Shown here: positions 1-64,000 of the stretch, in pieces
How positions within the stretch are numbered: position 1 is the stretch's first letter
Layout of the letters: each line of letters opens with the position of its first letter
Virus record (IMG/VR): IMGVR_UViG_3300034073_005389
Location: 186,001-250,000 of that record
DNA length: 64,000 nucleotides
Direction: 5' to 3' (one strand)
Translations under genes and position numbers: made by a program
Notes under the pieces: model-generated
What the model was told of the DNA's origin: nothing
Databases searched by the model: none
The model's input: only the letters and a program-made list of their open reading frames with translations

Positions 1-176
1 TGCTTTAATTTTAAAATTGCAGGATAATCTAATTGATCAGAACCATATTTAATTTTATCTTCCCAAATAGACAATACATCTACCTTATCTTTTAGTAATA
101 GCTTAATAGCTTTTCTATCACAAATAAAAGATAATATCTCATAACTAGAATTTAACAACAAAGTTTTTTTATCCAT
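1..176 (-). CDS. HNH endonuclease, N-terminal part (runs off window edge)
   Basis: Hand translation from ATG at 176: MDKKTLLLNSSYEILSFICDRKAIKLLLKDKVDV...YPAILKLK, matching the VLxLNxSYE...RxAxxLL...PxVIxL leader of McrA-like HNH proteins; not in the ORF track. Confidence 0.7.
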   Translation of the reverse strand, partial: MDKKTLLLNSSYEILSFICDRKAIKLLLKDKVDVLSIWEDKIKYGSDQLDYPAILKLK

Positions 177-183
177 GATTACA

Positions 184-966
184 TCAGATGGCTTTCCATT
201 TAGAATGTAAATCTGCGTACTGACTAGTAGTAACTAAATCATTATATTGTGTAGGAGTAAGATTTTGTAATTTATTTGCAGATACAAATATATCCTCTCC
301 ATGAGTCATAGGGCTTTCATTTCCAACACAAAGCCAATTAGGTCTTTGTCTTCTAGCAAAGATTTCTATTTTTTTAATACTAGAATCTGGAAACATTAAA
401 TCTAAAGAGTCTTGTAAGTGCTCTGGCTTAGCTGAATGTTTTAAGTTTTCTCCAAAAGAAACAGATCTTTGAGATTTATTTTTTAAGTGTTTGTAAATTT
501 TACTATTATTAATGCCAATTAAACATAGTTCATGGGTTTGTCTAAACAGCCTTCCCATATTAAAAGACAATAAACTATTATAGTCATAGTTTTGATAACT
601 ATCTTGCAATATAGATTGCAATTCTTTTAACGTTAATTGATTAGATTTTTTTGCTTGTTTTAAAATATTTTTACAAAGACTAGCAAAAGGATCTTTTTTA
701 GACTTTACCCATACATTTACTTGTTTTTGATGAAACCCCCAAGACTTCATTACATCCAAACCTTCTTGTAATAAAGAAGATGGGGTCCATAAGGCTAAAA
801 TAGCTCCTTCAGGGTCAGCTAAGCTTTTAATTGGTAGGGTTTTTACATTATCAATGGTCATAGTGCTGTAATTAGCAGCCGCGCCCCTAGCTATATCAGA
901 CATTTTTAATTGATCAGAAAATGACCAAGGTACATCTACACATAAAACATTAAAATAATTTTTCAT
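184..966 (-). CDS. MT-A70 family N6-adenine methyltransferase
   Basis: DVPW (DPPW-like) motif, LALWT, FRQTHELCLIG, HSAKP, EIFARR..W..VGNE. Confidence 0.85.
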   Translation of the reverse strand: MKNYFNVLCVDVPWSFSDQLKMSDIARGAAANYSTMTIDNVKTLPIKSLADPEGAILALWTPSSLLQEGLDVMKSWGFHQKQVNVWVKSKKDPFASLCKNILKQAKKSNQLTLKELQSILQDSYQNYDYNSLLSFNMGRLFRQTHELCLIGINNSKIYKHLKNKSQRSVSFGENLKHSAKPEHLQDSLDLMFPDSSIKKIEIFARRQRPNWLCVGNESPMTHGEDIFVSANKLQNLTPTQYNDLVTTSQYADLHSKWKAI

Positions 967-1715
967 ATTTTCAATATCATTACTGGTAATTCTACATTAG
1001 ATCGAGTGCCATCTATTTGAACGTTTTGATTTACTTCTGCTTTTTCTTTAGATAAAGATTCTCTTTTCTTAACTGTAACTTTATAATTGCCTAATGGCAA
1101 AGAAGCCATCCACTTACCACTTCCATTTGTTCTAGTTTTAGAAACTGTTTCTAAACTCTCAGCATTTACGATTTCTACATCTGCTAGAAATATTCCTTTT
1201 CCATTTTTATCAACCACTCTTTGAACTACTGGAACAGAAGAGTCTGCTGCGGCTATAACTTTATTTTCTTTTTTAGCAGCTTCTTTTGGTTGATCCGGCA
1301 CAATAATTTCTGCAGGAGTATCTTTCATACTTGGCAATTGCATCGGAAAAACGACTTGATTAGAGGCATTATTCTTGTTTAAGTACTTATCATCGCCTGC
1401 AAAAGTCTCTGGTCTAGAAGTTCTTCTAAATCCCAATGGCTGTTCTTCTAACAATATTTTATTTTCAGAAGAAATTGGAATGTTTTTTTCGTTAGGAACA
1501 CTAGGATGTGTCACAGTATTAACCGCTTCAACTACAATTTTATTGCTAGTAGATGCGCCTTTATCTAATTTATTTATTTTTTCCATTAAAGAATTTAATT
1601 TATTAGATAATAATTTAATGTTTAAATCTTGATTACGACATATACTCAACAAAGTATTAATTTTAGATTCTAGTTCTAGAATGATATCTGTCGCTTTCCT
1701 GGGCTCTTGGCTCAT
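963..1715 (-). CDS. hypothetical protein, N-terminal coiled coil and C-terminal carboxypeptidase-regulatory-like (prealbumin-fold) domain
   Basis: VVDKNGKGIFLADVEI...TRTNGSGKW...LPLGNYKVTVKK pattern. Confidence 0.5.
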   Translation of the reverse strand: MSQEPRKATDIILELESKINTLLSICRNQDLNIKLLSNKLNSLMEKINKLDKGASTSNKIVVEAVNTVTHPSVPNEKNIPISSENKILLEEQPLGFRRTSRPETFAGDDKYLNKNNASNQVVFPMQLPSMKDTPAEIIVPDQPKEAAKKENKVIAAADSSVPVVQRVVDKNGKGIFLADVEIVNAESLETVSKTRTNGSGKWMASLPLGNYKVTVKKRESLSKEKAEVNQNVQIDGTRSNVELPVMILKI

Positions 1716-1722
1716 AAATCCT

Positions 1723-2376
1723 CTAATCTAGAAAAACACCAATTTTGATTGGCACTTTTTTTAAAACAATTAAATCGCTAACTGGTATAGGCTCTCCGCC
1801 ACAAAGCTCATGTTCGCCAAAAGCTAAATTTTTTACTTGCTCCTCTACTTTATCTAAAGTACCAGAACAAACAACCACATCATTCACTAGCAATAAATAA
1901 TCTTTATCTTCTAAATTTTCAATTACAGAAAGAATATCTTCTTCTGTCTTTTGTAATTTTGGTTTTTCTTGCTTAATTGTAACAGAATCAGAAAGTCCCA
2001 AAGCTTGGTCAGATATATAATCATTGTTATCAATCATAGAAGATTGATTATCAATCTCTTCTATGTCATCAACAATGTCTCCATCTACTCCAGACCAAGT
2101 ATAGTCTCTATTCTGACCTACATTTGGTATAGATACATTTTTAGATGAAGATCCAGATATCTTAATATCTTGTCTTAATCCTGTATTTTTCAATCTAGGA
2201 TTATCTTGACTGTTTTGTAATACAGGAGTATCGGTAGGGACTGGACTACTTTTCCATTCCTCTGGCTCCACTCCCATTAACTGATATTGCGGAACATAGG
2301 GCTTATGTATTGTCTCTTTGTTCCTATCTGGATGTTTATATAATTTGACTTTGCTCTGGGACATATGATAACTCAA
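1723..2376 (-). CDS. hypothetical protein
   Basis: 217-aa ORF in tight operon; TAG stop followed by the GAGG SD of the next gene. Confidence 0.6.
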   Translation of the reverse strand: MSYHMSQSKVKLYKHPDRNKETIHKPYVPQYQLMGVEPEEWKSSPVPTDTPVLQNSQDNPRLKNTGLRQDIKISGSSSKNVSIPNVGQNRDYTWSGVDGDIVDDIEEIDNQSSMIDNNDYISDQALGLSDSVTIKQEKPKLQKTEEDILSVIENLEDKDYLLLVNDVVVCSGTLDKVEEQVKNLAFGEHELCGGEPIPVSDLIVLKKVPIKIGVFLD

Positions 2377-2747
2377 TCTTTATTATCTGAAGTCTCTACT
2401 ACTTTTTTATTTTTAAAAGATTTTTTATGAAAAAAATCCTTATTAGTATCTAACTCCATCATTTTTCTCTTCATTTCACTACGCTTCCTACGCTTGCGCA
2501 CAGAAGGCTTCTCATATGTTCGCCTTTCTTTAAAGGCAGATAAGATCTTCTCTTTTTGCACAAGTGCACGAAAGGCTCTAAGTGCCTTATCAAATCCATT
2601 GTTGTAAACCACAACTTCTAAAGGTTTGAGCTGAACTGGCTCAATATTAGCATATTTGCTATTGTCGCTGACCACGACTGTCTCCGAATCACCCCCTTTC
2701 ATTGACTTGGTTAGAGGTTTCCTACTTTTCTTATATGTTGTACTCAT
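2373..2747 (-). CDS. rpsU: 30S ribosomal protein S21 (bS21) with N-terminal extension
   Basis: VVVYNNGFDKALRAFRALVQKEKILSAFKERRTYEKPSVRKRRK is the S21 signature. Confidence 0.88.
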   Translation of the reverse strand: MSTTYKKSRKPLTKSMKGGDSETVVVSDNSKYANIEPVQLKPLEVVVYNNGFDKALRAFRALVQKEKILSAFKERRTYEKPSVRKRRKRSEMKRKMMELDTNKDFFHKKSFKNKKVVETSDNKD

Positions 2748-2774
2748 ATTTGTTAAACTAACCCGTTTTAACCT

Positions 2775-4121
2775 TTATTTTAGATATTTGTCCATGTTAA
2801 TTGGCTTGCCAGTCAAAAGATTTTTCTCTTTAACTAAACGCGCCACTGAAGTATCTATATCCTTCTCTGTCGGAGTTTTTCGATTATTCGACAAAGCTTC
2901 AAACATAGAAGAAATATAAATATCTTTTAAATAAGCATAAGATAACTCATATTTTTCTGTATATTTGGCAAGCTCTTTACATTTTTTAGTTGTAATTAAA
3001 TTGCCAAACCATTTTTTAAGATAAGCAAAAGCCATTTCTTGATCAGGTAATGGAATCTCCATTTTTCTATCAAATCTAGAAGGTCTATCTGTAATAGATG
3101 GTTTCAGCTTTTTAATTTCATTAGCAGTAGCAACAATCAATAACCCATTCTTAGCAGCAATGCCATCCATCAAATTTAAGAAAGAAGAAATATCATTCTT
3201 CTCAAGAATAGAATCTAAATCCTCAAAAAATAACAAAGAAGGACTTTGATCTTCTGCATAAGCAAAAGCCTCTCTAATTGCATTATCATCAGCCCCAGGA
3301 ATAATTGTTACTGGCTTAAAATTATATTGAGCCATAATAGTGCGGATAAGCGAACTCTTTCCACATCCAGGCTTTCCATATAACAATACGCCTCTCTTCC
3401 AAGGCATTTTGTTTTTTTGATAAAATTCTTTACTAGCCAAAAAATTCTCTACTAATTTTTTTAGTTCTAACTTAATATTAGAAGGTAGAAATAAATCATC
3501 CCAAGAATGATCTTTAGTATATGGAATATCATCACCATCTACTACCCTAATATGAAGATTAGAGCGATCCCTTCTTTGTACCCACTCATCAAATGAGTTC
3601 CTAAAAACCAAATAATTATTATAATTAGAGTGAGATAATAAATTAAAAAACCCTACTTCGTCTTCATTTTGATTTCCTTTGTGAAACAAAGCACAATGAA
3701 TAAACTCTAGTTCTTTTGTCTTAATTAAGAAGATTCCTTGAACAAAAAACTTTTCATAAAAATGATCGGTTTTCCAACTAATAATAGAATCTTTATATAA
3801 ACATTGAACAGAAATATCATTATCTTCACAATATTGAAGAAATTGTCCGTCAATAATAATTCTATTATGAATAAACTTTTCAATATTTGAATTATTTTTT
3901 AATACTGAAGAAAAATGATGCTGTACCCAATTCATTAAATCAATAAAATTACTATCAGGTCGAGGAGTATCTACAACAATAGATCGATCTGTAATTAAGC
4001 TCTTTAATCTTTCCTCGCATAAATGCTCTTGCATTTCAATATCTTCAGGAGTAAGATATGATGCATCTTGTAATTTATTATCCATTTTTTTATTTGCTCT
4101 TTCTATATTTTTATATAACAA
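2775..4121 (-). CDS. AAA+ ATPase (classical clade, single AAA domain)
   Basis: Walker A GKPGCGKS, Walker B LLFFED, ATAN sensor, DRPSRFD arginine-finger region. Confidence 0.9.
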   Translation of the reverse strand: MLYKNIERANKKMDNKLQDASYLTPEDIEMQEHLCEERLKSLITDRSIVVDTPRPDSNFIDLMNWVQHHFSSVLKNNSNIEKFIHNRIIIDGQFLQYCEDNDISVQCLYKDSIISWKTDHFYEKFFVQGIFLIKTKELEFIHCALFHKGNQNEDEVGFFNLLSHSNYNNYLVFRNSFDEWVQRRDRSNLHIRVVDGDDIPYTKDHSWDDLFLPSNIKLELKKLVENFLASKEFYQKNKMPWKRGVLLYGKPGCGKSSLIRTIMAQYNFKPVTIIPGADDNAIREAFAYAEDQSPSLLFFEDLDSILEKNDISSFLNLMDGIAAKNGLLIVATANEIKKLKPSITDRPSRFDRKMEIPLPDQEMAFAYLKKWFGNLITTKKCKELAKYTEKYELSYAYLKDIYISSMFEALSNNRKTPTEKDIDTSVARLVKEKNLLTGKPINMDKYLK

Positions 4122-4134
4122 TCAAAAATTTGAA

Positions 4135-5916
4135 TTAAGCTGAAATATTTTCTATATATTTACAACCCGTTGCTACACAAGCGTAAAATTTACCATATTT
4201 GCCATTTCTTTCCATCATAAAATGATTACATTTTTTACACAAATGCCTATCTTTCACATAAGCAGCATAAGCATTATGCATTTCTTTAGCAAACACCTGG
4301 TAAAACTTTTTTAACATCTCTAATTTATCTTCTTTTCCATTCTCAATTAAATCTAATTTAGACTCTAGATCAGCAGTGTAATTATAATCCATAAATGTAA
4401 AAAATTGTGTTAAAATATCTGTGATCTTTTTGCCTAACTCAGTAGCATGGTAAACATTGCCCTTTTTCTCTACATAATTACGAGATGTAATTTTACTCAA
4501 CAAATCCGCATAAGTAGCTGGGCGACCTATGTTTTTATTTACTAACTCTTTAATTAGCTTATCTTCTGAATATCTGGCAGGTGGTTGAGTTTGCTTGCGC
4601 TCTAACTTAACAGCTTTATCACCAGATAAATCGACTAAATCACCCTTTTTAAGGTTAGGAATCTCAATTTTACTATCATCATTTACTCCTAATACCTCTA
4701 AAAATCCTTTGCTCTTTAAAGCTTTGCCAGAAGCTTTTAACTCTAAACTAGAATCAGACTTAGATGCAACAGTCACTTTTAATGTATTGTATACAGCCGG
4801 TGCCATCTGACTAGCTACAAAATACTTCCAAATAGTTTCATACACTATTTTCTCGTCTGGGTCAATAATGGCAAAGTTTTGTCCTGGTAATAACGATAAA
4901 TCTGACGGTCTAATACATTCATGAGCATCTTGCGCAGCATCTTTATTTTTAAAGACATTTGCCTTTTTAAGCAATTCATAATTATTATTTTTAATAAAAT
5001 CACGAACCTCAGCTAATGCATCATCACCCACTCGAACAGAATCTGTACGAATATAAGTACAATATCCAGATTCATATAATGCCTGAGCAGCCTTCATAGT
5101 TCTATCTGCACCAAAGCCATGATTTTTAGACATAATCTGCTGCAAAGTAGAAGTTACCAAAGGTGGTGGAGCCCCTCGCTTTTCTTCTTCTGCCAAAACC
5201 TCTGTCACTACATAGTCTTTGGCTTTAGACAATTTATCTTTAACTTGTGATGCTGTTTTAGCATCCGTTAAACGAGTATTGTATTTAGTAATAAATGTGT
5301 CTTTATTTTGATCATTTAAAGCAACTTGAATAGTCCAAAACTCTTCTGGCACAAATGCTTCAATTTCTTTTTCTCGCTCAGTAATCATACGAGTTACAAC
5401 GGATTGAACCCTGCCAGCAGAAAGATTTGAACCAAAAAAATTAATTAAAAATGGCGAGGCTGTAAACCCTACCAACCTATCTAATATGCGGCGAGCTTCT
5501 TGGGCATGAAACAAATTTAAATCAATATCCCTAACTTCTTTTACCGCCTTAAGAAGCTTGTCTTTTTTGATCTCATTAAAAACCATTCGCTTGATAGGCT
5601 TACCTACATCTTCTAAACGATTGGCTAAATGCCAAGCAATAGCCTCCCCCTCCCTGTCAGGATCGGGCGCTACTAAAATAGAATCACACTGTTTAGCAGT
5701 TGACAATAAACTATCTAATAGATCTATTTTATCATCCATTAACACATATTTAGGTTTAAACTTATTTTCTATATCGATACCGATACCGTGCCTACCGCCT
5801 TTAGCAAGGTCTGTAATATGACCTTTGCTTGCCATAACGATATAATTGTTGCCTAAATATTCTTGAATTTTTTGTGCTTTAGAGGGGGACTCTACAATTA
5901 CTAATGTTTTACTCAT
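4135..5916 (-). CDS. topA: DNA topoisomerase I (type IA)
   Basis: LVIVESPSK, DPDREGEAI, SAGRVQS, TYIRTDS catalytic Tyr, AQDAHECIRP, GRPATY, one C-terminal C4 Zn ribbon. Confidence 0.97.
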   Translation of the reverse strand: MSKTLVIVESPSKAQKIQEYLGNNYIVMASKGHITDLAKGGRHGIGIDIENKFKPKYVLMDDKIDLLDSLLSTAKQCDSILVAPDPDREGEAIAWHLANRLEDVGKPIKRMVFNEIKKDKLLKAVKEVRDIDLNLFHAQEARRILDRLVGFTASPFLINFFGSNLSAGRVQSVVTRMITEREKEIEAFVPEEFWTIQVALNDQNKDTFITKYNTRLTDAKTASQVKDKLSKAKDYVVTEVLAEEEKRGAPPPLVTSTLQQIMSKNHGFGADRTMKAAQALYESGYCTYIRTDSVRVGDDALAEVRDFIKNNNYELLKKANVFKNKDAAQDAHECIRPSDLSLLPGQNFAIIDPDEKIVYETIWKYFVASQMAPAVYNTLKVTVASKSDSSLELKASGKALKSKGFLEVLGVNDDSKIEIPNLKKGDLVDLSGDKAVKLERKQTQPPARYSEDKLIKELVNKNIGRPATYADLLSKITSRNYVEKKGNVYHATELGKKITDILTQFFTFMDYNYTADLESKLDLIENGKEDKLEMLKKFYQVFAKEMHNAYAAYVKDRHLCKKCNHFMMERNGKYGKFYACVATGCKYIENISA

Positions 5917-6818
5917 TTTAATTTACCGTATTTTTTATCAAAAATTGATTCCCAGATAGAAATTACTTTGTAACCATTGGCGCGGAATAATCTAATTCTC
6001 TGTACTGTGTTTGTAAAGAGAGAAGAAAAAGTTTTATTAGAAACTTTATTGCAAAGAATAGGGTTGTATTTTTTAGGATGCCCATGCCAAAAATCTCCTA
6101 AAAATTCATAAATTATTTTTTCTTTTTTAAAGAAACCATCAACTTTATAAGTTTTATTATTAATAATAATTTTTACATTTCTATGTAATGGATCATTTGG
6201 AACACTGCAAATATCTAACCATAATTTTTCTTTTTTAGAACTATTACCATTACTACACCTAAGGCATTTTTTACCTTTTAAATGATTTTTAATGTTTTGC
6301 CAAAAAAGTCCATGTTTGGGGCAATTTATAGGTAATTTAGAAGTAGTATTATTGACTATTTTTATTAAAGAATAATCATAATAATTATTATGTATTTGAT
6401 GAGCCTTATCTAAAAATTTTTGTAAATCGAATGGTTTATTATTTGCGCACCCACGACACCCACCATAAAGATGTTTTTCTGCAATTTGTGAAAATTCTCC
6501 ATGAATTGGACAAATAATAATTACTTTACCTTTAATAGATTTAAAATCTACTTTAGAATAATTGTAAAAATTATTATGAATCTTATTTGATTTTTCGATC
6601 CATGAAGATAATGTAAATGGCGTTGAGTTCCCGCAACTCATACAGCCTCTTTTTAAGAAAAGGTGATTGTCAGCCCTCTGCAGAAATTCTCCATGCTCTG
6701 GACATATAATTACAACTTTTTTTTTACCGCTTACATAATTTACATTATAATAATTATATTTATAGTTATGAACTATATTAGCTCTTAATATCCAATCTTG
6801 TTGAGATAACCTTTTCAT
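5913..6818 (-). CDS. DUF723-like repeat / Vsr-like putative free-standing homing endonuclease
   Basis: Three repeats of H..Y.YS.V....K..IICP.HG.F.Q...HL...GC..C, then KVDGF..IYEFLGDFWHG nuclease domain. Confidence 0.75.
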   Translation of the reverse strand: MKRLSQQDWILRANIVHNYKYNYYNVNYVSGKKKVVIICPEHGEFLQRADNHLFLKRGCMSCGNSTPFTLSSWIEKSNKIHNNFYNYSKVDFKSIKGKVIIICPIHGEFSQIAEKHLYGGCRGCANNKPFDLQKFLDKAHQIHNNYYDYSLIKIVNNTTSKLPINCPKHGLFWQNIKNHLKGKKCLRCSNGNSSKKEKLWLDICSVPNDPLHRNVKIIINNKTYKVDGFFKKEKIIYEFLGDFWHGHPKKYNPILCNKVSNKTFSSLFTNTVQRIRLFRANGYKVISIWESIFDKKYGKLK

Positions 6819-6888
6819 AAAAAAGTTTATATCAAATAAAAATGATATAATCTAAATTGTTATCTTACCTAAATTTATTGTAAATAAG

Positions 6889-7344
6889 TTAAAAAATAAA
6901 CTTTTTACTATAAGTAGTTCTTGCTTTTTTAGCCATTGATTCTTCGGTAGGAGTGCTTTGTTTAAAAGCCCATACTGTGCTTCTGCATTTACAAGCAAGA
7001 TAATCTATTCTCATACTACCTCCATAAATAGCTGGGGCGCGACTGATATGATATCTAGCATTATACGAGGTACAGCTTTTTGCTGAAAAAGCTGCCAAAT
7101 TATTAAAGTTAGAAGGATTATCGAATAAATAGTAATCTGTTACTACTTTAAATTTATTTTGTAAAAAAGAAGAGATTAAATTGCTAGTATGCGGAGACTG
7201 GTGATAATATGGGGTTTTACTATGATAGTAAAATTCGGGTGGACCTTTACAGGCTTTGCACCTAGATTTCGCCATAAAGGCATAAGATAAGTTAACTTTA
7301 ACTTTTAAACCAAACGACTGTTTACTCATATGTTTTTGCTTCAT
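6889..7344 (-). CDS. hypothetical protein (Cys motifs)
   Basis: 151-aa ORF with CKAC and CKC; true start may be a downstream Met. Confidence 0.5.
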   Translation of the reverse strand: MKQKHMSKQSFGLKVKVNLSYAFMAKSRCKACKGPPEFYYHSKTPYYHQSPHTSNLISSFLQNKFKVVTDYYLFDNPSNFNNLAAFSAKSCTSYNARYHISRAPAIYGGSMRIDYLACKCRSTVWAFKQSTPTEESMAKKARTTYSKKFIF

Positions 7345-8515
7345 CGATAATTGCCTTTCTAATTCTATTTACATATACCATGCCTCCCATTTGATAGTGG
7401 GGAGGAACTCTTAAATGAGTAACTTGAACTACAGTATTGTCTGGTACATTGATCTTTATCTTATTAAAAGAATATTCTTTTAATAAATGAATAATCGATT
7501 CTTTTGTATCATTATTAATGATAGATAATACTTTCCCAATATAATAAGGCTTAGAATAAGTAGCGCATCTTCCACCAATATAATATTCTGAAGTGTTATT
7601 ATTAATGGTCTGATTTTGTACAACAGCTTCAAAAACAGAAATACCATCAAATAAACATAAGTTTTTATCTAATAAATTATTTATAATAATAAATTTTCTG
7701 TTTTTTCTTATTTGAATTGGAAAAGAGTTTTCTAATAAAGAAATGTATTTTTGAAATATTTTATGTTGAAAACCTCCAGACCTACTATTACCTAGTAAGT
7801 AGTCTGTCATTTGATCTGGAAATTGGTTTAATAACTCTTTAAAGGCTTGATATACGAATAATTTATGTGTAACGGTAAAGGCGCTGGTACTAAAAGCAAG
7901 CTGGTTACTTTGTTTTTCAACAATTTTATTAAGCAATAAAGCTTTATTGTTAAGTAATTTATTCTCTACTTGAGAGATGGGCGGTGGGGGTGCAACATTT
8001 TGCAATATTGGATGATGCATCTTTTTTAGATCAGATGGATCTCCAATAAAGCTACAATCAGGATAAGGGCAAATAATATTTTTTGATTTATTATCAGCAA
8101 TAAACCTATTGCAACCATTACATCTATAGCCTGCTTTATAATGATAAGAAAAATATCTATATAATCTAATATATTTTTCTTCTTTACATTGTTTTAATTG
8201 TTGTTTGCATTGATTGCAATCTAATATTTTAGATCCTGATAAAATGTTAATTTTATTGTGAAATAAGCATGCAGGACAAATATAATTCTTCTTAGAAAAA
8301 GAAGAATATGTTTTAGCAAACTGATTGCTATTATAAAAAAGTATGTTATCAATATCTTCTACAAGATAATTTTTTACATTATCTAAAAGATAATCTTCTA
8401 AATTTTCTAGAAAATCTTCTTTAGAAATTTTCTTACTATACTTGGTGTATAATGTATGAATACCATTTTGGTATTTATGAAAAAAATCATGAATAAATTT
8501 TATATTTTCGCTCAT
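7322..8515 (-). CDS. hypothetical multi-zinc-ribbon protein
   Basis: CPAC, CNQC, CNGC, CPYPDC pairs in 397-aa ORF. Confidence 0.6.
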   Translation of the reverse strand: MSENIKFIHDFFHKYQNGIHTLYTKYSKKISKEDFLENLEDYLLDNVKNYLVEDIDNILFYNSNQFAKTYSSFSKKNYICPACLFHNKINILSGSKILDCNQCKQQLKQCKEEKYIRLYRYFSYHYKAGYRCNGCNRFIADNKSKNIICPYPDCSFIGDPSDLKKMHHPILQNVAPPPPISQVENKLLNNKALLLNKIVEKQSNQLAFSTSAFTVTHKLFVYQAFKELLNQFPDQMTDYLLGNSRSGGFQHKIFQKYISLLENSFPIQIRKNRKFIIINNLLDKNLCLFDGISVFEAVVQNQTINNNTSEYYIGGRCATYSKPYYIGKVLSIINNDTKESIIHLLKEYSFNKIKINVPDNTVVQVTHLRVPPHYQMGGMVYVNRIRKAIIDEAKTYE

Positions 8516-9482
8516 TTTGTAAAATTTCTTTTGAAGAAGTCATAGCTATTTGGAATCTTTCTAAGAATCTAAAATTATCTTTAATCAAAGCATCTCCTTT
8601 ACCAGATAAATTTTCAGCGCCTACTTCATCTAGTATGATTTTAGAATCAAAATGACTGGCGACTTTGCAAGCAATTCTGGCAGGAAAATTTGCTTTTATA
8701 TTACCGCTGATGATTTGGGCAGAAGGTCTTTGAGTAGCAATGATAATAAAAATGTTAGCCCCTCTGCTTTTTTGAGCTAAATCACACAAAGCATCATGAA
8801 ATTCATTATTTTTATCTTGCAACATAAGGTTTGCAAATTCATCAATAACAAGAATTTGAGGAGTCATCCATTCTAATGAATCTCCTTTCTTTAGGAAAGA
8901 ATATCTTTGCTCCATAAGATAATGAAGAGATTTAATTAGTTGAAGTGCGGAATTATAGCTATACGCAACAGTTCTAATAGAAGAATACCCAGAAAACTCA
9001 ACTTGCTTTGGATCAACTAAATGCAAGTCAGCGATATCGTAATGTAAAATATTTGCAATAATATTATGTAATAATGTACTTTTACCAGAGCCTGTAGTTC
9101 CGGCAATAAGTAAATGAGGATTTTCTGCCAAATCCATTGTCAATAATGATCCATCAACTTTTTGACCTAGAACGCAAGGTATTTTAAAATCTTTGGTGTC
9201 AAAGATTTTAAATAAATTATAAAGAGAAAGATTATTTTTTTCTATTTTTGCAAATTCTAATCTAACCAAACCTTCTTGGTGACGGATACTGATATTCGGT
9301 TTAGATGGTGCTTTTAATAAAAGGGCGATTTCGTCGCTATATTTTGTAATATCTTTGATCTTAGCAGTTGGCTGAAGAACTAAATCATAATAAAAATAGT
9401 TGCCTACTTCTTGATAGTTAGTGCAACTAGCTTTAATTTTATAGGAATTAAGAATATTGTTTAAATTTAAAATTTGATGCAT
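8487..9482 (-). CDS. FtsK/SpoIIIE-family ATPase (soluble; no membrane or gamma domain)
   Basis: PHLLIAGTTGSGKS, LVDPK, VIDEFA, ATQRPS, LSGKGD. Start moved from 9500 to 9482 because the 9500 ATG lies inside the -10 box. Confidence 0.9.
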   Translation of the reverse strand: MHQILNLNNILNSYKIKASCTNYQEVGNYFYYDLVLQPTAKIKDITKYSDEIALLLKAPSKPNISIRHQEGLVRLEFAKIEKNNLSLYNLFKIFDTKDFKIPCVLGQKVDGSLLTMDLAENPHLLIAGTTGSGKSTLLHNIIANILHYDIADLHLVDPKQVEFSGYSSIRTVAYSYNSALQLIKSLHYLMEQRYSFLKKGDSLEWMTPQILVIDEFANLMLQDKNNEFHDALCDLAQKSRGANIFIIIATQRPSAQIISGNIKANFPARIACKVASHFDSKIILDEVGAENLSGKGDALIKDNFRFLERFQIAMTSSKEILQNERKYKIYS

Positions 9483-9495
9483 GTATGGTAAAGAT

Positions 9496-9523
9496 ACCAT
9501 AATTTTTTAAAATTATGCGTCAA
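9496..9523 (-). promoter_or_regulatory. sigma70-like promoter TTGACG-N16-TATGGT
   Basis: Read from the minus strand; same geometry as nine other sites. Confidence 0.65.
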
Positions 9524-9531
9524 GAGGGCAG

Positions 9532-9936
9532 TTATTTTAAAAATAGGTTGTATTTTTCTGCAAAAATTTTTTTTAGCTGTTTGTGATTTGGCTTAATCAA
9601 GCCAACTGAATTACCAATTTTAACATTAGATTGTTCCATTGTTCCATATGGAAACTCTATTACTAAGTCACTAAAAGAATTGTCTCCGATAGTAGCAGTA
9701 CTATTAGGAACGCCTTTACAAATTTGTGTAATTTCTCCATTATTACAAAAAACTATGTCTAATGGGCTTGGTGTATTTTTCATCCAGAATTTATTAACTC
9801 TAGGAGATGCATAAACAAAAGACATAATTGGCGGAGGCCAAGGTTGACGCATAAGACCTTTAGCTTGTTCTTGATCAGAAATAGCTAATAAAGTAGGAAA
9901 TATGTACTCTGAAATATAAACATATCCAGTTTCCAT
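9532..9936 (-). CDS. DUF192 family protein
   Basis: QAKGLM R, FWMKNTPSPLDIVF, VIEFPYG, IKIGN pattern. Confidence 0.85.
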   Translation of the reverse strand: METGYVYISEYIFPTLLAISDQEQAKGLMRQPWPPPIMSFVYASPRVNKFWMKNTPSPLDIVFCNNGEITQICKGVPNSTATIGDNSFSDLVIEFPYGTMEQSNVKIGNSVGLIKPNHKQLKKIFAEKYNLFLK

Positions 9937-9938
9937 AA

Positions 9939-11402
9939 TTAATCCTTAGGTCTATATTGTCTAGTTATATGAGTTACTTTATCTCTAGTTTCTCTTTCTA
10001 ATATTCTTCTTCTTTCATCAGGAGAGGCTCCTGGATACAATATTTCATAATATTTACTTTTCATTTGCTTAATTTTATCGTCAATTAAAGCAAAATTACG
10101 AATTAATAAATCTGAATTAAATTCTTTTTCTAATGCATCCATGGATTCATCAATCAATGAATTGGCTTCATCGGATAATTGAATTAGCTCTACGCTAACA
10201 GCCACTCTTAAAGCTTCACTAGAATCTTCGGTGGTAAAGGTTGCTACTGATAATAAGTTATTAACTTTATTTTGATCGTCAAAAACATTATTTTCGTCTG
10301 GATTATTACTTAAATCCTCTTCGTCTTGTTGCTCTTCTTCTTTTGCTTTACTTTCTTCTACATTACGTTTAAGCCTCTCAAATGCATTAACTACGTTTTG
10401 AACTAAAACTTTGTCAGATTTATCATCAGCTTCACTAAATATGTTAATACTCTTAAGAAGTCTGTTATATAGTTTTCTTAATTCTAAGTTACTCAAACTA
10501 GGCGATAAAGCTCTAGCAAGATCGTCTATGTCATGGACAGTTTTTTTGTTTCTGTTTATAACAAGTTCTTTAACCTCATCAGGGGTGGGTTGATCGATAG
10601 GCGTAGATGAATCTTTGGAGGATGGTGCAGGGGCTGGCGTAGCGACTGGTGTAGCTGCTGGTGTAGCGGCAGGTTCTGTAGTAGGTGGTGGTTTTTCTTT
10701 TTCTTTTTTCTTATCTTGATCTGATTTAGGCTTTGCGGGCTCAGATTGTAAAGACTCTTTAATAGTTTCTAAAGAAACTCCTGAAGCAGCAGCAATTAAA
10801 TTAATTATTGAATTCCAATTTGACTCAATATTTAAAAATATTGATTTAGCATTTTTTACATCTTCTGTTGAAGGAGTGAATCTGTATAAATATCCTTTAC
10901 CTAATTTTCTTTCAAATTTCCTAATATCTCTATATAGTTGAAGCAAAGAATCTAATAAAGACATTCTATAGATGCGTTGCTTCCCGCCTTGCCCCCAACC
11001 AAAAGGACCAAAAGTAGGAGTAAGTAATTTAGTAAAAAATCTAGAAAAAATATTAGAAGCTTCAACAGTTAAAACTCCTTCATAATTTTCAATAGCTGCT
11101 GTTTTTTTCTTTTTTCTATTTTTAGAATAAGAGTCTTGCTCTTGTGTTATTTTTTCTGCTTTTTGAGCAATAGAGTTATACTTATTAGTTAAATTAGAAA
11201 TAATATCAACTGGATTACCAGGAATTGGTTCAATAATTTTAGATTTTTCTTGAAAAAAAACGCTAGGAGAGCCATTTATTAATTTTTTAAAATTAATAAC
11301 ATCATGAATTAATTCTGATACTTCTTTATTCCATTCTTGTTTATTCTGCCTTAGCTGTTCTTGAGCAGGATCAGAAGATGGTTTTCTAGCATATTTATTC
11401 AT
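9939..11402 (-). CDS. hypothetical protein with Pro/Ala/Thr linker and acidic tract (possible virion protein)
   Basis: 487-aa helical ORF; GAGG SD. Confidence 0.6.
   Translation of the reverse strand: MNKYARKPSSDPAQEQLRQNKQEWNKEVSELIHDVINFKKLINGSPSVFFQEKSKIIEPIPGNPVDIISNLTNKYNSIAQKAEKITQEQDSYSKNRKKKKTAAIENYEGVLTVEASNIFSRFFTKLLTPTFGPFGWGQGGKQRIYRMSLLDSLLQLYRDIRKFERKLGKGYLYRFTPSTEDVKNAKSIFLNIESNWNSIINLIAAASGVSLETIKESLQSEPAKPKSDQDKKKEKEKPPPTTEPAATPAATPVATPAPAPSSKDSSTPIDQPTPDEVKELVINRNKKTVHDIDDLARALSPSLSNLELRKLYNRLLKSINIFSEADDKSDKVLVQNVVNAFERLKRNVEESKAKEEEQQDEEDLSNNPDENNVFDDQNKVNNLLSVATFTTEDSSEALRVAVSVELIQLSDEANSLIDESMDALEKEFNSDLLIRNFALIDDKIKQMKSKYYEILYPGASPDERRRILERETRDKVTHITRQYRPKD
10636..10671. 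repeat. imperfect 12-bp tandem repeat x3 (coding AATP/VATP linker)
   Basis: ggcgtagcgact ggtgtagctgct ggtgtagcggca. Confidence 0.7.
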
Positions 11403-11429
11403 ACCTCAATAACATTTTATTGACTGATT

Positions 11430-12017
11430 TCAGATAATCTGGTCAATTAAACCATACTGCAAAGCTTGCTTAGCATCCATCCAAACATCTTGCTTACAAT
11501 CTTCTTTTAGTTTTTCTAGTGGATGACCTGTATGCTGAGCTAAAATTTTCATAATATTATCATTATTTTCTTTAATAAAATCATAATAATTTTTTGAATT
11601 TATAATATCTTGACCTGGTAAAGGAAATGCGAACTGAATACCATGAATCATGATTTTGGATGACTTCATAGCATATCTTTCTCCTTTTGCTCCGGCAGCC
11701 AAAATAACTGCACCGGCAGAATAAGCTTTACCGGCACATATTGTTTTAACTGGAGCTGAAATCATCTGCATTACATCATAAATATTAGCTAATCCAGCGG
11801 CATCTCCACCATTTGAATGTATATAAATGGTAATTGGTTCTTCATGATTTTCGTTATCATAATAAAGTAATAAGGCAGCTAGTTCGGCAGCACTTTGTTT
11901 AGTAACATCTTCAGATAAGAAGATCATTCTATCTTTAGTTAATCTAATATATGTTTCTGCATACCCGGCTAATGGATTTTTAGCGGCATCATGATCTTGT
12001 AAAGAATGTTTCTTCAT
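11430..12017 (-). CDS. clpP: Clp protease proteolytic subunit, triad intact
   Basis: IHSNGG, KAYSAG (Ser), KIMIHG (His), QDVWM (Asp), YGLIDQI. Confidence 0.92.
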   Translation of the reverse strand: MKKHSLQDHDAAKNPLAGYAETYIRLTKDRMIFLSEDVTKQSAAELAALLLYYDNENHEEPITIYIHSNGGDAAGLANIYDVMQMISAPVKTICAGKAYSAGAVILAAGAKGERYAMKSSKIMIHGIQFAFPLPGQDIINSKNYYDFIKENNDNIMKILAQHTGHPLEKLKEDCKQDVWMDAKQALQYGLIDQII

Positions 12018-12023
12018 AAACCC

Positions 12024-12608
12024 TCATTTAGAAATAGAAATAACTTTGTCAATCAAACCATACTTTACAGCTTGATTTGCGTTCATAAACACTGTTCTTT
12101 CAAAATCTTCCATTACTTGTTTAAGTGGTTTATTACAAGATTTAGAAAAAATCTCCATCATTCTTTTGTTATCTGACATAGATTGGTCTAATATTTTCTT
12201 AGCGTCTGTTAAATTAGAATTAGAATACCAATCGTGTACTAATTGTCCTGCTGAAATAACAGAATTTTTAGTAGCGAATCTCATTCCAGGAGTTCCGCCT
12301 GCCAGAATAATAGCAGCCTCATCCATGGCAGAGCCAATACAAACAGTTTCAATAGGCGATTCAATCATAGACATGATATCATAAATCATTAATGCGTTAC
12401 GAATATCACCTCCATCAGAATTAATAAATAATGTAATTTTTTTAGAACAATCCTCTGCATCTTTTAGCAGAAGAGTTGCAACAATATCTGTGGCTAAATT
12501 ATCAGTAATTTGATTACATAAAAATAAAATTCTATCATTGGCTAATTTTTGATATACGTCAATAGCAATATCACCATTTTCGGTGTTTTCAATAACTAAT
12601 GTATTCAA
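12024..12608 (-). CDS. catalytically inactive ClpP paralog (ClpR-like)
   Basis: ClpP fold (DRILFL, INSDGGD, YGLIDKVI) but Ser->Asp (SAMDEA), His->Gly (ISAGQ), Asp->Thr (ERTVFM). Confidence 0.88.
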   Translation of the reverse strand: MNTLVIENTENGDIAIDVYQKLANDRILFLCNQITDNLATDIVATLLLKDAEDCSKKITLFINSDGGDIRNALMIYDIMSMIESPIETVCIGSAMDEAAIILAGGTPGMRFATKNSVISAGQLVHDWYSNSNLTDAKKILDQSMSDNKRMMEIFSKSCNKPLKQVMEDFERTVFMNANQAVKYGLIDKVISISK

Positions 12609-12964
12609 GGAATTGACCTCTTTCTTTGTTTTTCTTCTTTTTCTCTAATTTCTGCACATACTACACAAGTAGTAAAATATGGATTAATTTCTAATCTTTT
12701 ATGAGGAATTTCCTCTTCACAATCTTCACAAAGACCATAATTACAGTTATCAATTTTAGCAAGAGCCTCTTCAATTTTATTAATTTTATTCTTTTTAAGA
12801 ATAAGAAGTTGAGTGGCTGTGCCCATTAACATATTGCCTTGAATTTCATCGGTCTCATCTCCATCAATATCTACGCCGATATCATTCATAATTTGAGAAT
12901 ACAATATGTCTTTTTGAGACAATAAATCTTCTTTGATTTTTAAAATAAATTGCTTATTTAACAT
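12605..12964 (-). CDS. dksA: DksA/TraR C4 zinc-finger protein
   Basis: Coiled coil with DETD tip; YGLCEDCEEEIPHKRLEINPYFTTCVVC. Confidence 0.9.
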   Translation of the reverse strand: MLNKQFILKIKEDLLSQKDILYSQIMNDIGVDIDGDETDEIQGNMLMGTATQLLILKKNKINKIEEALAKIDNCNYGLCEDCEEEIPHKRLEINPYFTTCVVCAEIREKEEKQRKRSIP

Positions 12965-13329
12965 TATTCAAACCTTAAATCTATAATAGGTACAATGGTT
13001 GTGTTTTTATTAGAATCTTTGCTACTATTTAAATTTTTTAAAAAAACTAAAAATGCATGATTTTCTGGGCTTTCAAGAAAAAATGCATTCACTTTCCAAT
13101 CCTGATAAATAGCTGGTTTAATAATTCCATTAAATTTTAAATTTACAGGAGTAGGAGGAGCATGTACTTTTTTTCTTAAAAAAGGACCTTCTATTTGAGA
13201 GGGTATTAATCCATATTTTTGTTTATACATAGATACTGCTTCTTTTTCTGAAAGAGCAGTTATTGATTCCATCAATAATTTTTCTTGTACAATAGCGGCA
13301 CAAACATAAAAAATAGGTTTTTTACTCAC
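12964..13329 (-). CDS. hypothetical protein
   Basis: 121-aa ORF coupled to neighbours. Confidence 0.55.
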   Translation of the reverse strand: MSKKPIFYVCAAIVQEKLLMESITALSEKEAVSMYKQKYGLIPSQIEGPFLRKKVHAPPTPVNLKFNGIIKPAIYQDWKVNAFFLESPENHAFLVFLKNLNSSKDSNKNTTIVPIIDLRFE

Positions 13330-13684
13330 TATCCTTACCTATATTATTTTTAATCATCTTGTCAATATCCAAGAAACTTATTAATTTCTTTTTGAATTTA
13401 TTGGCAACTTTAAAAAATATTTTTCTTTTACTTCTAGTAATAAGATGTTTGTTTCTAAATTTAATAAAATATTTTCTAGGAGCAGTTCTTTTTACTCCAA
13501 AAATTCCTAGATTAATAATCTTAAATTCTTTATCTTGCCTAATATCTTTAGATAATTCATCAAATAATATTGCTATTACACTAAAAACATGATGATGATT
13601 AATTTTTCTTTTAATTTTTTTATTTACATATTTATACAGCGCAACCCTATCAATTTTTTTGATCATACTTTTGTCCTTGACCAT
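13322..13684 (-). CDS. HU/IHF-like DNA-binding protein, divergent
   Basis: VIAILFDELSKDIRQDKEFKIINLGIFGVKRTAPR...FFKV..KFKKKL. Confidence 0.7.
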   Translation of the reverse strand: MVKDKSMIKKIDRVALYKYVNKKIKRKINHHHVFSVIAILFDELSKDIRQDKEFKIINLGIFGVKRTAPRKYFIKFRNKHLITRSKRKIFFKVANKFKKKLISFLDIDKMIKNNIGKDSE

Positions 13685-14004
13685 AAGATCCTGCCTTTAC
13701 CAAAAGAAGGATCTAAATATTTTTTATAATTTTCGTGAACAATTTTCCTATTTTCAAACCTAGAAACAATTCTTGTTTTAAAGAAAACTGAATTATTTAG
13801 CAACTCATCTGAGATGATATATTTTTTGTGTTTATTTATACATTTTTCACATAAACCATTAAATATATTATCAGAAGCAAATAAATTATGGGGAGAGTTT
13901 TTTTCTATATATTTGCCGCAAAAAGTAGAATACTTTTTATCAAAATTAAATTTTAAATTAACAATATGTGGAAAGTCATTATTATCTGTAATAAAGCAAA
14001 ACAT
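13663..14004 (-). CDS. hypothetical protein
   Basis: 113-aa ORF with H..TFCG..C..C. Confidence 0.5.
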   Translation of the reverse strand: MFCFITDNNDFPHIVNLKFNFDKKYSTFCGKYIEKNSPHNLFASDNIFNGLCEKCINKHKKYIISDELLNNSVFFKTRIVSRFENRKIVHENYKKYLDPSFGKGRILWSRTKV

Positions 14005-14490
14005 TTATACCTCTTGCAACAAGATTCTCTCAAAGTCTTGAAAGAACTCTCCTGGAGATAGGGTTTGATTATGACTATAAATCACTTTTTCATCAATTAA
14101 TTGCTTAATGCAAAAAATAACATCTTCTGTATTAATAGATTCAAATTGCAAAGAAGAAATACAAATACTTTCATTTTTTACTTTACTAAGTATTTTTTGA
14201 CAAATATGATGATTATTTATCTTAAATAAAGATAATGTTTTAGAAAAATCTTGAAAAGATTTATTTGATTTATCTAAGGAAGAAACTACTCCTAATAATT
14301 TACATCTAATTTTTTTTAGCTTTTCTACTTCTATAATTTTAGAATCTATTTCAGATATTTGATTTTTTGCAAAATCAACTATTTCATCTATAGAAAAAAT
14401 GTTATTTTTAACACAATCAGAAATAAATTGATTTAAAAAATCAACATCACTTTTTTTACCTTTAGTTTGATTCCTCATAATAATTGCCAT
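14005..14490 (-). CDS. hypothetical coiled-coil protein
   Basis: Track ORF 14005..14562 trimmed to a plausible ATG (14490 or 14478) to remove the long overlap. Confidence 0.55.
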   Translation of the reverse strand: MAIIMRNQTKGKKSDVDFLNQFISDCVKNNIFSIDEIVDFAKNQISEIDSKIIEVEKLKKIRCKLLGVVSSLDKSNKSFQDFSKTLSLFKINNHHICQKILSKVKNESICISSLQFESINTEDVIFCIKQLIDEKVIYSHNQTLSPGEFFQDFERILLQEV

Positions 14491-14995
14491 GATATTTAAT
14501 AAAACTAAGTAAATTAGCAAAATCTTGAGTATAATCCTTACATTTTTCCCAACTAAATCCAACTTGTTTTACATTTTCCATAGCAGCCAAAAAAGTAGCT
14601 TGTAAATAAATATTACAAGGCAACCACTTTTGGTTATCTACTGTTACAGCTACTAATGGTTGAGGATCAATTTCAAACTTAGAAGAATACTCTAAATAAA
14701 TTCCATATGCGGGATTATTTTGCATATGGACTAAGACAGCATAACCTAACACGCCATCTTCAGTAGAGCAATCAGCCGCCAAAATTTTTAAATATTCTCC
14801 TTCAATAAAAAATTGAGTTCCCCAAACTTTATTTTTTAAATTTGTATCTTCTATGTCAAAATTAACTGTTTCTGGTAAAAGATATTTTTTATTATTTAAA
14901 TTTTCAAATTTATTTAAATCTATATTTTGATTAGGAGATAACCCTAACCCAGAAAAAATATGATCAATAATTTCAATTGTTAATTTTTTATTCAT
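14462..14995 (-). CDS. hypothetical protein
   Basis: 177-aa ORF, ATGA overlap with upstream gene. Confidence 0.6.
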   Translation of the reverse strand: MNKKLTIEIIDHIFSGLGLSPNQNIDLNKFENLNNKKYLLPETVNFDIEDTNLKNKVWGTQFFIEGEYLKILAADCSTEDGVLGYAVLVHMQNNPAYGIYLEYSSKFEIDPQPLVAVTVDNQKWLPCNIYLQATFLAAMENVKQVGFSWEKCKDYTQDFANLLSFIKYHGNYYEESN

Positions 14996-15264
14996 CTAAA
15001 TTTTCCCAATCTAATATTAGACATTAAAGATCTAATATCTACAGGTTGTAGATTAATTTCTGGTAATTCTAATAATGATTTTTCAATATAAGATTCATAG
15101 TCAAAATTATCGCCATTTTCTCTTCTTTTACCCAATTCTTGCATACAAAGAGTCGCTAGCTCTTTATAAGAATTTAAATATCTATAGCAAACAATTATTT
15201 GACATAATTTTTCACTACTAAATGTAGGTATTTTATTTTTTGTTTCTTCTAATAAATCAATCAT
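14992..15264 (-). CDS. hypothetical protein
   Basis: 90-aa ORF, ATGA overlaps. Confidence 0.55.
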   Translation of the reverse strand: MIDLLEETKNKIPTFSSEKLCQIIVCYRYLNSYKELATLCMQELGKRRENGDNFDYESYIEKSLLELPEINLQPVDIRSLMSNIRLGKFR

Positions 15265-15605
15265 GCAGGAAGCCTCACTAGCCAGCTAGGAGAAGAAATA
15301 AATGGTCTGACACGGACATATTTTTTAGGTTTGGTAATTTTTATTCTTAAATTATTAAAAAGACCGGAAACCGTTACAATTTCTCCTCTGATTAAAAATT
15401 CTCTTATACTTTCAAATGTAGCGTTTATTATAACAGCTATTTCTGTTTTAGATACCAATGGATATCTGGCATGAATTCTTTCTATTAAATCTTCTCCTTT
15501 ATCAAACTTAATAGGATATTGTTTATTTATGGCAGAGATTACCTCATCGAATGTTGTGTTATTTAAGATAACAGAATAATTATTAAAATGTTTTATTCTT
15601 TCCAT
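15261..15605 (-). CDS. HU/IHF-like DNA-binding protein, second divergent copy
   Basis: LIERIHARYPLVSKTEIAVIINATFESIREFLIRGEIVTVSGLF matches the HU helices and first strand; arm shortened. Confidence 0.7.
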   Translation of the reverse strand: MERIKHFNNYSVILNNTTFDEVISAINKQYPIKFDKGEDLIERIHARYPLVSKTEIAVIINATFESIREFLIRGEIVTVSGLFNNLRIKITKPKKYVRVRPFISSPSWLVRLPA

Positions 15606-15700
15606 ATTGAAATTTTCCCTATAGTATAAAGCATACCTTCTCCTATAATATATATCCTCACATTTTGTCGAGAGATGATGTTTGGTGAAGGTTAGATATA

Positions 15701-16297
15701 TTGCCTCGTATGGGCTGCGTCAATTTTAATAAAATTAAAAAAGCTTTAATAATTGGTCCTATTTATGATCAATTAGATAAATTACAAAAAATTAAAAATA
15801 TGTCAGAAAATTATGATATTACTATAATTAATGGTAGCATTTGCCATATTTTAAATAATAATCAAAAAAATAGAATTGAAAATTTTGAAAAAATTTTAAA
15901 TAAAAAAATTTATTATTTAGCTAGTGACTTAGACTATGTGTCTATGATGGAAGATGATTTTATCAAAAACTGGCTGTTAGATAAACCAAATGTAGCAAAA
16001 ATAAAATTTAATTCCGGGGTACCAGTATTGATCATGTCAGGAGGCATACCGTCTCAATTAGGTCGCTTTGGCATAGAATCAAATTTAGAAATTTCTTTCG
16101 TCACGAACCAGGGCGAGGTAGCCTGGCACCACAAATACAACGGTATGGCTGGCTACGTAATTTCTAACAATCCCTTGTCAGATGCCCCTCCAGAGTTTTT
16201 TAACTATTCAGCTAGAATAGGAATTAATTACAATAAAAATAAAATTTATTGTCAAGAAATAGAAGAATATGGATTAAAAAATACTATTTTGTTATAG
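15701..16297 (+). CDS. degenerate calcineurin-like metallophosphoesterase (ApaH/PrpA-like fold, metal ligands lost)
   Basis: IGPIYD, INGSIC, LASDLD, MSGGIP, W...Y.G..GYVISNNP align by eye to GDIHG, GD, GNHE, HAG, GH motifs. Confidence 0.55.
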   Translation: MPRMGCVNFNKIKKALIIGPIYDQLDKLQKIKNMSENYDITIINGSICHILNNNQKNRIENFEKILNKKIYYLASDLDYVSMMEDDFIKNWLLDKPNVAKIKFNSGVPVLIMSGGIPSQLGRFGIESNLEISFVTNQGEVAWHHKYNGMAGYVISNNPLSDAPPEFFNYSARIGINYNKNKIYCQEIEEYGLKNTILL

Positions 16298-16341
16298 TAA
16301 TAATAATATATTTAGTAGTAAATATTTTTTAAGAGGTTTTT

Positions 16342-17043
16342 ATGGATAAATGTTGTAAGGCAGCCGCATTATATATTGCTTCATTAAAAGGATTATCTTT
16401 AATCCATCAACACAGTCATTGGACTGCTAGAGGCAGCTCTTTTTACGGAAAGCATTTGTTATTTGAAAGAATTTATGAGTCTGCTTTAGAAAATTTAGAT
16501 TTAGCAGCTGAAAAATTTATTGGCGTTTTTGGTCTAGAATGCATTGACTATGAAATGCAATCTGATTTTCTAAAAAAAGTTTTAGATAGGTTTTCTAAAT
16601 ATGAAGGCGAACCAATCGAAATGTCTTTAATGGTAGAAAAAGAATTTTTAGAATATTCTGAATATGCTTATAATTGCTTTGAAGAAGAAGATAAGCTAAC
16701 TTTAGGAATTGATGACATGATTATGTCAATCGCCAGCGAGCGCGAAGAAGCCGTTTATTTATTACAACAATCTTTAGAAGGAAAAATTTCCTTAGAAAAA
16801 GACGATGAAGAAGGTATCGAAGAAGAGGAAGAGGAGCAGGAAGAGGAGCAGGAAGAAGAGGAGGAAGAGGAAGAAGAGGAAGAGGAAGAAGAGGAGGAGG
16901 AATATCAGCCCTCTCCTATGGATGTAGGGATGTTAGATGAATTTGGGACTGACCTTGACCCTATTGACTTTGACCTAGATGATGATGATCTTAATGATGA
17001 TCTAGATTTAGATGAAGATGAAGATAATATCTTTAATTTTTAA
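16342..17043 (+). CDS. ferritin/Dps-like four-helix protein with long acidic C-terminal tail
   Basis: HQHSHWTARGSSFYGKHLLFERIYE...D..AE is the Dps-like pattern; tail is E/D-rich. Confidence 0.75.
   Translation: MDKCCKAAALYIASLKGLSLIHQHSHWTARGSSFYGKHLLFERIYESALENLDLAAEKFIGVFGLECIDYEMQSDFLKKVLDRFSKYEGEPIEMSLMVEKEFLEYSEYAYNCFEEEDKLTLGIDDMIMSIASEREEAVYLLQQSLEGKISLEKDDEEGIEEEEEEQEEEQEEEEEEEEEEEEEEEEEYQPSPMDVGMLDEFGTDLDPIDFDLDDDDLNDDLDLDEDEDNIFNF
16819..16902 (+). repeat. GAA/GAG low-complexity tract encoding a 28-residue Glu run with two Gln
   Basis: Purine-rich repeat directly visible. Confidence 0.9.
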
Positions 17044-17065
17044 AGAAAAATAGCTAATATAGTAA

Positions 17066-17100
17066 AAACCCCGCTATAAACAAGCGGGGTTTCTATTTTT
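17066..17100. terminator. bidirectional intrinsic terminator
   Basis: aaaccccgct-ataaaca-agcggggttt 10-bp stem with A/T tracts on both sides, between convergent genes. Confidence 0.85.
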
Positions 17101-17410
17101 TATATTTTTGAGAAAATTTGTCAATTTCTCTATATTGTAGAGCCATAGATAATGCTTCGTAAACATTAATATTATCTTTTAATGATAAATTAGTTAATGT
17201 TAAAAGTATTTCTCCAAAAGTTCTTACTTTAATTTTATTTTTTTCTTCTTCTGGTAATGTTTTATTACTCAACATTGAGTATAAATTTGTCTTTAAGTCT
17301 AGTTCTTGAATAATAGATTCAAGATGATCTTGAGAAGAAAACTCTTTATGAAAAGACTCGCATTTTTCCCATAAATCTTCAAAATGAAGAAATTTATTTT
17401 TCATAATCAA
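17093..17410 (-). CDS. MazG-like (all-alpha NTP pyrophosphohydrolase fold) protein, degenerate
   Basis: FGEILLTLTNLSLKDNINVYEAL resembles ExGDxLxxLxxLA..xIDLEEAL. Confidence 0.45.
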   Translation of the reverse strand: MIMKNKFLHFEDLWEKCESFHKEFSSQDHLESIIQELDLKTNLYSMLSNKTLPEEEKNKIKVRTFGEILLTLTNLSLKDNINVYEALSMALQYREIDKFSQKYKK

Positions 17411-17601
17411 TCATCCATATCTTTATTATCCATCACTGCAATTTGCAATTGTTCTTCTCCTTTGTCAGAGACGAAAACAAGAAAAACAGCTCCAGGATAA
17501 CAATCAATAAGCACAGGTGCTTTAATTTTACCAACATAAAAAGTTTGACCGTCTACATCTTTGCGAGCTTTTAAATCAATTACAATATTCTTATTAGACA
17601 T
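17407..17601 (-). CDS. hypothetical protein
   Basis: 64-aa beta-rich ORF, GGAG SD. Confidence 0.55.
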   Translation of the reverse strand: MSNKNIVIDLKARKDVDGQTFYVGKIKAPVLIDCYPGAVFLVFVSDKGEEQLQIAVMDNKDMDD

Positions 17602-17603
17602 AA

Positions 17604-18464
17604 TTAAAATCTCCGAATTCCAATATTATTAAAATAATTTGCCATACATTGTGTTAAAGCTTCTTGTGTTGGCGTCATCAAGAAACCTGTTTGTCTTAAT
17701 TTTAAACAATCTAAAATACAGTTTGACCTAGTAGCTTGAGTTAGCTCCGCTAGCTCGTCTTCTGAGATAATTTCAAATTGATGAAGCGGTATGTATTTCT
17801 GATACTCGTTCATAATCTCTACAGCTGTTAATGGTTCTGGATTAGTTACATGAAATATTCCAGTATAATTATTACTTATCAAGTGATCAATACATCTGAT
17901 TAAATCAGAAATAAATGTAACAGAATTTTTAATATCAATTATTTTAGAATAAGTTTTTAACTTATTAATTAAATTTCTAGGATGATTTTTTTCAGAAATA
18001 GGCATCCTAATACGAAGCGTAGTGACGTTTGGCAAATCTCCAATTAACAAATCACAAGCATATTTTGTTTTTGAATAAAATGATTTTGGATTAGCAGCAT
18101 CTCTTTCTCTCCATCCATAATCGTAAGAAACTTGTTGATTTAATACTGATTTATCAACACGAGGAGATGGTCCATAAAAAATGCAACCAGAGTTAATTTG
18201 AACTAAATGTATAGATTGTTTATTACACTCTTGTGCCAAAAGTGTTGGAATGGTGACATTACTAATTAATGTGGCTTCTTGATTGTTCTCGCACCAGTCA
18301 ATATTAGGTCTTCCTGTTTTGCCAATACAAGAAACAATTACATCGGGCTTATAAATATCAATAAAATTTTGTACAGATCTTGTATTTGGCTCTAAATACA
18401 CATTTGGTTTATCATAAGATAAATGTTCTGCAATAAAACCATTACCTAATACACAAATTTTCAT
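17604..18464 (-). CDS. NDP-4-keto-6-deoxyglucose 3,5-epimerase/4-reductase (NRS/ER, RmlD-like; NDP-L-rhamnose synthesis)
   Basis: LGNGFIA, GKTGRPNIDWCE, SGCIF, SFYSKTK (YxxxK), LRIRMPI, KNSVT. Confidence 0.85.
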   Translation of the reverse strand: MKICVLGNGFIAEHLSYDKPNVYLEPNTRSVQNFIDIYKPDVIVSCIGKTGRPNIDWCENNQEATLISNVTIPTLLAQECNKQSIHLVQINSGCIFYGPSPRVDKSVLNQQVSYDYGWRERDAANPKSFYSKTKYACDLLIGDLPNVTTLRIRMPISEKNHPRNLINKLKTYSKIIDIKNSVTFISDLIRCIDHLISNNYTGIFHVTNPEPLTAVEIMNEYQKYIPLHQFEIISEDELAELTQATRSNCILDCLKLRQTGFLMTPTQEALTQCMANYFNNIGIRRF

Positions 18465-18724
18465 AATTGACTCTCAAACACATCATAAAATCGTTTGCCC
18501 ATATATTTCTCTGGTATTTCTAAATGTAAAATATGAAAATCGTTAATGGTCCAACCAATCATATTGTCATGAATAATAACTGTATAGTATTGTAGTTTTG
18601 TATTTTTTGCTACAATAATAAATTCATCTTCAAAATATTCATTTTTATTAAGCTTATCTTTTTTAAGATAAATTTTATTTTTATGTACTTTTAAAGTGAT
18701 TTTGTCTCCAACTTTATATTTCAT
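18461..18724 (-). CDS. hypothetical protein
   Basis: 87-aa ORF in operon. Confidence 0.5.
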   Translation of the reverse strand: MKYKVGDKITLKVHKNKIYLKKDKLNKNEYFEDEFIIVAKNTKLQYYTVIIHDNMIGWTINDFHILHLEIPEKYMGKRFYDVFESQL

Positions 18725-19439
18725 ATTTATTGTAATAATAATTGTTTACATAAGCAATAGATTGATGGGTCCCAGCATCATTCCACAACCCATCTATAAA
18801 AGTATAATCTAAATTTTGTTGAATATTATATAAATTAATAATATCGGTTATTTCATATTCATTTCTAGAACTAGGATTAATTTTTTTAAAAAAATCAAAA
18901 AATTGACAGTCAAACAAATAGCATCCAGTTATGGCATAATTATTATATTCTAAAGAAATTTTTTTTGGTTTTTCTTCAATTTTTATAATTTTATTATTTT
19001 GTATAGATGCCACTCCAAATCTATTTAATTCCGGGTGGTTATGCAAAACAATTTGAGATTTTGCATTAGAATTTTTCTTCCAAATAATAGGATTTTCAAA
19101 AATATTATCTCCTAATATAACCACAAAATTAGATTGTTGCGCTACATAAGACTGACATAATGAGATGGCTTGAGCGATCCCTTGCGGCTTGTGCTGATAA
19201 ACATAATTAAAATTTAGTTCATATTGACTGCCATCTTTTAAATGATCTACTACTTGTGAAAAGTGATTACCACCTAATACTACAGTAATGTTTTTGATAC
19301 CCATTGTTTTTAATGTTTTTATGGGATAATCAATAATAAACTGACCGTGCACTCCAAGCAAGTGCTTGTTTACAACATAAGTTAAAGGGTATAATCTAGA
19401 GCCAGTTCCACCGGCTAATAAAATTGCGTGGTCTATCAT
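18714..19439 (-). CDS. rmlA: glucose-1-phosphate thymidylyltransferase-like sugar nucleotidyltransferase
   Basis: AILLAGGTGSRLYPLT..NKHLL, Q.KPQGIAQAI, ILGDNIF, EEKP, RNEYEITD, WNDAGT. Confidence 0.85.
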   Translation of the reverse strand: MIDHAILLAGGTGSRLYPLTYVVNKHLLGVHGQFIIDYPIKTLKTMGIKNITVVLGGNHFSQVVDHLKDGSQYELNFNYVYQHKPQGIAQAISLCQSYVAQQSNFVVILGDNIFENPIIWKKNSNAKSQIVLHNHPELNRFGVASIQNNKIIKIEEKPKKISLEYNNYAITGCYLFDCQFFDFFKKINPSSRNEYEITDIINLYNIQQNLDYTFIDGLWNDAGTHQSIAYVNNYYYNKYEI

Positions 19440-19443
19440 AAAA

Positions 19444-19980
19444 TTATTTAGAAGGAGATACTGTCATCGACATAAATTTTCCATCTACATTAATAGGAGC
19501 ATCTGTTTGAATTAATGAACCTAATTCTTTAATTATCCAAAAAAGTTTGTCTTGCGCAACTTGTGGATGAGCTAATTCTCTGCCCCTAAATCTAACAGTA
19601 AATTTTACTTTATGACCATCTTTAATAAATTCTTTCGCTGATGCTAGCTTGTGATTTAAATCATTTAAATCAGTAGATGGTCTAAAAGTAATTTCTTTTA
19701 CTTCTTGAGTTTTTTGCTTTTTTCTGATTTCCGAAAGCCGCTTCTTCTCTTCATATTTAAATTTACCATAATTGTAAATTTTACATACTGGAGGAGATGA
19801 TTTAGGATTAATTTCGACTAAATCTAATCCTTGATCTTGAGCCAATTTAAGAGCATCGCGAGTAGGCATTACGCCTACTGATGCTCCATCTTGGTCAATT
19901 ACTCGAACTTGTGGTACTTTAATTTGATAATTAACTCGAACTCTAGATTGTGAATTTTGTTTTTGTGGCTGTGCTTCCAT
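19444..19980 (-). CDS. infC: translation initiation factor IF-3
   Basis: VRVIDQDG, GLDLVEIN, PPVCKI, KEITFRP, GHKVKFTVRFRGRE. Confidence 0.97.
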   Translation of the reverse strand: MEAQPQKQNSQSRVRVNYQIKVPQVRVIDQDGASVGVMPTRDALKLAQDQGLDLVEINPKSSPPVCKIYNYGKFKYEEKKRLSEIRKKQKTQEVKEITFRPSTDLNDLNHKLASAKEFIKDGHKVKFTVRFRGRELAHPQVAQDKLFWIIKELGSLIQTDAPINVDGKFMSMTVSPSK

Positions 19981-19996
19981 TTATAATTTCCAAAAA

Positions 19997-20455
19997 TTAT
20001 TTGTGATTTATACCGTAAACAGACAAATATGAAACATCTATTTTCCAGATTTTACTGGATCTAGTTGACCAATCTAAAAAACAATTTTTTATATAGTCTC
20101 TAGCTTCTTGTTCAGAAACTTTATTTATTTTAATAAAGTGCTTTAAAGCTTTGTTAAATTTTCCATTAGCTTCTGCCAAGCCGATATGCTTAACCATATG
20201 GCAGTTGGGGCATAATGCAAGTAACTTGGTCAATTTTTGTATTGATTTTTGATCATCAAATTCAAAAATTTCATGACATTCAACCGGATGCTTTCTGCCC
20301 TTCCCGCCACAAATCTCACATTTATAATCAGCTTGTCTATAAACTTGCTTTCTAACATTATCCCATTCTTTAGAAGAAAGAATAGACCTAACGTTTGAAA
20401 ACCAAGAAGAAGATGGAATTAATTCAATAGTTAATTTGTAATTCATTACAATCAA
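19997..20455 (-). CDS. HNH endonuclease-like protein
   Basis: WDNVRK..YKCEICG, ECHE, LCPNCHMVKH. Confidence 0.8.
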   Translation of the reverse strand: MIVMNYKLTIELIPSSSWFSNVRSILSSKEWDNVRKQVYRQADYKCEICGGKGRKHPVECHEIFEFDDQKSIQKLTKLLALCPNCHMVKHIGLAEANGKFNKALKHFIKINKVSEQEARDYIKNCFLDWSTRSSKIWKIDVSYLSVYGINHK

Positions 20456-20469
20456 TGATTATTATATCA

Positions 20470-21024
20470 TCAATTAAAAATTAATAAGGTCTTAATAAAT
20501 TTATTTAAATTTTTAATATTTTTAAATTTATTTAAATTTATTTTGGGCAAGCTAATAGCTAAGCCGCTATAATGAATAAATGTAGAATCAGTAGTCGCTC
20601 TATAAGTATTATTAATATATAATTTTTTATTGTCTAAAGTAGAAATCAATTCTTCTGAACAAAGAAGAGTTTTAGGAAAAAAACTATTATCAATTAATTT
20701 ATTTTCAATAAATCCAAAATCTATTCTAAAATTGCATGTAGAACATTTTAGATAAAAAGATAAATAATTAGAAATCATTTCTTCTATATAATTAGATCCT
20801 TTTAAGACTTCATTTGTTAAAATATTAATTTTAAATGGAAAATTCTTGTTGCAAGAAATAAGAAAGCAATCTTTTATTTTTGTTTTGCAATATACAGCCG
20901 AATTTGGATAAAAAGAATATTTATCCTTGACACCGGCAATATAAAAATGAAGACTTTTTTTACAAATTATACAATTAGAAATATAATTGTAACAATCAGA
21001 GATTGATGCAAAAGCAGTTTGCAT
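20470..21024 (-). CDS. Zn-ribbon paralog family member 1 (hypothetical)
   Basis: Y..CIIC, CSTC, C-terminal LPKINL...IKTLLIFN shared with 49729, 51044, 54416. Confidence 0.65.
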   Translation of the reverse strand: MQTAFASISDCYNYISNCIICKKSLHFYIAGVKDKYSFYPNSAVYCKTKIKDCFLISCNKNFPFKINILTNEVLKGSNYIEEMISNYLSFYLKCSTCNFRIDFGFIENKLIDNSFFPKTLLCSEELISTLDNKKLYINNTYRATTDSTFIHYSGLAISLPKINLNKFKNIKNLNKFIKTLLIFN

Positions 21025-21035
21025 AATAATTTTTA

Positions 21036-21731
21036 TTATAATGCAGCAATTAAATCTAAAATATCTTTACGAATCCCCTCTGAGGGATCTACTTTGTAAG
21101 TAATAGAATTATTACTGGCAAATGACTCAATGGCATTTTTGGTTCCTGGACCATAAAGCCCATCAATTTTTTTAGTATAAAGTTTTATTTTAGATAAATT
21201 AGTCTGAACTTGAATTAAAAGATCTTTAGTAAATGAGACGTATGAGACTAAGTTTTCTTTTTGATCCATGGGTCTCATAAAAAGCTCGCCTTCTGATATG
21301 CGACGATTTAACAATCCTTGAAGGACAGTTGAAACGCCATTTACTTTAGCTTTCGACCAATCTTTTAGGCGTTTAGGAACATCAGAAAACCGCTTCTCGT
21401 TAACTGCACGTTGAACTCCTGTATTACGTAATCCGCCTTCTCCAACATTAAAGACGAAACTAACAAGAGCATCAAATTGATTTTGATTTAACTCAATTGT
21501 TATTGATCGGTTAACTGCTCTTTCAAATCTTTCCACATCTTTACTAAGCAATTCCATAGCCATTTTTTCTGTAATTACATCTGGTATATTTTCACTAGGC
21601 AAAATTACATGACCTACTCCAATAGTAGGCTTACCAGCAGGACATATATACCTATTTAGTTTTAGTCCCTCCCAACGAGTAATTAAAGCCAATCCATTAG
21701 GTGATGTTTTCATGTTATTAATTGTCGTCAT
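21036..21731 (-). CDS. GH24 phage lysozyme (endolysin) with C-terminal peptidoglycan-binding domain
   Basis: LITRWEG (catalytic Glu), TIGVGH, NQNQFDALVSFVFNVG, GLLNRR..E; DGLYGPGTKNAI..F PG_binding_1-like. Confidence 0.92.
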   Translation of the reverse strand: MTTINNMKTSPNGLALITRWEGLKLNRYICPAGKPTIGVGHVILPSENIPDVITEKMAMELLSKDVERFERAVNRSITIELNQNQFDALVSFVFNVGEGGLRNTGVQRAVNEKRFSDVPKRLKDWSKAKVNGVSTVLQGLLNRRISEGELFMRPMDQKENLVSYVSFTKDLLIQVQTNLSKIKLYTKKIDGLYGPGTKNAIESFASNNSITYKVDPSEGIRKDILDLIAAL

Positions 21732-21748
21732 AATGTTGCCTTATTAGA

Positions 21749-22102
21749 TGGTGGAGAATTGGGGAGTCGAACCCCATTCCGCAGAATATTATTATGTAAA
21801 CTCATTCACAAACTTAGCCAGTTTTACATCTCTAGCGATGTCAATAGATTTAGCTCTATTAAGCGATTCACTGTTGTTTTTATTATTAACCTCGTGACCT
21901 GATTAATAACTAACCTTGGTGGTTAAGTGTCTGTAGAATACTAAGGTTATCTCTTCTCAGACACCCAATCAGGCAGCTAGTGCCATTGGAGCAAATGCAT
22001 TATCGTTGGCATTTAAACGTCGATTGCTGGATTAACGGAATGGCAATCATTTCCTGTTTGCATTTACACAACTCTAAACCACGTCGAAACCAAGTATTCC
22101 CC
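21749..22102 (-). ncRNA. ssrA: tmRNA (transfer-messenger RNA), 354 nt
   Basis: Acceptor stem GGGGAAT/ATTCTCC-A-CCA with G3.U wobble, GGTTTCGAC D-region, T-arm TGGGG-TTCGACT-CCCCA, internal tag ORF, encoded CCA. Confidence 0.96.
21969..22010 (-). other. tmRNA tag reading frame ANDNAFAPMALAA*
   Basis: TTTAAAT then GCC AAC GAT AAT GCA TTT GCT CCA ATG GCA CTA GCT GCC TGA. Confidence 0.93.
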
Positions 22103-22181
22103 GAAAGCTACCGATGAGATTTTCACTCATATCTCCTAAATACAATAAAGGGCGTTCATATTACGCTACGGTAGCATATAT

Positions 22182-22209
22182 AGCTTATATTTTATAAATA
22201 GCATGTCAA
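22182..22209 (-). promoter_or_regulatory. sigma70-like promoter TTGACA-N16-TAAGCT (tmRNA precursor)
   Basis: ttgaca tgctatttataaaata taagct on the minus strand. Confidence 0.75.
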
Positions 22210-22364
22210 GATCAAGTTATTTTTTAACTTTGGAGGTCAAATGCCAGCCTTGGCAAGAATCACACTTATAAGTGGTTAGGTTAATTAAATTATGATGTGC
22301 AATAATTGCGTCAGCATCTTTTTTAGTATTATATCTTTTTTTATTTGGAAACTCTAAACATTTT

Positions 22365-23147
22365 TTATGTGGCACGGAATAAATCATGTCCTAATCTAAA
22401 AATATTTAATAAAAAAGATTGTTCCTTAGTAAAGATAGGCAAATCATAATTTATAATCCATTTATTTTTCATATTTTCTCCTATTAATTTAGGAGATCGA
22501 TAACAAGCCGCACCTCTTCTAAAAACAGGATGATACTGATTAAAATCAATATTGCATTCTTGCGCTAACAATTCTATTTTTTCTTCAAAAGTTAATCCTT
22601 GAATCATCTCTTTAATAGAATTTTTATCATATTTTTTAATTAACTCATAAAAACAAGCCAATTGAATAGAGGTGTAAAAATTTTGTTGTTGCTTAAATAT
22701 AATAGTATTAACGGCTTCTGAAATAGAAGGTACATTAAAAACTCTAGAATGAAAGTGAGATTCGCCCAATAAATTTAAATCAGAGTTTTCAATATTCTTA
22801 TTGAATTCTAAAGTGGCTATAGAACTAGTGATAGAAGTTAATTTTTGAACTTTATTATCCAGCCAAGGACTAGTATCTGCAGATTGATCATTTCTAGCCA
22901 CAATTACAATTTCATCATTGTGATGATAAGCAAAAATAGCCCCCTCAATTTCAGAACATAATTTTAAGGCAGTGGTTAGCATATATTCTGAAAATTTTTC
23001 AGAATAAGGCTTATCTAATATAGATGTAGTCTTATTAAATGACCTACCATTAACTACTATAATTATTGGTAATTTATTTAATAGTTTCGCATCAGATTGG
23101 TCTTGATAAGAATCAATCCGATCTTTTAATTTAAGATTATTCATCAC
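22365..23147 (-). CDS. tRNA-His guanylyltransferase Thg1-like protein, first catalytic Asp replaced
   Basis: VVNGRSF (vs RxDGxxF), YHHNDEI, WLDNKVQK..S..SS.AT..FN, FHSRVF. Confidence 0.8.
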   Translation of the reverse strand: MMNNLKLKDRIDSYQDQSDAKLLNKLPIIIVVNGRSFNKTTSILDKPYSEKFSEYMLTTALKLCSEIEGAIFAYHHNDEIVIVARNDQSADTSPWLDNKVQKLTSITSSIATLEFNKNIENSDLNLLGESHFHSRVFNVPSISEAVNTIIFKQQQNFYTSIQLACFYELIKKYDKNSIKEMIQGLTFEEKIELLAQECNIDFNQYHPVFRRGAACYRSPKLIGENMKNKWIINYDLPIFTKEQSFLLNIFRLGHDLFRAT

Positions 23148-23164
23148 TTGTATATTATAACCAT

Positions 23165-23749
23165 TTATTTGGCAGGAGCAAGGGGCTTCAATTCATTATT
23201 TAATATCCCAATAATAAAAGTTTTGGGATCAGCTAATTTTGCAGCTAAAGGACCGGCAGGGTTAATTCTAGATAAATTATTTAGATGCTGACTATTTACT
23301 AATACATCAATTTTTTCTAAAAAATCTTTATTATTTACAGCTGTGGTATATGCAACGCCCTTATTTAATAATGTATCAAAAACTTGCTTAGCAAATCCAA
23401 TAATATGCTTTAATTCTACATTTTGACTAGGAATGTCTGTAGCATCAGATTTAAATCCTTGCTGATATGATTTTTCCATATTATATTTGCCATTACTAGC
23501 AAAATGCATAGCCCTATTTAAATAGTTACATAATTTATCAATTACAGAAATAACATTGGTAGCAAAACCATTTCTCAAATTATATCTACTAGACGCAGAA
23601 AAACCTGCAGGCTCTCCTAAAGTAAGCATCGAAGCTTTTGGAGCCCCAGGAGCTTCTGGAGCAGTAGGGGCAGATGGCGCCTCAGGAGCGGAAGGCACTT
23701 CTTGAGCTAACTTAAATAAAAACTTCATTCTTAATTTTGTATTTGACAT
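23165..23749 (-). CDS. hypothetical protein with Ala/Pro-rich N-terminal linker
   Basis: KFLFKLAQEVPSAPEAPSAPTAPEAPGAP. Confidence 0.6.
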   Translation of the reverse strand: MSNTKLRMKFLFKLAQEVPSAPEAPSAPTAPEAPGAPKASMLTLGEPAGFSASSRYNLRNGFATNVISVIDKLCNYLNRAMHFASNGKYNMEKSYQQGFKSDATDIPSQNVELKHIIGFAKQVFDTLLNKGVAYTTAVNNKDFLEKIDVLVNSQHLNNLSRINPAGPLAAKLADPKTFIIGILNNELKPLAPAK

Positions 23750-23799
23750 ATATTATATATGTTAAAATTATTAACAAGTTTGATATAACATAAATTGTT

Positions 23800-24393
23800 A
23801 TGATTACTTTTATTATACCTACAATAAATAGAAATACTTTAAATAGATCAATTGATTGTTTATTATCTCAATATAACCCAAATTGGAAAGCAATTGTAGC
23901 TTTTGATGGTTTACCTGCCTTACATTTTCCAGACCCTAGAATTACTTCAATTAGTGTGCCTAAAACAGGAAAATTGAACCATGCAGGTAATGTAAGAAAT
24001 ATTGCTATTTCCAAAGCTGATACAGACTGGGTAGCTTTTCTTGATGATGATGATACTATTTCTAATGATTATGTAGATAGGTTAGTAGAAGAAACAAAAG
24101 AAAATCCAGAAGCTAAATGTATTATATTTAGAATGAAAACCTCATTTGACCCCGTTGGTATTTTACCAGAACCAAATCATAATACATTTTATAAGTGCAG
24201 GGTAGGGATTAGTTTTGCAATAAAAAAAGAAATAAATATAAACTTTGAACCATCTCACATAGAAGACTTTATTATTTTAAATAAAATAAGAGAAAATGGT
24301 CATAAAATAATTATTTCTCCTTATGTTACTTACTTTGTAAGAGAAAATCCTTGCCCAATGCCAGCCTTTAAAAGAGTTAAAATTAACTATTAA
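23800..24393 (+). CDS. GT2-like glycosyltransferase (GT-A fold)
   Basis: FIIPTINR..L.RSIDCL..Q, GNVRNIAI, WVAFLDDDD, EDF. Confidence 0.85.
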   Translation: MITFIIPTINRNTLNRSIDCLLSQYNPNWKAIVAFDGLPALHFPDPRITSISVPKTGKLNHAGNVRNIAISKADTDWVAFLDDDDTISNDYVDRLVEETKENPEAKCIIFRMKTSFDPVGILPEPNHNTFYKCRVGISFAIKKEININFEPSHIEDFIILNKIRENGHKIIISPYVTYFVRENPCPMPAFKRVKINY

Positions 24394-25331
24394 TAATTTT
24401 CTCTATACCAATCAATAGTTTTAATTAAGCCTTGTGTTAAAGAAGTTTCTGCAGTAAAATTTAGTAATTGTTTTGCCCTAGAAACATCCAATAAGCGTTT
24501 TGGCTGACCATCAGATACTTCTCCAGTAAAGATAATTTGACCTTTAAAATCAGTCAATTCTGCTATTAGATAAGCTAAATCTTTAATAGAGATATCAACA
24601 CCAGTTCCTATATTAATAGGAAGTTCTGTGTCTAATTTTTGCTCTACAGCTTGTAATATGGCTTTAGCACAATCTTCTGCATAAAGAAACTCTCTAGTAG
24701 CATTTCCAGTGCCCCAACAAAATACTTGAGGTCTATTTTCTTTTACTGCTGTAACAAACTTATTAATTAAAGCAGGTATTACATGGCTATTTTCTAAATC
24801 AAAATGATCATGAATCCCGTACATATTCACTGGTATTAAATGAGCCCCTTTTGTTTGATATTGCTGCTTCATAGATTGAAACAATAACATCATTGTTTTT
24901 TTAGCGAGACCATATCCAGAATTCGTTTCTTCTGGAAAGCCTTCCCATAAACTATCTTCTTTAAATGGCGCGGGGCAGTATTTAGGATATCCACAAACAG
25001 AACCTAAAGTATAAACATATTCTACTTTATGTTCTAGACACTGTTCTAAAACATTAGAGTTCATTTGTAGATTAAATAAGGTTAAATCAGCGGGTTGTCT
25101 TTGATTTAATCCTATTCCTCCGCATTTAGCAGCAGCATGAATTACTATGTTTGGCTTAATTAAATTAAATAATTGCTCACATTCGCTTTGCTTTTCTAAG
25201 CGATAAAATTTTTTATTATAAGTTTGTCCAACAAAATACAAATCATATTTGTATTGGTAAGGCATAAATACTTTTTGAAGATTTTTGCCTAAAAATCCAG
25301 TGCCGCCAGTAATTAAAACTTTTTCTTTCAT
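24390..25331 (-). CDS. fcl: GDP-L-fucose synthase
   Basis: ITGGTGFLG, AAKCGGIG, EETNSGYGLAK, PVNMYG, SHVIPALI, WGTG..TREFLY. Confidence 0.95.
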   Translation of the reverse strand: MKEKVLITGGTGFLGKNLQKVFMPYQYKYDLYFVGQTYNKKFYRLEKQSECEQLFNLIKPNIVIHAAAKCGGIGLNQRQPADLTLFNLQMNSNVLEQCLEHKVEYVYTLGSVCGYPKYCPAPFKEDSLWEGFPEETNSGYGLAKKTMMLLFQSMKQQYQTKGAHLIPVNMYGIHDHFDLENSHVIPALINKFVTAVKENRPQVFCWGTGNATREFLYAEDCAKAILQAVEQKLDTELPINIGTGVDISIKDLAYLIAELTDFKGQIIFTGEVSDGQPKRLLDVSRAKQLLNFTAETSLTQGLIKTIDWYRENY

Positions 25332-25337
25332 AATATT

Positions 25338-26327
25338 TCAAGTATTGTCTTTAATAAGTTTTTCTTGTTTCGCTAGCTTTAAATCATGCGCGATCATTTC
25401 ATCTACAAGCATTTCAAAAGTATACTCTGGTTTCCACCCTAATTTATTTCTTATTTTAGAAGAATCTCCTTGTAAGGCATCTACTTCTGTTGGGCGCAAA
25501 TACTTAGGATCAAATTTAACATATTGTTGATAATCTAAATCTAATTTATTAAATACTAGTTCTGCAAATTCTTTTACAGAATGCATTTCGCCAATAGACA
25601 CAACATAATCATCTGGAGTATCAGATTCCAAAATTTTAATCATTGCTTTTGCATAATCTTTTGCATGACCCCAATCTCTTTTTGCTTCAAGGTTTCCTAA
25701 ATATAATTCATTTTGTAAACCTAATTTAATTCTAGTAGCTGCTCTAGTAATTTTTCGAGTAACAAATGTTTCAGCTCTACGCTCGCTCTCATGGTTAAAA
25801 CAAATTGTATTGCAAGCAAATAAATTATAAGCTTCTCTGTAATTGATGGTAGAATAATATCCTGTTGCCTTTGCTACTGCGTAAGGAGATCGTGGATGAA
25901 AAGGAGTATTCTCATTTTGTGGCGGAGGCGTAGAGCCATAAAGCTCACTTGAAGAGCTTTGTAAAAATCTAGTGTTAGGACTATATTTTCTAATAGCTTC
26001 TAGGCACCTTATAACTCCAGTACCGGTTATGTCTACTGTGTACTCTGGAATATCAAAAGAAACTCTAACATGAGATTGTGCTGCCATGTTAAAGAACATA
26101 TCTGGATTTATGTCAGACACCAAGTTGGCTATGGAAGAATAGTCTGACAAATCACCATATATTAATTTAAGATTAGGATGATCGAACAAATGATCTATTC
26201 TATCTGTATTAAAAGAAGATGATCTACGTTTTAAACCATAAACTTTATAATCTTTTTCTAAAAGAATATCAGCTAAATACGAACCAGTTTGTCCTGTGAT
26301 ACCTGTAATAATTGCTGTTTTTGACAT
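25338..26327 (-). CDS. gmd: GDP-mannose 4,6-dehydratase
   Basis: ITGITGQTGSYL, AAQSHVRVSF, PRSPYAVAK, FNHESERR, LGNLEAKRDWGHA, RPTEVD. Confidence 0.97.
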   Translation of the reverse strand: MSKTAIITGITGQTGSYLADILLEKDYKVYGLKRRSSSFNTDRIDHLFDHPNLKLIYGDLSDYSSIANLVSDINPDMFFNMAAQSHVRVSFDIPEYTVDITGTGVIRCLEAIRKYSPNTRFLQSSSSELYGSTPPPQNENTPFHPRSPYAVAKATGYYSTINYREAYNLFACNTICFNHESERRAETFVTRKITRAATRIKLGLQNELYLGNLEAKRDWGHAKDYAKAMIKILESDTPDDYVVSIGEMHSVKEFAELVFNKLDLDYQQYVKFDPKYLRPTEVDALQGDSSKIRNKLGWKPEYTFEMLVDEMIAHDLKLAKQEKLIKDNT

Positions 26328-26344
26328 TGATTATTCCTATAAAT

Positions 26345-27235
26345 TTATATATAATTTTTAATTAGTTTAATAGCATTTTCTCGAGAAATATTTTGTTCTG
26401 GCTGAATAATTTTAGCTTTATATTTTATATTTTTTTTACCCCATTCACCAAGAAAAAAACTATTCGAATCAGACATAGGTAGTCTTGAAAAGGTAATCAT
26501 TTTTTTATTAGGATTATTTAAATTTTCTTGAGTCATACAAAATGTAAAAGGTCCTGAAGCCCTACCAATGATCATATCACAGTTTAAACTTAAATATGAT
26601 ATCTCATTTAAATCAGATCCAGATAACTTATTGACTATATCAGAAGTAAAAAAAATATTTAAAAATTTATTTTTTTCAAAATTAATTTTTTTTGTTAAAA
26701 TAAAATTTTTATTTTTATATAAAGAGGCTAGTTCAATAACAATTGAATCTAAGTTAATATTATAAGATTGATTTGATAAAGGTTGACCATTACAAAACAA
26801 AATGCTATTTTCAATATTTTTGATATTTTTAATATTAAAAACGTTATAATTTATAGATGGAAACATCTCTAATGGGTTTTTAAAAATATTTTCAATTTTT
26901 ATTGAAAAATGATTAAATATATCTTTAAATAAAAAATACAAACAATCAAGAGTGATTTTATATTTTTTTAAATATTTACTTTTGTTAGAGCCATACCAAG
27001 TATTTATGTAAATTTTATTGTCAATTTTAGTTATAAAATCATGTGATTTTATTTTTTTATAAATTTCAGAATCATATTGAATATATGACATGTCTTTCAA
27101 TATTTCCTCACCATTTTTGTGAGAATAAATATATTTGTATTTTTTTATTCCAATATTTTCACATAATTTTTTAACAAAATTTCTAGAAATATGGATATCT
27201 CCATTTCTGCAAGGATTATAAAAAATAATGTCCAT
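26345..27235 (-). CDS. GT9-like glycosyltransferase, family A copy 1
   Basis: NGDIHISR and DLNEISYLS..CD.IIGRASGP resemble the GT9 GD and L.E...L....D..IG.DSGP motifs. Confidence 0.55.
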   Translation of the reverse strand: MDIIFYNPCRNGDIHISRNFVKKLCENIGIKKYKYIYSHKNGEEILKDMSYIQYDSEIYKKIKSHDFITKIDNKIYINTWYGSNKSKYLKKYKITLDCLYFLFKDIFNHFSIKIENIFKNPLEMFPSINYNVFNIKNIKNIENSILFCNGQPLSNQSYNINLDSIVIELASLYKNKNFILTKKINFEKNKFLNIFFTSDIVNKLSGSDLNEISYLSLNCDMIIGRASGPFTFCMTQENLNNPNKKMITFSRLPMSDSNSFFLGEWGKKNIKYKAKIIQPEQNISRENAIKLIKNYI

Positions 27236-27249
27236 ATTTTTTATGTAAT

Positions 27250-27501
27250 TTATTTGCCATACATTTTAGTAGATCCTTGCTTATATAATTTTTGCAATTC
27301 TCCGGTACTACAAATATGGTTAATTTTTTCATCAATCTCTTGAATTAAGTCATTTCTTTGTTGATTGGCAATATTTGTTAATTTTGTGGCATCTGCGATT
27401 TGTTTATCAGAAGCGCTTTTATCCCTCTTTATATCTTCTGCCATCCAAATTCTAATATTTACTACTGTTAGTTTATCAATTAAATTGCCTATTGTATCCA
27501 T
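27250..27501 (-). CDS. small DUF4254-like helical protein, copy 1
   Basis: TIGNLIDKL...W..ED..R...NQQRNDLIQEID...KMY. Confidence 0.55.
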   Translation of the reverse strand: MDTIGNLIDKLTVVNIRIWMAEDIKRDKSASDKQIADATKLTNIANQQRNDLIQEIDEKINHICSTGELQKLYKQGSTKMYGK

Positions 27502-27508
27502 AATTACC

Positions 27509-28297
27509 TCAAATTTTGCATTTTAATATATCCTCTTGAGTATCATTTAACAATTTATTATAATTATAATTGTTTTTTACATCAGCCATAATCAATTTTT
27601 GATTATTTAAAATCTCAGTAGAATTTTCTTGAACAAAATAAAAAAAATCTAAATTATTTATATTGTACAAATCTTGTATAAATTCTCTTACGTTAAAAAG
27701 TCTACCAGCTCCTACAATAGAATCGCTTTTTGCCTTTATACTTTCTTCTACAATAAATTTAGTATGAACCATATCTCGATAAAAATTTAAATTATTTACT
27801 TGTATTTTCTTTTTATTTAAAATTGAATCAAATATTTTACCAAATAAAAAATATTGAGATCTATGAACTGAATTAAAATAAAATGGGTGAATAAATAAAA
27901 TTTTATTGTATCTAATGTCAAACTTTTGAAGCTCTTTTATTTTATTAAATAATAATAATTTTGATAAGATATATTCATTATTTAATGGATAAAAATTTGG
28001 AAGAGTGCTTAAAGATATTTTTCCAGATAAGTTATTCCACAACTCACATGTAGTATAACAAATTATCTTATTACAATTTTCAATTAAAGAATTAATTATT
28101 TTTAATGTATACAAATAATTAGGACTAATATAGTCAATATTATTTTCGTAAATTCTTTGCTCTGCAAAAGTAATATAAACTGAATTATATTCAGTATTTT
28201 TTAATAACTTAAAATCAATATCTCTAGAAGATATTTTAACATAGTCTTCAGGAAAATATTTTGATAATTGAGATGTATTACCAATTACTAAATTCAT
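27509..28297 (-). CDS. divergent NAD-dependent epimerase/dehydratase (extended SDR)
   Basis: Degenerate Gly motif VIGNTSQLS, TTCE, YILSK (YxxxK), YRDMVH, VGAG. Confidence 0.6.
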   Translation of the reverse strand: MNLVIGNTSQLSKYFPEDYVKISSRDIDFKLLKNTEYNSVYITFAEQRIYENNIDYISPNYLYTLKIINSLIENCNKIICYTTCELWNNLSGKISLSTLPNFYPLNNEYILSKLLLFNKIKELQKFDIRYNKILFIHPFYFNSVHRSQYFLFGKIFDSILNKKKIQVNNLNFYRDMVHTKFIVEESIKAKSDSIVGAGRLFNVREFIQDLYNINNLDFFYFVQENSTEILNNQKLIMADVKNNYNYNKLLNDTQEDILKCKI

Positions 28298-28899
28298 TTT
28301 TTTATTTTAAAAATATAATTATATTTTATTTTATTTACTAACTCATAACCAATAGACTTCATATATGTCTCATATTCTGGTAAATATAAATAATTTTCTA
28401 ACAAAATTATTTCAGGCTGATATTTTTTAGTATCAAATCCTTTCATTACTTCCAATTCCCATCCCTCTGTATCAATTGATACAAAATCAACTTTTTCTAC
28501 TTTTATTTTATCTAATAAAGTATTTAATTTTAAAATTTGAACTTTTATTTCTTTAATTTTATGTGATCCTTTTAAAGGATATTTAAGATCAATTGCAGAA
28601 TAACTAATACCATTTGCATGTTGCGGCCATCCAGTCTCTACAATTTTAAATGAAGATAATTTTTCTTCATTAGCGCAAGCAAATTGGTAAATTTCATTTC
28701 CGGCTTTCTTATGGCTTTCAACAAATTTAGGATTAGGATCGATGCAAATACATCTCCAACCATGATCTCTAAAATGCTTTGACATGCTAAAAAAATCAAC
28801 TGGACCAGCACCAACTTCAACCATAACTTTTTTTTCTAAAAAATTAGGAAAAAAATTTTCTCTGATATATTTATCTGTTTCTAATTCGGCGTAATACAT
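28294..28899 (-). CDS. FkbM family methyltransferase
   Basis: VEVGAG, IDPNP, DFVSIDTEGWELEVMKG. Confidence 0.88.
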   Translation of the reverse strand: MYYAELETDKYIRENFFPNFLEKKVMVEVGAGPVDFFSMSKHFRDHGWRCICIDPNPKFVESHKKAGNEIYQFACANEEKLSSFKIVETGWPQHANGISYSAIDLKYPLKGSHKIKEIKVQILKLNTLLDKIKVEKVDFVSIDTEGWELEVMKGFDTKKYQPEIILLENYLYLPEYETYMKSIGYELVNKIKYNYIFKIKK

Positions 28900-28905
28900 A
28901 AATTC

Positions 28906-30123
28906 CTAAAAACTTATAATTTCAAAATTGGGGCAAGGAACAATAAACTTACCACCATTGGCTAGATAATCTATTTCTCTATGATAAAATTCATTTATAA
29001 AATGCCAGGGTAGTACTAATAAATAGTCTGGCTTTTTTTTACGCATCTCATCTTCAGAATATATAGGAATATTAGTTCCAACAGTTTTTAAACCAAATTT
29101 ATAAACACTTCTTTCAGCAATTCCATCTATTAAAGTATGATCTAATCCAAAATACTGTAACAAAGTATTGCCTTTAGTAGATGCGCCATATCCCCAAATT
29201 ACTTTTCCCTTTTCTTTTTCTTTTTTTATAAAATTTACAGTTTTTTCTTTTAATTTATTAATTTTAATAAAAAAATTTTTCCAAGTATCAATAGAATTTA
29301 AATTTAATTTTTCTTCGTGTAAAAGTAAAGATTTGATTCTAAAATCACAAACATCTCTATAAGGTTGAGTGGCAAAAGTTTTTTCGTTTCCAACATCTTT
29401 CATTACATAAACTCTAAATGATCCGCCATTTGTATCGTTTAAATGACAATCAACAATTTTAAATTTATTTTTTTCTAAAAGATTTTTTAAATTAAATAAA
29501 GAATAATAATAAATATGTTCATGGCAAATATTATCAAACGCTAGTTGAGATAACATTAATGGAGTGTAACTTAATTGCAGCACCCATAAACCATCATCAT
29601 CTAAAACATCATATATATCTTTGACAAAAGAGTTGGGATCTTCTAAATCGTAAAACATAGCAATTGATGTAATAATTTTGGGTTTTAGATTACCGTATTT
29701 GCTATTTTTAAAATTAAAAGAAGTAAAATAATTTTGAATTATTACATCAGCATGTTTTGATGACTCTTTTACGAAAGATTCATCGGCAGGGTCTATGCCA
29801 ATTTTTATTAAATAATCTGGTAAAAAACTTAACAAAGTACCATCATTGCATGCAATATCTAACCAAACATCATTTTCTTTTAATTTTTTTACTTTTAAAA
29901 TAGATTCAGTAATGTCTTTTAATTCTTCTTTCATTGAATTATTTGTACCAGACCTATACCAATATTTGCCATACATTGTTTCTAGCGGTGCTGATTTTTC
30001 TAACCTAACCAACCCATCCTCAAGCATAACAAGTTTCATTTCAACTTTGTCACCTCTAGGCAGCTCATCATTTTTAATGAAATCAGAAACATAAAGGCTT
30101 CCCAAACTAAATAAATCTTTCAT
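28906..30123 (-). CDS. NDP-hexose C-methyltransferase (TcaB9/EryBIII-like)
   Basis: YWYRSG, LDIACNDGTLL, SIAMFYD, CHEHIYYYS, GGSFRV, GYGASTKGNTLL, PDYLLVLPWHF. Confidence 0.88.
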   Translation of the reverse strand: MKDLFSLGSLYVSDFIKNDELPRGDKVEMKLVMLEDGLVRLEKSAPLETMYGKYWYRSGTNNSMKEELKDITESILKVKKLKENDVWLDIACNDGTLLSFLPDYLIKIGIDPADESFVKESSKHADVIIQNYFTSFNFKNSKYGNLKPKIITSIAMFYDLEDPNSFVKDIYDVLDDDGLWVLQLSYTPLMLSQLAFDNICHEHIYYYSLFNLKNLLEKNKFKIVDCHLNDTNGGSFRVYVMKDVGNEKTFATQPYRDVCDFRIKSLLLHEEKLNLNSIDTWKNFFIKINKLKEKTVNFIKKEKEKGKVIWGYGASTKGNTLLQYFGLDHTLIDGIAERSVYKFGLKTVGTNIPIYSEDEMRKKKPDYLLVLPWHFINEFYHREIDYLANGGKFIVPCPNFEIISF

Positions 30124-30125
30124 TA

Positions 30126-30758
30126 TTAACCTCTAATATAAAAATCATTTACTTCTACTCTTTTATCTTTTTTCCAGCCCTTTTCTTTCAAAAAAGATTC
30201 AATAAAAGGCTCATTAAAATTATTCTCTATTACCATAAGTTTTGTATTATATTTATTTACATCAAAAGATTTTAGTACATCTAATTCATTTCCTTCAGTA
30301 TCTATAGAGATAAAATCTATTACTTTATGATTAAAGTGATTTGTTATGCACCAATCTAATCTTCTTGATTTTACTTTAATATCTTTTTTTTGTGGCTGTA
30401 ATCCTAATTTTTCATGACTAAGAATCAGTCTGTCATCAATTTCTAATCCGCTAATAGAAGATTGGTTTGCGGTTTTCATGGTAACAACAGTGAAATTAAC
30501 ATCATCTATATTTTTACTAGAAACAGCATAGTTAATAGCATTTTTTCTGTTCTTTTTTAGAGAGATAAAGTAATGTGGATTTGGCTCAATGCATAGCGCA
30601 TTCCACCCATTTTTTTCAAAATGCAATGTATTAGAAATAAAAATTCCGTCTACAGCACCAACTTCAATACAATTACCTGTTTTTTGATTGGGAAAATAAT
30701 TTTTTATTATTTTGTCAATTGGAGGATTAAATTGACCATGAAATTTAGTATATATCAT
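30126..30758 (-). CDS. FkbM family methyltransferase
   Basis: IEVGAVDG..SNT..FE..GW..LCIEPNP, DFISIDTEGNE. Confidence 0.88.
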   Translation of the reverse strand: MIYTKFHGQFNPPIDKIIKNYFPNQKTGNCIEVGAVDGIFISNTLHFEKNGWNALCIEPNPHYFISLKKNRKNAINYAVSSKNIDDVNFTVVTMKTANQSSISGLEIDDRLILSHEKLGLQPQKKDIKVKSRRLDWCITNHFNHKVIDFISIDTEGNELDVLKSFDVNKYNTKLMVIENNFNEPFIESFLKEKGWKKDKRVEVNDFYIRG

Positions 30759-30763
30759 TTTAC

Positions 30764-31672
30764 CTACATATTATTTTTAATTATGTTAAAAACATTTTCT
30801 AAGTTTGTTTCGTTTGATTGTATAATTTTTGCCTTATATTTAATATTTTTTTTACCCCAATCACCAAGATAAAAATCTCCTACACCGGATTTAGACAAAT
30901 TTGAAAAAGTAATCATTTTCTTATTAGGATTGTCAAAATTTTCTCTTACCATAGAAAAAGAAAATGGTCCAGAGGCTCTGCCAATAATTGTATCACATTT
31001 TAAACTTAAATAGGAAATTTCATTTAAATCTGAACCTGATTTTTTATTTATTATTTCTGAAGTAAAAAAAATATTTTTATTTTTTTTACTTAAATCATTA
31101 GTAACAATAAAATTAAAATTTGGATATTGAGAAGATAATTTTAAAATAATATTAGTAAAATCAAAATTTGATGCTTGATTTGACATAGCCAATCCATTAC
31201 ATATTAAAATATTTTTTTTATTTTTAAATTGATCATAAAATTGATCAATTTTACTAATTTCAAAAAAATTATAATTAATTTGTGGCAAAATGTCTAAAGG
31301 ATTAGCAAAAACATTTTCTATTTTTAGATTAAATTTTAAAAAAATATCTTTAAAAAGAAAATATAGGCAATCAAAAGTAATTCCATGTTTTTTTATATAC
31401 TTACTATTATCAGCAGAAAACCAAGTATTAATATAATTGTCATCATTATATTTTACAAATAAACTAGTATGAGGGACTTTTTTTCTAATTTCTTTTCCAT
31501 CATTTAATTTTAAATGACTTATATTGGGTAAATCTGCTAATAGGCAAGAATCATTTTTATGAAAATAAAAAAAATTATTTGAAGAAATTAATTTAGACAT
31601 AGCAGAAATAAAATTTCTAGAAATATGAATATCTCCATTTCTGCAATAATTATAAAATATAATTTTACTCAT
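30764..31672 (-). CDS. GT9-like glycosyltransferase, family A copy 2
   Basis: Same NGDIHISR and DLNEISYLSLKCD.IIGRASGP blocks as 26345. Confidence 0.55.
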   Translation of the reverse strand: MSKIIFYNYCRNGDIHISRNFISAMSKLISSNNFFYFHKNDSCLLADLPNISHLKLNDGKEIRKKVPHTSLFVKYNDDNYINTWFSADNSKYIKKHGITFDCLYFLFKDIFLKFNLKIENVFANPLDILPQINYNFFEISKIDQFYDQFKNKKNILICNGLAMSNQASNFDFTNIILKLSSQYPNFNFIVTNDLSKKNKNIFFTSEIINKKSGSDLNEISYLSLKCDTIIGRASGPFSFSMVRENFDNPNKKMITFSNLSKSGVGDFYLGDWGKKNIKYKAKIIQSNETNLENVFNIIKNNM

Positions 31673-31691
31673 TTATTATAATGGATTAATA

Positions 31692-32789
31692 TTATATTAA
31701 TTTACTATAATCTTTTACAGATTTTATAATAAAATTTATTTCGTTATTAGACAAATCTGGAAAACTAGGAAGAATAATACATTCTTTATTTAGAATTTTT
31801 GCGTTAGTTTCTGAATTTATTTGTATTCTATTATTACTTAATAAGTGATGATGGGTTGACGCTGGATAAAACATAGGTCTAATTTCTATATTTTTAGATT
31901 TAAAAAATGATTCTACTTTTTCATAAGAGTAGTTTCCGGCAATTCTAATTCCAAACATCCAATTAGAGTGAAAAGTATTTTCAGACTCTTCTTGAAGCAT
32001 AATATTATTAATATTGCTAAGCTCTTTTTTATATTTAAAAAATAAATTTTTCTTTTTTTCTAAAATCTCATCTAAAATCTCTAATTGCCCTAATAATATA
32101 GCAGCCTGAATGTTTGTAATTCGATAATTATAGCCTAATTCAGAATGAATAAACCTTGTGCTAGATTGCCCTTGTCCATGAACACATTTTATATATTGAA
32201 AAACATCATCATCATTGATGATAACGGCGCCACCTTCGCCAGAAGTTATATTTTTATTGCCAAAAAAAGAAATAGAAGAAGCAAAAGATTCTGTACCAGA
32301 ATATTTATTATTATATTTTCCAAATAATCCTTCACAATTATCTTCTACATAGACTAAATCTGGGTATTTTTCTTTTAAATTTGGAACATTAATTATATTC
32401 CCAAGGTTATGAACAACTAATAATGCATGATCTTTTTTATTTTTTATTTTAGATTCATCAATATTCCAGGTATTTAAATTAGCATCGATAGTTTGAATTT
32501 TATAATTTTTATCAAATAAAAAACTATTCCATGCAGCTACATATACATTATTTGGTGCCGTAATGTTTTTAATTTGCGGATATTTTTTATGCAGTGCTTT
32601 TGCTACAAGATGAGTTGCACTAGTTCCATTATTTACTAATAATAAATTTTTTACATTTAAAATTTCTTTTAATTTTTCTGTTGCTAAATCTATATATTTA
32701 CCTTGAGAAGATACCCAGGTAGAATCTAATGCATCATGTGCATAACGTAAAGATTTTTTAGTAAAAAATGGCTTATAAACTGGAATCAT
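31692..32789 (-). CDS. DegT/DnrJ/EryC1/StrS PLP aminotransferase (perosamine synthase-like)
   Basis: WVSSQG.YI, NGTSATHL, VEDNCE, SFFGNKNITSGEGG (PLP Lys), GYNYRITNIQAA, LPS. Confidence 0.92.
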   Translation of the reverse strand: MIPVYKPFFTKKSLRYAHDALDSTWVSSQGKYIDLATEKLKEILNVKNLLLVNNGTSATHLVAKALHKKYPQIKNITAPNNVYVAAWNSFLFDKNYKIQTIDANLNTWNIDESKIKNKKDHALLVVHNLGNIINVPNLKEKYPDLVYVEDNCEGLFGKYNNKYSGTESFASSISFFGNKNITSGEGGAVIINDDDVFQYIKCVHGQGQSSTRFIHSELGYNYRITNIQAAILLGQLEILDEILEKKKNLFFKYKKELSNINNIMLQEESENTFHSNWMFGIRIAGNYSYEKVESFFKSKNIEIRPMFYPASTHHHLLSNNRIQINSETNAKILNKECIILPSFPDLSNNEINFIIKSVKDYSKLI

Positions 32790-32803
32790 GATTTACCTAA
32801 AAA

Positions 32804-33112
32804 TTAATACGTTTTGTGTGATCTTTGTAAAAATTTACCATTATCTAATTCTTCGCCAGTCTGTAATGCTTTCATCATTTCAATTAATTTTGAATCAATT
32901 TCGTTAATTAACTGATTTCTTTGAACATTTAAATCACAAGCTTTTTTTAACACTTCCCATAATTTTTTTGCACCATCTTCAGAATCAAAATATTTTAATT
33001 TGTACTCATCAAAAGACATTCTTCTGATTTCATACAATAGCTCTTGATTGTTCCACATTTTCATATCTACAGTGCATAGTTTGTCAACTAAATTTCCAAG
33101 CGTATCAGACAT
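32804..33112 (-). CDS. small DUF4254-like helical protein, copy 2
   Basis: TLGNLVDKL...W..QE...NVQRNQLINEID...HKTY, paralog of 27250. Confidence 0.55.
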   Translation of the reverse strand: MSDTLGNLVDKLCTVDMKMWNNQELLYEIRRMSFDEYKLKYFDSEDGAKKLWEVLKKACDLNVQRNQLINEIDSKLIEMMKALQTGEELDNGKFLQRSHKTY

Positions 33113-33521
33113 TCTTGCTCCATTTCATTATAAATAATGATTCTTTTTCCTCTATAACAAAGAAATTATATTTTTTATATAAATTAATTGCTTTATAATT
33201 ATCTTTATCTACAGTTAGATAGATGTCTATGATGCCTAACACTTTAGATATATTAATCAGTATATCAATGCAGTAAGATCCTAAATGCTTACCAATATAA
33301 CTATCAGAAACTAAAATGCCCAGCCAAATCTTATTATTTTCTTCTTCTAAATGACAATAAGCTGCTGGAATATTATTTTCTAATATAATAAAAGACTGCA
33401 AGTGAGATTGCGTAATCTCTAGACGCCTAGTATTAAAATATCTAAATTTTTTAATACCCTCTTTAGAAGAGTTTAACAAACTAGACAGTAACTGCACATC
33501 AGTTCTTACAATCTTTCTCAT
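33105..33521 (-). CDS. GNAT family N-acetyltransferase
   Basis: WLGILV..SYIGKHLG, IYLTVDKDNYKAINLYKKYNF. Confidence 0.88.
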   Translation of the reverse strand: MRKIVRTDVQLLSSLLNSSKEGIKKFRYFNTRRLEITQSHLQSFIILENNIPAAYCHLEEENNKIWLGILVSDSYIGKHLGSYCIDILINISKVLGIIDIYLTVDKDNYKAINLYKKYNFFVIEEKESLFIMKWSKNV

Positions 33522-33524
33522 ACT

Positions 33525-34088
33525 TTATTTTCTTTTTAAGACGGCAAGCCTGTCAACAACTTCTACTAAAACCCACTTATCATATTTATTGCCTTCTAAA
33601 TACTTTTTAATATAAGTGCCTCTACCAAAAGTCCAATCATGGCACAATACATATGTACCTGTTTTTGAAAAATCTGATTCTATTTTTTTAAAATGAAATA
33701 AATTTTCAGATTCTTTCTTCTGAAAGAAAGATCCTTCTCCATAGTCTTTACCAGGAACAACCCAAGCAGAGTTTACTAATTTTTCATCACCTGCATCTAA
33801 AAAGTACATATCAGCAATAATTTTTCTGTCAAAAAATTTTAAAGAATCTTCTAAGTTCATTTCTACAATTTTCTTAGTAACATAATCGTTTAAAATTTTT
33901 TTAGCAGAATCAAAATACTCTTTACCTAATTCATAGGTAATTAATTTGCCTTTTTTATTATGCAATAAAGCTTTACAAAACTCTAAACCACTTGTAGCAG
34001 ATTTGCCTGTACCAAATTCAACTATCACATTTGGCTTCAATTTTGTTACATAATTAAATATTGCTTTCTTTTCTATTCCATTTGGCAT
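33525..34088 (-). CDS. class I SAM-dependent methyltransferase
   Basis: IVEFGTG, LITYEL, DSL, DMYFLDAG, LCHDW. Confidence 0.75.
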   Translation of the reverse strand: MPNGIEKKAIFNYVTKLKPNVIVEFGTGKSATSGLEFCKALLHNKKGKLITYELGKEYFDSAKKILNDYVTKKIVEMNLEDSLKFFDRKIIADMYFLDAGDEKLVNSAWVVPGKDYGEGSFFQKKESENLFHFKKIESDFSKTGTYVLCHDWTFGRGTYIKKYLEGNKYDKWVLVEVVDRLAVLKRK

Positions 34089-34101
34089 AATTCCTCTAAA
34101 T

Positions 34102-34938
34102 TTATTTCTTATTTAAATTTTTTAACAGTCTTTCTTTATTAATGTAATCTGGTAGATTTACACTAAGTTTTTTAATTCCTTTTTTCACTTCTTTGTTTGG
34201 ATGCATTCCAATATCATAACCATAGACTTGATTAGGTTTTACGTTATTTAAATTTACATTCCAACACTGAGTTAAAAAATCTTTTTTATTAGGCAAATAA
34301 GTTAGTTTGTATTTAACTCTACTATCTCCTACATAAGCAAAATGAAAATACCTAGACTCATTATCAAAATATGTTGGAGGATATTGCTTGGTAATGGTGC
34401 AATGACCATAAATATTTCCCTTTTTATGCCTAGCAATTCTACCCCACCCTAATGTCATGGTATCTTGCTTAAGGTCAGCGTTGCAAAAAATATGATCTGC
34501 GTCTTTAAAAAAGACATAATGAGGAAAGTCATATGATTGATGCTTGTCATTTGATGCAAAAAAATCATCTACTTTATCAAATGTTTCTTGAGTAAAGAAT
34601 TCATCAGCATCAGTGCACCAAAAGACATTCATATCATCTTTAACATATTGAGAGCCACGAACAAACATTTGTTTTTTTCCAGCCACTGACATACCAATAT
34701 CTGTTCTTACTCCAGATAAATCTTTATTATCTAATATAATAATCTTTTTTTCTGGATCTGGATATTTTTTTAAAAAATCTAGTGAGCCATCTGTAGAATT
34801 AGAATATGGCGTTTTAGTAACACATAAATCATAAAATATAAGTTGATCAAAATTTTTATACAAAAATGGTAACTTTTCTACTAGAAAAGGATATTCATTA
34901 TAACAAATTTGGAAATGGCAATGTTTTAATTTTTTCAT
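34102..34938 (-). CDS. GT2-like glycosyltransferase
   Basis: CYNEYPFL, STDGS..FL, WCTDADEFF (DxD), HFAY. Confidence 0.7.
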   Translation of the reverse strand: MKKLKHCHFQICYNEYPFLVEKLPFLYKNFDQLIFYDLCVTKTPYSNSTDGSLDFLKKYPDPEKKIIILDNKDLSGVRTDIGMSVAGKKQMFVRGSQYVKDDMNVFWCTDADEFFTQETFDKVDDFFASNDKHQSYDFPHYVFFKDADHIFCNADLKQDTMTLGWGRIARHKKGNIYGHCTITKQYPPTYFDNESRYFHFAYVGDSRVKYKLTYLPNKKDFLTQCWNVNLNNVKPNQVYGYDIGMHPNKEVKKGIKKLSVNLPDYINKERLLKNLNKK

Positions 34939-34943
34939 AATTA

Positions 34944-35507
34944 TTATCTTAAATAAATTGGTTTTAAATGTAAATATGGTCCTGGTACACGATCTTTAGG
35001 CTTATAATCTCTAATTTTAGAGGTATGAAAATGATAAGTTTTGATGGTTAATGAGGGATTAGATATTTTATATCCTGATTCTTTGATCTCATGCGCAACC
35101 CTATTATCACAACCAGGTCTCCCTAAGAAATAATTGCCCACTATTTTTTTTAATGAACCTTTAAAAATCCAAGTATCTTGAGAAAAAACTTTGTCCCAAA
35201 ATTTAATATTAGATGGCGAAAGATAATCCCATCTAGTTAAAGCATACGCTTCCTCATGATCCATTTTTAATGTTAAATTAATTGTATCATCAAAAAATAT
35301 ATCAGAGTTGCATATGATGTTTATGTCATCAGGACCGGTATTCTGATTAATTTTATCAAAATAAAAATCAAAAGTTAATCTATTTTGATGATTAATTAAA
35401 ATTACATTTAAATGTTTATTTTGTAAATTTTTATTTTTACAAAAATCTATTTCATAAGCTCTTTTAGGATCTGGATGTTTAAAATAATTATAATATAAAT
35501 TGATCAT
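34944..35507 (-). CDS. short GT-A-like protein, family B copy 1
   Basis: CNSDIFFD, ALTRWD, SQDTWIF, LG.PGCDNR, KTYH.H.S; paralog of 36461. Confidence 0.55.
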   Translation of the reverse strand: MINLYYNYFKHPDPKRAYEIDFCKNKNLQNKHLNVILINHQNRLTFDFYFDKINQNTGPDDINIICNSDIFFDDTINLTLKMDHEEAYALTRWDYLSPSNIKFWDKVFSQDTWIFKGSLKKIVGNYFLGRPGCDNRVAHEIKESGYKISNPSLTIKTYHFHTSKIRDYKPKDRVPGPYLHLKPIYLR

Positions 35508-35528
35508 ATATTTATATGCAAATATGGT

Positions 35529-36458
35529 TTATTTTTTTATATAATTATTAATTATATTTAAAACTGCAGAATCATTTGTCTCTTTAGACTCAACAATTCT
35601 GGCAGGATATTTTATATTTTTAAGACCCCAATCACCCAGCCAAAAATTCTTACCTCCACTTAACCCAGAAAAAGTCAATAATGTCTTGTTTGGATTTAAA
35701 TAATTTTCTTTACACATAGAAAAAGTGAATGCGCCTGATGCTCTACCAATAACCAAATCGCATTTTAAACTTAAATATGAGGTTTCGTTTAAATCAGAAC
35801 CTTTTGTCTTTTTTATAATATCTGAGGAATAAACCACATTAGGATATGCCCTCCTATCAAAATTAGGATCTTTTTCTTTAAAAGTTAAAATCCATTTTCT
35901 ATTTGGATGCATTTTGGCTAATTTTAAAATAATAGGTGTAAAATTAAAATTTTTAGCCTGACCAGATCTAGCGTGATTATTACAAACTAGAACAGGAGAT
36001 ACTTTATTTTGAGAGTGAAAAGTATCAATATTTTTAATAAATGTAGGGTGCAAATTTTTATAATTAATTGCAGGAAAAAAATAAAAAGGGTCTTTTGATA
36101 TATCTTCTAATTTTAGACCCAATCCCGCATAAATATCTTGAAATATAAAATACAAAGTATCAAAGTTAAATCCATTAGCTTTATTTGAATACTTATAATT
36201 ATTTACTCCATACCAAGTACCAGCATAAAAAGTATTATTTTTAACTATGTGAACATTTTTATTGTCTGCCTGTTTTAACAAATTAGCATCAAATTTTAAA
36301 CCTTTTATATCTTCTAATAGTTTGGGGTCATTTTTATGAGAAAAATATATCTCATATTTATTTCCTAAATGCTTAACAACTTCAGAAATAAAAGTTCTGG
36401 AGATATGAATATCTCCATTATTAAAATGATTAAAGAAAACAATTTTATTATAGCTCAT
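35529..36458 (-). CDS. GT9-like glycosyltransferase, family A copy 3
   Basis: NGDIHISR, DLNETSYLSLKCDLVIGRASG. Confidence 0.55.
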   Translation of the reverse strand: MSYNKIVFFNHFNNGDIHISRTFISEVVKHLGNKYEIYFSHKNDPKLLEDIKGLKFDANLLKQADNKNVHIVKNNTFYAGTWYGVNNYKYSNKANGFNFDTLYFIFQDIYAGLGLKLEDISKDPFYFFPAINYKNLHPTFIKNIDTFHSQNKVSPVLVCNNHARSGQAKNFNFTPIILKLAKMHPNRKWILTFKEKDPNFDRRAYPNVVYSSDIIKKTKGSDLNETSYLSLKCDLVIGRASGAFTFSMCKENYLNPNKTLLTFSGLSGGKNFWLGDWGLKNIKYPARIVESKETNDSAVLNIINNYIKK

Positions 36459-36460
36459 AA

Positions 36461-37021
36461 TTATGTTGGAGAAATTTGTTTATAAGGTCCAGGAACAGTG
36501 TCATGCTTTTTGCTATAATTTCTTATATTAGAAGAATGTACATGATATGTTTTTATTGTTTTACTAGGATTAGATAATCTATATCCCGCTTTTACTATTT
36601 CATAAGCGATCCTATTATCACATCCAGGCATACCTAGAAATATATCGCCATATAAATTAGATCTAATTTTACCTTTAAAAATCCAAGTATCTTGGCTATC
36701 AGGTCTGTTAAACAATTCGGCAGAGCCGTTTGTTTTTAAATCCCATCTGGATAATGCATAACAATCATCTACCGCCATATTCTTACAATTTAAGATTGTA
36801 TCGTCTAAATAAATATCTGAATTACAAACTATATTAATATCATTTGGAAGCGTAACACTATTTATTTTTTTAAAATAATAAGAATATGTTAATCTATCTT
36901 GACTTTCTATTACAATAGTATTTATGTTTTTATTAGATAAATTTTTATTTAAACAAAAATCAATTTCTTTCTGTCTAGCTGGGTTTTTATCTTTATAATA
37001 ATTATAAATTAGATTAATCAT
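36461..37021 (-). CDS. short GT-A-like protein, family B copy 2
   Basis: CNSDIYLD, ALSRWD, SQDTWIF, LGMPGCDNR. Confidence 0.55.
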   Translation of the reverse strand: MINLIYNYYKDKNPARQKEIDFCLNKNLSNKNINTIVIESQDRLTYSYYFKKINSVTLPNDINIVCNSDIYLDDTILNCKNMAVDDCYALSRWDLKTNGSAELFNRPDSQDTWIFKGKIRSNLYGDIFLGMPGCDNRIAYEIVKAGYRLSNPSKTIKTYHVHSSNIRNYSKKHDTVPGPYKQISPT

Positions 37022-37983
37022 AGTAAGTGACTTAAATTTAACATGTTAATTAATTCTAGTATTTTAGAAGTAAAAGTATGCTCCATTAATACTTTTCTAT
37101 GACCATTTTTACCAACTTCTAATGCTTTATCTGGATTATTTTTACAAAACTGTATGATAGAGTGTATATCCTCTATAGATTTAGCAATAAATAGATCCTG
37201 ACCATCTACAAAATAACTATCATAATTAGGGAAGTCCCAAGAAATAACTGGTCTGCCTGAAGCTAAGCACATTAATAATCTATCAGAAAAATAATGTGCA
37301 ACCTCATTAAAATGACTAATGCTTAGTACGCAAACACTAGAGTTATAAACCTCGTTAGTTTGAGGCATGGGTATAAATTTGGAAGGGACATTATAATTCC
37401 TTCCAAACAAACCAAATCTGTCTTTATATCTAGTATATAAGCTATGCGCAACTTGTGATCTTAATGATGACGATGGAAAGTTTCCATAATGGTTAGCTGC
37501 AAATGAAATATCGTATTTAAATGATGAATAATTTTTAGGAAAATATAATTTAGGATCATATCCTATTTGCCAATAACAAGGATTCTTGCAGCCGCTATTT
37601 TTATATAAATCTAATTGACCCGTACTAGATATCAAAGAGTAATCGCATCCTTGAGATATTTTACAAAATCCGCTATCAGCATATGCCCTACAATCTCCGG
37701 TCCAGTTAGTAATAACTACTCCAGGAGACAATTTTCTAGCTTCATTTAAAACTTCTACACTAAGAAGCCCGCTAAATTGGAGCTGCATGTGAATCAATTT
37801 TGGTTGAAAAGTTCTAACTACCTTTAAAAACCCTTCATTTACACTTTCTCTTCTTTTAGAATTTAACCAAATTCTATTAAAATCATAAATTTCTAATTTA
37901 ACTCCAGCATTGTGCCAAGCATCATATGTAGCTTGCTGCACTGTATTATTATCATTTAATGGTAAATATAAAACTTTTAACAT
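37018..37983 (-). CDS. GT-B glycosyltransferase (CgeB / Glyco_trans_1_2-like)
   Basis: WTGD, YDISF.AN, YFSDRL..CLASG, GH.KV..EHT. Confidence 0.8.
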   Translation of the reverse strand: MLKVLYLPLNDNNTVQQATYDAWHNAGVKLEIYDFNRIWLNSKRRESVNEGFLKVVRTFQPKLIHMQLQFSGLLSVEVLNEARKLSPGVVITNWTGDCRAYADSGFCKISQGCDYSLISSTGQLDLYKNSGCKNPCYWQIGYDPKLYFPKNYSSFKYDISFAANHYGNFPSSSLRSQVAHSLYTRYKDRFGLFGRNYNVPSKFIPMPQTNEVYNSSVCVLSISHFNEVAHYFSDRLLMCLASGRPVISWDFPNYDSYFVDGQDLFIAKSIEDIHSIIQFCKNNPDKALEVGKNGHRKVLMEHTFTSKILELINMLNLSHLL

Positions 37984-37984
37984 T

Positions 37985-40447
37985 TTATTTTCCTAATAAA
38001 ACTAACATTTTTTTATATAATTCTTCATTATAAGAAGGATTATAATTAAAAATTAATTTTTCATTATTTTTAAATTTAGAAAATGCAAAATCAATCGCTT
38101 CTTCATCAATTTTAAGTTTATTATCAATCATATGATTTCTCGCAAAGATCATATTTGAATCGTCTTTTAAGTAAAAGACGTTATTAGTAATAATATTTAA
38201 ATGATGCGCTTGAACAAAATTAACAAGACCAGACTCATAATTAGTTTCAAGAGAAAAATCAATAATTAATTTTGAGCCATAAAGCAAGCTAATAATTTTA
38301 TCATAGTCTTCATATTCGGAATATCTAATAACATTAGATGGTAATTTTAATCTAGACCCGACAACAACTAAATTTTTTAGATTTAACTGCTTAAAACATT
38401 TTACCACGGAAGGAGTAAATTCTTCGTTTTTTTCAAAATACAAAGCATAATCTTCTATTTTAGAAAAAGGAGAAGTATTTAAATTAAACCATAATTTAGG
38501 CAGTCTAGTAATTTTTTTACCAGGGAATTTATCTATTAATTTATTAAAATTATAAAAAGATGGAGTAATGATGTGGTTACATTTATCCAGCGCTTGAATC
38601 ATAGATTCTGAAAATTCAATCTCAGATTCTTCTAAAAAGAGATTTTTGGCTGGTAGTAATCTATCTCCAGACCCTATAACTAAATCTAGTTCATTAGATT
38701 TAGGAAATGATTTTAAATTTTTTACACAATTATGTACTTTTAATTGTGGGAAAAAAGGCTGGATCTTACGAACCCATTGTCTAGAAGAGAAATTAACTGG
38801 TAATACTGTAAAGTTTACATCCCAAGTATTAGTTGGAGAGAATCTTTCTGGTTCAAAAATACTATTAAATTTAGAAACATCTTTAACCCAACTAGTTTTT
38901 AGTGTAATCTCTTCTTTTATAGGAGGACTAGAGACTATTAGTCTATTTTCTATATTATCTATATTATCTGACTGCCCTGTAAGCACAGGGATAGAATTCT
39001 TCTTAAATTTATTATTTATTTCTTTAATAACAAATTCTCGTTTAGAGCAAACCCAAAATCTTCTTAAATTATTATTTTGATTTTTAGAATCTAAAACTTT
39101 CCAATCATAAAGGTGACTGTCATGGTTGAGATCTGGATGATCTAATCTAGTAAAAGGTAAACCTGCATCTGAAAAAATTTTTTCTATTTTAGCAGCTGTA
39201 GGTCGGCTGCCCACACCACAAAAAGATAAAGATGGATTAGTTTTATCTTCTGGAATAGTATAATTAATATTTGGATTATTAGAGTCGCATACAGCCATTT
39301 CTAATATAAGAGTGTCTTTTGTTTTATTACACAAATCTTTTAAATGCGATTCGTAGTTAGCAACATGATGTAATGTATCAATACTTAAAACAATATCAAA
39401 TTTAGTCGAAATATGTAGCGGTGACTCAAAATTTAATTTAACAGTTTTAATATTAGGATATTTTTTATTAATAATATTGATATTTTCTTGCCTGGCATCT
39501 GCAGCTATTACCGCTGATCCTAGCCTAGATAAAGAGGCTCCTACGTCGCCATTACCAGCACCAGCATCTAAAACATGCTTTCTAAAAAAGAATTTAGGAG
39601 TAAATAAATTTAATATAAATTTTAATTTATGTTCTGAATGTTTATTCATGAATAAATTTGACATATTCGCCTGCTGTAGTTGCTGTTGAATTTCAAGCCT
39701 AAAATCGGGAGCGTCATTAATATGAATATTTGTATTGCTTAATACTGGTAAAGTATTGTTGACAACAGGCTGAGAGATAGGTAATGGTAAGTAATTAAAA
39801 TCAGAAAGATTTGCAGACTCATCTTTTACACAAAACCATAATCTTCTTTTATAAAAGTCACAACTGCTATCATTTTTTTCTAACCAATCATAAACATATG
39901 AACTAGAGTTAAATTTGTTACTATTTATTCTAGTAAATTTCATTCCACACTGAGATAAAATTTTTTCAATAGCAGCAGTAGTAGGTCTAGTGCCAGTGCC
40001 ATTTACTGATAAGTCGAAAATAGACTTATTTTCTTTAATAATAACTACTTTAGCGTCATCATGATGATCGCAAACAGCTGTTTCTAATACTAGATTTTTG
40101 GCAATACGACATACTTGCTGCAAATGTGACTGATAATCTGATACGTGGCATAACAATCCTAAATCTAAAACTAAATCAAATTTTTCATTTTGAAATGGAA
40201 AGCCCCTATCTAAATCGTGTTTAATTGTTTTAATTCCAGGATATCGTTTATTGGCAACTTGTAAATGCTCATTTCTAGCGTCTAAAGCAATGACAGACGC
40301 GCCCAATCGATGTAAAGGACCGCTTAAGTCTGCATATCCACAGCCTAAGTCTAGTATTTTTTTGCCAGACATAAAAGAAGGACCATAATGGTCCATTATT
40401 CCTTTTAGTCTTTTTTGGTTCCAATCAAAATACTTGCCAGTAAACAC
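37985..40447 (-). CDS. multidomain protein: two tandem class I SAM methyltransferases plus degenerate C-terminal GT-like region
   Basis: ILDLGCG...LDAR and VLDAGAG...ADAR, each followed by LE.AVCD...G.G.RPT..YDW...RR.W; GTG start with GAGG SD. Confidence 0.8.
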   Translation of the reverse strand: MFTGKYFDWNQKRLKGIMDHYGPSFMSGKKILDLGCGYADLSGPLHRLGASVIALDARNEHLQVANKRYPGIKTIKHDLDRGFPFQNEKFDLVLDLGLLCHVSDYQSHLQQVCRIAKNLVLETAVCDHHDDAKVVIIKENKSIFDLSVNGTGTRPTTAAIEKILSQCGMKFTRINSNKFNSSSYVYDWLEKNDSSCDFYKRRLWFCVKDESANLSDFNYLPLPISQPVVNNTLPVLSNTNIHINDAPDFRLEIQQQLQQANMSNLFMNKHSEHKLKFILNLFTPKFFFRKHVLDAGAGNGDVGASLSRLGSAVIAADARQENINIINKKYPNIKTVKLNFESPLHISTKFDIVLSIDTLHHVANYESHLKDLCNKTKDTLILEMAVCDSNNPNINYTIPEDKTNPSLSFCGVGSRPTAAKIEKIFSDAGLPFTRLDHPDLNHDSHLYDWKVLDSKNQNNNLRRFWVCSKREFVIKEINNKFKKNSIPVLTGQSDNIDNIENRLIVSSPPIKEEITLKTSWVKDVSKFNSIFEPERFSPTNTWDVNFTVLPVNFSSRQWVRKIQPFFPQLKVHNCVKNLKSFPKSNELDLVIGSGDRLLPAKNLFLEESEIEFSESMIQALDKCNHIITPSFYNFNKLIDKFPGKKITRLPKLWFNLNTSPFSKIEDYALYFEKNEEFTPSVVKCFKQLNLKNLVVVGSRLKLPSNVIRYSEYEDYDKIISLLYGSKLIIDFSLETNYESGLVNFVQAHHLNIITNNVFYLKDDSNMIFARNHMIDNKLKIDEEAIDFAFSKFKNNEKLIFNYNPSYNEELYKKMLVLLGK

Positions 40448-40459
40448 AACAACCTCTTA

Positions 40460-40618
40460 CTAGCTTTTTGCTTTAATAATCAATACTTCTGTAGATTTTT
40501 TATTCGATTTTTGATTAGTAAATCCACATTTGCGACATTTAACAGTTTTTTGGACCGATTTGTGATTATTAATAATATCCACTTCTCCGTGACATAGCTT
40601 ACATTTTAATAATTTCAT
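40460..40618 (-). CDS. small Zn-ribbon protein (52 aa), not in ORF track
   Basis: MKLLKCKLCHGEVDIINNHKSVQKTVKCRKCGFTNQ...; fills the gap exactly between neighbours. Confidence 0.7.
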   Translation of the reverse strand: MKLLKCKLCHGEVDIINNHKSVQKTVKCRKCGFTNQKSNKKSTEVLIIKAKS

Positions 40619-40625
40619 TAATGCC

Positions 40626-41114
40626 TCAATTAAATATTAATAATTTTTGTAATTTTGGATCTAAATGAGTTTGGTCTAGCTCACAATTTGGATTAGATTT
40701 AATAAAATTCATAATTTTCATTCTGCATGCAGATAGCATATCATCTTTAAAATTATTATTTTTAATATTGAAAGTTAATCTAGAAAAACAAATAATATTT
40801 TTTCTTTTATGATAATTATGCCTCATATAAACTAAACGTGTTTGTCTAGGAGATGAGTATACTCTTATTTTTTCTGGCTTGTTATTAAACGTATATTCTA
40901 ATTCTAGATAAGGAGCTACATAAACTTTTTGATAGCGATCAATAAATTCAATATGAGAATATTGAGAATTTACATATTTAGATACAAAGCCTTTAAATTG
41001 ATTTTTTTTAATGTAAAGAACTCTAGCATCTGGTATTGAATCTTTTACAAATTTATGAATTTGTATAGATTTTTCCAAATCTAAAATAGCATCATCAATA
41101 CTTTGTCTTGGCAT
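40626..41114 (-). CDS. hypothetical protein
   Basis: 162-aa ORF ending KLQKLLIFN. Confidence 0.6.
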   Translation of the reverse strand: MPRQSIDDAILDLEKSIQIHKFVKDSIPDARVLYIKKNQFKGFVSKYVNSQYSHIEFIDRYQKVYVAPYLELEYTFNNKPEKIRVYSSPRQTRLVYMRHNYHKRKNIICFSRLTFNIKNNNFKDDMLSACRMKIMNFIKSNPNCELDQTHLDPKLQKLLIFN

Positions 41115-41145
41115 AATATCTATTTATATATCATCTTAAATTAAT

Positions 41146-41361
41146 TTAATCATCAAAAATAATTTTGGTCTTGCCATTATGACCATGAACATGTTCTACA
41201 TCTTGTATAGAATGATAAATAGCTATGCTGCTACGACTACCAAACCAATGAACCACTACTTCACCAGTATCTAAAAATAAACAGCCTTCAGCTACAATTC
41301 CGCATCCACTTACACCTGACGCATCTTCCAATCTTTCGAAATGAAATCGACGCATTGTCAT
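41146..41361 (-). CDS. conserved small phage protein
   Basis: RRF...R.ED.SGVSG.G.VAEG..F......HGHNG.T pattern, recalled from phage hypothetical proteins. Confidence 0.7.
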   Translation of the reverse strand: MTMRRFHFERLEDASGVSGCGIVAEGCLFLDTGEVVVHWFGSRSSIAIYHSIQDVEHVHGHNGKTKIIFDD

Positions 41362-41450
41362 ATTCGTATCCTTTTGTTACCTACAAAACAATATCTATTT
41401 ATACATAATTTAAAAAATTATCAGAAATTGTTACAACCTAGAATTTTATT

Positions 41451-41642
41451 TTAATCATTAAACGCTAAAACAACTAAAGCAGTGCAAATTGTAGCTGACA
41501 TAATAGGTCCAATTATTGCTTGAAGTACTCCAAAAATTCCAACCCAAGCCACTGCGCCTACCACTACCCTCCACAAAAAACCTTCAATAAAAAATAGCCA
41601 AAATAAAAAAACGGCAATCGCCGCTAAAATAATTAATCCCAT
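41451..41642 (-). CDS. small membrane protein
   Basis: 63 aa, almost entirely hydrophobic (2-3 TM). Confidence 0.6.
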   Translation of the reverse strand: MGLIILAAIAVFLFWLFFIEGFLWRVVVGAVAWVGIFGVLQAIIGPIMSATICTALVVLAFND

Positions 41643-41644
41643 TA

Positions 41645-41965
41645 TTATACACCTTCAATCATTTGTTTTAATGATTCCTTACTATTTAAACCAGTTCTAG
41701 TTGAAACAACTGATCCATTTCTAAATAATAATAAAGTGGGCAAGCTTCTTATATCAAAAAATTTAGTATTTTCAGGAGCCTCATCAATATCTATTTTTAC
41801 CACTTTTACAACATCTTGTAATTCTTTAGCCAAAGTTTCAAGAATAGGCAATTGTTTCTTACAAGGACCACACCAAGTAGCCCCAAATTCAACCAGTACT
41901 GGTTTAGTTTCTTCTAATACCTCTGAATCAAATGAATTATCTGTAACTGTAAATACTAATTCCAT
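41645..41965 (-). CDS. trxA: thioredoxin
   Basis: VLVEFGATWCGPC, IRSLPTL; AGGAG SD. Confidence 0.95.
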   Translation of the reverse strand: MELVFTVTDNSFDSEVLEETKPVLVEFGATWCGPCKKQLPILETLAKELQDVVKVVKIDIDEAPENTKFFDIRSLPTLLLFRNGSVVSTRTGLNSKESLKQMIEGV

Positions 41966-41983
41966 AATTGTTCTCCTGGATAT

Positions 41984-42011
41984 ATTGTATATTTTTTATA
42001 TAATGTGTCAA
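41984..42011 (-). promoter_or_regulatory. sigma70-like promoter TTGACA-N16-TACAAT
   Basis: Directly upstream of trxA. Confidence 0.8.
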
Positions 42012-42036
42012 GATAGTGTAATATTTTAAATATAAG

Positions 42037-42264
42037 CTAATTTAATAAATTTTTTTGCTCTTTTACATTGGATAAATATTCCGGAATATAAAATCCTGAA
42101 TCAAAAATTTGAATAGTGGCTTCTGCTTGCTCAAATCCTTCTAGCTTAGCTTGATTTAAAGCCTGGTCTACTTCTTTTGCAGCCTTTTCAAAAGAAATAG
42201 ATAAAGAAATTAAATGCCATTTTGCTTTAGGTCTACTTTTTAAATAAACACCATGAATCATCAT
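42037..42264 (-). CDS. hypothetical protein
   Basis: 75-aa ORF, AAGGA SD. Confidence 0.55.
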   Translation of the reverse strand: MMIHGVYLKSRPKAKWHLISLSISFEKAAKEVDQALNQAKLEGFEQAEATIQIFDSGFYIPEYLSNVKEQKNLLN

Positions 42265-42298
42265 TATTCCTTTTAAAGTATAATGCAGTATGCATATG

Positions 42299-43336
42299 TC
42301 ATATAAATACAGATAATTTATTAAACTCAGGAAATTTTTGCATCAAATATTGAATATCTGAATGTTTTTTATTTTTAGCTAGCCAATTAATAATCTTTTT
42401 AAAATTAATAGTGGGTACTTCTTTTAATAAATTTAAAATTTTATCTGTATTAGATCTTTTGTGAGTAGACGACCTACTATAAACTTTTTCTAAGTAAATG
42501 GGCAATAAATCATCCATCCAAATAGGATCTAATAAAATAATTTTTTTGAAAAAATTAAAAAAATTAGCTTCTAATTCTAAAATATTTAAAGATTTTATTA
42601 TCTCAAATACTCTGTTTTTATTAGAAATAAATTTTTCTTTTATTTTTAAAAAAATATTTTCATCAGAAAAACATTCTAAAAGTAGAGAAGATTTATAAAA
42701 TATTTTATTATAATTTTTCCTATCAAAAACTAACTCACAAATTGAATCAAAAATTTTAATCTCGTCTACCTCAAAATTTTTATTTTTTAAATCTTTAATA
42801 AGTCTAAGTAAATTAGGAAATTTTTTATAATAAAAAATAACATTACAAATATAATCTGTAATTGAATCTTTAATTGAAAGATAAAAATCTTGCAAAAAAG
42901 TAATTAATTTTTCATAACTAACAAAAGAAGGTAATTTATATAAAAAATTTTTTATGTTTTTGCTGGTAGAAGTAGGATATCTAATTTTAGAAAACTCTAA
43001 AAATTGAATATATTCTAACTTACTTAGAATGCTTTTATTATTTCTTAACTTTAAAGAATAGTTAAGCTTATTTATTAAATAATTTTCTATGTTAACAATT
43101 AGTTTTCTATACTTAATAGAATTAAGTAGCGCAAACCTACTCTCCCAAAAACCAGCTTCCCAGGCAATATTAGAAGACTTATAAAGTCGATCCCAAAAAT
43201 ACTTTAAATGGTATGGGTGATTAGAGCGTAGATTTTTCTTAAAATTTTTTAAATCAATATTTTCTTGATTAGTAAAAAATAAAGTATCTACTTGTTTTCT
43301 AAATTCTGGATTAACTTTTAAAGTAATCGCTTCCAT
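42299..43336 (-). CDS. hypothetical helical protein (very AT-rich)
   Basis: 345-aa ORF. Confidence 0.55.
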   Translation of the reverse strand: MEAITLKVNPEFRKQVDTLFFTNQENIDLKNFKKNLRSNHPYHLKYFWDRLYKSSNIAWEAGFWESRFALLNSIKYRKLIVNIENYLINKLNYSLKLRNNKSILSKLEYIQFLEFSKIRYPTSTSKNIKNFLYKLPSFVSYEKLITFLQDFYLSIKDSITDYICNVIFYYKKFPNLLRLIKDLKNKNFEVDEIKIFDSICELVFDRKNYNKIFYKSSLLLECFSDENIFLKIKEKFISNKNRVFEIIKSLNILELEANFFNFFKKIILLDPIWMDDLLPIYLEKVYSRSSTHKRSNTDKILNLLKEVPTINFKKIINWLAKNKKHSDIQYLMQKFPEFNKLSVFI

Positions 43337-44457
43337 GGTATTAAATCCTGAGGCTCTATCCCGTAAGATATATATCGTACTTTACGACCTGTATTGACTT
43401 CTATTATATTAATAAATACTTGTAAGTCACTTGTTTTTTTACTATCTTTCCATCCCTGAATTTTATTCATAATAGGATTGCTGTAAAAAAAATCTTTGGG
43501 GCAAGAAATAGGATCTTGATATGAAGTGCATACTGGAACTTCTTCCATTCCTTCTAAAATATCAAATTTTGATATAATCAAATCAGTAATCCCGCCACGA
43601 TCACAAGCATATTGTAATGCTGGCAAATCTAGCCAGCCTACTCGACGAGGTCTGCCAGTAGTAGCCCCATACTCTTTCCCACGCTCTCTTAATTCTTCTG
43701 CCTCTTTACCAAATATTTCTGTAGGAAATGGTCCTTCACCTACTCTGGTAAGATAGCATTTTGCTACACCATATACTTTATCTAAATTCAGATATCCAAA
43801 TCCACTTGCAATGATCCCAGCAACAGTAGACTCGCCACAGCTTACAAATGGATATGTCCCATGATTAATATCTAGCAGAATACCTTGAGCGCCTTCAAAC
43901 AAAATATCATCAGCTAAAAATTGTTTTTTTAACTGATAAGAAGAACAAAGATGAACGCCTAGTTTTTCTAACTCTTGCAAATAAGAGTTGCATGATGAGT
44001 GAAAATATTCGCCAGAAACCAGATCCCTAATTCTATGACCAGAACGAGATATTTTATCTTTATAAGCAGGACCAATGCCACGGTTAGTAGAACCAATATG
44101 ACCATTGGATGATTTATCTTCTTCTTGATGCTCAGGTAAAACTAAAAAAGCATCTAAATCAAGATAAACTCTGCTTGGCAATGCAGAATCAATATCCGCT
44201 AATTGACTTACTTCTTTTAAAAGCTGTTTTAGGTCAATTACCATTCCAGACCCAAGAAATGCTTTAGGTCTAGGAGACCTCCAATCAAAAGAAGGTAATA
44301 GGTTATGAACATATTTTTTACCATCTCGGTAAATAGTATGTCCTGCATTAGCTCCTCCGCCAAATCTGACTATCCAGTCATAGTTAGGAGAGAAGTCATG
44401 AGTTACACGACCTTTTGACTCATCTCCTGCCTGTGCACCTAAAACAGCTATTTTCAT
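43318..44457 (-). CDS. purA: adenylosuccinate synthetase
   Basis: GAQAGDESKG, GGANAGHT, IGSTNRGIGPAY.DK, FEGAQG, GATTGRPRRVGWLD, SKFD. Confidence 0.95.
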   Translation of the reverse strand: MKIAVLGAQAGDESKGRVTHDFSPNYDWIVRFGGGANAGHTIYRDGKKYVHNLLPSFDWRSPRPKAFLGSGMVIDLKQLLKEVSQLADIDSALPSRVYLDLDAFLVLPEHQEEDKSSNGHIGSTNRGIGPAYKDKISRSGHRIRDLVSGEYFHSSCNSYLQELEKLGVHLCSSYQLKKQFLADDILFEGAQGILLDINHGTYPFVSCGESTVAGIIASGFGYLNLDKVYGVAKCYLTRVGEGPFPTEIFGKEAEELRERGKEYGATTGRPRRVGWLDLPALQYACDRGGITDLIISKFDILEGMEEVPVCTSYQDPISCPKDFFYSNPIMNKIQGWKDSKKTSDLQVFINIIEVNTGRKVRYISYGIEPQDLIPWKRLL

Positions 44458-44458
44458 A

Positions 44459-46576
44459 TTATCCTTTGTCTACTAAATTAATATAATTAATAATGTCGTG
44501 AACAGAACTATAATCTATAGATCCAACATGCTTAAGCATTAAATATTTTTCTTTGATTTTCTCATTAAGCAATTCAATATTGTTTTCTGGGTGATTATTG
44601 ATATAACCCTCCATATCAAAATGATAATCTGGATGAAGTAATGAGTGTAAATTCAATACCTCTCTTTTATTATAGTAAAGATTATAAATCTTTTGCTCTA
44701 AAAGTAATTTCTTTGCAAAAGCAGAATCCTTATCATTAATTAAGGTAACAAGCTCATCAGTATATCGAATCAAAGATTGGTTAATCTTGCGAACATTGTG
44801 ACATGCATGCATTAATTCATCAAAATTTAATGATGAATCTTCATATACTTTTTCTTCTAAAAACTCCTCTAAAGTATCTGCGTCGCTGAAGTACTCATCT
44901 ACTTTAGAATCTGAAACAGACATATCTACACAATAAAGAGAATAATCTTTAATATGAGATAAATAATTTCCAAGAATATTAACATTAATAGGTCTGTCAT
45001 TTAAACAAATGACTTTATCATTCGTGTAAGAATCTTTTTTAATTCTACAAATAATTTTCTTATTAGAATCTTCCTCTACAAAATTAGCAGGAACTTGCCT
45101 AATACCAGCCCTATATTCTGAAGTGCTTGAAGTAAAGTACTTGTAGATGATAAGTCTAGAAGCTCCAGATTTACTAGATTTTCTAGTAGAAACATTTACA
45201 ATTTTAGATAAAGGAATTGGTTGCATTTCCTTTAGATTGTAATTTGAATTAAGAAAATCTAGTGTGCATTTACCTTCGCCGGTATGAGGGAAAATAATTT
45301 GAACACTTTTTACTGATCGATTTGCGTCAAAAAACTTCTTTAAGTGTCTAGAAGAAATCTCTTTTACATCTAAATCATTAACCATTAATACTGAGTTATC
45401 AGTAAAGCTAACATACTTAGTAAAGTATCTAGAAATTCTAGTAGAATCAGAAGATCTATAATGGCTAGAGACTCCTTTAGTAAAATGTATTACCTGACAA
45501 TCAAGCTGCAACCTATAATTATTATTTAATTCGCAATTATTCCAAAGAGTTTTAGGAAAGAAATTTGAGTTAGTAAAAACTCTACTAACTAATTTATGAA
45601 AAATAATATTAGCTTCCCATAAATTAACTGCATTTTTAATTTTAGAAGAAATTACTTTATGAACTTCATCGGTAAAAGAAGCCATAGCATCTTTTACTTT
45701 TTGCTTTGTGGGCGCATCAAAATAAATCTGCTCACGGTTTGCAGATAAGCTGAGTTCACCAATCCCAAATGTTAAAAATACATCTTCTCTGCAATTTTGA
45801 ACTAAATTAAAAGAAGGAGAATCTCTTAAATATTCTGAAGGAATGGGATATTCAATCCCATCAATAACTGCTTTTACGCCTCTATTGTATCCAGAAATTG
45901 GACTAATTTGCCAATTAGTCCCAGATAGAATAGGCGCAATATCTTTATAATTTAATTCAGAATTATTAGGAAGACCTTTAATAATAGGTTTTACTTCCCA
46001 ATGTCTGGTAGCGAATTCAATTGCTTCAGCGAATTGCCGATAATCATATTGCTTGATTGGTACAACTACTTCTGTACCATTTGGTTCGTCAGTAACATTT
46101 TCTGATAAAAGAGAAATTTTTCCAATTTTTGTCTCATCAATAAAACAAACATAATTATATTGTTTGCCCTGATAATTAGTAATAATATTGAAACTATCAC
46201 TATAAGCAAATGGAGTTTTAGCACCTAAACCAAATCCACCTGTCTGAGCGTTATCATTACGCTTAGTAGATGCGGCATATTTGATAAAAATATTAGAAAT
46301 GCGCTCAGGACTAATACCTGGTCCAAAATCTTTGATTTTTAAGAAAGATTCTACGCTATTTGGAAGATAAATATGAATTGGCTTTTCTGGAGTACCAACT
46401 TCTCGATGCGCATCTCTGGCATTACAAGACACTTCTCGGCAAATAGCAGAGATAGGGTCAGAGTACATTTTATTGCGAAGAATATCAAAAATCATTCCCT
46501 GATTTTCAATAGAAAAATACTGCTCTTCTAAATGAAGAGGTGCTGCTGGACTAGAAGATACATCATTTAGTTTCAT
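44459..46576 (-). CDS. rIIA-like protein with N-terminal HSP90/GHKL ATPase domain
   Basis: IFDIL..KMYSD...CREVSCNARDAH, DFGPGIS, GGFGLGAK.PFAYSD.F, NGTEV. Confidence 0.75.
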   Translation of the reverse strand: MKLNDVSSSPAAPLHLEEQYFSIENQGMIFDILRNKMYSDPISAICREVSCNARDAHREVGTPEKPIHIYLPNSVESFLKIKDFGPGISPERISNIFIKYAASTKRNDNAQTGGFGLGAKTPFAYSDSFNIITNYQGKQYNYVCFIDETKIGKISLLSENVTDEPNGTEVVVPIKQYDYRQFAEAIEFATRHWEVKPIIKGLPNNSELNYKDIAPILSGTNWQISPISGYNRGVKAVIDGIEYPIPSEYLRDSPSFNLVQNCREDVFLTFGIGELSLSANREQIYFDAPTKQKVKDAMASFTDEVHKVISSKIKNAVNLWEANIIFHKLVSRVFTNSNFFPKTLWNNCELNNNYRLQLDCQVIHFTKGVSSHYRSSDSTRISRYFTKYVSFTDNSVLMVNDLDVKEISSRHLKKFFDANRSVKSVQIIFPHTGEGKCTLDFLNSNYNLKEMQPIPLSKIVNVSTRKSSKSGASRLIIYKYFTSSTSEYRAGIRQVPANFVEEDSNKKIICRIKKDSYTNDKVICLNDRPINVNILGNYLSHIKDYSLYCVDMSVSDSKVDEYFSDADTLEEFLEEKVYEDSSLNFDELMHACHNVRKINQSLIRYTDELVTLINDKDSAFAKKLLLEQKIYNLYYNKREVLNLHSLLHPDYHFDMEGYINNHPENNIELLNEKIKEKYLMLKHVGSIDYSSVHDIINYINLVDKG

Positions 46577-46598
46577 AGATTAAATTCCTCAAATAATC

Positions 46599-46613
46599 AG
46601 CGCACTGTGCGCT
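46599..46613. promoter_or_regulatory. GC-rich palindrome AGCGCAC-T-GTGCGCT in the 5' leader (possible operator)
   Basis: Perfect 7-bp arms around 1 nt, between promoter and SD. Confidence 0.4.
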
Positions 46614-46624
46614 CAGGTAGTAAT

Positions 46625-46652
46625 AGTATATTATTTATAAAATAAAAGTCAA
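46625..46652 (-). promoter_or_regulatory. sigma70-like promoter TTGACT-N16-TATACT
   Basis: Upstream of the rIIA-like gene. Confidence 0.8.
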
Positions 46653-46680
46653 CCCTCTGCTATTTTAAAATAGCAGGGGG
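46653..46680. terminator. probable terminator hairpin
   Basis: 20-bp perfect palindrome ctgctattttaaaatagcag flanked by ccct/gggg, downstream of the VWA gene; U-tract weak. Confidence 0.5.
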
Positions 46681-46827
46681 TTATTGTTAAAATTTACTGA
46701 ATGATAAATTTTAATGATTATGAATAGTCATCTTTTGATAAATGAAAAAACAAACTAACTTGCAAAACTATGTATACATATACCCATTGAAAAAATGTCA
46801 TAATTTAATTATGAAAAATTCATATAT

Positions 46828-48489
46828 TTATCCTCTAAGTGAAAAGACTCTGCCAAAGGGGGCGACGAAATCTAATCCAGAGGTAATTAGCCAAATAGTA
46901 TCTACTCCTGGGTTTTTCATTTCTACTAAATCTGATTCTAGTAGATATCCATCAGTAATAATAATCAAAAAGTCACATCTGCCGATATTAGTTTCATAGT
47001 TACTGAAAAACTCAGCATATCTTGTTCCTCCTCTACCTAATATTTTTACTTTAGATAAGTTTTCCACATCACATTTTTTGATTTTAGTGGCTTTATCCCA
47101 ATAAATATTGCTATCAGCGGGAACAATTGTGCCCTCAGATCTTTCATCTAAAGACGCTAATTGTGATAGTCCAAAAGCAATATCGTCTTTACTCATAGAG
47201 CCTGACGTATCTAACAAGCATCCAAAATGAGCATAATAGTTTTTACGCTTTGGAACTAATAGTCCAGAAAACATAGGTCTGGTTTTAAACTTAGTCCAGT
47301 CATTTTTTCCATTACCGCTACGTGCTTTAAGAATTCTTGTCCTAATGATATCTTGCCAAGTAACTTTAGGTGCAGTAAGCATTCCTAACTCATCTTCTAG
47401 TCCAGCTGGTACAACTCCTGCCATTTTTTTAGCAGCTTCCATAGCGTCAGAAATGCGCTTTGCCAGCTTTTCTTCCGACTCTTCTGTATCCATGTGCTCA
47501 TCTACAGTGCCACCCAATCCAAACACATCTACTCCTCCACCACAATGACCACATCCTTCTCCAGATTTATGGTTATTGCAATTACATGGCTTACCATCTC
47601 CGTGGTCATGTGATGAATTTTGATCACCTTGAGCTTGCTGATCATCTTGAGCTTGCTGATCATCTTGATTTTGCTGATCTGACTGATCAGGATTGTCTTT
47701 GCCAGATGACTTTTGGTCAGATTTGTTTTTATCTGATTTGTTTTTAGGATCGTAAACGCCTACTCTACCACACTCTGGGCATTTTGGCAATAAGCTATAC
47801 AAATAATCATAAATTTTCTCAGGTCTTTTCATATCTTCTTCCAAATCAGGATCTGCAAAGAAGAATGTAGCCTTTTTTTCACGACGCTCTAACTCTTGTT
47901 GTTCTTCTGGAGTTAGCTCTCGATCTTCATTTGGAGCAGGCAAAGAAACATTGCTTGGTTTATCTGCCGGATCTAAGTCTTCAAATCCTTTAATTTTTGC
48001 AAAAGGATTTTTAATCAATTCAGCATACTCAGACAATGTCATGAATCTGCCAAGATGATCTTTAAAATGCTTTTTAGCATCCATATTGCGCGCTTTAAAA
48101 TCATCCATAACAGTGCCATTTACAATATAATCTACGGCAATGTTCCAAAGTTTGGGCAACCTTGAACCACGACGCTGGGGATGCATATATAAAGCATGCC
48201 AAGCTTCATGACCACAAATAATTCTTAGACCAATTTTAGTTTGCTTTAACACAAACTTAGGATTCCAATAGAATCTTTTACCATCAGTAGCTGCTGTTGG
48301 AATACTAAGAGTACAAATATGTTCTACAGGATAGAGCAAGGAGAAAATCAAAGGATCTCCTCCCATTCCGGTTCCCACATGACGATTATCGTACTTTACT
48401 CCTAAGTCTAGGAAAACTTGCGAAAGTTTCTCCTCTGCTTGCATTACTAAACTAGGGCTAATTGTTCCCATTACTTTGGTAAATTTCAT
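46828..48489 (-). CDS. DUF2201-like metallopeptidase plus VWA domain protein (MoxR partner)
   Basis: PTAATDG, HEAWH (HExxH), WNIAVDY.VN, LDTSGSMS MIDAS, GRGGT, IITDG. Confidence 0.88.
   Translation of the reverse strand: MKFTKVMGTISPSLVMQAEEKLSQVFLDLGVKYDNRHVGTGMGGDPLIFSLLYPVEHICTLSIPTAATDGKRFYWNPKFVLKQTKIGLRIICGHEAWHALYMHPQRRGSRLPKLWNIAVDYIVNGTVMDDFKARNMDAKKHFKDHLGRFMTLSEYAELIKNPFAKIKGFEDLDPADKPSNVSLPAPNEDRELTPEEQQELERREKKATFFFADPDLEEDMKRPEKIYDYLYSLLPKCPECGRVGVYDPKNKSDKNKSDQKSSGKDNPDQSDQQNQDDQQAQDDQQAQGDQNSSHDHGDGKPCNCNNHKSGEGCGHCGGGVDVFGLGGTVDEHMDTEESEEKLAKRISDAMEAAKKMAGVVPAGLEDELGMLTAPKVTWQDIIRTRILKARSGNGKNDWTKFKTRPMFSGLLVPKRKNYYAHFGCLLDTSGSMSKDDIAFGLSQLASLDERSEGTIVPADSNIYWDKATKIKKCDVENLSKVKILGRGGTRYAEFFSNYETNIGRCDFLIIITDGYLLESDLVEMKNPGVDTIWLITSGLDFVAPFGRVFSLRG
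47621..47679. repeat. 18-bp tandem repeat x3.3 (QDDQQA linker)
   Basis: tgatcaccttgagcttgc tgatcatcttgagcttgc tgatcatcttgattttgc tgatc. Confidence 0.85.
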
Positions 48490-48511
48490 TTAATTCTCCG
48501 AAATTTATATA

Positions 48512-49639
48512 TCACTTACCAACAACTTGCTCTTTGATTTTATTAAGAAGAGGCTCCCATTCTGGTTGCTCATCCAAATCAAACCTAATAATACGATCTA
48601 GCTGAATCTGGCTGCGTACCGCTACCAATACCGTTTCATAAGAAACTTTTTGTAAGAAGTTTCCTACGTGCTTGACAGACGCTGGAACCTTACCTTCTTT
48701 AGAATTATCAAGCTGTGTAGCAAGTCTGGCACAAGTAATCATACATGCCACTAGTTTCTTGGTAGGCTCTAATGCATTATATTTAGAGGTCACATCTTTG
48801 CCATCAAACACTTCTTCAATCATAGGAAGAAGCTGTTGATAATGCTCATAGTAATTGCTATACTTGATGCCAGCATCTTTACCAATACAGCCACATACTT
48901 TGCGGTTAAGTAGTCCGTAATTCCAGTTAAGAGACTCGCCTTTGTACAAAATCTCAGACGCACGCGCCCACCCACGTGGGGATGGATCGGCATATCGATC
49001 TTCTGGATCAACTGCACCAAACAAATCTTTTGGATGGTCTTGAATATAAGCAGTGATAGAGGGATGAATATGACCTGTTTTACCAGCCCATTCTAGCCAA
49101 GAAGAAGCATCAGCCTCTACTAGATACTTTTCAGCACGGTCTAGTAGTGGTAAGCTGGGACGAGCACCACCTTCTGAAATCAAGTTGCCAGTCATGATAA
49201 TAGCTTTGAGATTAGGCAATTGTCTACCGTTAATAGACTTGAATTGAGTAAACTCAAGAAGCGGAGCCCAAAGGCTTGGATCAGCTTTATCTACTTCGTC
49301 GAGTAGAGCAACAACGCCTTTCTTTCCTTCAAGCATTGGTTCATAAAATTGAGGAAGAAGAAAATCTACAAACTTTTGTTTTTGAGAGGCTGCCATGATA
49401 TTTGGATAGCCGCCCATATCAACTCTTTCTAGAACTGAAAGATTGATGTATACTTCATGCATTCCGGCTTTCTTAATTTCTTGCTTAGAAATCTCAGTCT
49501 TACCACTGCCTCGACGACCAAAAATAGCTACGTTGCTGCCAACTTGAATTGAAGCAGCGATATGCTCCGATAAATCTTTTGTATTTAGTTTCTCAAGATT
49601 AAAATCAGAAGTCGCCATTGTGTGCTGTTGTGTTGCCAT
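48512..49639 (-). CDS. MoxR-like AAA+ ATPase
   Basis: GRRGSGKT, LLDEVDKA, MTGN, LLDR, SPRGW. Confidence 0.88.
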   Translation of the reverse strand: MATQQHTMATSDFNLEKLNTKDLSEHIAASIQVGSNVAIFGRRGSGKTEISKQEIKKAGMHEVYINLSVLERVDMGGYPNIMAASQKQKFVDFLLPQFYEPMLEGKKGVVALLDEVDKADPSLWAPLLEFTQFKSINGRQLPNLKAIIMTGNLISEGGARPSLPLLDRAEKYLVEADASSWLEWAGKTGHIHPSITAYIQDHPKDLFGAVDPEDRYADPSPRGWARASEILYKGESLNWNYGLLNRKVCGCIGKDAGIKYSNYYEHYQQLLPMIEEVFDGKDVTSKYNALEPTKKLVACMITCARLATQLDNSKEGKVPASVKHVGNFLQKVSYETVLVAVRSQIQLDRIIRFDLDEQPEWEPLLNKIKEQVVGK

Positions 49640-49677
49640 TTTATCTATCTTACTCCATGTAGGGGGTTGATGCGCCT

Positions 49678-49705
49678 AATATCATTCTTATAAATTGGGT
49701 GTCAA
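49678..49705 (-). promoter_or_regulatory. sigma70-like promoter TTGACA-N16-GATATT
   Basis: Perfect -35, weaker -10, upstream of the MoxR gene. Confidence 0.6.
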
Positions 49706-49728
49706 GAGGGAGACAATTTTAAAAATTG

Positions 49729-50085
49729 TCACGAAAATAATAAATAAGTGCTCAGCCTGTCGGCTAGCTCCTTCTTATTTTTAAAATTAATTTCAAATTC
49801 TGGGATCCAAACACGAGTTGGATCCAACTCGTCATTGCTTATTTTTTGTAATCCAAAAGACTGAACTTCTAATAAGTGCAAAATTTGCACGTTTTGGCAA
49901 GTAAAAACTATACTAAATAATTCTTCATTGACAAAAATGAATTCAAATTTTTCATTGCAACTTTGGCAAACATAATTTTCTGTTACAGTATTATTGTTGC
50001 CCCAAGAGGCGATATCTACATAAGAATTACAATACAAACAACTAGGATTGGTAAAATCAAAAATATTATAAATATTTTTTATCAT
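49729..50085 (-). CDS. Zn-ribbon paralog family member 2 (short)
   Basis: CLYC, CQSC, IPEFEINFKNKKELADRLSTYLLFS. Confidence 0.6.
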   Translation of the reverse strand: MIKNIYNIFDFTNPSCLYCNSYVDIASWGNNNTVTENYVCQSCNEKFEFIFVNEELFSIVFTCQNVQILHLLEVQSFGLQKISNDELDPTRVWIPEFEINFKNKKELADRLSTYLLFS

Positions 50086-50399
50086 TAATTGATTAATTGG
50101 TGCAAGTCTTCAGGATCTTCTTCAAGAACTAAGGTGTTGTTTTTATATTTTTCTAAAATAGAAGCATGTACCTCCCAAGGGTCATTTCTATATGATAATT
50201 TACCGGCAGTCCATTGAATTCTAAGAATTAATGATTGTGGACAATTTAAATCTTCTAGCGCAGAACACAAAAACAATCCAGCCCTACACACTTCGCGTAT
50301 TGTAGGGTTTTTCTTGATAAGATCGTCAATATACGGATCGTTATCAATATTATGATCATATTCAGAAAGTTGTTCAAAAGTAACATACTTGTTATACAT
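50085..50399 (-). CDS. hypothetical protein
   Basis: 104-aa ORF. Confidence 0.55.
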   Translation of the reverse strand: MYNKYVTFEQLSEYDHNIDNDPYIDDLIKKNPTIREVCRAGLFLCSALEDLNCPQSLILRIQWTAGKLSYRNDPWEVHASILEKYKNNTLVLEEDPEDLHQLIN

Positions 50400-50456
50400 A
50401 ATTCACCTTTTATAAAAATCTATTAAAAATAACGTATTAAAATATACGGAGTATAT

Positions 50457-50822
50457 ATGTCAAAAAATATTGATGATATCTTATTATTAACTGACACTTT
50501 TATTTCACAGGCTGAAAAAGAATTATTCAAGACAGCCAAGAAAGTTAAAAAAGAATCAGATCCTGAAGCAGGAGTCAGAAATCGTGGTAAATGCGTATTT
50601 CCTGCTGAGCATCCCAAAGTAAAGGATGATGAAGATCATTTTCCAATTAATACTGCCGCTCAAGCTCGGAATGCTTTAGCTAGAGTTAACCAAGTCAGCA
50701 AAGCACCTTCTTGGTTTAAAGGTACTGTTCAAGAAATGGTCAATGCTGTAGTTAGAGCAGTTAAAAAAGAATATCCTAGCATAGAAGTATCAAAACAAGC
50801 TAAGAAGCCTGGCAAAGATTGA
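50457..50822 (+). CDS. small basic hypothetical protein (DUF6582-like DHFPI...ARNALARV segment)
   Basis: KDDEDHFPINTAAQARNALARVNQ; GGAG SD. Confidence 0.6.
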   Translation: MSKNIDDILLLTDTFISQAEKELFKTAKKVKKESDPEAGVRNRGKCVFPAEHPKVKDDEDHFPINTAAQARNALARVNQVSKAPSWFKGTVQEMVNAVVRAVKKEYPSIEVSKQAKKPGKD

Positions 50823-50831
50823 AACTATGCT

Positions 50832-51047
50832 TTACTCAAGCATAGTTTTGACTAAAACTCCATCTATATTAGATGGTATTGCATTTCTTACAGAATCATC
50901 CAGTCTTTTTACTGAAATGCCCACATAATATCTGTCATTATCTAAATAAACTCCACTAGTAGCATACCAAGAATAATTCGCTACTTTATTTTTTAGTTTT
51001 ACACGAGCTTGATTTGCGTCTTTGAAAGTAGTCATATTTCTCCTCAT
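50832..51047 (-). CDS. hypothetical protein
   Basis: 71-aa ORF, GAGGAG SD region. Confidence 0.55.
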   Translation of the reverse strand: MRRNMTTFKDANQARVKLKNKVANYSWYATSGVYLDNDRYYVGISVKRLDDSVRNAIPSNIDGVLVKTMLE

Positions 51048-51667
51048 TTAAGTAATAATATTGTGTTAATTTTATTAAGGATTTTTTGTTGATTAGAAAA
51101 ATCAAGATCTAATAAAGGAATAGTTATTTCTCTAGATCTTTTTTTAACCACTCTTTTCATCATTTCTACATTAGAAGCATACATCTTATTTTCTAAATGA
51201 TCTGCCACCAGACAATAACATTGTGTATTATTTTTTTCAATGAAAAAAGTTTCTCTTTCAATACCAATATTAGAAATAGTTAAGTATTCTTCTTTAGAGA
51301 TGCTTAAATCTAAGGTATTAGCACATGAGCCACACTGATCGCAATCTGCGTATAAATAAAAATATAAATTTAAATAATCACTACTAGGCAATGAGCTAGT
51401 TTGCTTTATCTCAGCTGAGGTGCTATTAAATCCAAATTTATTTGTATTACAATCAATAAGCCAAGTAGAATGATAAATTACTCCCTCAATATGTGATTGA
51501 AACTTAATCTCAAGCACATTTTTCTTTTTAAAGAAAGAAGAAGAATATAAATGAATCTGGAAATTTTCATCCAAAGAAACTGTTAAATCAATAGATCTAT
51601 TAGTGTCGCAAATTTGACATTTTGATAAATAATCCCATAATTTATTAATTGTTTCAAAATTTTTCAT
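51044..51667 (-). CDS. Zn-ribbon paralog family member 3
   Basis: Y..CQIC, CDQC, IPLLDLDFSN..KILNKINTILLLK. Confidence 0.65.
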   Translation of the reverse strand: MKNFETINKLWDYLSKCQICDTNRSIDLTVSLDENFQIHLYSSSFFKKKNVLEIKFQSHIEGVIYHSTWLIDCNTNKFGFNSTSAEIKQTSSLPSSDYLNLYFYLYADCDQCGSCANTLDLSISKEEYLTISNIGIERETFFIEKNNTQCYCLVADHLENKMYASNVEMMKRVVKKRSREITIPLLDLDFSNQQKILNKINTILLLK

Positions 51668-51684
51668 ATCTACGACACCACTGT

Positions 51685-51712
51685 ACTTTATATTTTATAA
51701 AAAGACTGTCAA
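51685..51712 (-). promoter_or_regulatory. sigma70-like promoter TTGACA-N16-TAAAGT
   Basis: ttgaca gtctttttataaaata taaagt. Confidence 0.75.
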
Positions 51713-51737
51713 GAGCCTGATAATTTATAAAATTAAC

Positions 51738-52667
51738 TTAACTTAACTTAATATTAAAGTCTTTAACTGCTTTAAAAATTGCTAAGTTTTTCATCTTAAA
51801 CTCAAACTCTACATCAATTTCACCATTATTATTGCCATTTAATTGGCAATCTGGAATATAATGCACATAATCACTGTGTTTTCTGCGCTCTGTAAAAGAA
51901 CCATTTAACAAAGATGGATCTGTATTAGATAAATGAGTAATAGGCTTAACATCTCCCCAAGTTTTTTTAGCTAAAGCAAGCCCTTCATCCAGAGATAGAT
52001 TAGCATCATTAAAAGTATGATGATGTGAATCCCAGCAAATTGGGACGCCTGTTTCTTGGTATACCTGGTATAAATCTGTAACACTGTAACTTCTCTCATC
52101 ATTTTCTAATGTCAATCTATTTTTAGTAGAAGGACTTAACTTTTTGATACTATCAATTAATATTGAAGAATTTCCTTTGGCTCCTCCATGAATATTAATA
52201 GCATAATATGGAGTTATAGGCAATTCCATTTGATCAAAAATCCAAGCATGATAATCAAGCAATCGAAAAGAGGTATTAATTACATCTTGTTTATTAGATG
52301 ACAATACTACAAATTGGTCAGGATGAGACGTTAGTCTCATATTATTTTGCATGGCATATTTGCCAGTTTCTTTCAAAATATTTTTGACTGTTTGACAATT
52401 TCTTAGACTATCTGCAACAGAATCATACAATGGAAATAAATTGGAAGAAACTCGAAACAATTTAATTCCTTCTTGATTTACTCTTTTGATTATGTTAAAT
52501 AATCCAATAGCATTATTAATCCAGGTTTGTTCAATTTGCTTAGAAGAATATTTATTTTTTAGAAATTGACCATATTGTAAACCCGTTTCATCTACAATAT
52601 TAACAAACTCAGCCTGACCATTTCTTTTAAATTTAGATTCTAAATACTGACAGCAAAGTCCTAGCAT
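51738..52667 (-). CDS. uvsE: UV DNA damage endonuclease (UvsE/UvdE family)
   Basis: LGLCC, FRVSSNLFP, HPDQF, IHGG, LENDE, DSHHH, HSDY. Confidence 0.92.
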   Translation of the reverse strand: MLGLCCQYLESKFKRNGQAEFVNIVDETGLQYGQFLKNKYSSKQIEQTWINNAIGLFNIIKRVNQEGIKLFRVSSNLFPLYDSVADSLRNCQTVKNILKETGKYAMQNNMRLTSHPDQFVVLSSNKQDVINTSFRLLDYHAWIFDQMELPITPYYAINIHGGAKGNSSILIDSIKKLSPSTKNRLTLENDERSYSVTDLYQVYQETGVPICWDSHHHTFNDANLSLDEGLALAKKTWGDVKPITHLSNTDPSLLNGSFTERRKHSDYVHYIPDCQLNGNNNGEIDVEFEFKMKNLAIFKAVKDFNIKLS

Positions 52668-52675
52668 ATTTAATA

Positions 52676-52978
52676 TTATTCCTGTGAATATAGCCTGCTT
52701 AACAACTTATCTAGTATAAGGCTGGTTGCACCCCCTGCCAGTGCCCAGATAATAAATAAATTAAGGCTGTAATTTTTACAATATAATAAATAAATTATCC
52801 ACCCACAATGAGTGCCAACGCACATATAGCAAGAAAATAATTTATAAAAAAAGACTCCAACATATTGATTGCGCATTAAATAACTACGCATCTTTAACAT
52901 AAGATCAAATGGTCCATCGCTTTCTTTTATTAAGAAAGCCAAACCAAAAATAGACAATAAACAAACTAATATTTCCAT
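52676..52978 (-). CDS. DUF1360-like membrane protein
   Basis: GPF...R....L..C..C.G.H with flanking TM helices. Confidence 0.65.
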   Translation of the reverse strand: MEILVCLLSIFGLAFLIKESDGPFDLMLKMRSYLMRNQYVGVFFYKLFSCYMCVGTHCGWIIYLLYCKNYSLNLFIIWALAGGATSLILDKLLSRLYSQE

Positions 52979-52981
52979 AAT

Positions 52982-53821
52982 TTACCTTGGCACAATTAAT
53001 AATTCTTTACAACTTTTCCACTCTTCATTATTTGAATTAATTGAATATTTGGCATCTATTTCAACTAGATTTGCCCAAGCATATAAGTCTCTTATTTCTT
53101 TACAGTTATCATAAGATAACACCCAAGATTGTTTGTTCTGTAACATACTTGCTAATTGCTGATGCTCTGACTCTACCATATAAGTATTGTACAATTGGTC
53201 TGCCTTATACCAATAAGGAGGGTCACAATATAATACTAAATCTGGTAGATTTGCCATTAATAGACTAATATCTTGATTAAGAACAGTTGTTCTATTCTTT
53301 AATAGATTTCTTACATCAATTAATTGTGATAGTAATTTTTTACTATTGTATCTACAATTAACTTTGTATTTAGAATTTTGATCTTTACCACCAATAGGAT
53401 TAGAAGTAAAAGTTTTGTTATTTTTAATTCGAGTAATATTAATTCCTGAAAAACAACATCTATTAAAAAATATTGCCTGATAAGCAGACTCTACAATATT
53501 TGTAGGACTTGTGTCTCTTAGTTGGTAAAAATATTCAATAGTGGGCTCGATTTTAATAAGTTTAAGTAAATCATTAAAATCAGTATCTGAATCAGATGCT
53601 AATAGTTTCCAAATACAATAAATACCATAATCTTTATCATTAATAAATAATTGATGATTTGGATATTGCTTCGCAACTTCAATTAAAACTGATCCACCAC
53701 CTACAAAAGCATCGCAAAAAATATTTTTTGTATTTAATAAAGGGGATAAATATTTCATAATCACTGGAAGCAATTTTCTTTTGCCTCCAGGATATCTAAG
53801 AAATGATGTTAAATTTGCCAT
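52982..53821 (-). CDS. D12-class DNA N6-adenine methyltransferase (Dam-like)
   Basis: FLRYPGGKRK, DAFVGGGSV, INDKD, YCDPPY, WVLSYD. Confidence 0.92.
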   Translation of the reverse strand: MANLTSFLRYPGGKRKLLPVIMKYLSPLLNTKNIFCDAFVGGGSVLIEVAKQYPNHQLFINDKDYGIYCIWKLLASDSDTDFNDLLKLIKIEPTIEYFYQLRDTSPTNIVESAYQAIFFNRCCFSGINITRIKNNKTFTSNPIGGKDQNSKYKVNCRYNSKKLLSQLIDVRNLLKNRTTVLNQDISLLMANLPDLVLYCDPPYWYKADQLYNTYMVESEHQQLASMLQNKQSWVLSYDNCKEIRDLYAWANLVEIDAKYSINSNNEEWKSCKELLIVPR

Positions 53822-54387
53822 AATTGATCTGAATATTTCTCTAAATCTGATAGATATACTGCTACTTTGTTATTTCTTAACTGATGTATTTTCATTTCTT
53901 TAAATAATTTGTTATCATGTAGCCATTGAATTTTAACAATGGCTCGAATTGTTCCATGCCTTTTAGGCACATTTAATGAATTAAATACAACATAATAATT
54001 AGGATCTATCTCTTTAAACACAGCAGTGTCGCAATCATATTTACCATTACCTATTTGAAATACCCAAGAATCTCCATAAGCAATAGCAGAATCAATATCT
54101 TGGGACTTAACCGCTATTTTGATACCAGATGGTTCGTGCATGTCAGATGCCCAAGACTTGTTTTTTTTATCATAGATATTGTAATCAGGAGAAACTAAAT
54201 TAGGTAATTTGTCTAATAATACTTGGTAAGTCCCTTCTTCGCCAATCTTACCATTTCTAATATCTTTAGTGATTTTCTCAACGTCAAATTGATTCCTTCT
54301 AGCATATTTATCAATGCTAGTTCCAACAGAATCTTCTGCAAATTTTTGACATTTTTTATACATTTCTTCTGTAATAAGATACTTCAT
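53809..54387 (-). CDS. putative PD-(D/E)XK nuclease-fold protein
   Basis: GKIGEEG..PD....D.....IAVKSQ...SWVFQ arrangement. Confidence 0.45.
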   Translation of the reverse strand: MKYLITEEMYKKCQKFAEDSVGTSIDKYARRNQFDVEKITKDIRNGKIGEEGTYQVLLDKLPNLVSPDYNIYDKKNKSWASDMHEPSGIKIAVKSQDIDSAIAYGDSWVFQIGNGKYDCDTAVFKEIDPNYYVVFNSLNVPKRHGTIRAIVKIQWLHDNKLFKEMKIHQLRNNKVAVYLSDLEKYSDQLWQI

Positions 54388-54415
54388 AGTAATAGCTATA
54401 TATCTGGCTCATATT

Positions 54416-54961
54416 TTATATAAATAAAACCATTTTTTCAACTTTGGTAAGCGTTTCTTTTATGTTTTTAAAGTTTAAATTTATTAATGGCAATTTTTCC
54501 ACTAACATAGCTGAAGAAAATACATCAACACTATATTCAGTATGATCTCTATCATAGAGATTGTTTATAACACACAATTTTTCATTATCATTTTCAATAG
54601 AAAATTGCTCAGCACATAAAGAAATATTTTTTAATTTGTTATTTTTTAAGTCAAAATAACATAAAATGCTGTAACTAAATAAGCAATCTTTTTTTATGTT
54701 TGCACATTCTGGCTTAATAATACAAAACGATTGATCATAGGAAATTCCTAAATTATTTTTAATAATAAAATCTATAAAATCATTGTCCTTATTAATAAGG
54801 ACTAAATCATCATCAATTAATTCATAACACAAATGATTATGTGATTGGTAATCAAAATAAACGGTGTGATGCTTATCATCATAAATTTCTAATTCAGAAA
54901 AGCATACCGGGCATTTAGGATGATATTGCAGTGCCTCTGCTAGTGAATTAAAAGTTTTCAT
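54416..54961 (-). CDS. Zn-ribbon paralog family member 4
   Basis: Start trimmed to MKTFNS (54961); Y..CPVC, LPLINLNFKN...KVEKMVLFI. Confidence 0.65.
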   Translation of the reverse strand: MKTFNSLAEALQYHPKCPVCFSELEIYDDKHHTVYFDYQSHNHLCYELIDDDLVLINKDNDFIDFIIKNNLGISYDQSFCIIKPECANIKKDCLFSYSILCYFDLKNNKLKNISLCAEQFSIENDNEKLCVINNLYDRDHTEYSVDVFSSAMLVEKLPLINLNFKNIKETLTKVEKMVLFI

Positions 54962-54965
54962 AGCC

Positions 54966-55775
54966 TTAAATATAAATCCATTGAGATTTGATCTTTCCAA
55001 TCTCTGCCCGACCCACTTGACAATGAATATTTCTAGAAATCCTAATAAACTCTGGATGATGTGTATGACCTGAAAGAACTATTACATTCCTTTTCTTCCT
55101 AGTTTCCATAATCTGCTCAATTGCTTTACCCAAACGTATATTAGTATTATATGGCAACCAAAAATCTTTCAATAAAGATGACTCATCTCTGGTAGCTTCC
55201 TTCCAAGGTGGCATGTGAGTTAAAATATAAATTGTCTTGTAATCTAACTCTAATGCTTGCTCTAATTTTTCAGAAATTAACTTAGTGCTTTTATCTGCCA
55301 AATATCGAAATGCCTCAATCTTAGCATCAAAATAAGGCAATTTACGAAAATCACCAATTAAAACTTGATCTAAACTATATTTAAGATACTTCGCTTCACC
55401 AATTTCTGCATCATACCACCCGTCTGCCCCAATTACTGCTACCTCTTCATTTAACCCAACAATATCAGATTCAGTAACCCAAACTAAATTTGGATACTCT
55501 CTACATACATTACGAATATCTTCTAATCTTTTGTCAAAAGAACCAAACCAAACATCATGGTTTCCTAGTACAAAATAAATAGGACAAGTAACAGCTTTCG
55601 CTAACATCTTTAAATGATAGCAAGTTAGAATGCCATTAGAAATATCTCCTGTTAAAAAGATTCCTGCAGGTTTTTCTAATTTTAATGTCTTTAAAAAAGA
55701 CAATAGCGCCCAAGGAGACGCTACATCTAAATGCGTATCAGTAAACCAAAGATATTTTTTCGGATCCTCGGACAT
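54966..55775 (-). CDS. calcineurin-like metallophosphoesterase (intact)
   Basis: TDTH, TGDIS, GNHD, THMPP, SGHTH. Confidence 0.92.
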   Translation of the reverse strand: MSEDPKKYLWFTDTHLDVASPWALLSFLKTLKLEKPAGIFLTGDISNGILTCYHLKMLAKAVTCPIYFVLGNHDVWFGSFDKRLEDIRNVCREYPNLVWVTESDIVGLNEEVAVIGADGWYDAEIGEAKYLKYSLDQVLIGDFRKLPYFDAKIEAFRYLADKSTKLISEKLEQALELDYKTIYILTHMPPWKEATRDESSLLKDFWLPYNTNIRLGKAIEQIMETRKKRNVIVLSGHTHHPEFIRISRNIHCQVGRAEIGKIKSQWIYI

Positions 55776-55792
55776 AACTATATACCATATTA

Positions 55793-57673
55793 CTACTTAA
55801 TCAATGAAAGAAAGTCTTCTTCCGATATTAGCTTGCAACCTAGTTTACGAGCAGCTACTGCCTTAGAACTAGTGCTGTTCACATCTGCAATCAATAAATG
55901 AGAACATGTCTTATTCACAGCCGACTTATACTCTCCTCCATGATCCATAATCATTTTCTCTAGTTCCGCTCGCTTTAGATTGGTAGATCCTGTAATAGCA
56001 ATCTTGCACCCACTTAACTTACCTTGTACTTTTTCCTTGATCTTAATACCATTTTGCAATAAATCACTAATTAGTTCTTTATTTTTCTGCAAACCAATTC
56101 TAAGAGAAGCCGCCTTAGATGGACCTACTCCATTAATCTGCTCAAAGCTCTCAGCTGTAGTTTGAAAAAACTGGTTTAAACTACCATATCCGTCACTCAT
56201 AATCGCTTTAATAGTGCTAGCACCAATCATAGGAATTGATAAAGCGCCCAAAAAAGTCTCTAATGGAATTTCTACATTGCTCCATAACATTTGATGACAT
56301 TTAGTAGCTGACTTTTTACCCATTCTTTCAATCTGTGACAAATCATCTACAGACAATTTATATAAATCTGCCACAGTTTTGACTTTTCCAGACTCAACTA
56401 ATTTAGTAATTAGTCCATCTCCCCACTCTAAAATATTTAACTCTTTAATCCAATTGCGAATACGACCAGAGACTTGGGCTGGACAGTCCATAGTATTAGT
56501 GCATTGCAAATATTCTCCATTTTCCATAGTAGGAGCCCCACATTCAGGGCAATGTGTAGGAGGGTCAAATACTGTACCAGTAGAAGATACTACTTCCTGT
56601 ACATAAGGAATTACATCATTACTACGGCAAACCAATACCTTTGCGCCAACATCAATTCCTAAAGCTGCAATGTTAGAAAAGTTATGCAAACTAGCCTTTT
56701 CTACCTCTGCACCCATTAATTGTACTTTAGGGCTAAATACTGCTACTGGAGTAATACGACCTGAATTACCCACCTGATTCATAATTTGAGCAACATAAGC
56801 CTCACGAGCTACTGAATCAAACTTAATAGCAATAGACCCTTTAGGGCGATTATTCACTATCCCAAAAGAATCTAACTTCACTAAGTCATTTTGATGAGCT
56901 ACTAATCCATCCATATCATATGGATACAAATCTCGTAAAGAAGATTGATATTTGTTTTTTAGTTCTAAGATTTCTGCATTAGAAGTTAACAAATAACTAA
57001 CTGGAGCAGTTAAACCAAGATTGGTTAACTCTTCAAATTGCTGTTGCTGAGAAGTAATATCTACATCATCAGTAAAAATTTGATATACTAATACATCAAG
57101 ATACTGACAACCTTCTCCATCATATCTTCTAGAAATACCAGAAGCAGCATTTCTAGCATTAGAATAATCGGCAAAATATTTTTTATGATTGTCTTTTGAT
57201 AAGACAATTTCTCCACGAATAGTGGCAGAAACTTTCTTCCTTAATCGTAATGGTACGCCATTCATTTTAGCTACGTTAGGAGTGATTAATTCTCCGATTT
57301 CGCCAGAGCCTCTGGTGGCAGCTTTAACTAAAATTCCATTTTCATACATCAAAGAAACAGATAATCCATCTAATTTGGTAGTAACAAAGATTTTGTCATT
57401 TTTGTGAATATGATCGGTTGACCATTTGACAAATTCTTCATGAGTTTGACATTTATTTAAGCTGCCCATGGGATAAACATGCTGAAATTTTTCCCAATTA
57501 GACACTGGCTCATAACCAATACTAGTTACAGCTAGATTTTTAGGATCTAAAACTGATAATTCGTCTACCCAAGCATCATAAACTTGATCGCTAACTGTGG
57601 AAGTGTGATTATAATAATCATTTCTAGCTTTTAAAATGCTCTTTTCTAACTCTTTAATACGATCAAGTGACAT
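55793..57673 (-). CDS. ligA: NAD-dependent DNA ligase
   Basis: KLDG adenylation motif, ATRGSG, IRGE, DGLV, C4 Zn finger, HhH, BRCT; start trimmed to MSLDRIK at 57673. Confidence 0.97.
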   Translation of the reverse strand: MSLDRIKELEKSILKARNDYYNHTSTVSDQVYDAWVDELSVLDPKNLAVTSIGYEPVSNWEKFQHVYPMGSLNKCQTHEEFVKWSTDHIHKNDKIFVTTKLDGLSVSLMYENGILVKAATRGSGEIGELITPNVAKMNGVPLRLRKKVSATIRGEIVLSKDNHKKYFADYSNARNAASGISRRYDGEGCQYLDVLVYQIFTDDVDITSQQQQFEELTNLGLTAPVSYLLTSNAEILELKNKYQSSLRDLYPYDMDGLVAHQNDLVKLDSFGIVNNRPKGSIAIKFDSVAREAYVAQIMNQVGNSGRITPVAVFSPKVQLMGAEVEKASLHNFSNIAALGIDVGAKVLVCRSNDVIPYVQEVVSSTGTVFDPPTHCPECGAPTMENGEYLQCTNTMDCPAQVSGRIRNWIKELNILEWGDGLITKLVESGKVKTVADLYKLSVDDLSQIERMGKKSATKCHQMLWSNVEIPLETFLGALSIPMIGASTIKAIMSDGYGSLNQFFQTTAESFEQINGVGPSKAASLRIGLQKNKELISDLLQNGIKIKEKVQGKLSGCKIAITGSTNLKRAELEKMIMDHGGEYKSAVNKTCSHLLIADVNSTSSKAVAARKLGCKLISEEDFLSLIK

Positions 57674-57723
57674 TTTATATCCTTTTATTTGCTTGAGTAA
57701 ATTCAAAGCAGGTAAAACACAAC

Positions 57724-57757
57724 AAGCCAGATATTGTAAAAATACGATATCTGGCTT
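57724..57757 (-). terminator. hairpin just after a promoter (terminator/attenuator or 5' stabiliser)
   Basis: aagccagatat...atatctggctt 11-bp perfect arms followed by GTTGTGTTTT on the minus strand. Confidence 0.55.
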
Positions 57758-57764
57758 ACTAACA

Positions 57765-57792
57765 AGTGTATATTTTACAAATTACACGTCAA
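57765..57792 (-). promoter_or_regulatory. sigma70-like promoter TTGACG-N16-TACACT
   Basis: ttgacg tgtaatttgtaaaata tacact. Confidence 0.75.
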
Positions 57793-57805
57793 GTAGAGCG
57801 TAATT

Positions 57806-58387
57806 TTATTTTTTAGAGGGCGTGGCACGCTTCTTGCTAGTAGCAGCTTCGGGCTCTTGCTTCAATATTATAAATGGAGGTGCTACGCCTGCGCTGAACT
57901 CTGCGGCAGCCTCCAAAGCCATTGTTATACGTTCCTCTGGCTTTAGTTTAAGCTTGGCTGTACTGTGCAGCGAGCCGAGTGCTAGGTCAGAGCCGCAACC
58001 TACTGCATCATAATTTACACTTGGAATACCTACTTGATGATCTTTCTCTATTGTATAAAGTTTGCCTTTATATCCTACTAAGAAATTTCCGCCAGTAGTT
58101 GCTTCTTTATCTCCAAAACCATTAACAGAAAAACATTTTCGAATACTATCAATAAAATCTGTGACCATATATTGGTAATCATCTTGGCTAACAGTTTGTT
58201 TGGGAGGGTCAAACTTGAACCTAAGCAATTGACCCATACGAAAGCTTTGAGTGAAACCCAAAAGAAAAGGTCCATTTGTGAAAACTTTAGGATCTTTACG
58301 AATAGTAATAGATAGTCCGGCAATTCCTGCGCTATCTGCGCCCATATAAACAGTATCATTCTCTACTACAGCAACTACGCATGTCAT
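57806..58387 (-). CDS. HslV/proteasome beta-subunit-like Ntn-hydrolase (Thr protease)
   Basis: M-T-C-V-V start exposing Thr1, GADS, KVF, GCGSDLALGSL, ALEAA...S.GV. Confidence 0.8.
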   Translation of the reverse strand: MTCVVAVVENDTVYMGADSAGIAGLSITIRKDPKVFTNGPFLLGFTQSFRMGQLLRFKFDPPKQTVSQDDYQYMVTDFIDSIRKCFSVNGFGDKEATTGGNFLVGYKGKLYTIEKDHQVGIPSVNYDAVGCGSDLALGSLHSTAKLKLKPEERITMALEAAAEFSAGVAPPFIILKQEPEAATSKKRATPSKK

Positions 58388-58399
58388 AATATATAATCC

Positions 58400-58690
58400 T
58401 TATAATTCAATATGTGAATGTTGTAATTTCATTACATCTCGCTTCATCAGCCAAGATTCTCTGCCCCGTTGTTGATTGCAAGGTGCACAGGCTAAATCAA
58501 TATTAGTAATGTCATTAGTTCCTCCCCAAGAAAGAGGAACTACATGTTCTATAGTTAGATTTTCTACTAGAAAAGCTTTATTACAATAGCAACAAATATC
58601 AATTAATTTATCTTTTAAAATTGATTTTTTAAATTTATTGTTAATTCGTAATTGCTGTCTTCTAGTTCTTCTACGCTGCAATTTTGCCAT
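58400..58690 (-). CDS. HNH endonuclease
   Basis: CCYC, TIEHVVPLSWGGTNDITNIDLACAPCNQQRG. Confidence 0.9.
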   Translation of the reverse strand: MAKLQRRRTRRQQLRINNKFKKSILKDKLIDICCYCNKAFLVENLTIEHVVPLSWGGTNDITNIDLACAPCNQQRGRESWLMKRDVMKLQHSHIEL

Positions 58691-58713
58691 AAATTAAGCC
58701 TTGACCTTCCTGT

Positions 58714-58741
58714 ACTATACAATTTTTAAAATACAAGTCAA
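58714..58741 (-). promoter_or_regulatory. sigma70-like promoter TTGACT-N16-TATAGT
   Basis: Upstream of the HNH gene. Confidence 0.75.
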
Positions 58742-58751
58742 CTAGCTTAAT

Positions 58752-59288
58752 TTATAAAAATATTTTTAATTTATCAGGCAGGTACAAGTGAAAATTAGGA
58801 TGACCTTTATACAAAAGCGGATTATATTCTGTGGAATTACTAGTAAGATGACTATTTAAATCATTTAAAAAATTAAAATATTCTTCTGAATTTTTTTCAA
58901 AAAATCTATGACCTGTAAATTTGTATTTTAAAGACCGACAAATAGACAAATCACACATTTTATTATTAATAATAAATAAATCATTTAAATTTGTATGCTG
59001 ACAAAAATCAATTAAATCTGGAGCAATTCTATTATAGACTAAATCTGATATTTTAGGTAAATCAGATTCAGAATCAGCAATAGTGGGAAAACATTCCTCC
59101 ATAATAAATTTTGGTAATTCTTCGGGATCTAATAAAACACCTTTATCAATAATAATAGCCCACCACATCCCTGTATCTAAATAATACAAAGACTTATTAG
59201 ATCTGTTAGCAGCGCAATAATTAGAAATAACCTGGTCCTTAGGTAAGAGATTTATTCCTTTTTTAGACTTAAAATATCTTTTAGACAT
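58752..59288 (-). CDS. hypothetical protein
   Basis: 178-aa ORF. Confidence 0.55.
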   Translation of the reverse strand: MSKRYFKSKKGINLLPKDQVISNYCAANRSNKSLYYLDTGMWWAIIIDKGVLLDPEELPKFIMEECFPTIADSESDLPKISDLVYNRIAPDLIDFCQHTNLNDLFIINNKMCDLSICRSLKYKFTGHRFFEKNSEEYFNFLNDLNSHLTSNSTEYNPLLYKGHPNFHLYLPDKLKIFL

Positions 59289-59462
59289 TTACTGTTTAGA
59301 GTTAAACAATTTTTCTAAAAGAGGAACAAAAATCCAGCCTATCGCTCCTAATCCACCTACAGAAAGAACTACAATTCCAGGAATTGTAAACCAAACAGTT
59401 AATATAACTCCTAATGACATTACTGCTACACTAGCTGCACCCCAAATTAATTGAGTATCCAT
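59289..59462 (-). CDS. small two-TM membrane protein (57 aa), not in ORF track
   Basis: MDTQLIWGAASVAVMSLGVILTVWFTIPGIVVLSVGGLGAIGWIFVPLLEKLFNSKQ; GGAG SD; abuts both neighbours. Confidence 0.75.
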   Translation of the reverse strand: MDTQLIWGAASVAVMSLGVILTVWFTIPGIVVLSVGGLGAIGWIFVPLLEKLFNSKQ

Positions 59463-59473
59463 AACATCTCCAA

Positions 59474-59692
59474 TTAGTTTTGACCATCTTCCACATTGTT
59501 TTTATAGCTTCCGCCACGGCGCTTTCTCTTACAATATTGTTTTTGGCTAAACCCTTTGGGGTTACTACAATTTATTTTTTTCTTAAACTTTACACTCCAA
59601 CGACGTTTCATGCCTTTTCTTGGCTTATTATAATCTTCTGCCAATTTAACAAATTTTTCTGCTAATTCCAAGATGGCATCTACGTCCAACAT
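59474..59692 (-). CDS. small basic Cys-pair phage protein
   Basis: WSVKFKKKINCSNPKGFSQKQYC motif; AGGAG SD. Confidence 0.7.
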   Translation of the reverse strand: MLDVDAILELAEKFVKLAEDYNKPRKGMKRRWSVKFKKKINCSNPKGFSQKQYCKRKRRGGSYKNNVEDGQN

Positions 59693-59716
59693 ATAATCTC
59701 CTAAATTTAATAGGAG

Positions 59717-59744
59717 ATTATTAGCTAATCAAAATAAGTGTCAA
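59717..59744 (-). promoter_or_regulatory. sigma70-like promoter TTGACA-N16-AATAAT
   Basis: Upstream of 59474..59692. Confidence 0.6.
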
Positions 59745-59758
59745 AAGAAGTTTTCATA

Positions 59759-60328
59759 TTATTTTAATTTGGCTATTCTGATTAAATCAGAAGACTTTAG
59801 CATACGATCATCATTAGTATGCTCCTCTGGTTCTAAATGAACTTCCACTGAACTTGGTGGAGGTGGTGGGCAAAAAGAAGCAGATTTTTTATCTGATGTT
59901 AAGGATTGTGGTGCAGAACCATACATATTCTTTTTATAATTTTTTAATTCATAATATGTTTCTCTTACCATTTCAGCAATTGAAGGTCCATCATCATTAC
60001 TATATGCAAATTCTTTTAAAGCATTTGACTCATAGATAAAAGTAATTAGTTCTTTCATCTTATTTTTAAAGATGACTAATTGCTCAACTTCTTTTAAGAC
60101 GCCATCTATACTAAAATGCTGCTCATCTTCTGGATCTACAATTTTTGTAAATTGAGCTTTTACATCTGCTCTGCCTTCAGATCTGCCAGAATTATAAACA
60201 GGACCATCTACTTTATTTTCTGACCTAAGGCGATCAATTTCTTCTAATAACTCTTTTACATAAGAAATTGCTACATATTCATTATTTTCGACGGCAATTC
60301 TAACCTCTTCCTCATCTTCTGGCAACAT
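59759..60328 (-). CDS. hypothetical protein
   Basis: 189-aa ORF, GGAG SD. Confidence 0.6.
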   Translation of the reverse strand: MLPEDEEEVRIAVENNEYVAISYVKELLEEIDRLRSENKVDGPVYNSGRSEGRADVKAQFTKIVDPEDEQHFSIDGVLKEVEQLVIFKNKMKELITFIYESNALKEFAYSNDDGPSIAEMVRETYYELKNYKKNMYGSAPQSLTSDKKSASFCPPPPPSSVEVHLEPEEHTNDDRMLKSSDLIRIAKLK

Positions 60329-60330
60329 AG

Positions 60331-60654
60331 TTATTCTCCCTTGTTTGTATGCTTCATATTGCCACGAGTCATATATTCTACAAGAGCATTTTTTAAATTT
60401 ACCATAGCGTCTTTGTTTAGATTGATTTGTGGGTTGTCTGGCAAATCGATTAATTTAACATAAGCAGGGACATAGATAAATTCTGCATCTGTACTATGAT
60501 TATATTTATTATACTTGACTATATCAAATAAATATTCTGCTAAAGAATCCCAATCATCATTGGTGACAACATCTTTAAATTTAAGATGTAGGATTCTAGA
60601 CAAATCATTTTTGTTTATTTTTGTCAATTGCATCAGATTCCTCCCAAGTACCAA
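60331..60654 (-). CDS. hypothetical protein (start uncertain, possibly 60633)
   Basis: ORF track; overlaps upstream gene. Confidence 0.5.
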   Translation of the reverse strand: MVLGRNLMQLTKINKNDLSRILHLKFKDVVTNDDWDSLAEYLFDIVKYNKYNHSTDAEFIYVPAYVKLIDLPDNPQINLNKDAMVNLKNALVEYMTRGNMKHTNKGE

Positions 60655-60940
60655 CAGATATTCCTTCTATCTCAAAAGACTCTAATGTAGAATCTATTCG
60701 ATCTCTTAGTATTGGTAAGCTTTCTTCTACAGAAGAGAACTCAACTATTTCATTAATTTGCTGATACAAAGCATTTTTATCATAAGGTAAAAAGCCTTTG
60801 GTTTGTTTTAAGAAAAACAAAAGCTCAGAAATTCTATTTTCAGCTTCATTTAATAATGAAGCTGCTTCATTTAATAATTTTCTATAACTATTTGCTTCTT
60901 TTCCTTTGTCTAAATAATCTCTTAAAGGTACTAAATCCAT
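60605..60940 (-). CDS. hypothetical coiled-coil protein
   Basis: 111-aa ORF, GAGG SD. Confidence 0.6.
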   Translation of the reverse strand: MDLVPLRDYLDKGKEANSYRKLLNEAASLLNEAENRISELLFFLKQTKGFLPYDKNALYQQINEIVEFSSVEESLPILRDRIDSTLESFEIEGISVGTWEESDAIDKNKQK

Positions 60941-60942
60941 AA

Positions 60943-61329
60943 TTACCTCTTATCAAAAGCTCCACAATTACACTGATGCCAATCTTGCCACCAACTACAA
61001 TTAATAGGATGATCTTCTTTGTATTCTACATTACTGATTTCAGAATCTAAGAATTCATCATGCTGATATTCCCAAATCATATCTTTGATTATTTTTTTCA
61101 TTTCATGGGCGCCTTCTCTACGACCAATTTGTCGCATAGAAAGGCAATCTTGTTGATGTTTTTTCATCCACCAATCACGTTCTTCTGTCATATTTCTGAG
61201 GTCACGTTCTAGATTAATAACTCTAGTAGAGAATTCTTTAGAAGAAGGGTCCATACAAGGAGTAGATGAGTCTTTACTCAGACAATATACACAACGACCA
61301 TCTGAGCCCCAACCAGCATGATTATTCAT
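60943..61329 (-). CDS. hypothetical Cys-rich protein
   Basis: CVYC..C and HPINC..WHQCNCG. Confidence 0.6.
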   Translation of the reverse strand: MNNHAGWGSDGRCVYCLSKDSSTPCMDPSSKEFSTRVINLERDLRNMTEERDWWMKKHQQDCLSMRQIGRREGAHEMKKIIKDMIWEYQHDEFLDSEISNVEYKEDHPINCSWWQDWHQCNCGAFDKR

Positions 61330-61543
61330 TTTTTAATTTATCCTTAGGTACAAGTTCAAAATTAAGACGAAAATATTCAAGCATATAATGAAGATTCTTA
61401 ATATCTTCTGTAGTAGGACAAGAATCTTCTCCGTAACCAGCGGGGCACGCATCAGCAATATCTGCAATGCGGCTTGCCAAATCACAAGCCTTTTCAAGTG
61501 AAGCATCTTTTAGAAAAAAGTGGATTTCAAATTTATTGTGCAT
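61322..61543 (-). CDS. hypothetical protein
   Basis: 73-aa ORF. Confidence 0.5.
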   Translation of the reverse strand: MHNKFEIHFFLKDASLEKACDLASRIADIADACPAGYGEDSCPTTEDIKNLHYMLEYFRLNFELVPKDKLKNE

Positions 61544-61547
61544 TGAT

Positions 61548-61754
61548 TTATGCCTTTTTTATATTCCAAACTTTTTCTGGACTATAATCAATATTAATTT
61601 TTAATAAATTATTTTCAGATCTTTCTTCTGGAATTTGAGAATCTATTTGTTTAATGATCTGATTATAATAATCTGGATCCAGCTCAAACTCCCATAGTTC
61701 TCCAGAGTCATCTTTTACTAAGATTTTTACACCACTCTTTTCAGGGCTCTCCAT
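61548..61754 (-). CDS. hypothetical protein
   Basis: Start trimmed to MESPEK (61754), which has a GGAG SD and removes most of the overlap. Confidence 0.5.
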   Translation of the reverse strand: MESPEKSGVKILVKDDSGELWEFELDPDYYNQIIKQIDSQIPEERSENNLLKINIDYSPEKVWNIKKA

Positions 61755-62100
61755 TATCTCCACATCTCCAACAATACCATGAACCATCTTCGTAATTTTC
61801 TCTGCCATCGCTGTAACAGCAGCCTGGACAAATATTACGAACACTAGATGTTACATTGTCTGATTTTTTGTCTTTTTTATCATCATTCTTCTTCATAAGG
61901 TGAAGAGATAGCGAAGTATGAATTCTTTGATTCAATTCATTACATTCTTTTTCACATTCATCATATGTCCCTTCAAAAGCTTCATAATTTACCATGCCAG
62001 GGACTCTCAAAATTACAAAGTAAAATCTTTGATTTTGTGGAGTTGTAGGCGGATAATCTTTAAAAGGAATAATTTCGTATGGCTTCCAATCGTTTAACAT
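61741..62100 (-). CDS. hypothetical protein with C-terminal Zn ribbon (probably leaderless)
   Basis: CPGC...CWRC; the ATG at 62100 is 8 nt below the -10 box, while the 62106 ATG is too close to it. Confidence 0.55.
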   Translation of the reverse strand: MLNDWKPYEIIPFKDYPPTTPQNQRFYFVILRVPGMVNYEAFEGTYDECEKECNELNQRIHTSLSLHLMKKNDDKKDKKSDNVTSSVRNICPGCCYSDGRENYEDGSWYCWRCGDNGEP

Positions 62101-62107
62101 ACCCATT

Positions 62108-62135
62108 ATTGTAATTATACATAAATTAGTGTCAA
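62108..62135 (-). promoter_or_regulatory. sigma70-like promoter TTGACA-N16-TACAAT
   Basis: ttgaca ctaatttatgtataat tacaat. Confidence 0.8.
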
Positions 62136-62184
62136 GGCAGGGTTTAATTTTATTAAATAGAGGCTGCCCATATGGCTACCATTT

Positions 62185-62367
62185 TCATGAACTTTCTCCT
62201 TCTAAAGCTAGATCGGCTACTTTTTTAGCTTCTTTCTTAAATCTTTCCATATCTTTACGAGATGGGGTAATCCTAGCTTCACTATTTTGAAAATGATAAT
62301 ATTGAGTAGAAATATAAGAGCTATAAATAGCAAGCCACTTCATTTTTTGGTAGTCTTCGTATGTCAT
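62185..62367 (-). CDS. hypothetical protein
   Basis: 60-aa ORF, GAGG SD, ATGA overlap. Confidence 0.55.
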   Translation of the reverse strand: MTYEDYQKMKWLAIYSSYISTQYYHFQNSEARITPSRKDMERFKKEAKKVADLALEGESS

Positions 62368-62975
62368 TGCTTAACCTCAAACCTTTTATCTAAAGCCGTC
62401 CTAATCTTTCTCATCATTGCGATGTTATCTTCTGCATCGAATTGACCTTCCAAATGATCTGCACAATCAAGCAACAAATCTCTTAAACTTTCAATTTCGT
62501 CTTCTTTAGTATTTAATTTTAAATAAAGATCTGTTTCCATCTCTCCCATGTTATGAGAGGTTTGCTTGGCAGCCTCAATAGCTTTATCTCTTTCAAATTT
62601 TAACAACTCCATTTGCTGTTGATAAGTAGGTGGCGCATGAATGTCTTTGACGCCATTAGCAGCAATATTACAGTATTCTGTAAGCAAATTATTCTGCTCG
62701 CATAATTCACGCAATAACTCAAACCTAACTGCATACCATTCTTCAGTATGCTGTCTAGAACGTGAATCGCTGATTAGCATATCAGCGTTGTTTCGCAGTT
62801 CAATTAATAGAGAGATGTCTTCATTTTTCTGAAAGCCTTGACCTAAATCTTTGGGAATCCAAGGTCCAGGAGTAGCCGCCCTATTTAATCTTTCTAGATT
62901 AAGAAGCTTTTCTTTATGAAGTTTCCAGCTTTGATTTCTTTTCTCAATCAAGCCCATTCTTTTAATATTAGACAT
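62364..62975 (-). CDS. hypothetical coiled-coil protein (ATPGPW motif of phage early proteins)
   Basis: L..L..AATPGPW...I.L..ELRN. Confidence 0.6.
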   Translation of the reverse strand: MSNIKRMGLIEKRNQSWKLHKEKLLNLERLNRAATPGPWIPKDLGQGFQKNEDISLLIELRNNADMLISDSRSRQHTEEWYAVRFELLRELCEQNNLLTEYCNIAANGVKDIHAPPTYQQQMELLKFERDKAIEAAKQTSHNMGEMETDLYLKLNTKEDEIESLRDLLLDCADHLEGQFDAEDNIAMMRKIRTALDKRFEVKQ

Positions 62976-62978
62976 AAT

Positions 62979-63215
62979 TTACTCAATCTTTTTACTCATC
63001 TTATTTAATTTTTCTAATAAGATATCTCTTTCCTCTACTATAGCTCCGCCACAATTACATCCATCATAATATGTTGGGCAATCTTCTAAATTTTTATGGT
63101 TTCCATGATAACATTCTTGCCAGAAATCGATTTCTTCTTCTGCAGTCATACAATCTTGGCAACGCAATTTATTATCTAAATAACTATCACAAATCCTTGA
63201 AGGATGTGGGGTCAT
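62979..63215 (-). CDS. hypothetical Cys-rich protein
   Basis: CQDC and H...DCPTYYDGCNCG. Confidence 0.55.
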   Translation of the reverse strand: MTPHPSRICDSYLDNKLRCQDCMTAEEEIDFWQECYHGNHKNLEDCPTYYDGCNCGGAIVEERDILLEKLNKMSKKIE

Positions 63216-63242
63216 ATTAAATCTCTTTTGCTCGAAGAAAAC

Positions 63243-63452
63243 TCATAGATAATCAATCCATAATCTGTAAAATGCCAAATTTGTTTTAGTTAATTGAAAA
63301 GCCGACCAACCACCCCAAGTAACCCTAAATTCCCTGCCATAACAAAGATTATGTTGACTTTTGGAAAGGGCAAGATAGGGTTGATCATATCTATCTTTGC
63401 CACCGTGAAAACATAATCCTAGAAAAAAATAAGCAAAAACTTTAGGCTTCAT
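63243..63452 (-). CDS. hypothetical protein
   Basis: 69-aa ORF. Confidence 0.45.
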   Translation of the reverse strand: MKPKVFAYFFLGLCFHGGKDRYDQPYLALSKSQHNLCYGREFRVTWGGWSAFQLTKTNLAFYRLWIDYL

Positions 63453-63684
63453 CTAATTCAATCCTTGTCAAGTAAAGAGCAGAAGAAAAATAATTCATTA
63501 TATCTTTCTTTGATTTGTCTTTTAGATTGCCGTAGAAGGATGGAAATGTTGGATCGCTCATTAATTCAGAAATAAATTCTTTTAACCATTTGTTGTAAGT
63601 TAACTTACTGGAAAAATAGTGGCGCTTAACGTCACCATCATGCCACATATAGATATGTTTCTTACTCATTATTTTGGTTCCCAA
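63442..63684 (-). CDS. hypothetical protein
   Basis: 80-aa ORF; start may be 63666. Confidence 0.5.
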   Translation of the reverse strand: MGTKIMSKKHIYMWHDGDVKRHYFSSKLTYNKWLKEFISELMSDPTFPSFYGNLKDKSKKDIMNYFSSALYLTRIELDEA

Positions 63685-63977
63685 ATAATCTTAATTCTAC
63701 CATCGCGCTTACATTGGCTATAGCTCTTTAATGTGCCCCAATCTTCAGGCTCTTCGCATTCTGCGTGAGTAACAAATACATATTGCTGACCTTCTTGCGT
63801 TTTCTCAACGCTAGTAACAACATAAGTTGTCTTGTCCCGAATAAATACTGTACCAATTTTAGGCTCAACAAATCCACATCTTTCAGCATCTAATTCTAGA
63901 CCATGCAATGAATCATATAGTGATCCATAATCATATGATACTGGATAAGCTTTAGATGATACTTTAAACTCATTCAT
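63669..63977 (-). CDS. hypothetical protein
   Basis: 102-aa ORF; ATGA overlap with an upstream frame that leaves the window. Confidence 0.5.
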   Translation of the reverse strand: MNEFKVSSKAYPVSYDYGSLYDSLHGLELDAERCGFVEPKIGTVFIRDKTTYVVTSVEKTQEGQQYVFVTHAECEEPEDWGTLKSYSQCKRDGRIKIIWEPK

Positions 63978-64000
63978 GCTGGGCTCAATATCAATTGTAC

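What the first reader, a model, noticed from the sequence alone, without database searches (positions are those of the whole stretch)
9496..62135. Ten sigma70-like promoters, all with a 16-bp spacer and often a TTATAAAATA-like block
Seen (minus strand, each 28 nt): 9496 TTGACG/TATGGT, 22182 TTGACA/TAAGCT, 41984 TTGACA/TACAAT, 46625 TTGACT/TATACT, 49678 TTGACA/GATATT, 51685 TTGACA/TAAAGT, 57765 TTGACG/TACACT, 58714 TTGACT/TATAGT, 59717 TTGACA/AATAAT, 62108 TTGACA/TACAAT. Every intergenic minus-strand TTGAC I found fits 16, not 17. The last 10 spacer bases are ttataaaata (twice), ttgtaaaata, ttataaataa and ttataagaat in five of them. Known: 17 is the sigma70 optimum; 16-bp spacers characterise E. 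coli rrn P1 promoters, which respond to supercoiling and DksA/ppGpp. Inference: a dedicated promoter class tuned by the phage's own DksA, TopA and HU proteins, by a spacer-binding activator, or by a host sigma with unusual spacing.
Basis: partly seen in the sequence, partly recalled or inferred. Interest (0 to 1): 0.75.

Follow-up and report, generated by a model that had tools for sequence, protein, structure and literature searches.

The report
Huge-phage early promoters with fixed 16-bp spacer
An uncultivated family of huge freshwater and groundwater phages starts its non-structural genes from one very uniform bacterial-type promoter whose two boxes sit 16 rather than the usual 17 bases apart; this is a real, conserved variant of a known kind of phage promoter.

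Summary
All ten sites are exactly as written. The window lies in a 361-kb metagenomic phage.

- **This genome:** on the coding strand, TTGACN-N16-TAnnnT occurs 29 times, against 4-12 for other spacings.
- **Six related genomes (about 50% protein identity):** 50 intergenic sites have N16, 7 have N17 and 1 has N18. Shuffled sequence gives 1.7 ± 1.2.
- **Control:** the same count on coliphage RB49 peaks at 17 with broad shoulders.
- **Conservation:** promoters at orthologous positions keep the hexamers and the spacing while the spacer sequence changes.

Every promoter has an A/T-only block (AATTTwAAAAwT) 9-21 nt upstream of the -35 box, then a G+C-richer linker and a conserved C before TTGACA. 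The spacer block is a weaker second copy of this, about 30 bp downstream.

These are most likely strong promoters for the host's primary-sigma RNA polymerase, of the UP/-35/-10 type. They drive prereplicative genes and a tmRNA, and are closest to T4-type early promoters.

The proposed link to DksA, TopA and HU is not supported: the discriminators are not GC-rich and the spacers are AT-rich. The host is unknown, so I could not test whether 16 bp is the host's own optimum. No RNA evidence was obtained.

The parts
9496..9544 (-). Promoter: A/T block, linker ccctc, TTGACG, 16-nt spacer, TATGGT. It sits upstream of an FtsK/SpoIIIE-like ATPase (8487-9500). The called ATG lies inside the -10 box, so the true start is probably further downstream.
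22182..22230 (-). Promoter: TTGACA, 16-nt spacer (TGCTATTTATAAAATA), TAAGCT. It lies about 75 nt upstream of the phage tmRNA gene.
21749..22102 (-). tmRNA gene (tag ANDNAFAPMALAA), the stable RNA driven by the promoter at 22182.
   Evidence: ARAGORN; Rfam RF00023, 114 bits
41984..42032 (-). Promoter: TTGACA, 16-nt spacer, TACAAT, upstream of a thioredoxin-like gene (41645-41965). An orthologous promoter with N16 is present in G001, G003 and G004.
   Evidence: (alignment A1)
46625..46673 (-). Promoter: TTGACT, 16-nt spacer, TATACT. Its A/T block sits inside a 10-bp-arm palindrome. It lies upstream of the rIIA-like gene (44459-46576) and purA (43318-44457).
49678..49726 (-). Promoter: TTGACA, 16-nt spacer, GATATT, upstream of the AAA ATPase (48512-49639) and the DUF2201 metallopeptidase/VWA protein (46828-48489). 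Orthologues use N16 in G001, G002 and G005 and N17 in G003.
51685..51733 (-). Promoter: TTGACA, 16-nt spacer (GTCTTTTTATAAAATA), TAAAGT, upstream of an unknown 207-aa gene.
57765..57813 (-). Promoter: TTGACG, 16-nt spacer, TACACT, upstream of the NAD-dependent DNA ligase (55793-57706). A strong hairpin lies in the leader. Orthologues use N16 in G001 and G003 and N17 in G002.
58714..58762 (-). Promoter: TTGACT, 16-nt spacer, TATAGT, upstream of an HNH endonuclease (58400-58690) and an HslV-like peptidase (57806-58387).
59717..59765 (-). Promoter: TTGACA, 16-nt spacer, AATAAT, upstream of small unknown genes (59474-59692 and following). It has the weakest -10 box of the ten.
62108..62156 (-). 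Promoter: TTGACA, 16-nt spacer, TACAAT. An ATG follows within 2-8 nt, so the mRNA may be leaderless or the start may be miscalled.

Best explanation
These are the strong prereplicative (early or delayed-early) promoters of an uncultivated family of huge phages, most likely read by the host RNA polymerase carrying its primary sigma70-type factor.

The architecture is composite and almost invariant:
- an A/T-only T3-A4 block (AATTTwAAAAwT) at about -55 to -44;
- an 8-9 nt linker that is richer in G+C;
- C-TTGACa;
- a 16-bp spacer that in about half the cases carries a second, weaker T3-A4 block about three helical turns downstream of the first;
- tTAnAnT.

Inferred mechanism. The upstream block acts like an UP element for the alpha C-terminal domains. 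Sigma region 4 reads TTGACA and sigma region 2 reads TAnAnT. The A/T-rich spacer makes the promoter easy to deform and independent of negative supercoiling, which suits freshly injected DNA.

Shown here: the motif, its statistics, its position and orientation in front of non-structural genes and stable-RNA genes, and its conservation across genomes that share only about 50% protein identity.

Inferred only: which holoenzyme reads it, the role of the alpha subunit, the timing, and why 16 rather than 17 bp is fixed. My guess for the last point is the geometry preferred by the unknown host's polymerase.
For: - **Sites and statistics:**
- **Control:** the same regex on coliphage RB49 peaks at N17 with 16:17:18 = 8:19:10. 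This matches the N17 published for T4-type early promoters (PMC4122927).
- **Logo of 49 sites:** G+C is 5.6% at -21 to -10 relative to TTGAC, against a 32% background. It is 52% in the linker. C occupies -1 in 32 of 49 sites. G+C is 17.6% at spacer positions 9-19.
- **Family:** G001-G005, L012, L014, L030, L032 and L096 are syntenic relatives, and each larger genome shows the N16 peak.
- **Orthologous promoters** are kept upstream of the thioredoxin-like gene, the AAA ATPase, the ligase, rIIA and one further gene. They mostly use N16 although the spacer sequences are unrelated.
- **Downstream genes** are non-structural or stable RNA: tmRNA, ligase, rIIA, purA, an FtsK-like ATPase, HNH, HslV-like and small unknowns. 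In G001 a tRNA sits at the tmRNA locus.
- **Structural region:** the tail-fibre and terminase region lacks the class, apart from one site before an endonuclease/methylase.
- **Polymerase:** no recognisable RNA polymerase catalytic subunit is encoded.
- **Phage sigma:** in the -35-reading helix it has L and I where primary sigmas have E585 and R588.
- **Literature:** T4 early promoters are UP/-35/TGn/-10 promoters with extra consensus (PMC2988021). The spacer around -18 is sensed by sigma70 R451 (PMC3130263). A/T-rich spacers tolerate relaxation (PMC8695583).
Against: - No transcription start sites or any RNA data: RNA runs hold only 4-8% of the tmRNA words, and the single read-laying run was lost to a filter.
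- The host is unknown, so its own spacing preference is untested.
- The spacing distribution (50:7:1, none at 15) is much narrower than in E. coli or RB49. Such rigidity is more typical of alternative sigma factors.
- The phage does encode a sigma (region 2 plus region 4) and a second protein with a region-4-like helix-turn-helix.
- The A/T block lies 4-6 bp further upstream than the E. coli UP consensus. That position is recalled from memory of Estrem et al. 1998.
- Highly diverged phiKZ-type polymerase subunits could escape the Pfam searches.
Confidence: 0.65

Rival explanations
1. The class is read by host core polymerase carrying the phage-encoded 209-aa sigma (G000 27957-28586). It would then be a middle class, and the rigid 16-bp spacing would reflect a compact sigma with only regions 2 and 4.
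For: A sigma70-family protein with regions 2 and 4 is encoded. The spacing distribution is unusually narrow, and -35 variants matching 5 of 6 positions are not enriched at any spacing, as expected for a stringent alternative sigma.
Against: Its region 4.2 helix reads SRLNCIKII where primary sigmas have TRERIRQIE. The equivalents of E585 and R588, which read the TTGACA box, are lost. In region 2 the W433/W434/Q437 equivalents are H/Y/T. The promoter consensus is the canonical primary-sigma one. The sigma gene's own upstream region lacks the motif, and no other obvious early class was found to express it first.
Confidence: 0.12
2. One reading: a dedicated class tuned by a phage factor. The two phased T3-A4 blocks would be binding sites for a phage HU/IHF-like protein or another spacer-binding factor, or activity would be set by phage DksA and TopA through supercoiling and open-complex stability.
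For: The DksA/TraR-like, two HU/IHF-like and TopA genes are present nearby. Two similar A/T blocks lie about 30-31 bp apart, on one DNA face. The upstream block shows more dyad symmetry than column-shuffled controls: mean arm 4.6 against 3.8 +/- 0.17, and arms of 7 or more in 8 sites against 1.8 expected.
Against: TnAn tracts are palindromic by nature, and the column shuffle is confounded by register shifts. Only 3 of 49 sites extend the symmetry into G/C pairs. The spacer block is absent from many orthologous promoters that still keep N16. The discriminators are not GC-rich, so the rrn P1 logic does not carry over. A/T blocks at these positions are explained more simply by alpha-CTD and sigma contacts (PMC2988021, PMC3130263).
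Confidence: 0.12
3. The repeats matter mainly as recombination cassettes. Like the T4-type PeSL elements, conserved promoter modules would mediate shuffling of small genes, and their uniformity would be kept by gene conversion rather than by selection on transcription.
For: Many sites lie in clusters of small unknown genes. Some have a terminator-like hairpin immediately upstream, for example G000 276349. PeSLs are described as an A/T-rich region plus a sigma70-like promoter plus a stem-loop (PMC4122927).
Against: Upstream hairpins are not a feature of the class (8 of 49; mean z -0.44, P = 0.085). Outside the hexamers and A/T blocks the sequences are not conserved, so there is too little homology for recombination. 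The same promoters stand before conserved core genes at orthologous positions. This reading is compatible with a promoter function rather than opposed to it.
Confidence: 0.05
4. The sites are chance matches in A/T-rich intergenic DNA.
For: A lax sigma70 scan of the window is at shuffle level.
Against: There are 50 observed sites against 1.7 +/- 1.2 in shuffles. The pattern is strand-specific, sits at a fixed distance to start codons, and is conserved at orthologous positions.
Confidence: 0.01

Closest known systems
T4-type early promoters and PeSL cassettes (T4, RB49/phi1, KVP40/nt-1)
   Same: Host sigma70-type -35 and -10 boxes close to consensus, an A/T-rich region upstream of the -35 box, extra conserved positions beyond the hexamers, a location in front of prereplicative and small unknown genes, and sometimes a stem-loop just upstream (PMC2988021; PMC4122927; RB49 control).
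   Different: The published consensus is N17, and RB49 shows 16:17:18 = 8:19:10. Here the ratio is 50:7:1 with N16. There is no TGn extended -10 box. There is a conserved C before TTGACA and a G+C-richer linker. A second T3-A4 block lies inside the spacer. Upstream hairpins are not a feature of the class.
E. coli rrnB P1-type promoters (UP element plus 16-bp spacer)
   Same: An A/T-rich upstream element, a 16-bp spacer, and use for stable-RNA genes (tmRNA here, tRNA in G001).
   Different: rrn P1 has a GC-rich discriminator, a GC-rich spacer and an imperfect -35 box, which make it short-lived and sensitive to DksA/ppGpp (established knowledge, from memory). Here the -35 box is consensus, the spacers are A/T-rich, the discriminators are 38% G+C, and the A/T block sits about 4-6 bp further from the -35 box.
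Alphaproteobacterial primary-sigma consensus (R. etli CTTGAC-N16-23-TATNNT)
   Same: A conserved C immediately 5' of TTGAC, and a TAnnnT-type -10 box (Table 3 of PMC4943231).
   Different: That consensus is lax in spacing (16-23), whereas this class is rigid. Nothing shows that the host is an alphaproteobacterium. The only other hint is that the tmRNA tag resembles alphaproteobacterial tags, and the phage tmRNA is not the permuted type.

Membership tests
Primary-sigma (sigma70-type) -35/-10 promoter | A -35 hexamer close to TTGACA | tested here: met
   TTGAC was the selection criterion. The sixth base is A in 35 of 49 sites. Variants matching 5 of 6 positions are not enriched, so the class really is near-consensus.
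Primary-sigma (sigma70-type) -35/-10 promoter | A -10 hexamer TAnnnT with A at -11 and T at -7 | tested here: met
   The logo reads T 45/49, A 49/49, t, a 30/49, n, T 49/49. A and the final T were part of the selection pattern. The first T, which was left free among T, A and G, is T in 45 of 49 sites.
Primary-sigma (sigma70-type) -35/-10 promoter | A spacer of 17 +/- 1 bp | tested here: met
   16 bp in 50 sites, 17 in 7 and 18 in 1. This is within the range but shifted and much narrower than in E. coli (gap uncertainty 2.3 bits, PMC1807945) or RB49.
Primary-sigma (sigma70-type) -35/-10 promoter | Codirectional with a gene and a short distance upstream of it | tested here: met
   The distance from TTGAC to the start codon is mostly 26-86 nt. 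Enrichment is found on the coding strand only.
Primary-sigma (sigma70-type) -35/-10 promoter | Transcription starts 6-9 nt downstream of the -10 box, and the site is bound by the primary-sigma holoenzyme | not testable with these tools
   No usable RNA runs, and read laying failed.
UP-element promoter | An A/T-rich tract between about -40 and -60 | tested here: met
   An A/T-only block lies at -21 to -10 relative to TTGAC, about -55 to -44 from the start. G+C there is 5.6% against a 32% background.
UP-element promoter | Stimulation that depends on the alpha C-terminal domain | not testable with these tools
   This needs biochemistry.
rrn P1-type stringently controlled promoter | A GC-rich discriminator between the -10 box and +1 | tested here: not met
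   The 6 nt after the -10 box are 38% G+C (113 of 294 cells).
rrn P1-type stringently controlled promoter | A 16-bp spacer | tested here: met
T4-type PeSL (promoter-early stem-loop) cassette | A stem-loop immediately upstream of the promoter | tested here: not met
   Only 8 of 49 sites have z below -1.5. Mean z is -0.44 and Wilcoxon P = 0.085.
T4-type PeSL (promoter-early stem-loop) cassette | A sigma70-like promoter with N17 and an A/T-rich upstream region | tested here: not met
   The A/T-rich upstream region is present, but the spacing is N16, not N17.
Promoter of the phage-encoded sigma factor | A sigma whose DNA-reading residues fit the observed boxes | tested here: inconclusive
   Only the R584 equivalent is kept. 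The E585 and R588 equivalents are L and I. This argues against the phage sigma but does not exclude it.

The most novel reading that the evidence does not exclude
The rigid 16-bp geometry and the two T3-A4 blocks phased three helical turns apart may be more than a host preference. They could be a lineage-specific device: either a phage-encoded factor (the HU/IHF-like proteins, the region-4-like protein, or the compact phage sigma) locks host polymerase onto this architecture, or the architecture is tuned so that promoters fire on relaxed, newly injected DNA. In either case these huge phages would have a private promoter code distinct from their host's.
Probability: 0.15. Interest if true: 0.6.

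Novelty: new variant of a known kind. Interest (0 to 1): 0.4.

Why it matters
The motif gives a precise, testable promoter model for a widespread but uncultivated family of 360-450-kb phages. That allows transcription units and early genes to be annotated in metagenomic huge-phage genomes. The near-exclusive 16-bp spacing contrasts with the N17 of T4-type phages. If the host's own promoters use 16 bp, the motif becomes a new computational clue to the host. If they do not, the phage must carry a way to set polymerase geometry. The composite promoters would also be candidate strong, supercoiling-independent parts for the host clade.

Tried and rejected
- **Near relatives:** GenBank phages hold none, by DNA or by protein. 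A single-protein scan of IMG/VR with rIIA found nothing. Relatives came only from a DNA motif scan.
- **Host identification failed.** No genome encodes the exact tmRNA tag. A relaxed tag pattern found only two alphaproteobacterial MAGs, a Rifle contig labelled Kaiserbacteria (tag differs by one residue, permuted tmRNA) and Ca. Erwinia haradaeae, with no similarity outside the tag. The ESM Atlas search with purA was uninformative. Gmd is too conserved to help, and its best large contigs are further phage relatives.
- **RNA evidence:** metatranscriptomes hold only 4-8% of the tmRNA words.
- **5'-leader hairpins** are not a class feature (mean z -0.3, P = 0.14).
- **Upstream terminator hairpins** are not a class feature either (P = 0.085).
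- **Dyad symmetry of the upstream block** exceeds a column-shuffle control. I judge that control to be confounded, because TnAn tracts are palindromic by nature.
- **A crisp late-promoter motif** for the structural genes could not be defined by k-mer contrasts. There is only a tendency towards TATATAA and TATAAATA boxes.
- **The generic promoter scan** is at chance level in this A/T-rich DNA.
- **Broader motif scans** of the public collections were judged too unspecific to run.

Full report
**Context.** The window is bases 186001-250000 of a single 361,490-bp IMG/VR virus record. The record is 33% G+C and the window 29.7%. About 87% of its genes lie on the minus strand. Public runs that hold the sequence are DNA metagenomes from subsurface, freshwater and lake samples. 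GenBank phages contain no near relative. The best protein hits are rIIA-like genes at 37% identity or less. No RNA polymerase catalytic subunit is recognisable.

**The observation.** All ten 28-nt strings are present as written, on the minus strand, with a 16-nt spacer. The five quoted spacer endings are correct.

Across the whole genome, the minus strand has 29 matches to TTGACN-N16-TAnnnT, against 4-12 for every other spacing from 12 to 22. The mostly non-coding plus strand is flat, with 10 at N16. Eleven more members lie outside the window. They include some whose spacers are not A/T-rich yet are still 16 nt long.

**Relatives and pooled statistics.** A motif scan of IMG/VR recovered contigs that proved to be syntenic relatives at about 50% median protein identity:
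- G001, 447,763 bp and complete;
- G002 to G005, which are fragments;
- the loci L012, L014, L030 and L032, and later L096.

Each of the larger genomes shows the same peak at 16 on its coding strand. Pooled results are as follows.
- 45 of 97 intergenic, codirectional TTGAC have TAnnnT at exactly 16. Nine are at 17 and ten at 18 (P about 1e-36).
- Nine of the ten matches at 18 are the same sites counted twice.
- In 540 intergenic segments there are 50 sites at N16, against 1.7 +/- 1.2 (maximum 5) in 200 dinucleotide-preserving shuffles. There are 7 at N17.
- Boxes that match TTGACA at only 5 of 6 positions are not enriched at any spacing.

As a control, the same expression applied to the early 50 kb of coliphage RB49 gives 8, 19 and 10 sites at 16, 17 and 18. 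This agrees with the N17 published for T4-type early promoters (PMC4122927). The 16-bp peak is therefore neither chance nor a product of the method. It is also much narrower than in E. coli, where the gap uncertainty is 2.3 bits (PMC1807945).

| Element | Position relative to the first T of TTGAC | Finding |
|---|---|---|
| Upstream A/T block | -21 to -10 | Almost free of G and C (33 of 588 cells, 5.6%, against a 32% intergenic background). Consensus AATTTwAAAAwT. |
| Linker | -8 to -1 | 52% G+C. |
| Base before the -35 box | -1 | C in 32 of 49 sites. |
| Spacer | +9 to +19 | Carries wwTTTwwAAaa at 17.6% G+C. |
| Base before the -10 box | +21 | T in 36 of 49 sites. |
| -10 box | +22 to +27 | Reads T-A-t-a-n-T. 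|

All ten window sites have the upstream block. The T and A tracts of the two blocks lie 30-31 bp apart. The upstream block is the more universal of the two. Many orthologous promoters lack the spacer block yet keep N16. The six bases after the -10 box are 38% G+C, so they are not a GC-rich discriminator.

**Conservation.** Orthologous genes in the relatives carry a promoter at the same place.
- The thioredoxin-like gene downstream of 41984 has N16 in all four genomes that contain it. In alignment A1 the C-TTGAC box, several spacer positions and the TA...T box are invariant, with no indel between the boxes.
- The AAA ATPase gene has N16 in four genomes and N17 in one, with unrelated spacer sequences.
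- The ligase and rIIA genes behave in the same way.
- In G001, two tRNA-Thr genes and two amber-suppressor tRNAs occupy the locus where this phage has its tmRNA. A TTGAC-N16 promoter precedes them.

**What the promoters drive.** In the window the downstream genes are an FtsK-like ATPase, the tmRNA, a thioredoxin-like protein, rIIA and purA, an AAA ATPase with a DUF2201/VWA protein, the NAD-dependent ligase, an HNH endonuclease with an HslV-like peptidase, and small unknown genes. The region with tail-fibre and terminase genes lacks the class, except before an endonuclease/methylase. This pattern fits a prereplicative class.

**Who reads them.** The consensus is the canonical one for primary sigma factors. 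The phage encodes a 209-aa sigma with regions 2 and 4. Aligned to solved primary sigmas, its -35-reading helix has L and I where E585 and R588 stand, and its region 2 differs at the W433, W434 and Q437 equivalents. By the known structure of region 4 bound to -35 DNA (Campbell et al. 2002, recalled from memory), this argues against it reading TTGACA. The argument is not proof. The rigidity of the spacing is the main point in favour of a compact sigma. I put host primary-sigma holoenzyme at about 0.65.

TopA, a DksA/TraR-family protein and two HU/IHF-like proteins are indeed encoded in the window. However, the properties that make rrn P1 responsive to DksA and supercoiling are absent: there is no GC-rich discriminator, no GC-rich spacer and no imperfect -35 box. 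In E. coli promoter libraries, spacer length has only a minor effect on supercoiling sensitivity, 16-bp spacers are as strong as 17-bp ones, and A/T-rich spacers tolerate or even prefer relaxed DNA (PMC8695583). Sigma70 also senses the spacer near -18 through R451, with T or A favoured (PMC3130263). A simpler reading follows. The upstream block is UP-like, and the spacer block raises strength and makes firing independent of template topology. That is a sensible property for DNA that has just been injected. This reading is inference.

**Comparison with known systems.** T4-type early promoters, described as UP/-35/TGn/-10 promoters with extra consensus (PMC2988021), and PeSL cassettes are the closest known systems. 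The differences are the N16 spacing, the absence of TGn, the C before TTGACA, the G+C-richer linker and the second A/T block. Hairpins upstream or in the leader are not features of the class.

**Limits.** The host was not identified. The key refuting test, whether the host's own promoters use 16 bp, could therefore not be run. No RNA data could be laid on the sequence.

**Verdict.** The promoter class is real, conserved and lineage-wide. It is a new variant of a known kind, and the reason for its fixed 16-bp spacing is unresolved.

Noticed in passing
window 21749-22102 (-): The phage encodes a one-piece tmRNA (Rfam, 114 bits) with tag ANDNAFAPMALAA. Among the six related genomes only this one has it. 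G001 carries two tRNA-Thr genes and two tRNA(CTA) amber suppressors at the same locus. The nearest tags in bacterial genomes differ by one to three residues.
   Followed up: partly
window about 24390-40447 (-): A low-G+C island (25-28%) of sugar-nucleotide and glycan genes: GDP-mannose 4,6-dehydratase, an epimerase/reductase, a C-methyltransferase, a DegT aminotransferase, glycosyltransferases and an 820-aa double methyltransferase. There is no TTGACA-N16 promoter between 41984 and 22209, so it may be one transcription unit of about 19 kb. A similar island occurs in relatives (L096, L097, L098).
   Followed up: partly
outside the window: G000 330718-361490 (G+C 46-57%): About 40 copies of GTTGACCGATGG on the plus strand. 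Read on the coding strand this is ACCCATCGGTCAAC, then yTGCAyAAC, then TrnAnGTGAG. One copy stands before almost every small ORF and is usually preceded by a GC hairpin. This looks like a second, very uniform promoter-like class. It is absent from G001-G005. IMG/VR labels the record 'provirus', perhaps because of this region.
   Followed up: partly
outside the window: G000 27957-28586 (-) and 157130-157570 (-): A phage-encoded sigma70-family protein (209 aa, regions 2 and 4) lies next to a ribonucleotide reductase small subunit. A separate 146-aa protein has a sigma region-4/LuxR-type helix-turn-helix. Their target promoters are unknown.
   Followed up: partly
window 62106-62135 and 9496-9501 (-): At two promoters the called start codon lies inside the -10 box or within 2 nt of it. 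Either the starts are miscalled or the mRNAs are leaderless: at 62108 an ATG sits 8 nt after the -10 box.
   Followed up: no
window 57715-57760 (-): The ligase leader folds into an 11-12-bp hairpin (-18.8 kcal/mol, z = -7) starting a few nt after the predicted start. It could be a stabilising or regulatory 5' structure. This is not a general feature of the class.
   Followed up: partly
window 22365-23147 (-): The syntenic genes in close relatives (L098, L096) carry the Thg1 (tRNA-His guanylyltransferase) Pfam domain. The window ORF is probably the same, and it lies next to the tmRNA gene.
   Followed up: no
window 46828-49639 (-): An AAA ATPase and a DUF2201 metallopeptidase/VWA protein form the most conserved gene pair in the family (75-82% identity). 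They are expressed from the promoter at 49678.
   Followed up: no

What the first reader, a model, noticed from the sequence alone, without database searches (positions are those of the whole stretch)
11430..12608. Phage-encoded ClpP/ClpR pair: active protease next to a paralog missing the whole triad
Seen: 11430 keeps Ser, His and Asp; adjacent 12024 has Asp, Gly and Thr at those positions yet is full-length. The dead copy keeps the canonical N-terminal hairpin (LVIENTENGDIAIDVYQKL), while the active copy's N-terminus is divergent. Known: inactive ClpR subunits form heteromeric cores in cyanobacteria, plastids and apicomplexans; I do not recall this in a phage. Inference: a heteromeric phage Clp core with split catalytic and ATPase-docking roles, or a subunit that poisons or redirects host ClpP.
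Basis: partly seen in the sequence, partly recalled or inferred. Interest (0 to 1): 0.75.

Follow-up and report, generated by a model that had tools for sequence, protein, structure and literature searches.

The report
Huge-phage ClpP with obligate dead partner
A clade of environmental huge phages carries a tightly linked pair of ClpP protease genes, one catalytically intact and one that has lost its whole active site. The dead copy is as strongly conserved as the live one, which points to a phage-built two-subunit protease core resembling the ClpP/ClpR cores of cyanobacteria and plastids.

Summary
Window 11430-12017 (A, 195 aa) is a ClpP with Ser-His-Asp. Adjacent 12024-12608 (B, 194 aa) is a full-length ClpP homolog with Asp/Gly/Thr at those positions and a canonical N-terminal hairpin. 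A's first 24 residues are divergent and model as disordered.

B is not decaying. It belongs to one clade of about 35 clusters (at 50% identity) in which no member keeps the triad. ML dN/dS is 0.048 for B and 0.050 for A. The order B then A held in 27/27 IMG/VR contigs found with B and 45/45 found with A, down to 35-44% identity. The genes sit in an operon-like block with a DksA/TraR-like gene.

The record is a 361-kb subsurface/freshwater huge phage. It has no ClpX/ClpA-type ATPase and no ClpS, but it has a tmRNA whose tag ends in ALAA.

My best reading (about 0.55) is a heteromeric ClpP/ClpR-like core that runs on host unfoldases. Modelling supports A-B binding (ipSAE 0.78, best control 0.00). 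Ring architecture, division of labour and substrates are inferred.

I rate it a new variant of a known kind. I found no paper describing it.

The parts
12024..12608 (-). B: triad-less ClpP paralog ('ClpR-like'), 194 aa, TTG start. It has Asp96/Gly121/Thr172 at the Ser/His/Asp positions and a canonical N-terminal hairpin.
   Evidence: The TTG start is conserved in 23/24 loci.
11430..12017 (-). A: catalytically intact ClpP paralog, 195 aa, with Ser100/His125/Asp177. Its N-terminal 24 residues are divergent and predicted disordered. The handle strand is remodelled (HG-IQ-x-x-FP-x-PG-x-D).
   Evidence: The triad is S-H-D or S-H-E in 45/45 relatives.
12018..12023 (-). 6-nt B-A spacer (GGGTTT) after B's TGA stop. 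A GAGGG Shine-Dalgarno-like motif spans the stop. No promoter-like site lies in the junction, and the one terminator-like hit (12474-12451) lies inside B's coding sequence.
   Evidence: B-A spacing is -4 to +13 nt in 22 of 24 loci.
12605..12964 (-). DksA/TraR-type zinc-finger gene directly upstream. Its stop overlaps B's TTG start by 4 nt. It is a conserved operon neighbour, and its functional link to the Clp pair is unknown.
   Evidence: The synteny appears.
9939..11402 (-). Conserved 487-aa ORF directly downstream of A (449-833 aa in relatives). It has no family match and a low-complexity Pro/Thr/Ala linker. It may be an accessory factor or substrate, or it may be unrelated.
21749..22102 (-). 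Phage tmRNA with tag ANDNAFAPMALAA. It may feed substrates into a ClpX-dependent pathway. This link is an inference from context only.
   Evidence: Full-length tmRNA occurs in 10/12 related records, about 7.5-13 kb from the pair. Tags in relatives end in MAA, AQAA and PLAA.

Best explanation
A and B are the two subunits of one phage-encoded ClpP-type proteolytic core. A supplies the serine-protease sites. B is a non-catalytic structural subunit, analogous to ClpR, that keeps the canonical axial N-terminal hairpin. The two genes are made from one transcript with tight translational coupling. They co-assemble through ordinary ClpP lateral and handle interfaces. The phage encodes no Clp unfoldase, so the core would be driven by host ClpX/ClpA/ClpC-type ATPases. 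Its job would be to degrade host or stalled-translation products during infection, possibly including proteins tagged by the phage's own tmRNA.

Shown: the sequence features, conservation, linkage, purifying selection and the lack of a phage Clp ATPase. Inferred: co-assembly (in-silico support only), ring architecture, use of host unfoldases, B as the preferred docking or gating subunit, and the substrates.
For: Both proteins are full-length ClpP homologs, and each scores higher against cellular ClpP models than against head-maturation models.

The triad is absent in all 120 close homologs of B and in about 35 clusters at 50% identity that form a single clade.

The order B then A held on the same strand in 27/27 IMG/VR contigs found with B and 45/45 found with A. 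Four further contigs show it at down to 40% identity (L006, L007, L035, L036). A fifth at 35% identity (L037) ends inside the downstream ORF. All 34 other phage ClpP-likes were single S-H-D/E genes.

ML omega is 0.050 for A and 0.048 for B. For the closest pairs, NG86 gives 0.047-0.053 for B. Mean dN is lower for B (0.286) than for A (0.323), and pairwise dN values correlate at r = 0.87.

Gene junctions are a 4-nt overlap and a 6-nt spacer.

The A2B2 model gave ipSAE 0.78 (median of three runs) against a best control of 0.00. That mark was reached by 58 of 80 solved complexes and 2 of 110 mismatched pairs. The calibration holds only roughly here because I supplied my own alignments and used multiple copies.

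The B model has pLDDT 92.6 with an N-terminal hairpin and superposes on ClpP structures at TM 0.93 and 1.6 A. Residues 1-24 of A model as disordered.

Both families carry a 2-3 residue insertion at the same spot in the handle strand and a shared near-invariant Asn in the handle helix.

The genome gave no hit to ClpX, AAA_2 or ClpS models. Only 1 of 12 related records has a strong AAA_2 match.

A precedent for split roles exists in Streptomyces ClpP1P2 (PMC9765437).
Against: There are no expression or protein data. No RNA run was listed for this locus.

The complex model may score high simply because ClpP assemblies are well represented among solved structures. Any two ClpP paralogs might pass (caveat).

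The host and its Clp ATPases are unknown.

A keeps largely hydrophobic residues at the columns I map, from memory of E. coli ClpP numbering, to the docking pocket. A clean division of labour is therefore not established.

The model placed A and B as lateral neighbours, which cannot be extended to a strictly alternating seven-membered ring.

The genome's prohead protease was not identified, so a virion-maturation role is not formally excluded.
Confidence: 0.55

Rival explanations
1. Gate-less, unfoldase-independent protease. A's N-terminus is non-canonical and disordered, which leaves the axial pore of A-containing rings open. The A/B core would then degrade unfolded or nascent host proteins without any ATPase, much like ADEP-deregulated ClpP. 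B would serve only as an assembly or activation scaffold.
For: Residues 1-24 of A are variable, do not align with the canonical gating loop and model with pLDDT below 50. No Clp ATPase is encoded by the phage. From established knowledge, truncating or displacing ClpP's N-terminal loops opens the pore and permits ATPase-independent degradation of unfolded proteins. PMC7327170, listed, concerns FtsZ degradation by ADEP-activated ClpP.
Against: B retains a canonical hairpin under strong purifying selection, which suggests that gating or unfoldase contact still matters. Disorder in a monomer model is weak evidence. A's N-terminal segment keeps its length and a conserved GY...Y motif, so it is not simply deleted.
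Confidence: 0.15
2. B is a decoy or poison subunit aimed at the host. It would co-assemble with host ClpP, or cap host ClpX/ClpA, to block host Clp proteolysis of phage proteins. A would act separately.
For: B keeps the ClpP interfaces and the canonical N-terminal hairpin but has no active site. Dead subunits are a classic way to inhibit oligomeric enzymes (general knowledge).
Against: B never occurs without A immediately downstream, and A never occurs without B. Their evolutionary rates are correlated. Both share lineage-specific handle changes. All three points indicate co-adaptation to each other rather than to diverse host ClpPs. The family spans phages of very different GC content and environments, and so probably different hosts, which a host-matched decoy would have to track.
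Confidence: 0.12
3. The pair is the phage's head-maturation (prohead or scaffold) protease. Many tailed phages use ClpP-fold S14 enzymes for this.
For: PHROG head-maturation families are hit (phrog_94 at 6e-29 for A). No S77 or S78 prohead protease was found in this genome.
Against: Both score far higher against cellular ClpP models than against the ClpP-related head-maturation model. The cellular model NF001368 gives 164 and 172 bits. The head-maturation model NF045542 gives 64 and 43 bits, below its cut-off of 120. Both proteins are free-standing, about 195 aa long, with the full ClpP handle. Their conserved neighbours are HU, DksA/TraR, DUF192, FtsK and topoisomerase, not portal or capsid genes. 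The negative prohead-protease searches are weak, because the S77 control rang nowhere.
Confidence: 0.08

Closest known systems
Cyanobacterial ClpP3/ClpR and plastid/apicoplast ClpP/ClpR cores
   Same: A ClpP homolog that lacks the whole catalytic triad is retained beside a catalytic ClpP paralog as part of one protease core (PMC7966870). The non-catalytic subunit is full-length and under selection.
   Different: B sits in a separate clade from the other non-S-H-D ClpP-like sequences in the tree, so it appears to be an independent loss. It is encoded by a virus that has no ClpC, ClpX or ClpS of its own. The residues replacing the triad are not conserved across the family. Ring stoichiometry is unknown here.
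Streptomyces ClpP1P2, and likewise the Mycobacterium, Listeria, Chlamydia and Pseudomonas ClpP1/ClpP2 heterotetradecamers
   Same: Two adjacent or paired clpP paralogs form one asymmetric core. In Streptomyces, ClpP1 confers proteolytic activity and ClpP2 is the only partner of ClpX/ClpC (PMC9765437). B's model superposes best on M. tuberculosis ClpP1P2 chains, at TM 0.93.
   Different: In those bacterial systems both paralogs keep the triad residues, whereas here one has lost all three. Those systems are cellular, and their stacked homo-heptamer architecture is established. For the phage pair the architecture is open: the 2+2 model mixed A and B within a ring.
Single canonical ClpP genes of jumbo and huge phages (group 1/2.2 jumbo phages, phage G ClpXP, Lak phages, LR756504.1)
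   Same: These are phage-borne, cellular-type ClpPs, proposed to target host proteins or support proteostasis (PMC7824862; PMC12484599).
   Different: Those are lone S-H-D genes (34 single-copy loci). In phage G the ClpP comes with a phage ClpX. The clade studied here always carries the dead partner and generally has no Clp ATPase.
ClpP-related phage head-maturation proteases (NF045542, phrog_94)
   Same: They share the S14 fold and occur in phages.
   Different: A and B fall below that model's cut-off. They are not fused to or next to scaffold or capsid genes, and they retain the ClpP N-terminal and handle elements.

Membership tests
ClpP (Pfam PF00574 / MEROPS S14 fold) | Full-length homology to the CLP_protease domain | tested here: met
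   A scores 172.7 bits and B 160.8 bits against a cut-off of 20.2. The B model superposes on ClpP structures at TM 0.93.
ClpP (catalytically competent subunit) | Ser-His-Asp catalytic triad at the conserved positions | tested here: met
   This applies to A only: S100/H125/D177. The triad is S-H-D in 34 and S-H-E in 11 of 45 orthologs. B does not meet it (D96/G121/T172), so B is a ClpP-fold pseudoenzyme rather than a protease.
ClpP equivalog (NCBIfam TIGR00493) | Score above the curated equivalog cut-off of 308.6 bits | tested here: not met
   A scores 146.1 bits and B 147.7 bits. Both are divergent subfamily members, not orthologs of housekeeping bacterial ClpP.
ClpP | Assembly into two stacked heptameric rings and functional coupling to a Clp AAA+ unfoldase | not testable with these tools
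   I have only a 2+2 model. No unfoldase gene is present in the genome.
ClpR (cyanobacterial/plastid non-catalytic subunit) | ClpP homolog lacking the catalytic triad | tested here: met
ClpR (cyanobacterial/plastid non-catalytic subunit) | Orthology with cyanobacterial or plastid ClpR (shared descent) | tested here: inconclusive
   The B clade (35 representative clusters, support 96) is separate from the other non-S-H-D ClpP-like representatives. B also scores best against generic ClpP models. No named ClpR reference sequence was available to place in the tree. My working view is independent origin.
ClpR (cyanobacterial/plastid non-catalytic subunit) | Co-assembles with a catalytic ClpP paralog into one core | tested here: inconclusive
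   The evidence is in silico only: ipSAE 0.78 against a best control of 0.00, plus obligate gene linkage.
ClpP-related head-maturation protease (NF045542) | Score above the cut-off of 120 bits, and location in the portal/scaffold/capsid module | tested here: not met
   A scores 64.4 and B 43.2 bits. Their neighbours are HU, DksA/TraR, DUF192, FtsK and topoisomerase.

The most novel reading that the evidence does not exclude
An ancient virus-specific ClpP/pseudo-ClpP heterocomplex arose independently of cyanobacterial and plastid ClpR. It would act as a phage-controlled proteolytic chamber plugged onto host unfoldases. One face (B) would be gated and dock the unfoldase. The other (A) would have a non-canonical, possibly open pore. 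Together with the phage's own tmRNA, whose tags end in -AA, it would give the phage its own trans-translation and degradation pathway, or a host-shutoff protease that behaves like ADEP-deregulated ClpP.
Probability: 0.2. Interest if true: 0.8.

Novelty: new variant of a known kind. Interest (0 to 1): 0.62.

Why it matters
Heteromeric ClpP cores with non-catalytic subunits have been studied only in cyanobacteria, plastids and apicoplasts. Why cells keep dead subunits in a protease chamber is still debated.

This pair offers a compact two-gene, apparently independent instance. It has hundreds of natural sequence variants and no organelle-import or essentiality complications, so the question could be tested directly in E. 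coli or in vitro.

It would also show that huge phages can bring a redesigned protease core and borrow host unfoldases. That bears on how large phages remodel host proteostasis, and on ClpP as an antibacterial target.

Tried and rejected
- **B as a decaying pseudogene:** rejected. Omega is 0.048, and the full-length family spans about 35 clusters at 50% identity.
- **Jug gut phage identity (PMC12880540):** I considered this because the genome size and GC content are similar. I rejected it because the DNA is held by subsurface, soil and freshwater metagenome runs.
- **Phage-encoded unfoldase partner:** none was found. ClpX, AAA_2 and ClpS models gave no hits in the genome. The 448-aa AAA protein at 2775-4121 is Cdc48/VAT-like and nothing links it to ClpP. 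One relative has a 739-aa Hsp100-like protein with no obvious IGF/IGL tripeptide.
- **Did A and B arise by duplication within the phage lineage?** Unresolved. The free tree separates them, but a single A+B clade is not rejected (p-AU 0.48).
- **Downstream 487-aa ORF:** Pfam, PHROG and Atlas searches gave nothing.
- **Expression evidence:** no RNA run was listed.
- **Distant-family locus scan:** the scan with the 33-sequence alignment failed for lack of conserved stretches. I repeated it with closer sequences.
- **GTDB species genomes:** a pattern scan for B found no relative. Its sensitivity is limited to close relatives.
- **Capsid and prohead-protease Pfam searches:** these found nothing. 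The terminase search gave one weak sub-cut-off hit (19.1 bits). The Gp23 and S77 controls rang nowhere, so these results are uninformative.

Full report
**What is there.**
- Two adjacent minus-strand ORFs sit at 11430-12017 (A, 195 aa, ATG start) and 12024-12608 (B, 194 aa, TTG start).
- Both are full-length members of the ClpP family. Pfam PF00574 E-values are 9.1e-51 and 4.2e-47.
- Both score much better against cellular ClpP models than against the ClpP-related head-maturation model. NF001368 gives 164 and 172 bits. NF045542 gives 64 and 43 bits, under its cut-off of 120.
- Neither reaches the equivalog cut-off for housekeeping ClpP.
- Residue-level alignments to solved ClpPs show that A keeps Ser100, His125 and Asp177. 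B has Asp96, Gly121 and Thr172 at those columns.
- B's N-terminus aligns with the canonical axial loop. AlphaFold2 models it as a hairpin followed by helix A, at mean pLDDT 92.6. The model superposes on ClpP structures at TM 0.93 and 1.6 A.
- A's first 24 residues are variable and His-rich. They keep only a GY...Y motif, do not align with the canonical loop and model at pLDDT below 50.

**Whose genome.**
- The window is bases 186001-250000 of a 361,490-bp IMG/VR virus record, about 33% GC overall and 97% complete by CheckV.
- The window also holds an RIIA-like gene, a PurZ-like adenylosuccinate synthetase, an NAD-dependent ligase, a topoisomerase, FtsK, HU and a tmRNA.
- The same DNA is present in subsurface, soil and freshwater metagenome runs.
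- Relatives that carry the same pair are IMG/VR contigs of up to 481 kb. One of 452 kb has direct terminal repeats.
- This is an environmental huge phage. It is not one of the gut 'Jug' phages that I first suspected from size and GC content.

**B is a conserved family, not a wreck.**
- The 5.8-billion-protein search found 754 relatives at E <= 1e-10. The best 120 are all at least 69% identical and about 194 aa long. None has Ser, His or Asp at the triad columns: D115/N4/A1, then S92/G15/N9/T3/C1, then R103/K11 and others.
- The exhaustive search of 50%-identity representatives shows about 35 further clusters at 35-72% identity that also lack the triad. The replacement residues vary, so no alternative catalytic residue is conserved.
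- Canonical S-H-D ClpPs appear only below about 1e-33.
- These dead sequences form one supported clade (99 by SH-aLRT; 96). That clade is separate from the other scattered non-S-H-D ClpP-likes.

**Obligate pairing.**
- Every locus recovered with B has an A-type gene immediately downstream on the same strand. This covers 27 IMG/VR contigs plus NCBI, JGI and Logan contigs.
- The block DksA/TraR, B, A, large ORF, DUF192, FtsK(topoisomerase) persists in relatives only 40-44% identical to B. At 35% identity the contig ends inside the ORF downstream of B, so only the DksA/TraR-B part is seen there.
- Searching from the A side gives the mirror result. All 45 A-family contigs have a triad-less B directly upstream. 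The 34 more distant phage ClpP-likes are single genes, 33 with S-H-D and one with S-H-E.
- The triad of A is S-H-D in 34 loci and S-H-E in 11 loci.
- In the window, the DksA-like stop overlaps B's TTG start by 4 nt. B's TGA stop is followed by 6 nt and then A's ATG, with Shine-Dalgarno-like motifs at both junctions.
- B starts with TTG in 23 of 24 loci. A starts with ATG in 21 of 24.

**Selection.**
- I analysed codon alignments of 24 non-redundant pairs, 189 codons each.
- A GY+F3X4+G4 model gives omega = 0.050 for A and 0.048 for B.
- NG86 on the closest pairs gives 0.047-0.053 for B and 0.029-0.053 for A. The medians of about 0.21 are inflated by saturated dS.
- Mean dN is lower for B (0.286) than for A (0.323). 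Pairwise dN values of the two genes correlate at r = 0.87.
- The dead subunit is constrained at least as strongly as the live one.

**Origin.**
- A and B are each monophyletic on long stems.
- The free tree does not join them, but a single A+B clade costs only 0.71 log-likelihood units (p-AU 0.48). A duplication within the phage lineage is therefore possible but not shown.
- Relative to canonical ClpP, both share a 2-3 residue insertion right after the His column in the handle strand. Both also share a near-invariant Asn in the handle helix (A N152, B N147).
- Those are the elements that form the ring-ring interface in ClpP (established structural knowledge). I read the shared changes as co-adaptation of that interface. 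This is an inference.

**Modelling of the complex.**
- A 2A+2B prediction gave ipSAE 0.65, 0.78 and 0.78, against 0.00 for all three controls.
- That mark was reached by 58 of 80 solved complexes and 2 of 110 mismatched pairs in the tool's calibration. The calibration applies only roughly here.
- The confident contacts join one lateral face of A (residues 23-55, 74-85) to the opposite lateral face of B (1-32, 61-65, 91-93, 113-117). They also join both handles.
- This supports binding through ordinary ClpP interfaces. Any two ClpP paralogs might score this way from memory of solved structures. A four-chain model also cannot decide between stacked homo-rings and mixed rings.

**Partners and context.**
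- The genome has no match to ClpX (TIGR00382), AAA_2 or ClpS models.
- Its classical AAA proteins include a Cdc48/VAT-like 448-aa protein 7 kb away. Nothing ties it to ClpP.
- Among 12 large related records, only one has a strong AAA_2 hit. It is a 739-aa Hsp100-like protein in which I saw no IGF/IGL-type tripeptide.
- A core built from A and B would therefore have to use host unfoldases or act without one.
- The phage has a tmRNA with tag ANDNAFAPMALAA. Ten of 12 relatives have a full-length tmRNA about 7.5-13 kb from the pair (coordinates). The tags ARAGORN could read end in MAA, AQAA or PLAA.
- A C-terminal Ala-Ala is the ClpX-recognised end of bacterial SsrA tags (established knowledge). 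A link between phage trans-translation and this protease core is therefore plausible but untested.

**Mechanism and rivals.**
- My best explanation (0.55) is a heteromeric ClpP/ClpR-like core. A is catalytic and B is a non-catalytic subunit that keeps the canonical gating and docking loop. The core would be driven by host Clp ATPases.
- Rival 1 (0.15): an unfoldase-independent, open-gate protease in which B acts as scaffold.
- Rival 2 (0.12): B is a decoy against host ClpP or ClpX.
- Rival 3 (0.08): the pair is a head-maturation protease.
- The 'split roles' idea is attractive because the losses are complementary. It has a bacterial precedent in Streptomyces ClpP1P2, where ClpP1 confers activity and only ClpP2 binds ClpX/ClpC (PMC9765437).
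- However, A still has mostly hydrophobic residues at the columns that I map, from memory of E. coli ClpP numbering, to the IGF-loop pocket. Docking cannot be assigned to B alone.

**Comparison and novelty.**
- Functionally the pair resembles the cyanobacterial, plastid and apicoplast ClpP/ClpR cores (PMC7966870) and the bacterial ClpP1P2 heterocomplexes.
- It differs in four ways. It is viral. It seems to be an independent loss of the triad. It comes without any Clp ATPase or adaptor. It is an invariant two-gene cassette across a deep clade of huge phages.
- ClpP genes in jumbo phages are already known (PMC7824862; phage G ClpXP, PMC12484599; a lone canonical copy in LR756504.1).
- Eight full-text searches in all (six of them aimed at a phage ClpR-like or triad-less ClpP) found no description of such a gene. 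That library lacks most subscription journals.
- I rate it a new variant of a known kind.

**Caveats.**
- Everything about assembly, stoichiometry, unfoldase use and substrates is inferred.
- There are no transcript or protein data. No RNA run was listed.
- The host is unknown.
- The residue-role assignments that use E. coli numbering rest on my memory of that structure and on consensus alignment, not on a reference sequence supplied by a tool.

Noticed in passing
window 21749-22102 (-); L126-L130: The phage encodes a tmRNA with tag ANDNAFAPMALAA. Ten of 12 related huge-phage records also have a full-length tmRNA, always about 7.5-13 kb from the ClpP pair. Readable tags are ANDNAFAMAA, ANDNAFVPMAQAA (twice) and ANDNNAFVQMPLAA, all ending in -AA like ClpX-recognised SsrA tags.
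   Followed up: partly
G000:C1 about 347,000-361,490 (L043:5500-19991): In the last 15 kb or so of the virus record, GC jumps from about 32% to 45-62% and long ORFs become sparse. Only a MYG1/UPF0160 exonuclease gene was recognised (L043:13031-13891). This is probably a chimeric join or host flank, which would explain the 'provirus' label. It is not part of the window.
   Followed up: partly
window 43318-44457 (-): A short adenylosuccinate-synthetase homolog (379 aa) matches phrog_1211 at 6e-75. It is PurZ-like, which hints at 2-aminoadenine (Z-base) DNA in this phage.
   Followed up: no
window 2775-4121 (-): A 448-aa single-domain classical AAA+ protein. Its closest solved relatives are VAT/Cdc48/p97 and B. 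subtilis YjoB, and it has a 200-aa N-terminal domain of unknown type. It could be a phage unfoldase. No evidence links it to the ClpP pair.
   Followed up: partly
window 46828-49639 (-): A DUF2201 putative metallopeptidase/VWA-like protein (553 aa) lies next to a roughly 375-aa MoxR-like ATPase (phrog_1297), in the local GC peak of 35-38%. Relatives have ATPase ORFs of about 370-385 aa with weak AAA_2 hits that may be the same gene; homology to this ORF was not checked.
   Followed up: no
L125:1469-3688 (-) = G010:C1 about 353,968-356,187: One related 473-kb phage encodes a 739-aa two-AAA Hsp100 (ClpA/ClpB-like) protein (AAA_2, 211.8 bits), far from its ClpP pair. I saw no IGF/IGL-type ClpP-docking tripeptide in the expected loop.
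   Followed up: partly
window 12606-12608 and the B genes of L003-L034: B uses a TTG start in 23 of 24 loci, here overlapping the upstream DksA-like stop. A uses ATG in 21 of 24. The non-ATG start is conserved and may set subunit stoichiometry.
   Followed up: partly
L053, L054, L056, L057, L066-L071, L090 (A orthologs): In 11 of 45 A-family genes the triad Asp is replaced by Glu (S-H-E). This variant is rare among ClpPs.
   Followed up: no
window 9939-11402 (-): A 487-aa ORF is conserved directly downstream of A across the clade (449-833 aa in relatives). It has a Pro/Thr/Ala-rich low-complexity linker, matches no family and models poorly (Atlas pLDDT 0.50).
   Followed up: partly
window 26345-40447 (-): A run of methyltransferase genes includes an 820-aa double methyltransferase and a C-methyltransferase. 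In relatives, NTP-transferase and RmlD-like genes lie just upstream of the Clp block. Together these suggest a sugar- or nucleotide-modification module.
   Followed up: no

What the first reader, a model, noticed from the sequence alone, without database searches (positions are those of the whole stretch)
12024..23147. Cluster of intact-ORF pseudoenzymes derived from stress and nucleotide-handling families
Seen within ~11 kb: ClpR-like (triad lost), metallophosphoesterase-like (ligands lost), MazG-like (acidic motif eroded), Thg1-like (Asp->Asn) and a DksA tip variant. All are full-length with no frameshifts. Known: phages use ligand-sponge and decoy proteins against nucleotide-signalling immunity. 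Inference: a repeated strategy of turning host enzymes into binders or decoys.
Basis: inference. Interest (0 to 1): 0.6.

Follow-up and report, generated by a model that had tools for sequence, protein, structure and literature searches.

The report
Catalytically degenerate enzyme homologues in huge phage
A 361-kb phage carries, inside a conserved block of host-like housekeeping genes, three well-conserved proteins that keep an enzyme's fold but have lost its catalytic residues (a ClpP paralogue, a Thg1-like protein, a phosphoesterase-like protein); they look like separate inventions, not one coordinated decoy island.

Summary
The window lies in a 361,490-bp IMG/VR virus record with about 30% GC.

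- **ClpR-like (12024-12608):** it lacks all three triad residues. In 26 of 26 related huge-phage loci it sits directly beside a ClpP that keeps them.
- **Thg1-like (22365-23147):** it has Asn at the first metal-binding Asp. This holds in 120 of 120 close homologues and 43 of 43 loci, and most other catalytic residues are replaced too. Thg1-like proteins of cultured phages keep all of them.
- **Phosphoesterase-like (15701-16297):** two independent models give the metallophosphoesterase fold. None of its 12 family members has the metal-binding motifs.
- **MazG-like (17093-17410):** the assignment is only weakly supported. The protein belongs to a large conserved family without a Pfam or PDB match.
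- **DksA-like:** it keeps both tip aspartates and is not an enzyme, so it does not belong on the list.

All of these genes are under purifying selection (dN/dS 0.09-0.27), so the substitutions are lineage-wide features and not decay. The "pseudoenzyme" observation is therefore largely right.

The "repeated decoy or sponge strategy" reading is untested and unnecessary for ClpR, which most simply is the non-catalytic partner of a ClpP/ClpR protease. The degenerate genes are scattered among intact enzymes, and I could not show that they are enriched here.

The parts
11430..12017 (-). ClpP with an intact Ser-His-Asp triad and a diverged N-terminus; the catalytic partner of the ClpR-like gene.
   Evidence: PF00574 E 9e-51. 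It aligns to solved ClpPs only from residue 21, with S100, H125 and D177 in register. S-H-D/E is kept in all 26 related loci.
12024..12608 (-). ClpR-like ClpP paralogue with all three triad residues replaced (Asp, Gly, Thr). It keeps the canonical N-terminal axial-loop sequence.
   Evidence: PF00574 E 4e-47. The alignment to 2zl0 covers residues 4-191. Triad loss is seen in 26 of 26 loci, always directly upstream of ClpP. dN/dS is 0.11 against L007.
12605..12964 (-). DksA/TraR-family C4 zinc-finger protein with both tip aspartates kept and Ala->Ile at the third motif position. It is not a pseudoenzyme.
   Evidence: PF01258 E 8e-10 and phrog_54. Alignments to 4ijj and 1tjl. The sequence DGDETDEIQGN is invariant in three relatives.
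15701..16297 (+). Compact protein of 198 aa with a metallophosphoesterase fold and none of the dinuclear-metal ligands.
   Evidence: AF2 pLDDT 85.6. Foldseek matches PP5, lambda PP and PP1 at E about 1e-6. ESM Atlas structure neighbours are Metallophos clusters. There is no canonical motif, and H143 is the only conserved His. dN/dS is 0.27.
16342..17043 (+). Dps-like mini-ferritin with its ferroxidase residues kept and a tail of about 80 aa made of Glu and Asp. It probably shares a transcript with the phosphoesterase-like gene.
   Evidence: phrog_3636. It matches PDB Dps/MrgA at E 5e-5, with H, H, D and E aligned. The + strand pair is conserved in L006 and L007.
17093..17410 (-). Four-helix protein of 105 aa from a large conserved family of unknown function. 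Its MazG-like status is unproven.
   Evidence: 177 word-search hits and 243 representative clusters. F10, W14, E18 and G66 are near-invariant. There is no Pfam or PDB match. ESM Atlas neighbours are MazG clusters. dN/dS is 0.089.
21749..22102 (-). Phage tmRNA with the tag ANDNAFAPMALAA, 263 bp downstream of the Thg1-like gene.
   Evidence: ARAGORN and Rfam RF00023 at 114 bits. A tmRNA lies within 4 kb downstream of the Thg1-like gene in 13 of 43 Asn-clade loci.
22365..23147 (-). Thg1-like protein of the 'Asn clade'. D30->N, R28->V, E12->Q, S74->N and the WRQxD..N motif is lost. K43, D75 and E76 are kept.
   Evidence: PF04446 E 1e-20 and PF14413; 4kgk E 2e-22. Invariance is shown, the comparison with cultured-phage proteins, and the tree. 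dN/dS is 0.154.

Best explanation
The region is part of a syntenic block of host-like housekeeping genes. The block holds ClpP/ClpR, a DksA-like protein, two HU-like proteins, a Dps-like protein, dTDP-sugar enzymes, IF3, a tmRNA and a Thg1-like protein, and it is shared by a clade of uncultured huge phages.

Within it, three proteins are shown to be conserved homologues of enzymes that lack the canonical catalytic residues. I take them to be independent neofunctionalisations, not one strategy.

1. ClpR-like. It is the non-catalytic subunit of a phage ClpP/ClpR protease. Because ClpR keeps the canonical N-terminal axial loop and ClpP does not, I infer that ClpR supplies gating and unfoldase docking while ClpP supplies the active sites. 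The complex would use a host Clp ATPase, since the phage has none of the ClpX/ClpA type.
2. Thg1-like 'Asn clade'. It has lost the two-metal site and the residues that hold the incoming NTP, but it has gained new invariant polar residues. I infer that it no longer performs 3'-5' nucleotide addition and instead binds an RNA 5' end (tRNA-like) or a nucleotide.
3. Phosphoesterase-like protein. It cannot hold a dinuclear metal centre. Its most conserved residues sit where the old motifs were, so I infer a ligand-binding or protein-binding pocket.

The 105-aa helical protein is a conserved family of unknown function, and the DksA-like protein is probably a working RNA-polymerase secondary-channel factor.

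Shown: the residue states, their conservation, the folds, purifying selection and synteny. Inferred: every functional statement.
For: - Identity and synteny.
- ClpR: triad loss; 26 of 26 tandem ClpR-ClpP pairs; N-terminal coverage from residue 4 in ClpR against residue 21 in ClpP; no AAA_2 family ATPase in the genome.
- Thg1-like: N33 in 120 of 120 proteins. The 13-residue signature ERDKSDEDRWRDN is present in five cultured-phage proteins, while 43 of 43 Asn-clade loci show xxNK(N/S)DE.... Residue roles come from PMC3701042. The tree needs one change. It is the only Thg1 homologue in the genome. New invariant residues include R85-N86-D87-Q88 and Q153-Q154-N156.
- Phosphoesterase-like. Two canonical Metallophos genes lie elsewhere in the genome.
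- Purifying selection.
- DksA-like.
Against: - No biochemical data exist, and loss of canonical residues does not prove loss of all catalysis.
- The Thg1-like clade has new invariant acidic residues (D19, D87) that could rebuild a metal site.
- My equivalences for the phosphoesterase ligands come from the order of strands and motifs in the model, not from a residue-level structural superposition.
- The ClpP-ClpR interaction test gave no verdict.
- The ClpR tandem could also be read as two separate homo-oligomers.
- Enrichment of degenerate enzymes over the genome's background was not measured.
- At 60-80% identity to L007, dS is near saturation, so those dN/dS values are rough.
Confidence: 0.55

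Rival explanations
1. The degenerate proteins are a coordinated set of ligand sponges or decoys that neutralise nucleotide-signalling or stress-linked host immunity, for example by sequestering cyclic oligonucleotides, Ap4A, ppGpp or NTP-derived signals.
For: - The proteins are conserved, intact and under purifying selection although the catalytic residues are lost.
- In the phosphoesterase-like protein the former active-site positions are among its most conserved residues, as expected for a retained pocket.
- The palm-domain and phosphoesterase folds are nucleotide-handling folds (established knowledge).
Against: - ClpR is fully explained by its obligate pairing with ClpP.
- The DksA-like protein is not degenerate, and the MazG link is unproven.
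- The genes differ greatly in distribution and are separated by intact enzymes.
- The block looks like translation, proteostasis and nucleoid housekeeping, not an anti-defence island.
- No ligand binding has been shown.
Confidence: 0.12
2. One or more of the proteins are still enzymes with a rebuilt or different active site. The Thg1-like clade might use Asn33, Asp78 and a newly fixed acid such as D87 for one-metal chemistry. The 105-aa helical family might use its conserved E18, E36 and E67.
For: - Conservation is very strong: 75% mean column identity in the Thg1-like clade and an invariant E18 in 137 of 137 helical-family members.
- New invariant polar and acidic residues are absent from canonical Thg1-like proteins.
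- K43, D75 and E76 are retained.
Against: - Ten of 13 residues important for Thg1-like catalysis are replaced together, including both arginines and the glutamate that hold the incoming NTP.
- The phosphoesterase-like family has a single conserved histidine.
- The ClpR position equivalent to the catalytic His is not even conserved among relatives: it is G, S, N or T.
Confidence: 0.2
3. The ClpP/ClpR pair is a capsid-maturation protease with an inactive scaffold-like partner, not a cytoplasmic ATP-dependent protease.
For: Both proteins hit PHROG 'head maturation protease' families: phrog_94 at E 6e-29 for ClpP and 2e-12 for ClpR.
Against: - Matches to cellular ClpP are stronger and full-length (Pfam E 1e-47 to 1e-51; PDB E 1e-35 to 1e-37).
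- The PHROG matches cover only part of much longer profiles.
- The genes sit among DksA-like, HU-like, IF3 and tmRNA genes, not head genes.
- Phage G carries a cellular-type ClpP with a ClpX (PMC12484599).
Confidence: 0.08

Closest known systems
ClpR subunits of cyanobacterial and plastid ClpP/R proteases (and, for the ring logic, mycobacterial ClpP1P2)
   Same: It is a full-length ClpP paralogue without the Ser-His-Asp triad, encoded next to an active ClpP and kept over a long evolutionary span.
   Different: It is phage-encoded and only about 36% identical to its partner. It shows no long ClpR-type insertion relative to ClpP, only a 2-residue gap in the alignment. I recall that insertion from the plastid literature and did not test for it here. 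Here the catalytic partner is the one with the diverged N-terminus. Orthology with cellular ClpR was not tested, and an independent duplication is likely.
Bacterial and phage Thg1-like proteins, e.g. the B. thuringiensis protein (PDB 4kgk)
   Same: The same two Pfam domains match along the whole length. K43, D75 and E76 are retained.
   Different: D30, R28, E12, S74, D129 and the WRQxD..N motif are all replaced, and R131 is replaced in most clade members. The clade is about 30% identical to canonical phage proteins and 60-75% identical within itself.
Inactive metallophosphoesterase-fold proteins such as Vps29 or the B subunits of DNA polymerases alpha and epsilon (from my own knowledge)
   Same: It has the calcineurin-like fold without a metal centre, and I presume it serves as a binding module.
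   Different: It has no detectable sequence relation to them. It is a 198-aa stand-alone phage protein whose nearest folds are PPP-type phosphatases and lambda phosphatase.
Small phage MazG / all-alpha NTP pyrophosphohydrolases
   Same: The size, the four-helix architecture and a weak similarity over helices 3-4 ('GEILLTLTNLSLKDNINVYEAL' against 'EIADIVLRVFHLAETENIDIEKAL'). The ESM Atlas neighbours are MazG clusters.
   Different: No HMM or solved-structure match reaches significance. The ExxE...ExxD acidic set is not present as such.
DksA/TraR secondary-channel factors
   Same: It has the C4 zinc finger and the DxxD tip at the canonical spacing.
   Different: It is shorter, at 119 aa, and Ile replaces the motif's Ala.

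Membership tests
ClpP (peptidase S14) | Match to the CLP_protease profile over the full length | tested here: met
   Both genes match: E 4e-47 and 9e-51.
ClpP (peptidase S14) | Ser-His-Asp catalytic triad | tested here: not met
   This row refers to 12024-12608, where the residues are Asp, Gly and Thr. The triad is met in the neighbour 11430-12017.
ClpR (non-catalytic ClpP paralogue) | Triad lost, yet the protein is conserved and paired with an active ClpP | tested here: met
   26 of 26 related loci; dN/dS 0.11.
ClpR (non-catalytic ClpP paralogue) | Physical co-assembly with ClpP, and orthology to cellular ClpR | tested here: inconclusive
   Complex prediction gave no verdict. No tree with cellular ClpR was built.
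Thg1 / Thg1-like proteins | Thg1 and Thg1C domains | tested here: met
   PF04446 at 74 bits and PF14413 at 27 bits; phrog_4717.
Thg1 / Thg1-like proteins | Three conserved carboxylates (D30, D75 and E76 in B. thuringiensis numbering) | tested here: not met
   D30 is Asn in every clade member, while D75 and E76 are kept (residue roles).
Thg1 / Thg1-like proteins | Residues that hold the incoming NTP (E12, R28, R131) and activation residues (K43, S74, Asn of the WRQxD..N motif) | tested here: not met
   Only K43 is kept clade-wide.
Calcineurin-like metallophosphoesterases | The alpha/beta sandwich fold | tested here: met
   Foldseek probability 1.0 and TM 0.54-0.64; ESM Atlas TM 0.65-0.71.
Calcineurin-like metallophosphoesterases | The five metal-binding motifs (DxH, GDxxDR, GNHE, H, GH) | tested here: not met
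   All are absent in 12 of 12 members. There is no PF00149 hit.
MazG / all-alpha NTP pyrophosphohydrolases | Profile or fold match | tested here: inconclusive
   No Pfam or PDB match. hhalign E 0.006-0.04. ESM Atlas neighbours are MazG clusters.
MazG / all-alpha NTP pyrophosphohydrolases | The ExxE...ExxD metal-binding acids | tested here: not met
   Only E18, E36 and E67 are conserved, and they are not in the canonical pattern.
DksA/TraR | C4 zinc finger and the acidic tip DxxDxA | tested here: met
   PF01258. D36 and D39 are in register, and only the Ala is changed, to Ile.

The most novel reading that the evidence does not exclude
The Asn clade of phage Thg1-like proteins was found in more than 500 word-search hits and in at least 43 IMG/VR contigs, often a short distance upstream of a phage tmRNA. 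It may be a new functional class derived from a reverse polymerase: a non-polymerising factor that recognises the 5' end of tRNA-like RNAs (tRNA or the tmRNA tRNA-like domain), or senses a nucleotide, during host takeover. Together with a phage ClpP/ClpR protease and a phage tmRNA, it could form a phage-run ribosome-rescue and tagging-degradation pathway.
Probability: 0.15. Interest if true: 0.75.

Novelty: new variant of a known kind. Interest (0 to 1): 0.5.

Why it matters
Pseudoenzymes are well studied in eukaryotes but hardly at all in phages. Three points stand out.

- I found no paper describing a phage-encoded ClpP/ClpR pair. Its N-terminal asymmetry suggests a simple model for how a virus plugs its own protease core into the host unfoldase.
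- The Thg1-like Asn clade is large, strongly conserved and stripped of the chemistry that defines the family. It is a clean and testable case of a reverse polymerase turned into something else.
- The work also corrects the record. Automatic annotation names these proteins 'tRNA(His) guanylyltransferase', which is probably wrong for this clade.

Tried and rejected
- **Complex prediction, ClpP with ClpR:** no verdict. It is not evidence either way.
- **The look-up of sequencing runs for environment and expression:** No reads were laid.
- **Sequence and profile searches of the PDB** for the phosphoesterase-like and MazG-like proteins: only chance-level hits.
- **hhalign of the phosphoesterase-like family against lambda phosphatase:** nothing. 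No residue-level ligand mapping by sequence is therefore possible. My mapping uses the order of strands and motifs in the model and is an inference.
- **Fold searches for the MazG-like model** with Foldseek PDB, VIA-align wide and BFVD: only generic helical bundles. DCTPP1, RS21-C6 and AF1178 appear at E 0.6-1.3 among cytochrome b562 designs.
- **Pfam on 31 close and 50 distant members of the MazG-like family:** no MazG hit.
- **Nucleotide megablast of the region against cultured phages:** only a 50-bp lysozyme match. **tblastn of the MazG-like protein against cultured phages:** none.
- **ORF 9939-11402, next to ClpP, considered as a possible unfoldase:** rejected. It has no Pfam or PHROG hit, no Walker A motif and is low-complexity.
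- **Enrichment statistics:** not attempted, because no genome-wide census of catalytic residues was feasible.
- **The careful maximum-likelihood tree did not finish.** The quick tree is the one reported.

Full report
**Where the window lies**

The window is bases 186001-250000 of a single 361,490-bp IMG/VR virus record rated 97% complete. Its GC content is about 30%. Nucleotide search finds no cultured relative.

The flagged 11 kb is a run of tightly packed ORFs, mostly on the - strand. Read in the direction of transcription, Pfam, PHROG and RNA scans give this order:

- a family-2 glycosyltransferase (on the + strand) and an unknown ORF;
- the Thg1-like protein (22365-23147) and a 56-aa zinc-ribbon-like ORF;
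- a tmRNA (21749-22102, tag ANDNAFAPMALAA);
- a lysozyme, an unknown ORF and an HNH endonuclease;
- IF3, RmlA, an 87-aa ORF, RmlD and a 64-aa ORF;
- the 105-aa 'MazG-like' ORF (17093-17410);
- on the + strand, the phosphoesterase-like ORF (15701-16297) and a Dps-like ORF (16342-17043);
- then an HU-like protein, four unknown ORFs, a second HU-like protein and another unknown ORF;
- a DksA/TraR zinc-finger protein (12605-12964), the ClpR-like gene (12024-12608), ClpP (11430-12017) and a 487-aa low-complexity ORF.

The whole order is conserved in three relatives fetched here: L006 (78-100% protein identity), L007 and L003.

**ClpR-like gene**

- Against H. pylori ClpP the alignment runs from residue 4 to residue 191. 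It puts Asp at the catalytic Ser, Gly at the His and Thr at the Asp.
- The neighbouring ClpP keeps S100, H125 and D177.
- In 26 further huge-phage contigs (43-480 kb) found with a ClpR alignment, every locus has the same tandem. The ClpR has D/A/N/H, then S/N/T/G, then R/V/Q/T at the three positions. A ClpP with S-H-D or S-H-E follows directly.
- The two paralogues are about 36% identical to each other, while ClpR orthologues are 57-80% identical.
- ClpR keeps the canonical N-terminal axial-loop sequence, but ClpP aligns to solved ClpPs only from residue 21.
- The genome has no ClpX/ClpA-type ATPase.

The simplest reading is a heteromeric ClpP/ClpR core that uses a host unfoldase, with ClpR contributing the gate and docking face. 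This is an inference, and the interaction test gave no verdict. A capsid-protease reading is weaker. I found no paper describing a phage ClpR. Phage G is reported to carry ClpP with ClpX (PMC12484599).

**Thg1-like gene**

The closest solved structure is the B. thuringiensis Thg1-like protein (4kgk, E 2e-22). The structure paper (PMC3701042) assigns the roles of its residues:

- D30 and D75 bind the two Mg ions.
- E76 packs on R28.
- E12, R28 and R131 hold the incoming NTP.
- K43, S74 and an Asn serve the activation step.

The window protein has Q15, V31, N33, K46, N77, D78, E79 and R135 at those positions, and FKQQQ..T in place of WRQxD..N. The pattern across relatives is as follows.

- N33 is invariant in the 120 closest database proteins.
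- In 80 IMG/VR loci, 43 of 43 clade members (46-68% identical to the window protein) have Asn. They lack R28, D129 and the W/R/D/N residues, and mostly R131 too. They keep only K43, D75 and E76.
- Five cultured-phage proteins and several metagenomic ones show the full canonical signature ERDKSDEDRWRDN.
- A quick maximum-likelihood tree needs a single change of the Asp/Asn label.
- The clade has its own new invariant residues, such as RNDQ at 85-88 and QQxN at 153-156.
- dN/dS is 0.15.
- It is the only Thg1 homologue in the genome.

This is therefore a derived, strongly constrained lineage that has lost the family's two-metal site. It is either a non-catalytic RNA or nucleotide binder, or an enzyme with a rebuilt site. 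A tmRNA lies within 4 kb downstream in 13 of 43 clade loci and in none of the 37 others. That may be no more than shared ancestry of the gene order.

**Phosphoesterase-like gene**

- Sequence methods find nothing.
- Twelve homologues exist.
- An AF2 model built on their alignment (pLDDT 85.6, pTM 0.86) matches PP5, lambda phosphatase, PP1, PP2A and calcineurin at Foldseek E about 1e-6 and probability 1.0.
- The independent ESM Atlas model matches Metallophos clusters at TM 0.65-0.71.
- No member has a DxH, GDxxDR or GNHE motif, and only one His is conserved. A dinuclear centre is therefore impossible.
- Going by strand order in the model, the old motif positions read G-P-I-Y22, N44-G45, (S/N/G/D)-G114-G115 and S155-N156-N157-P158. 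Several of these are invariant, so the former active-site face is still constrained. This mapping is an inference.
- dN/dS is 0.27.
- The gene is absent from the syntenic relative L003.
- Two canonical Metallophos genes lie elsewhere in the genome, one of them at 54966-55775.

**'MazG-like' gene**

- It belongs to a large family: 177 word-search hits and 243 representative clusters.
- F10, W14, E18 and G66 are near-invariant, and dN/dS is 0.089.
- No Pfam family matches any of the 81 members scanned. No PDB profile hit was found.
- Fold searches with a mediocre model (pLDDT 75.5) return generic bundles.
- hhalign to a canonical 95-aa phage MazG reaches only E 0.006-0.04 over helices 3-4.
- The ESM Atlas neighbours, both by features and by structure, are mostly MazG, MazG-like and PRA-PH clusters.
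- The genome has no canonical MazG.

I treat the MazG link as a lead, not a finding.

**DksA-like gene**

D36 and D39 align with D71 and D74 of E. coli DksA, with the same 40-residue spacing to the first Cys. The four Cys are present, and only Ala76 is changed, to Ile. This protein is not an enzyme and is not degenerate.

**Selection and clustering**

Nei-Gojobori dN/dS against L006 or L007 puts the degenerate genes at 0.09-0.27. That range matches RmlA at 0.10, RmlD at 0.17 and IF3 at 0.075. dS against L007 is near saturation, so those values are rough.

The degenerate genes lie at about 12.0, 15.7, 17.1 and 22.4 kb, separated by apparently intact enzymes. The Dps-like protein keeps its ferroxidase residues.

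A rough sum of my own: three or four degenerate proteins out of about eleven with enzyme folds is more than a 10% background would predict. The numbers are too small, and the background rate is assumed rather than measured, so I make no claim of enrichment.

**Verdict**

The substitutions are lineage-wide and selected.

The unifying decoy or sponge interpretation is not supported by anything testable here, and it is unnecessary for ClpR. It stays open for the Thg1-like and phosphoesterase-like proteins.

The most interesting pieces are the conserved phage ClpP/ClpR pair and the large Thg1-like clade that has lost its defining chemistry.

Noticed in passing
window 21749-22102 (-): A phage-encoded one-piece tmRNA with the tag ANDNAFAPMALAA (ARAGORN, and Rfam at 114 bits). 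Its tag ends in ALAA, like the E. coli ssrA tag that ClpXP recognises (my own knowledge), so it could feed the phage ClpP/ClpR core through a host ClpX.
   Followed up: partly
window 16342-17043 (+): A Dps-like protein that keeps the ferroxidase His, His, Asp and Glu but carries a C-terminal tail of about 80 aa made almost entirely of Glu and Asp. From my own knowledge, E. coli Dps binds DNA through a basic tail, so this one is unusual; it may be a DNA mimic or a partner of the two HU-like proteins nearby.
   Followed up: partly
window 17407-17601 (-): A 64-aa ORF of unknown function is the most conserved gene of the block: 100% protein identity to L006, 91% to L007 and 78% to L003, with dN/dS of 0. 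Its stop overlaps the start of the 105-aa 'MazG-like' ORF, which suggests translational coupling.
   Followed up: no
L098-L127 (IMG/VR, mostly sample 3300045988): A third variant of the Thg1-like protein. It keeps D30, S74, D75, E76 and WRQxD..N but has K, Q, A and C at E12, R28, D129 and R131. So the residues that hold the incoming NTP are lost while the metal site is kept.
   Followed up: no
window 17604-19439 and 24390-26327: Sugar-nucleotide genes lie beside a family-2 glycosyltransferase: RmlA, RmlD, an epimerase and a 4,6-dehydratase with a strong PF16363 match. The phage probably makes a dTDP- or GDP-deoxyhexose. No RmlC was seen.
   Followed up: no
window 19997-20455 (-): An HNH endonuclease (phrog_5200, E 2e-59) sits between IF3 and the next ORF. 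It is absent at this place in relative L007, so it looks like a mobile insertion.
   Followed up: partly
window 19444-19980 (-); 13322-13684 and 15261-15605 (-): A full-length translation initiation factor IF3 with both domains, and two divergent HU-like DNA-binding proteins. These are more host-like takeover genes in the same block.
   Followed up: no
window 2775-4121 (-): A classical AAA ATPase (PF00004, 448 aa) lies about 8 kb from ClpP/ClpR. It is the only candidate I saw for a phage-encoded unfoldase, but it is not of the ClpX/ClpA type.
   Followed up: no
window 14005-14562 / 14462-14995 (-): The listed TTG start of the 185-aa ORF overlaps the upstream ORF by 100 bp. The orthologue in L006 is called at 157 aa, so the true start is probably further downstream.
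   Followed up: no
whole record (G000): IMG/VR labels this 361-kb, 97%-complete record a 'provirus'. The window shows no bacterial flank, so the label may be an artefact of the many host-like genes.
   Followed up: no
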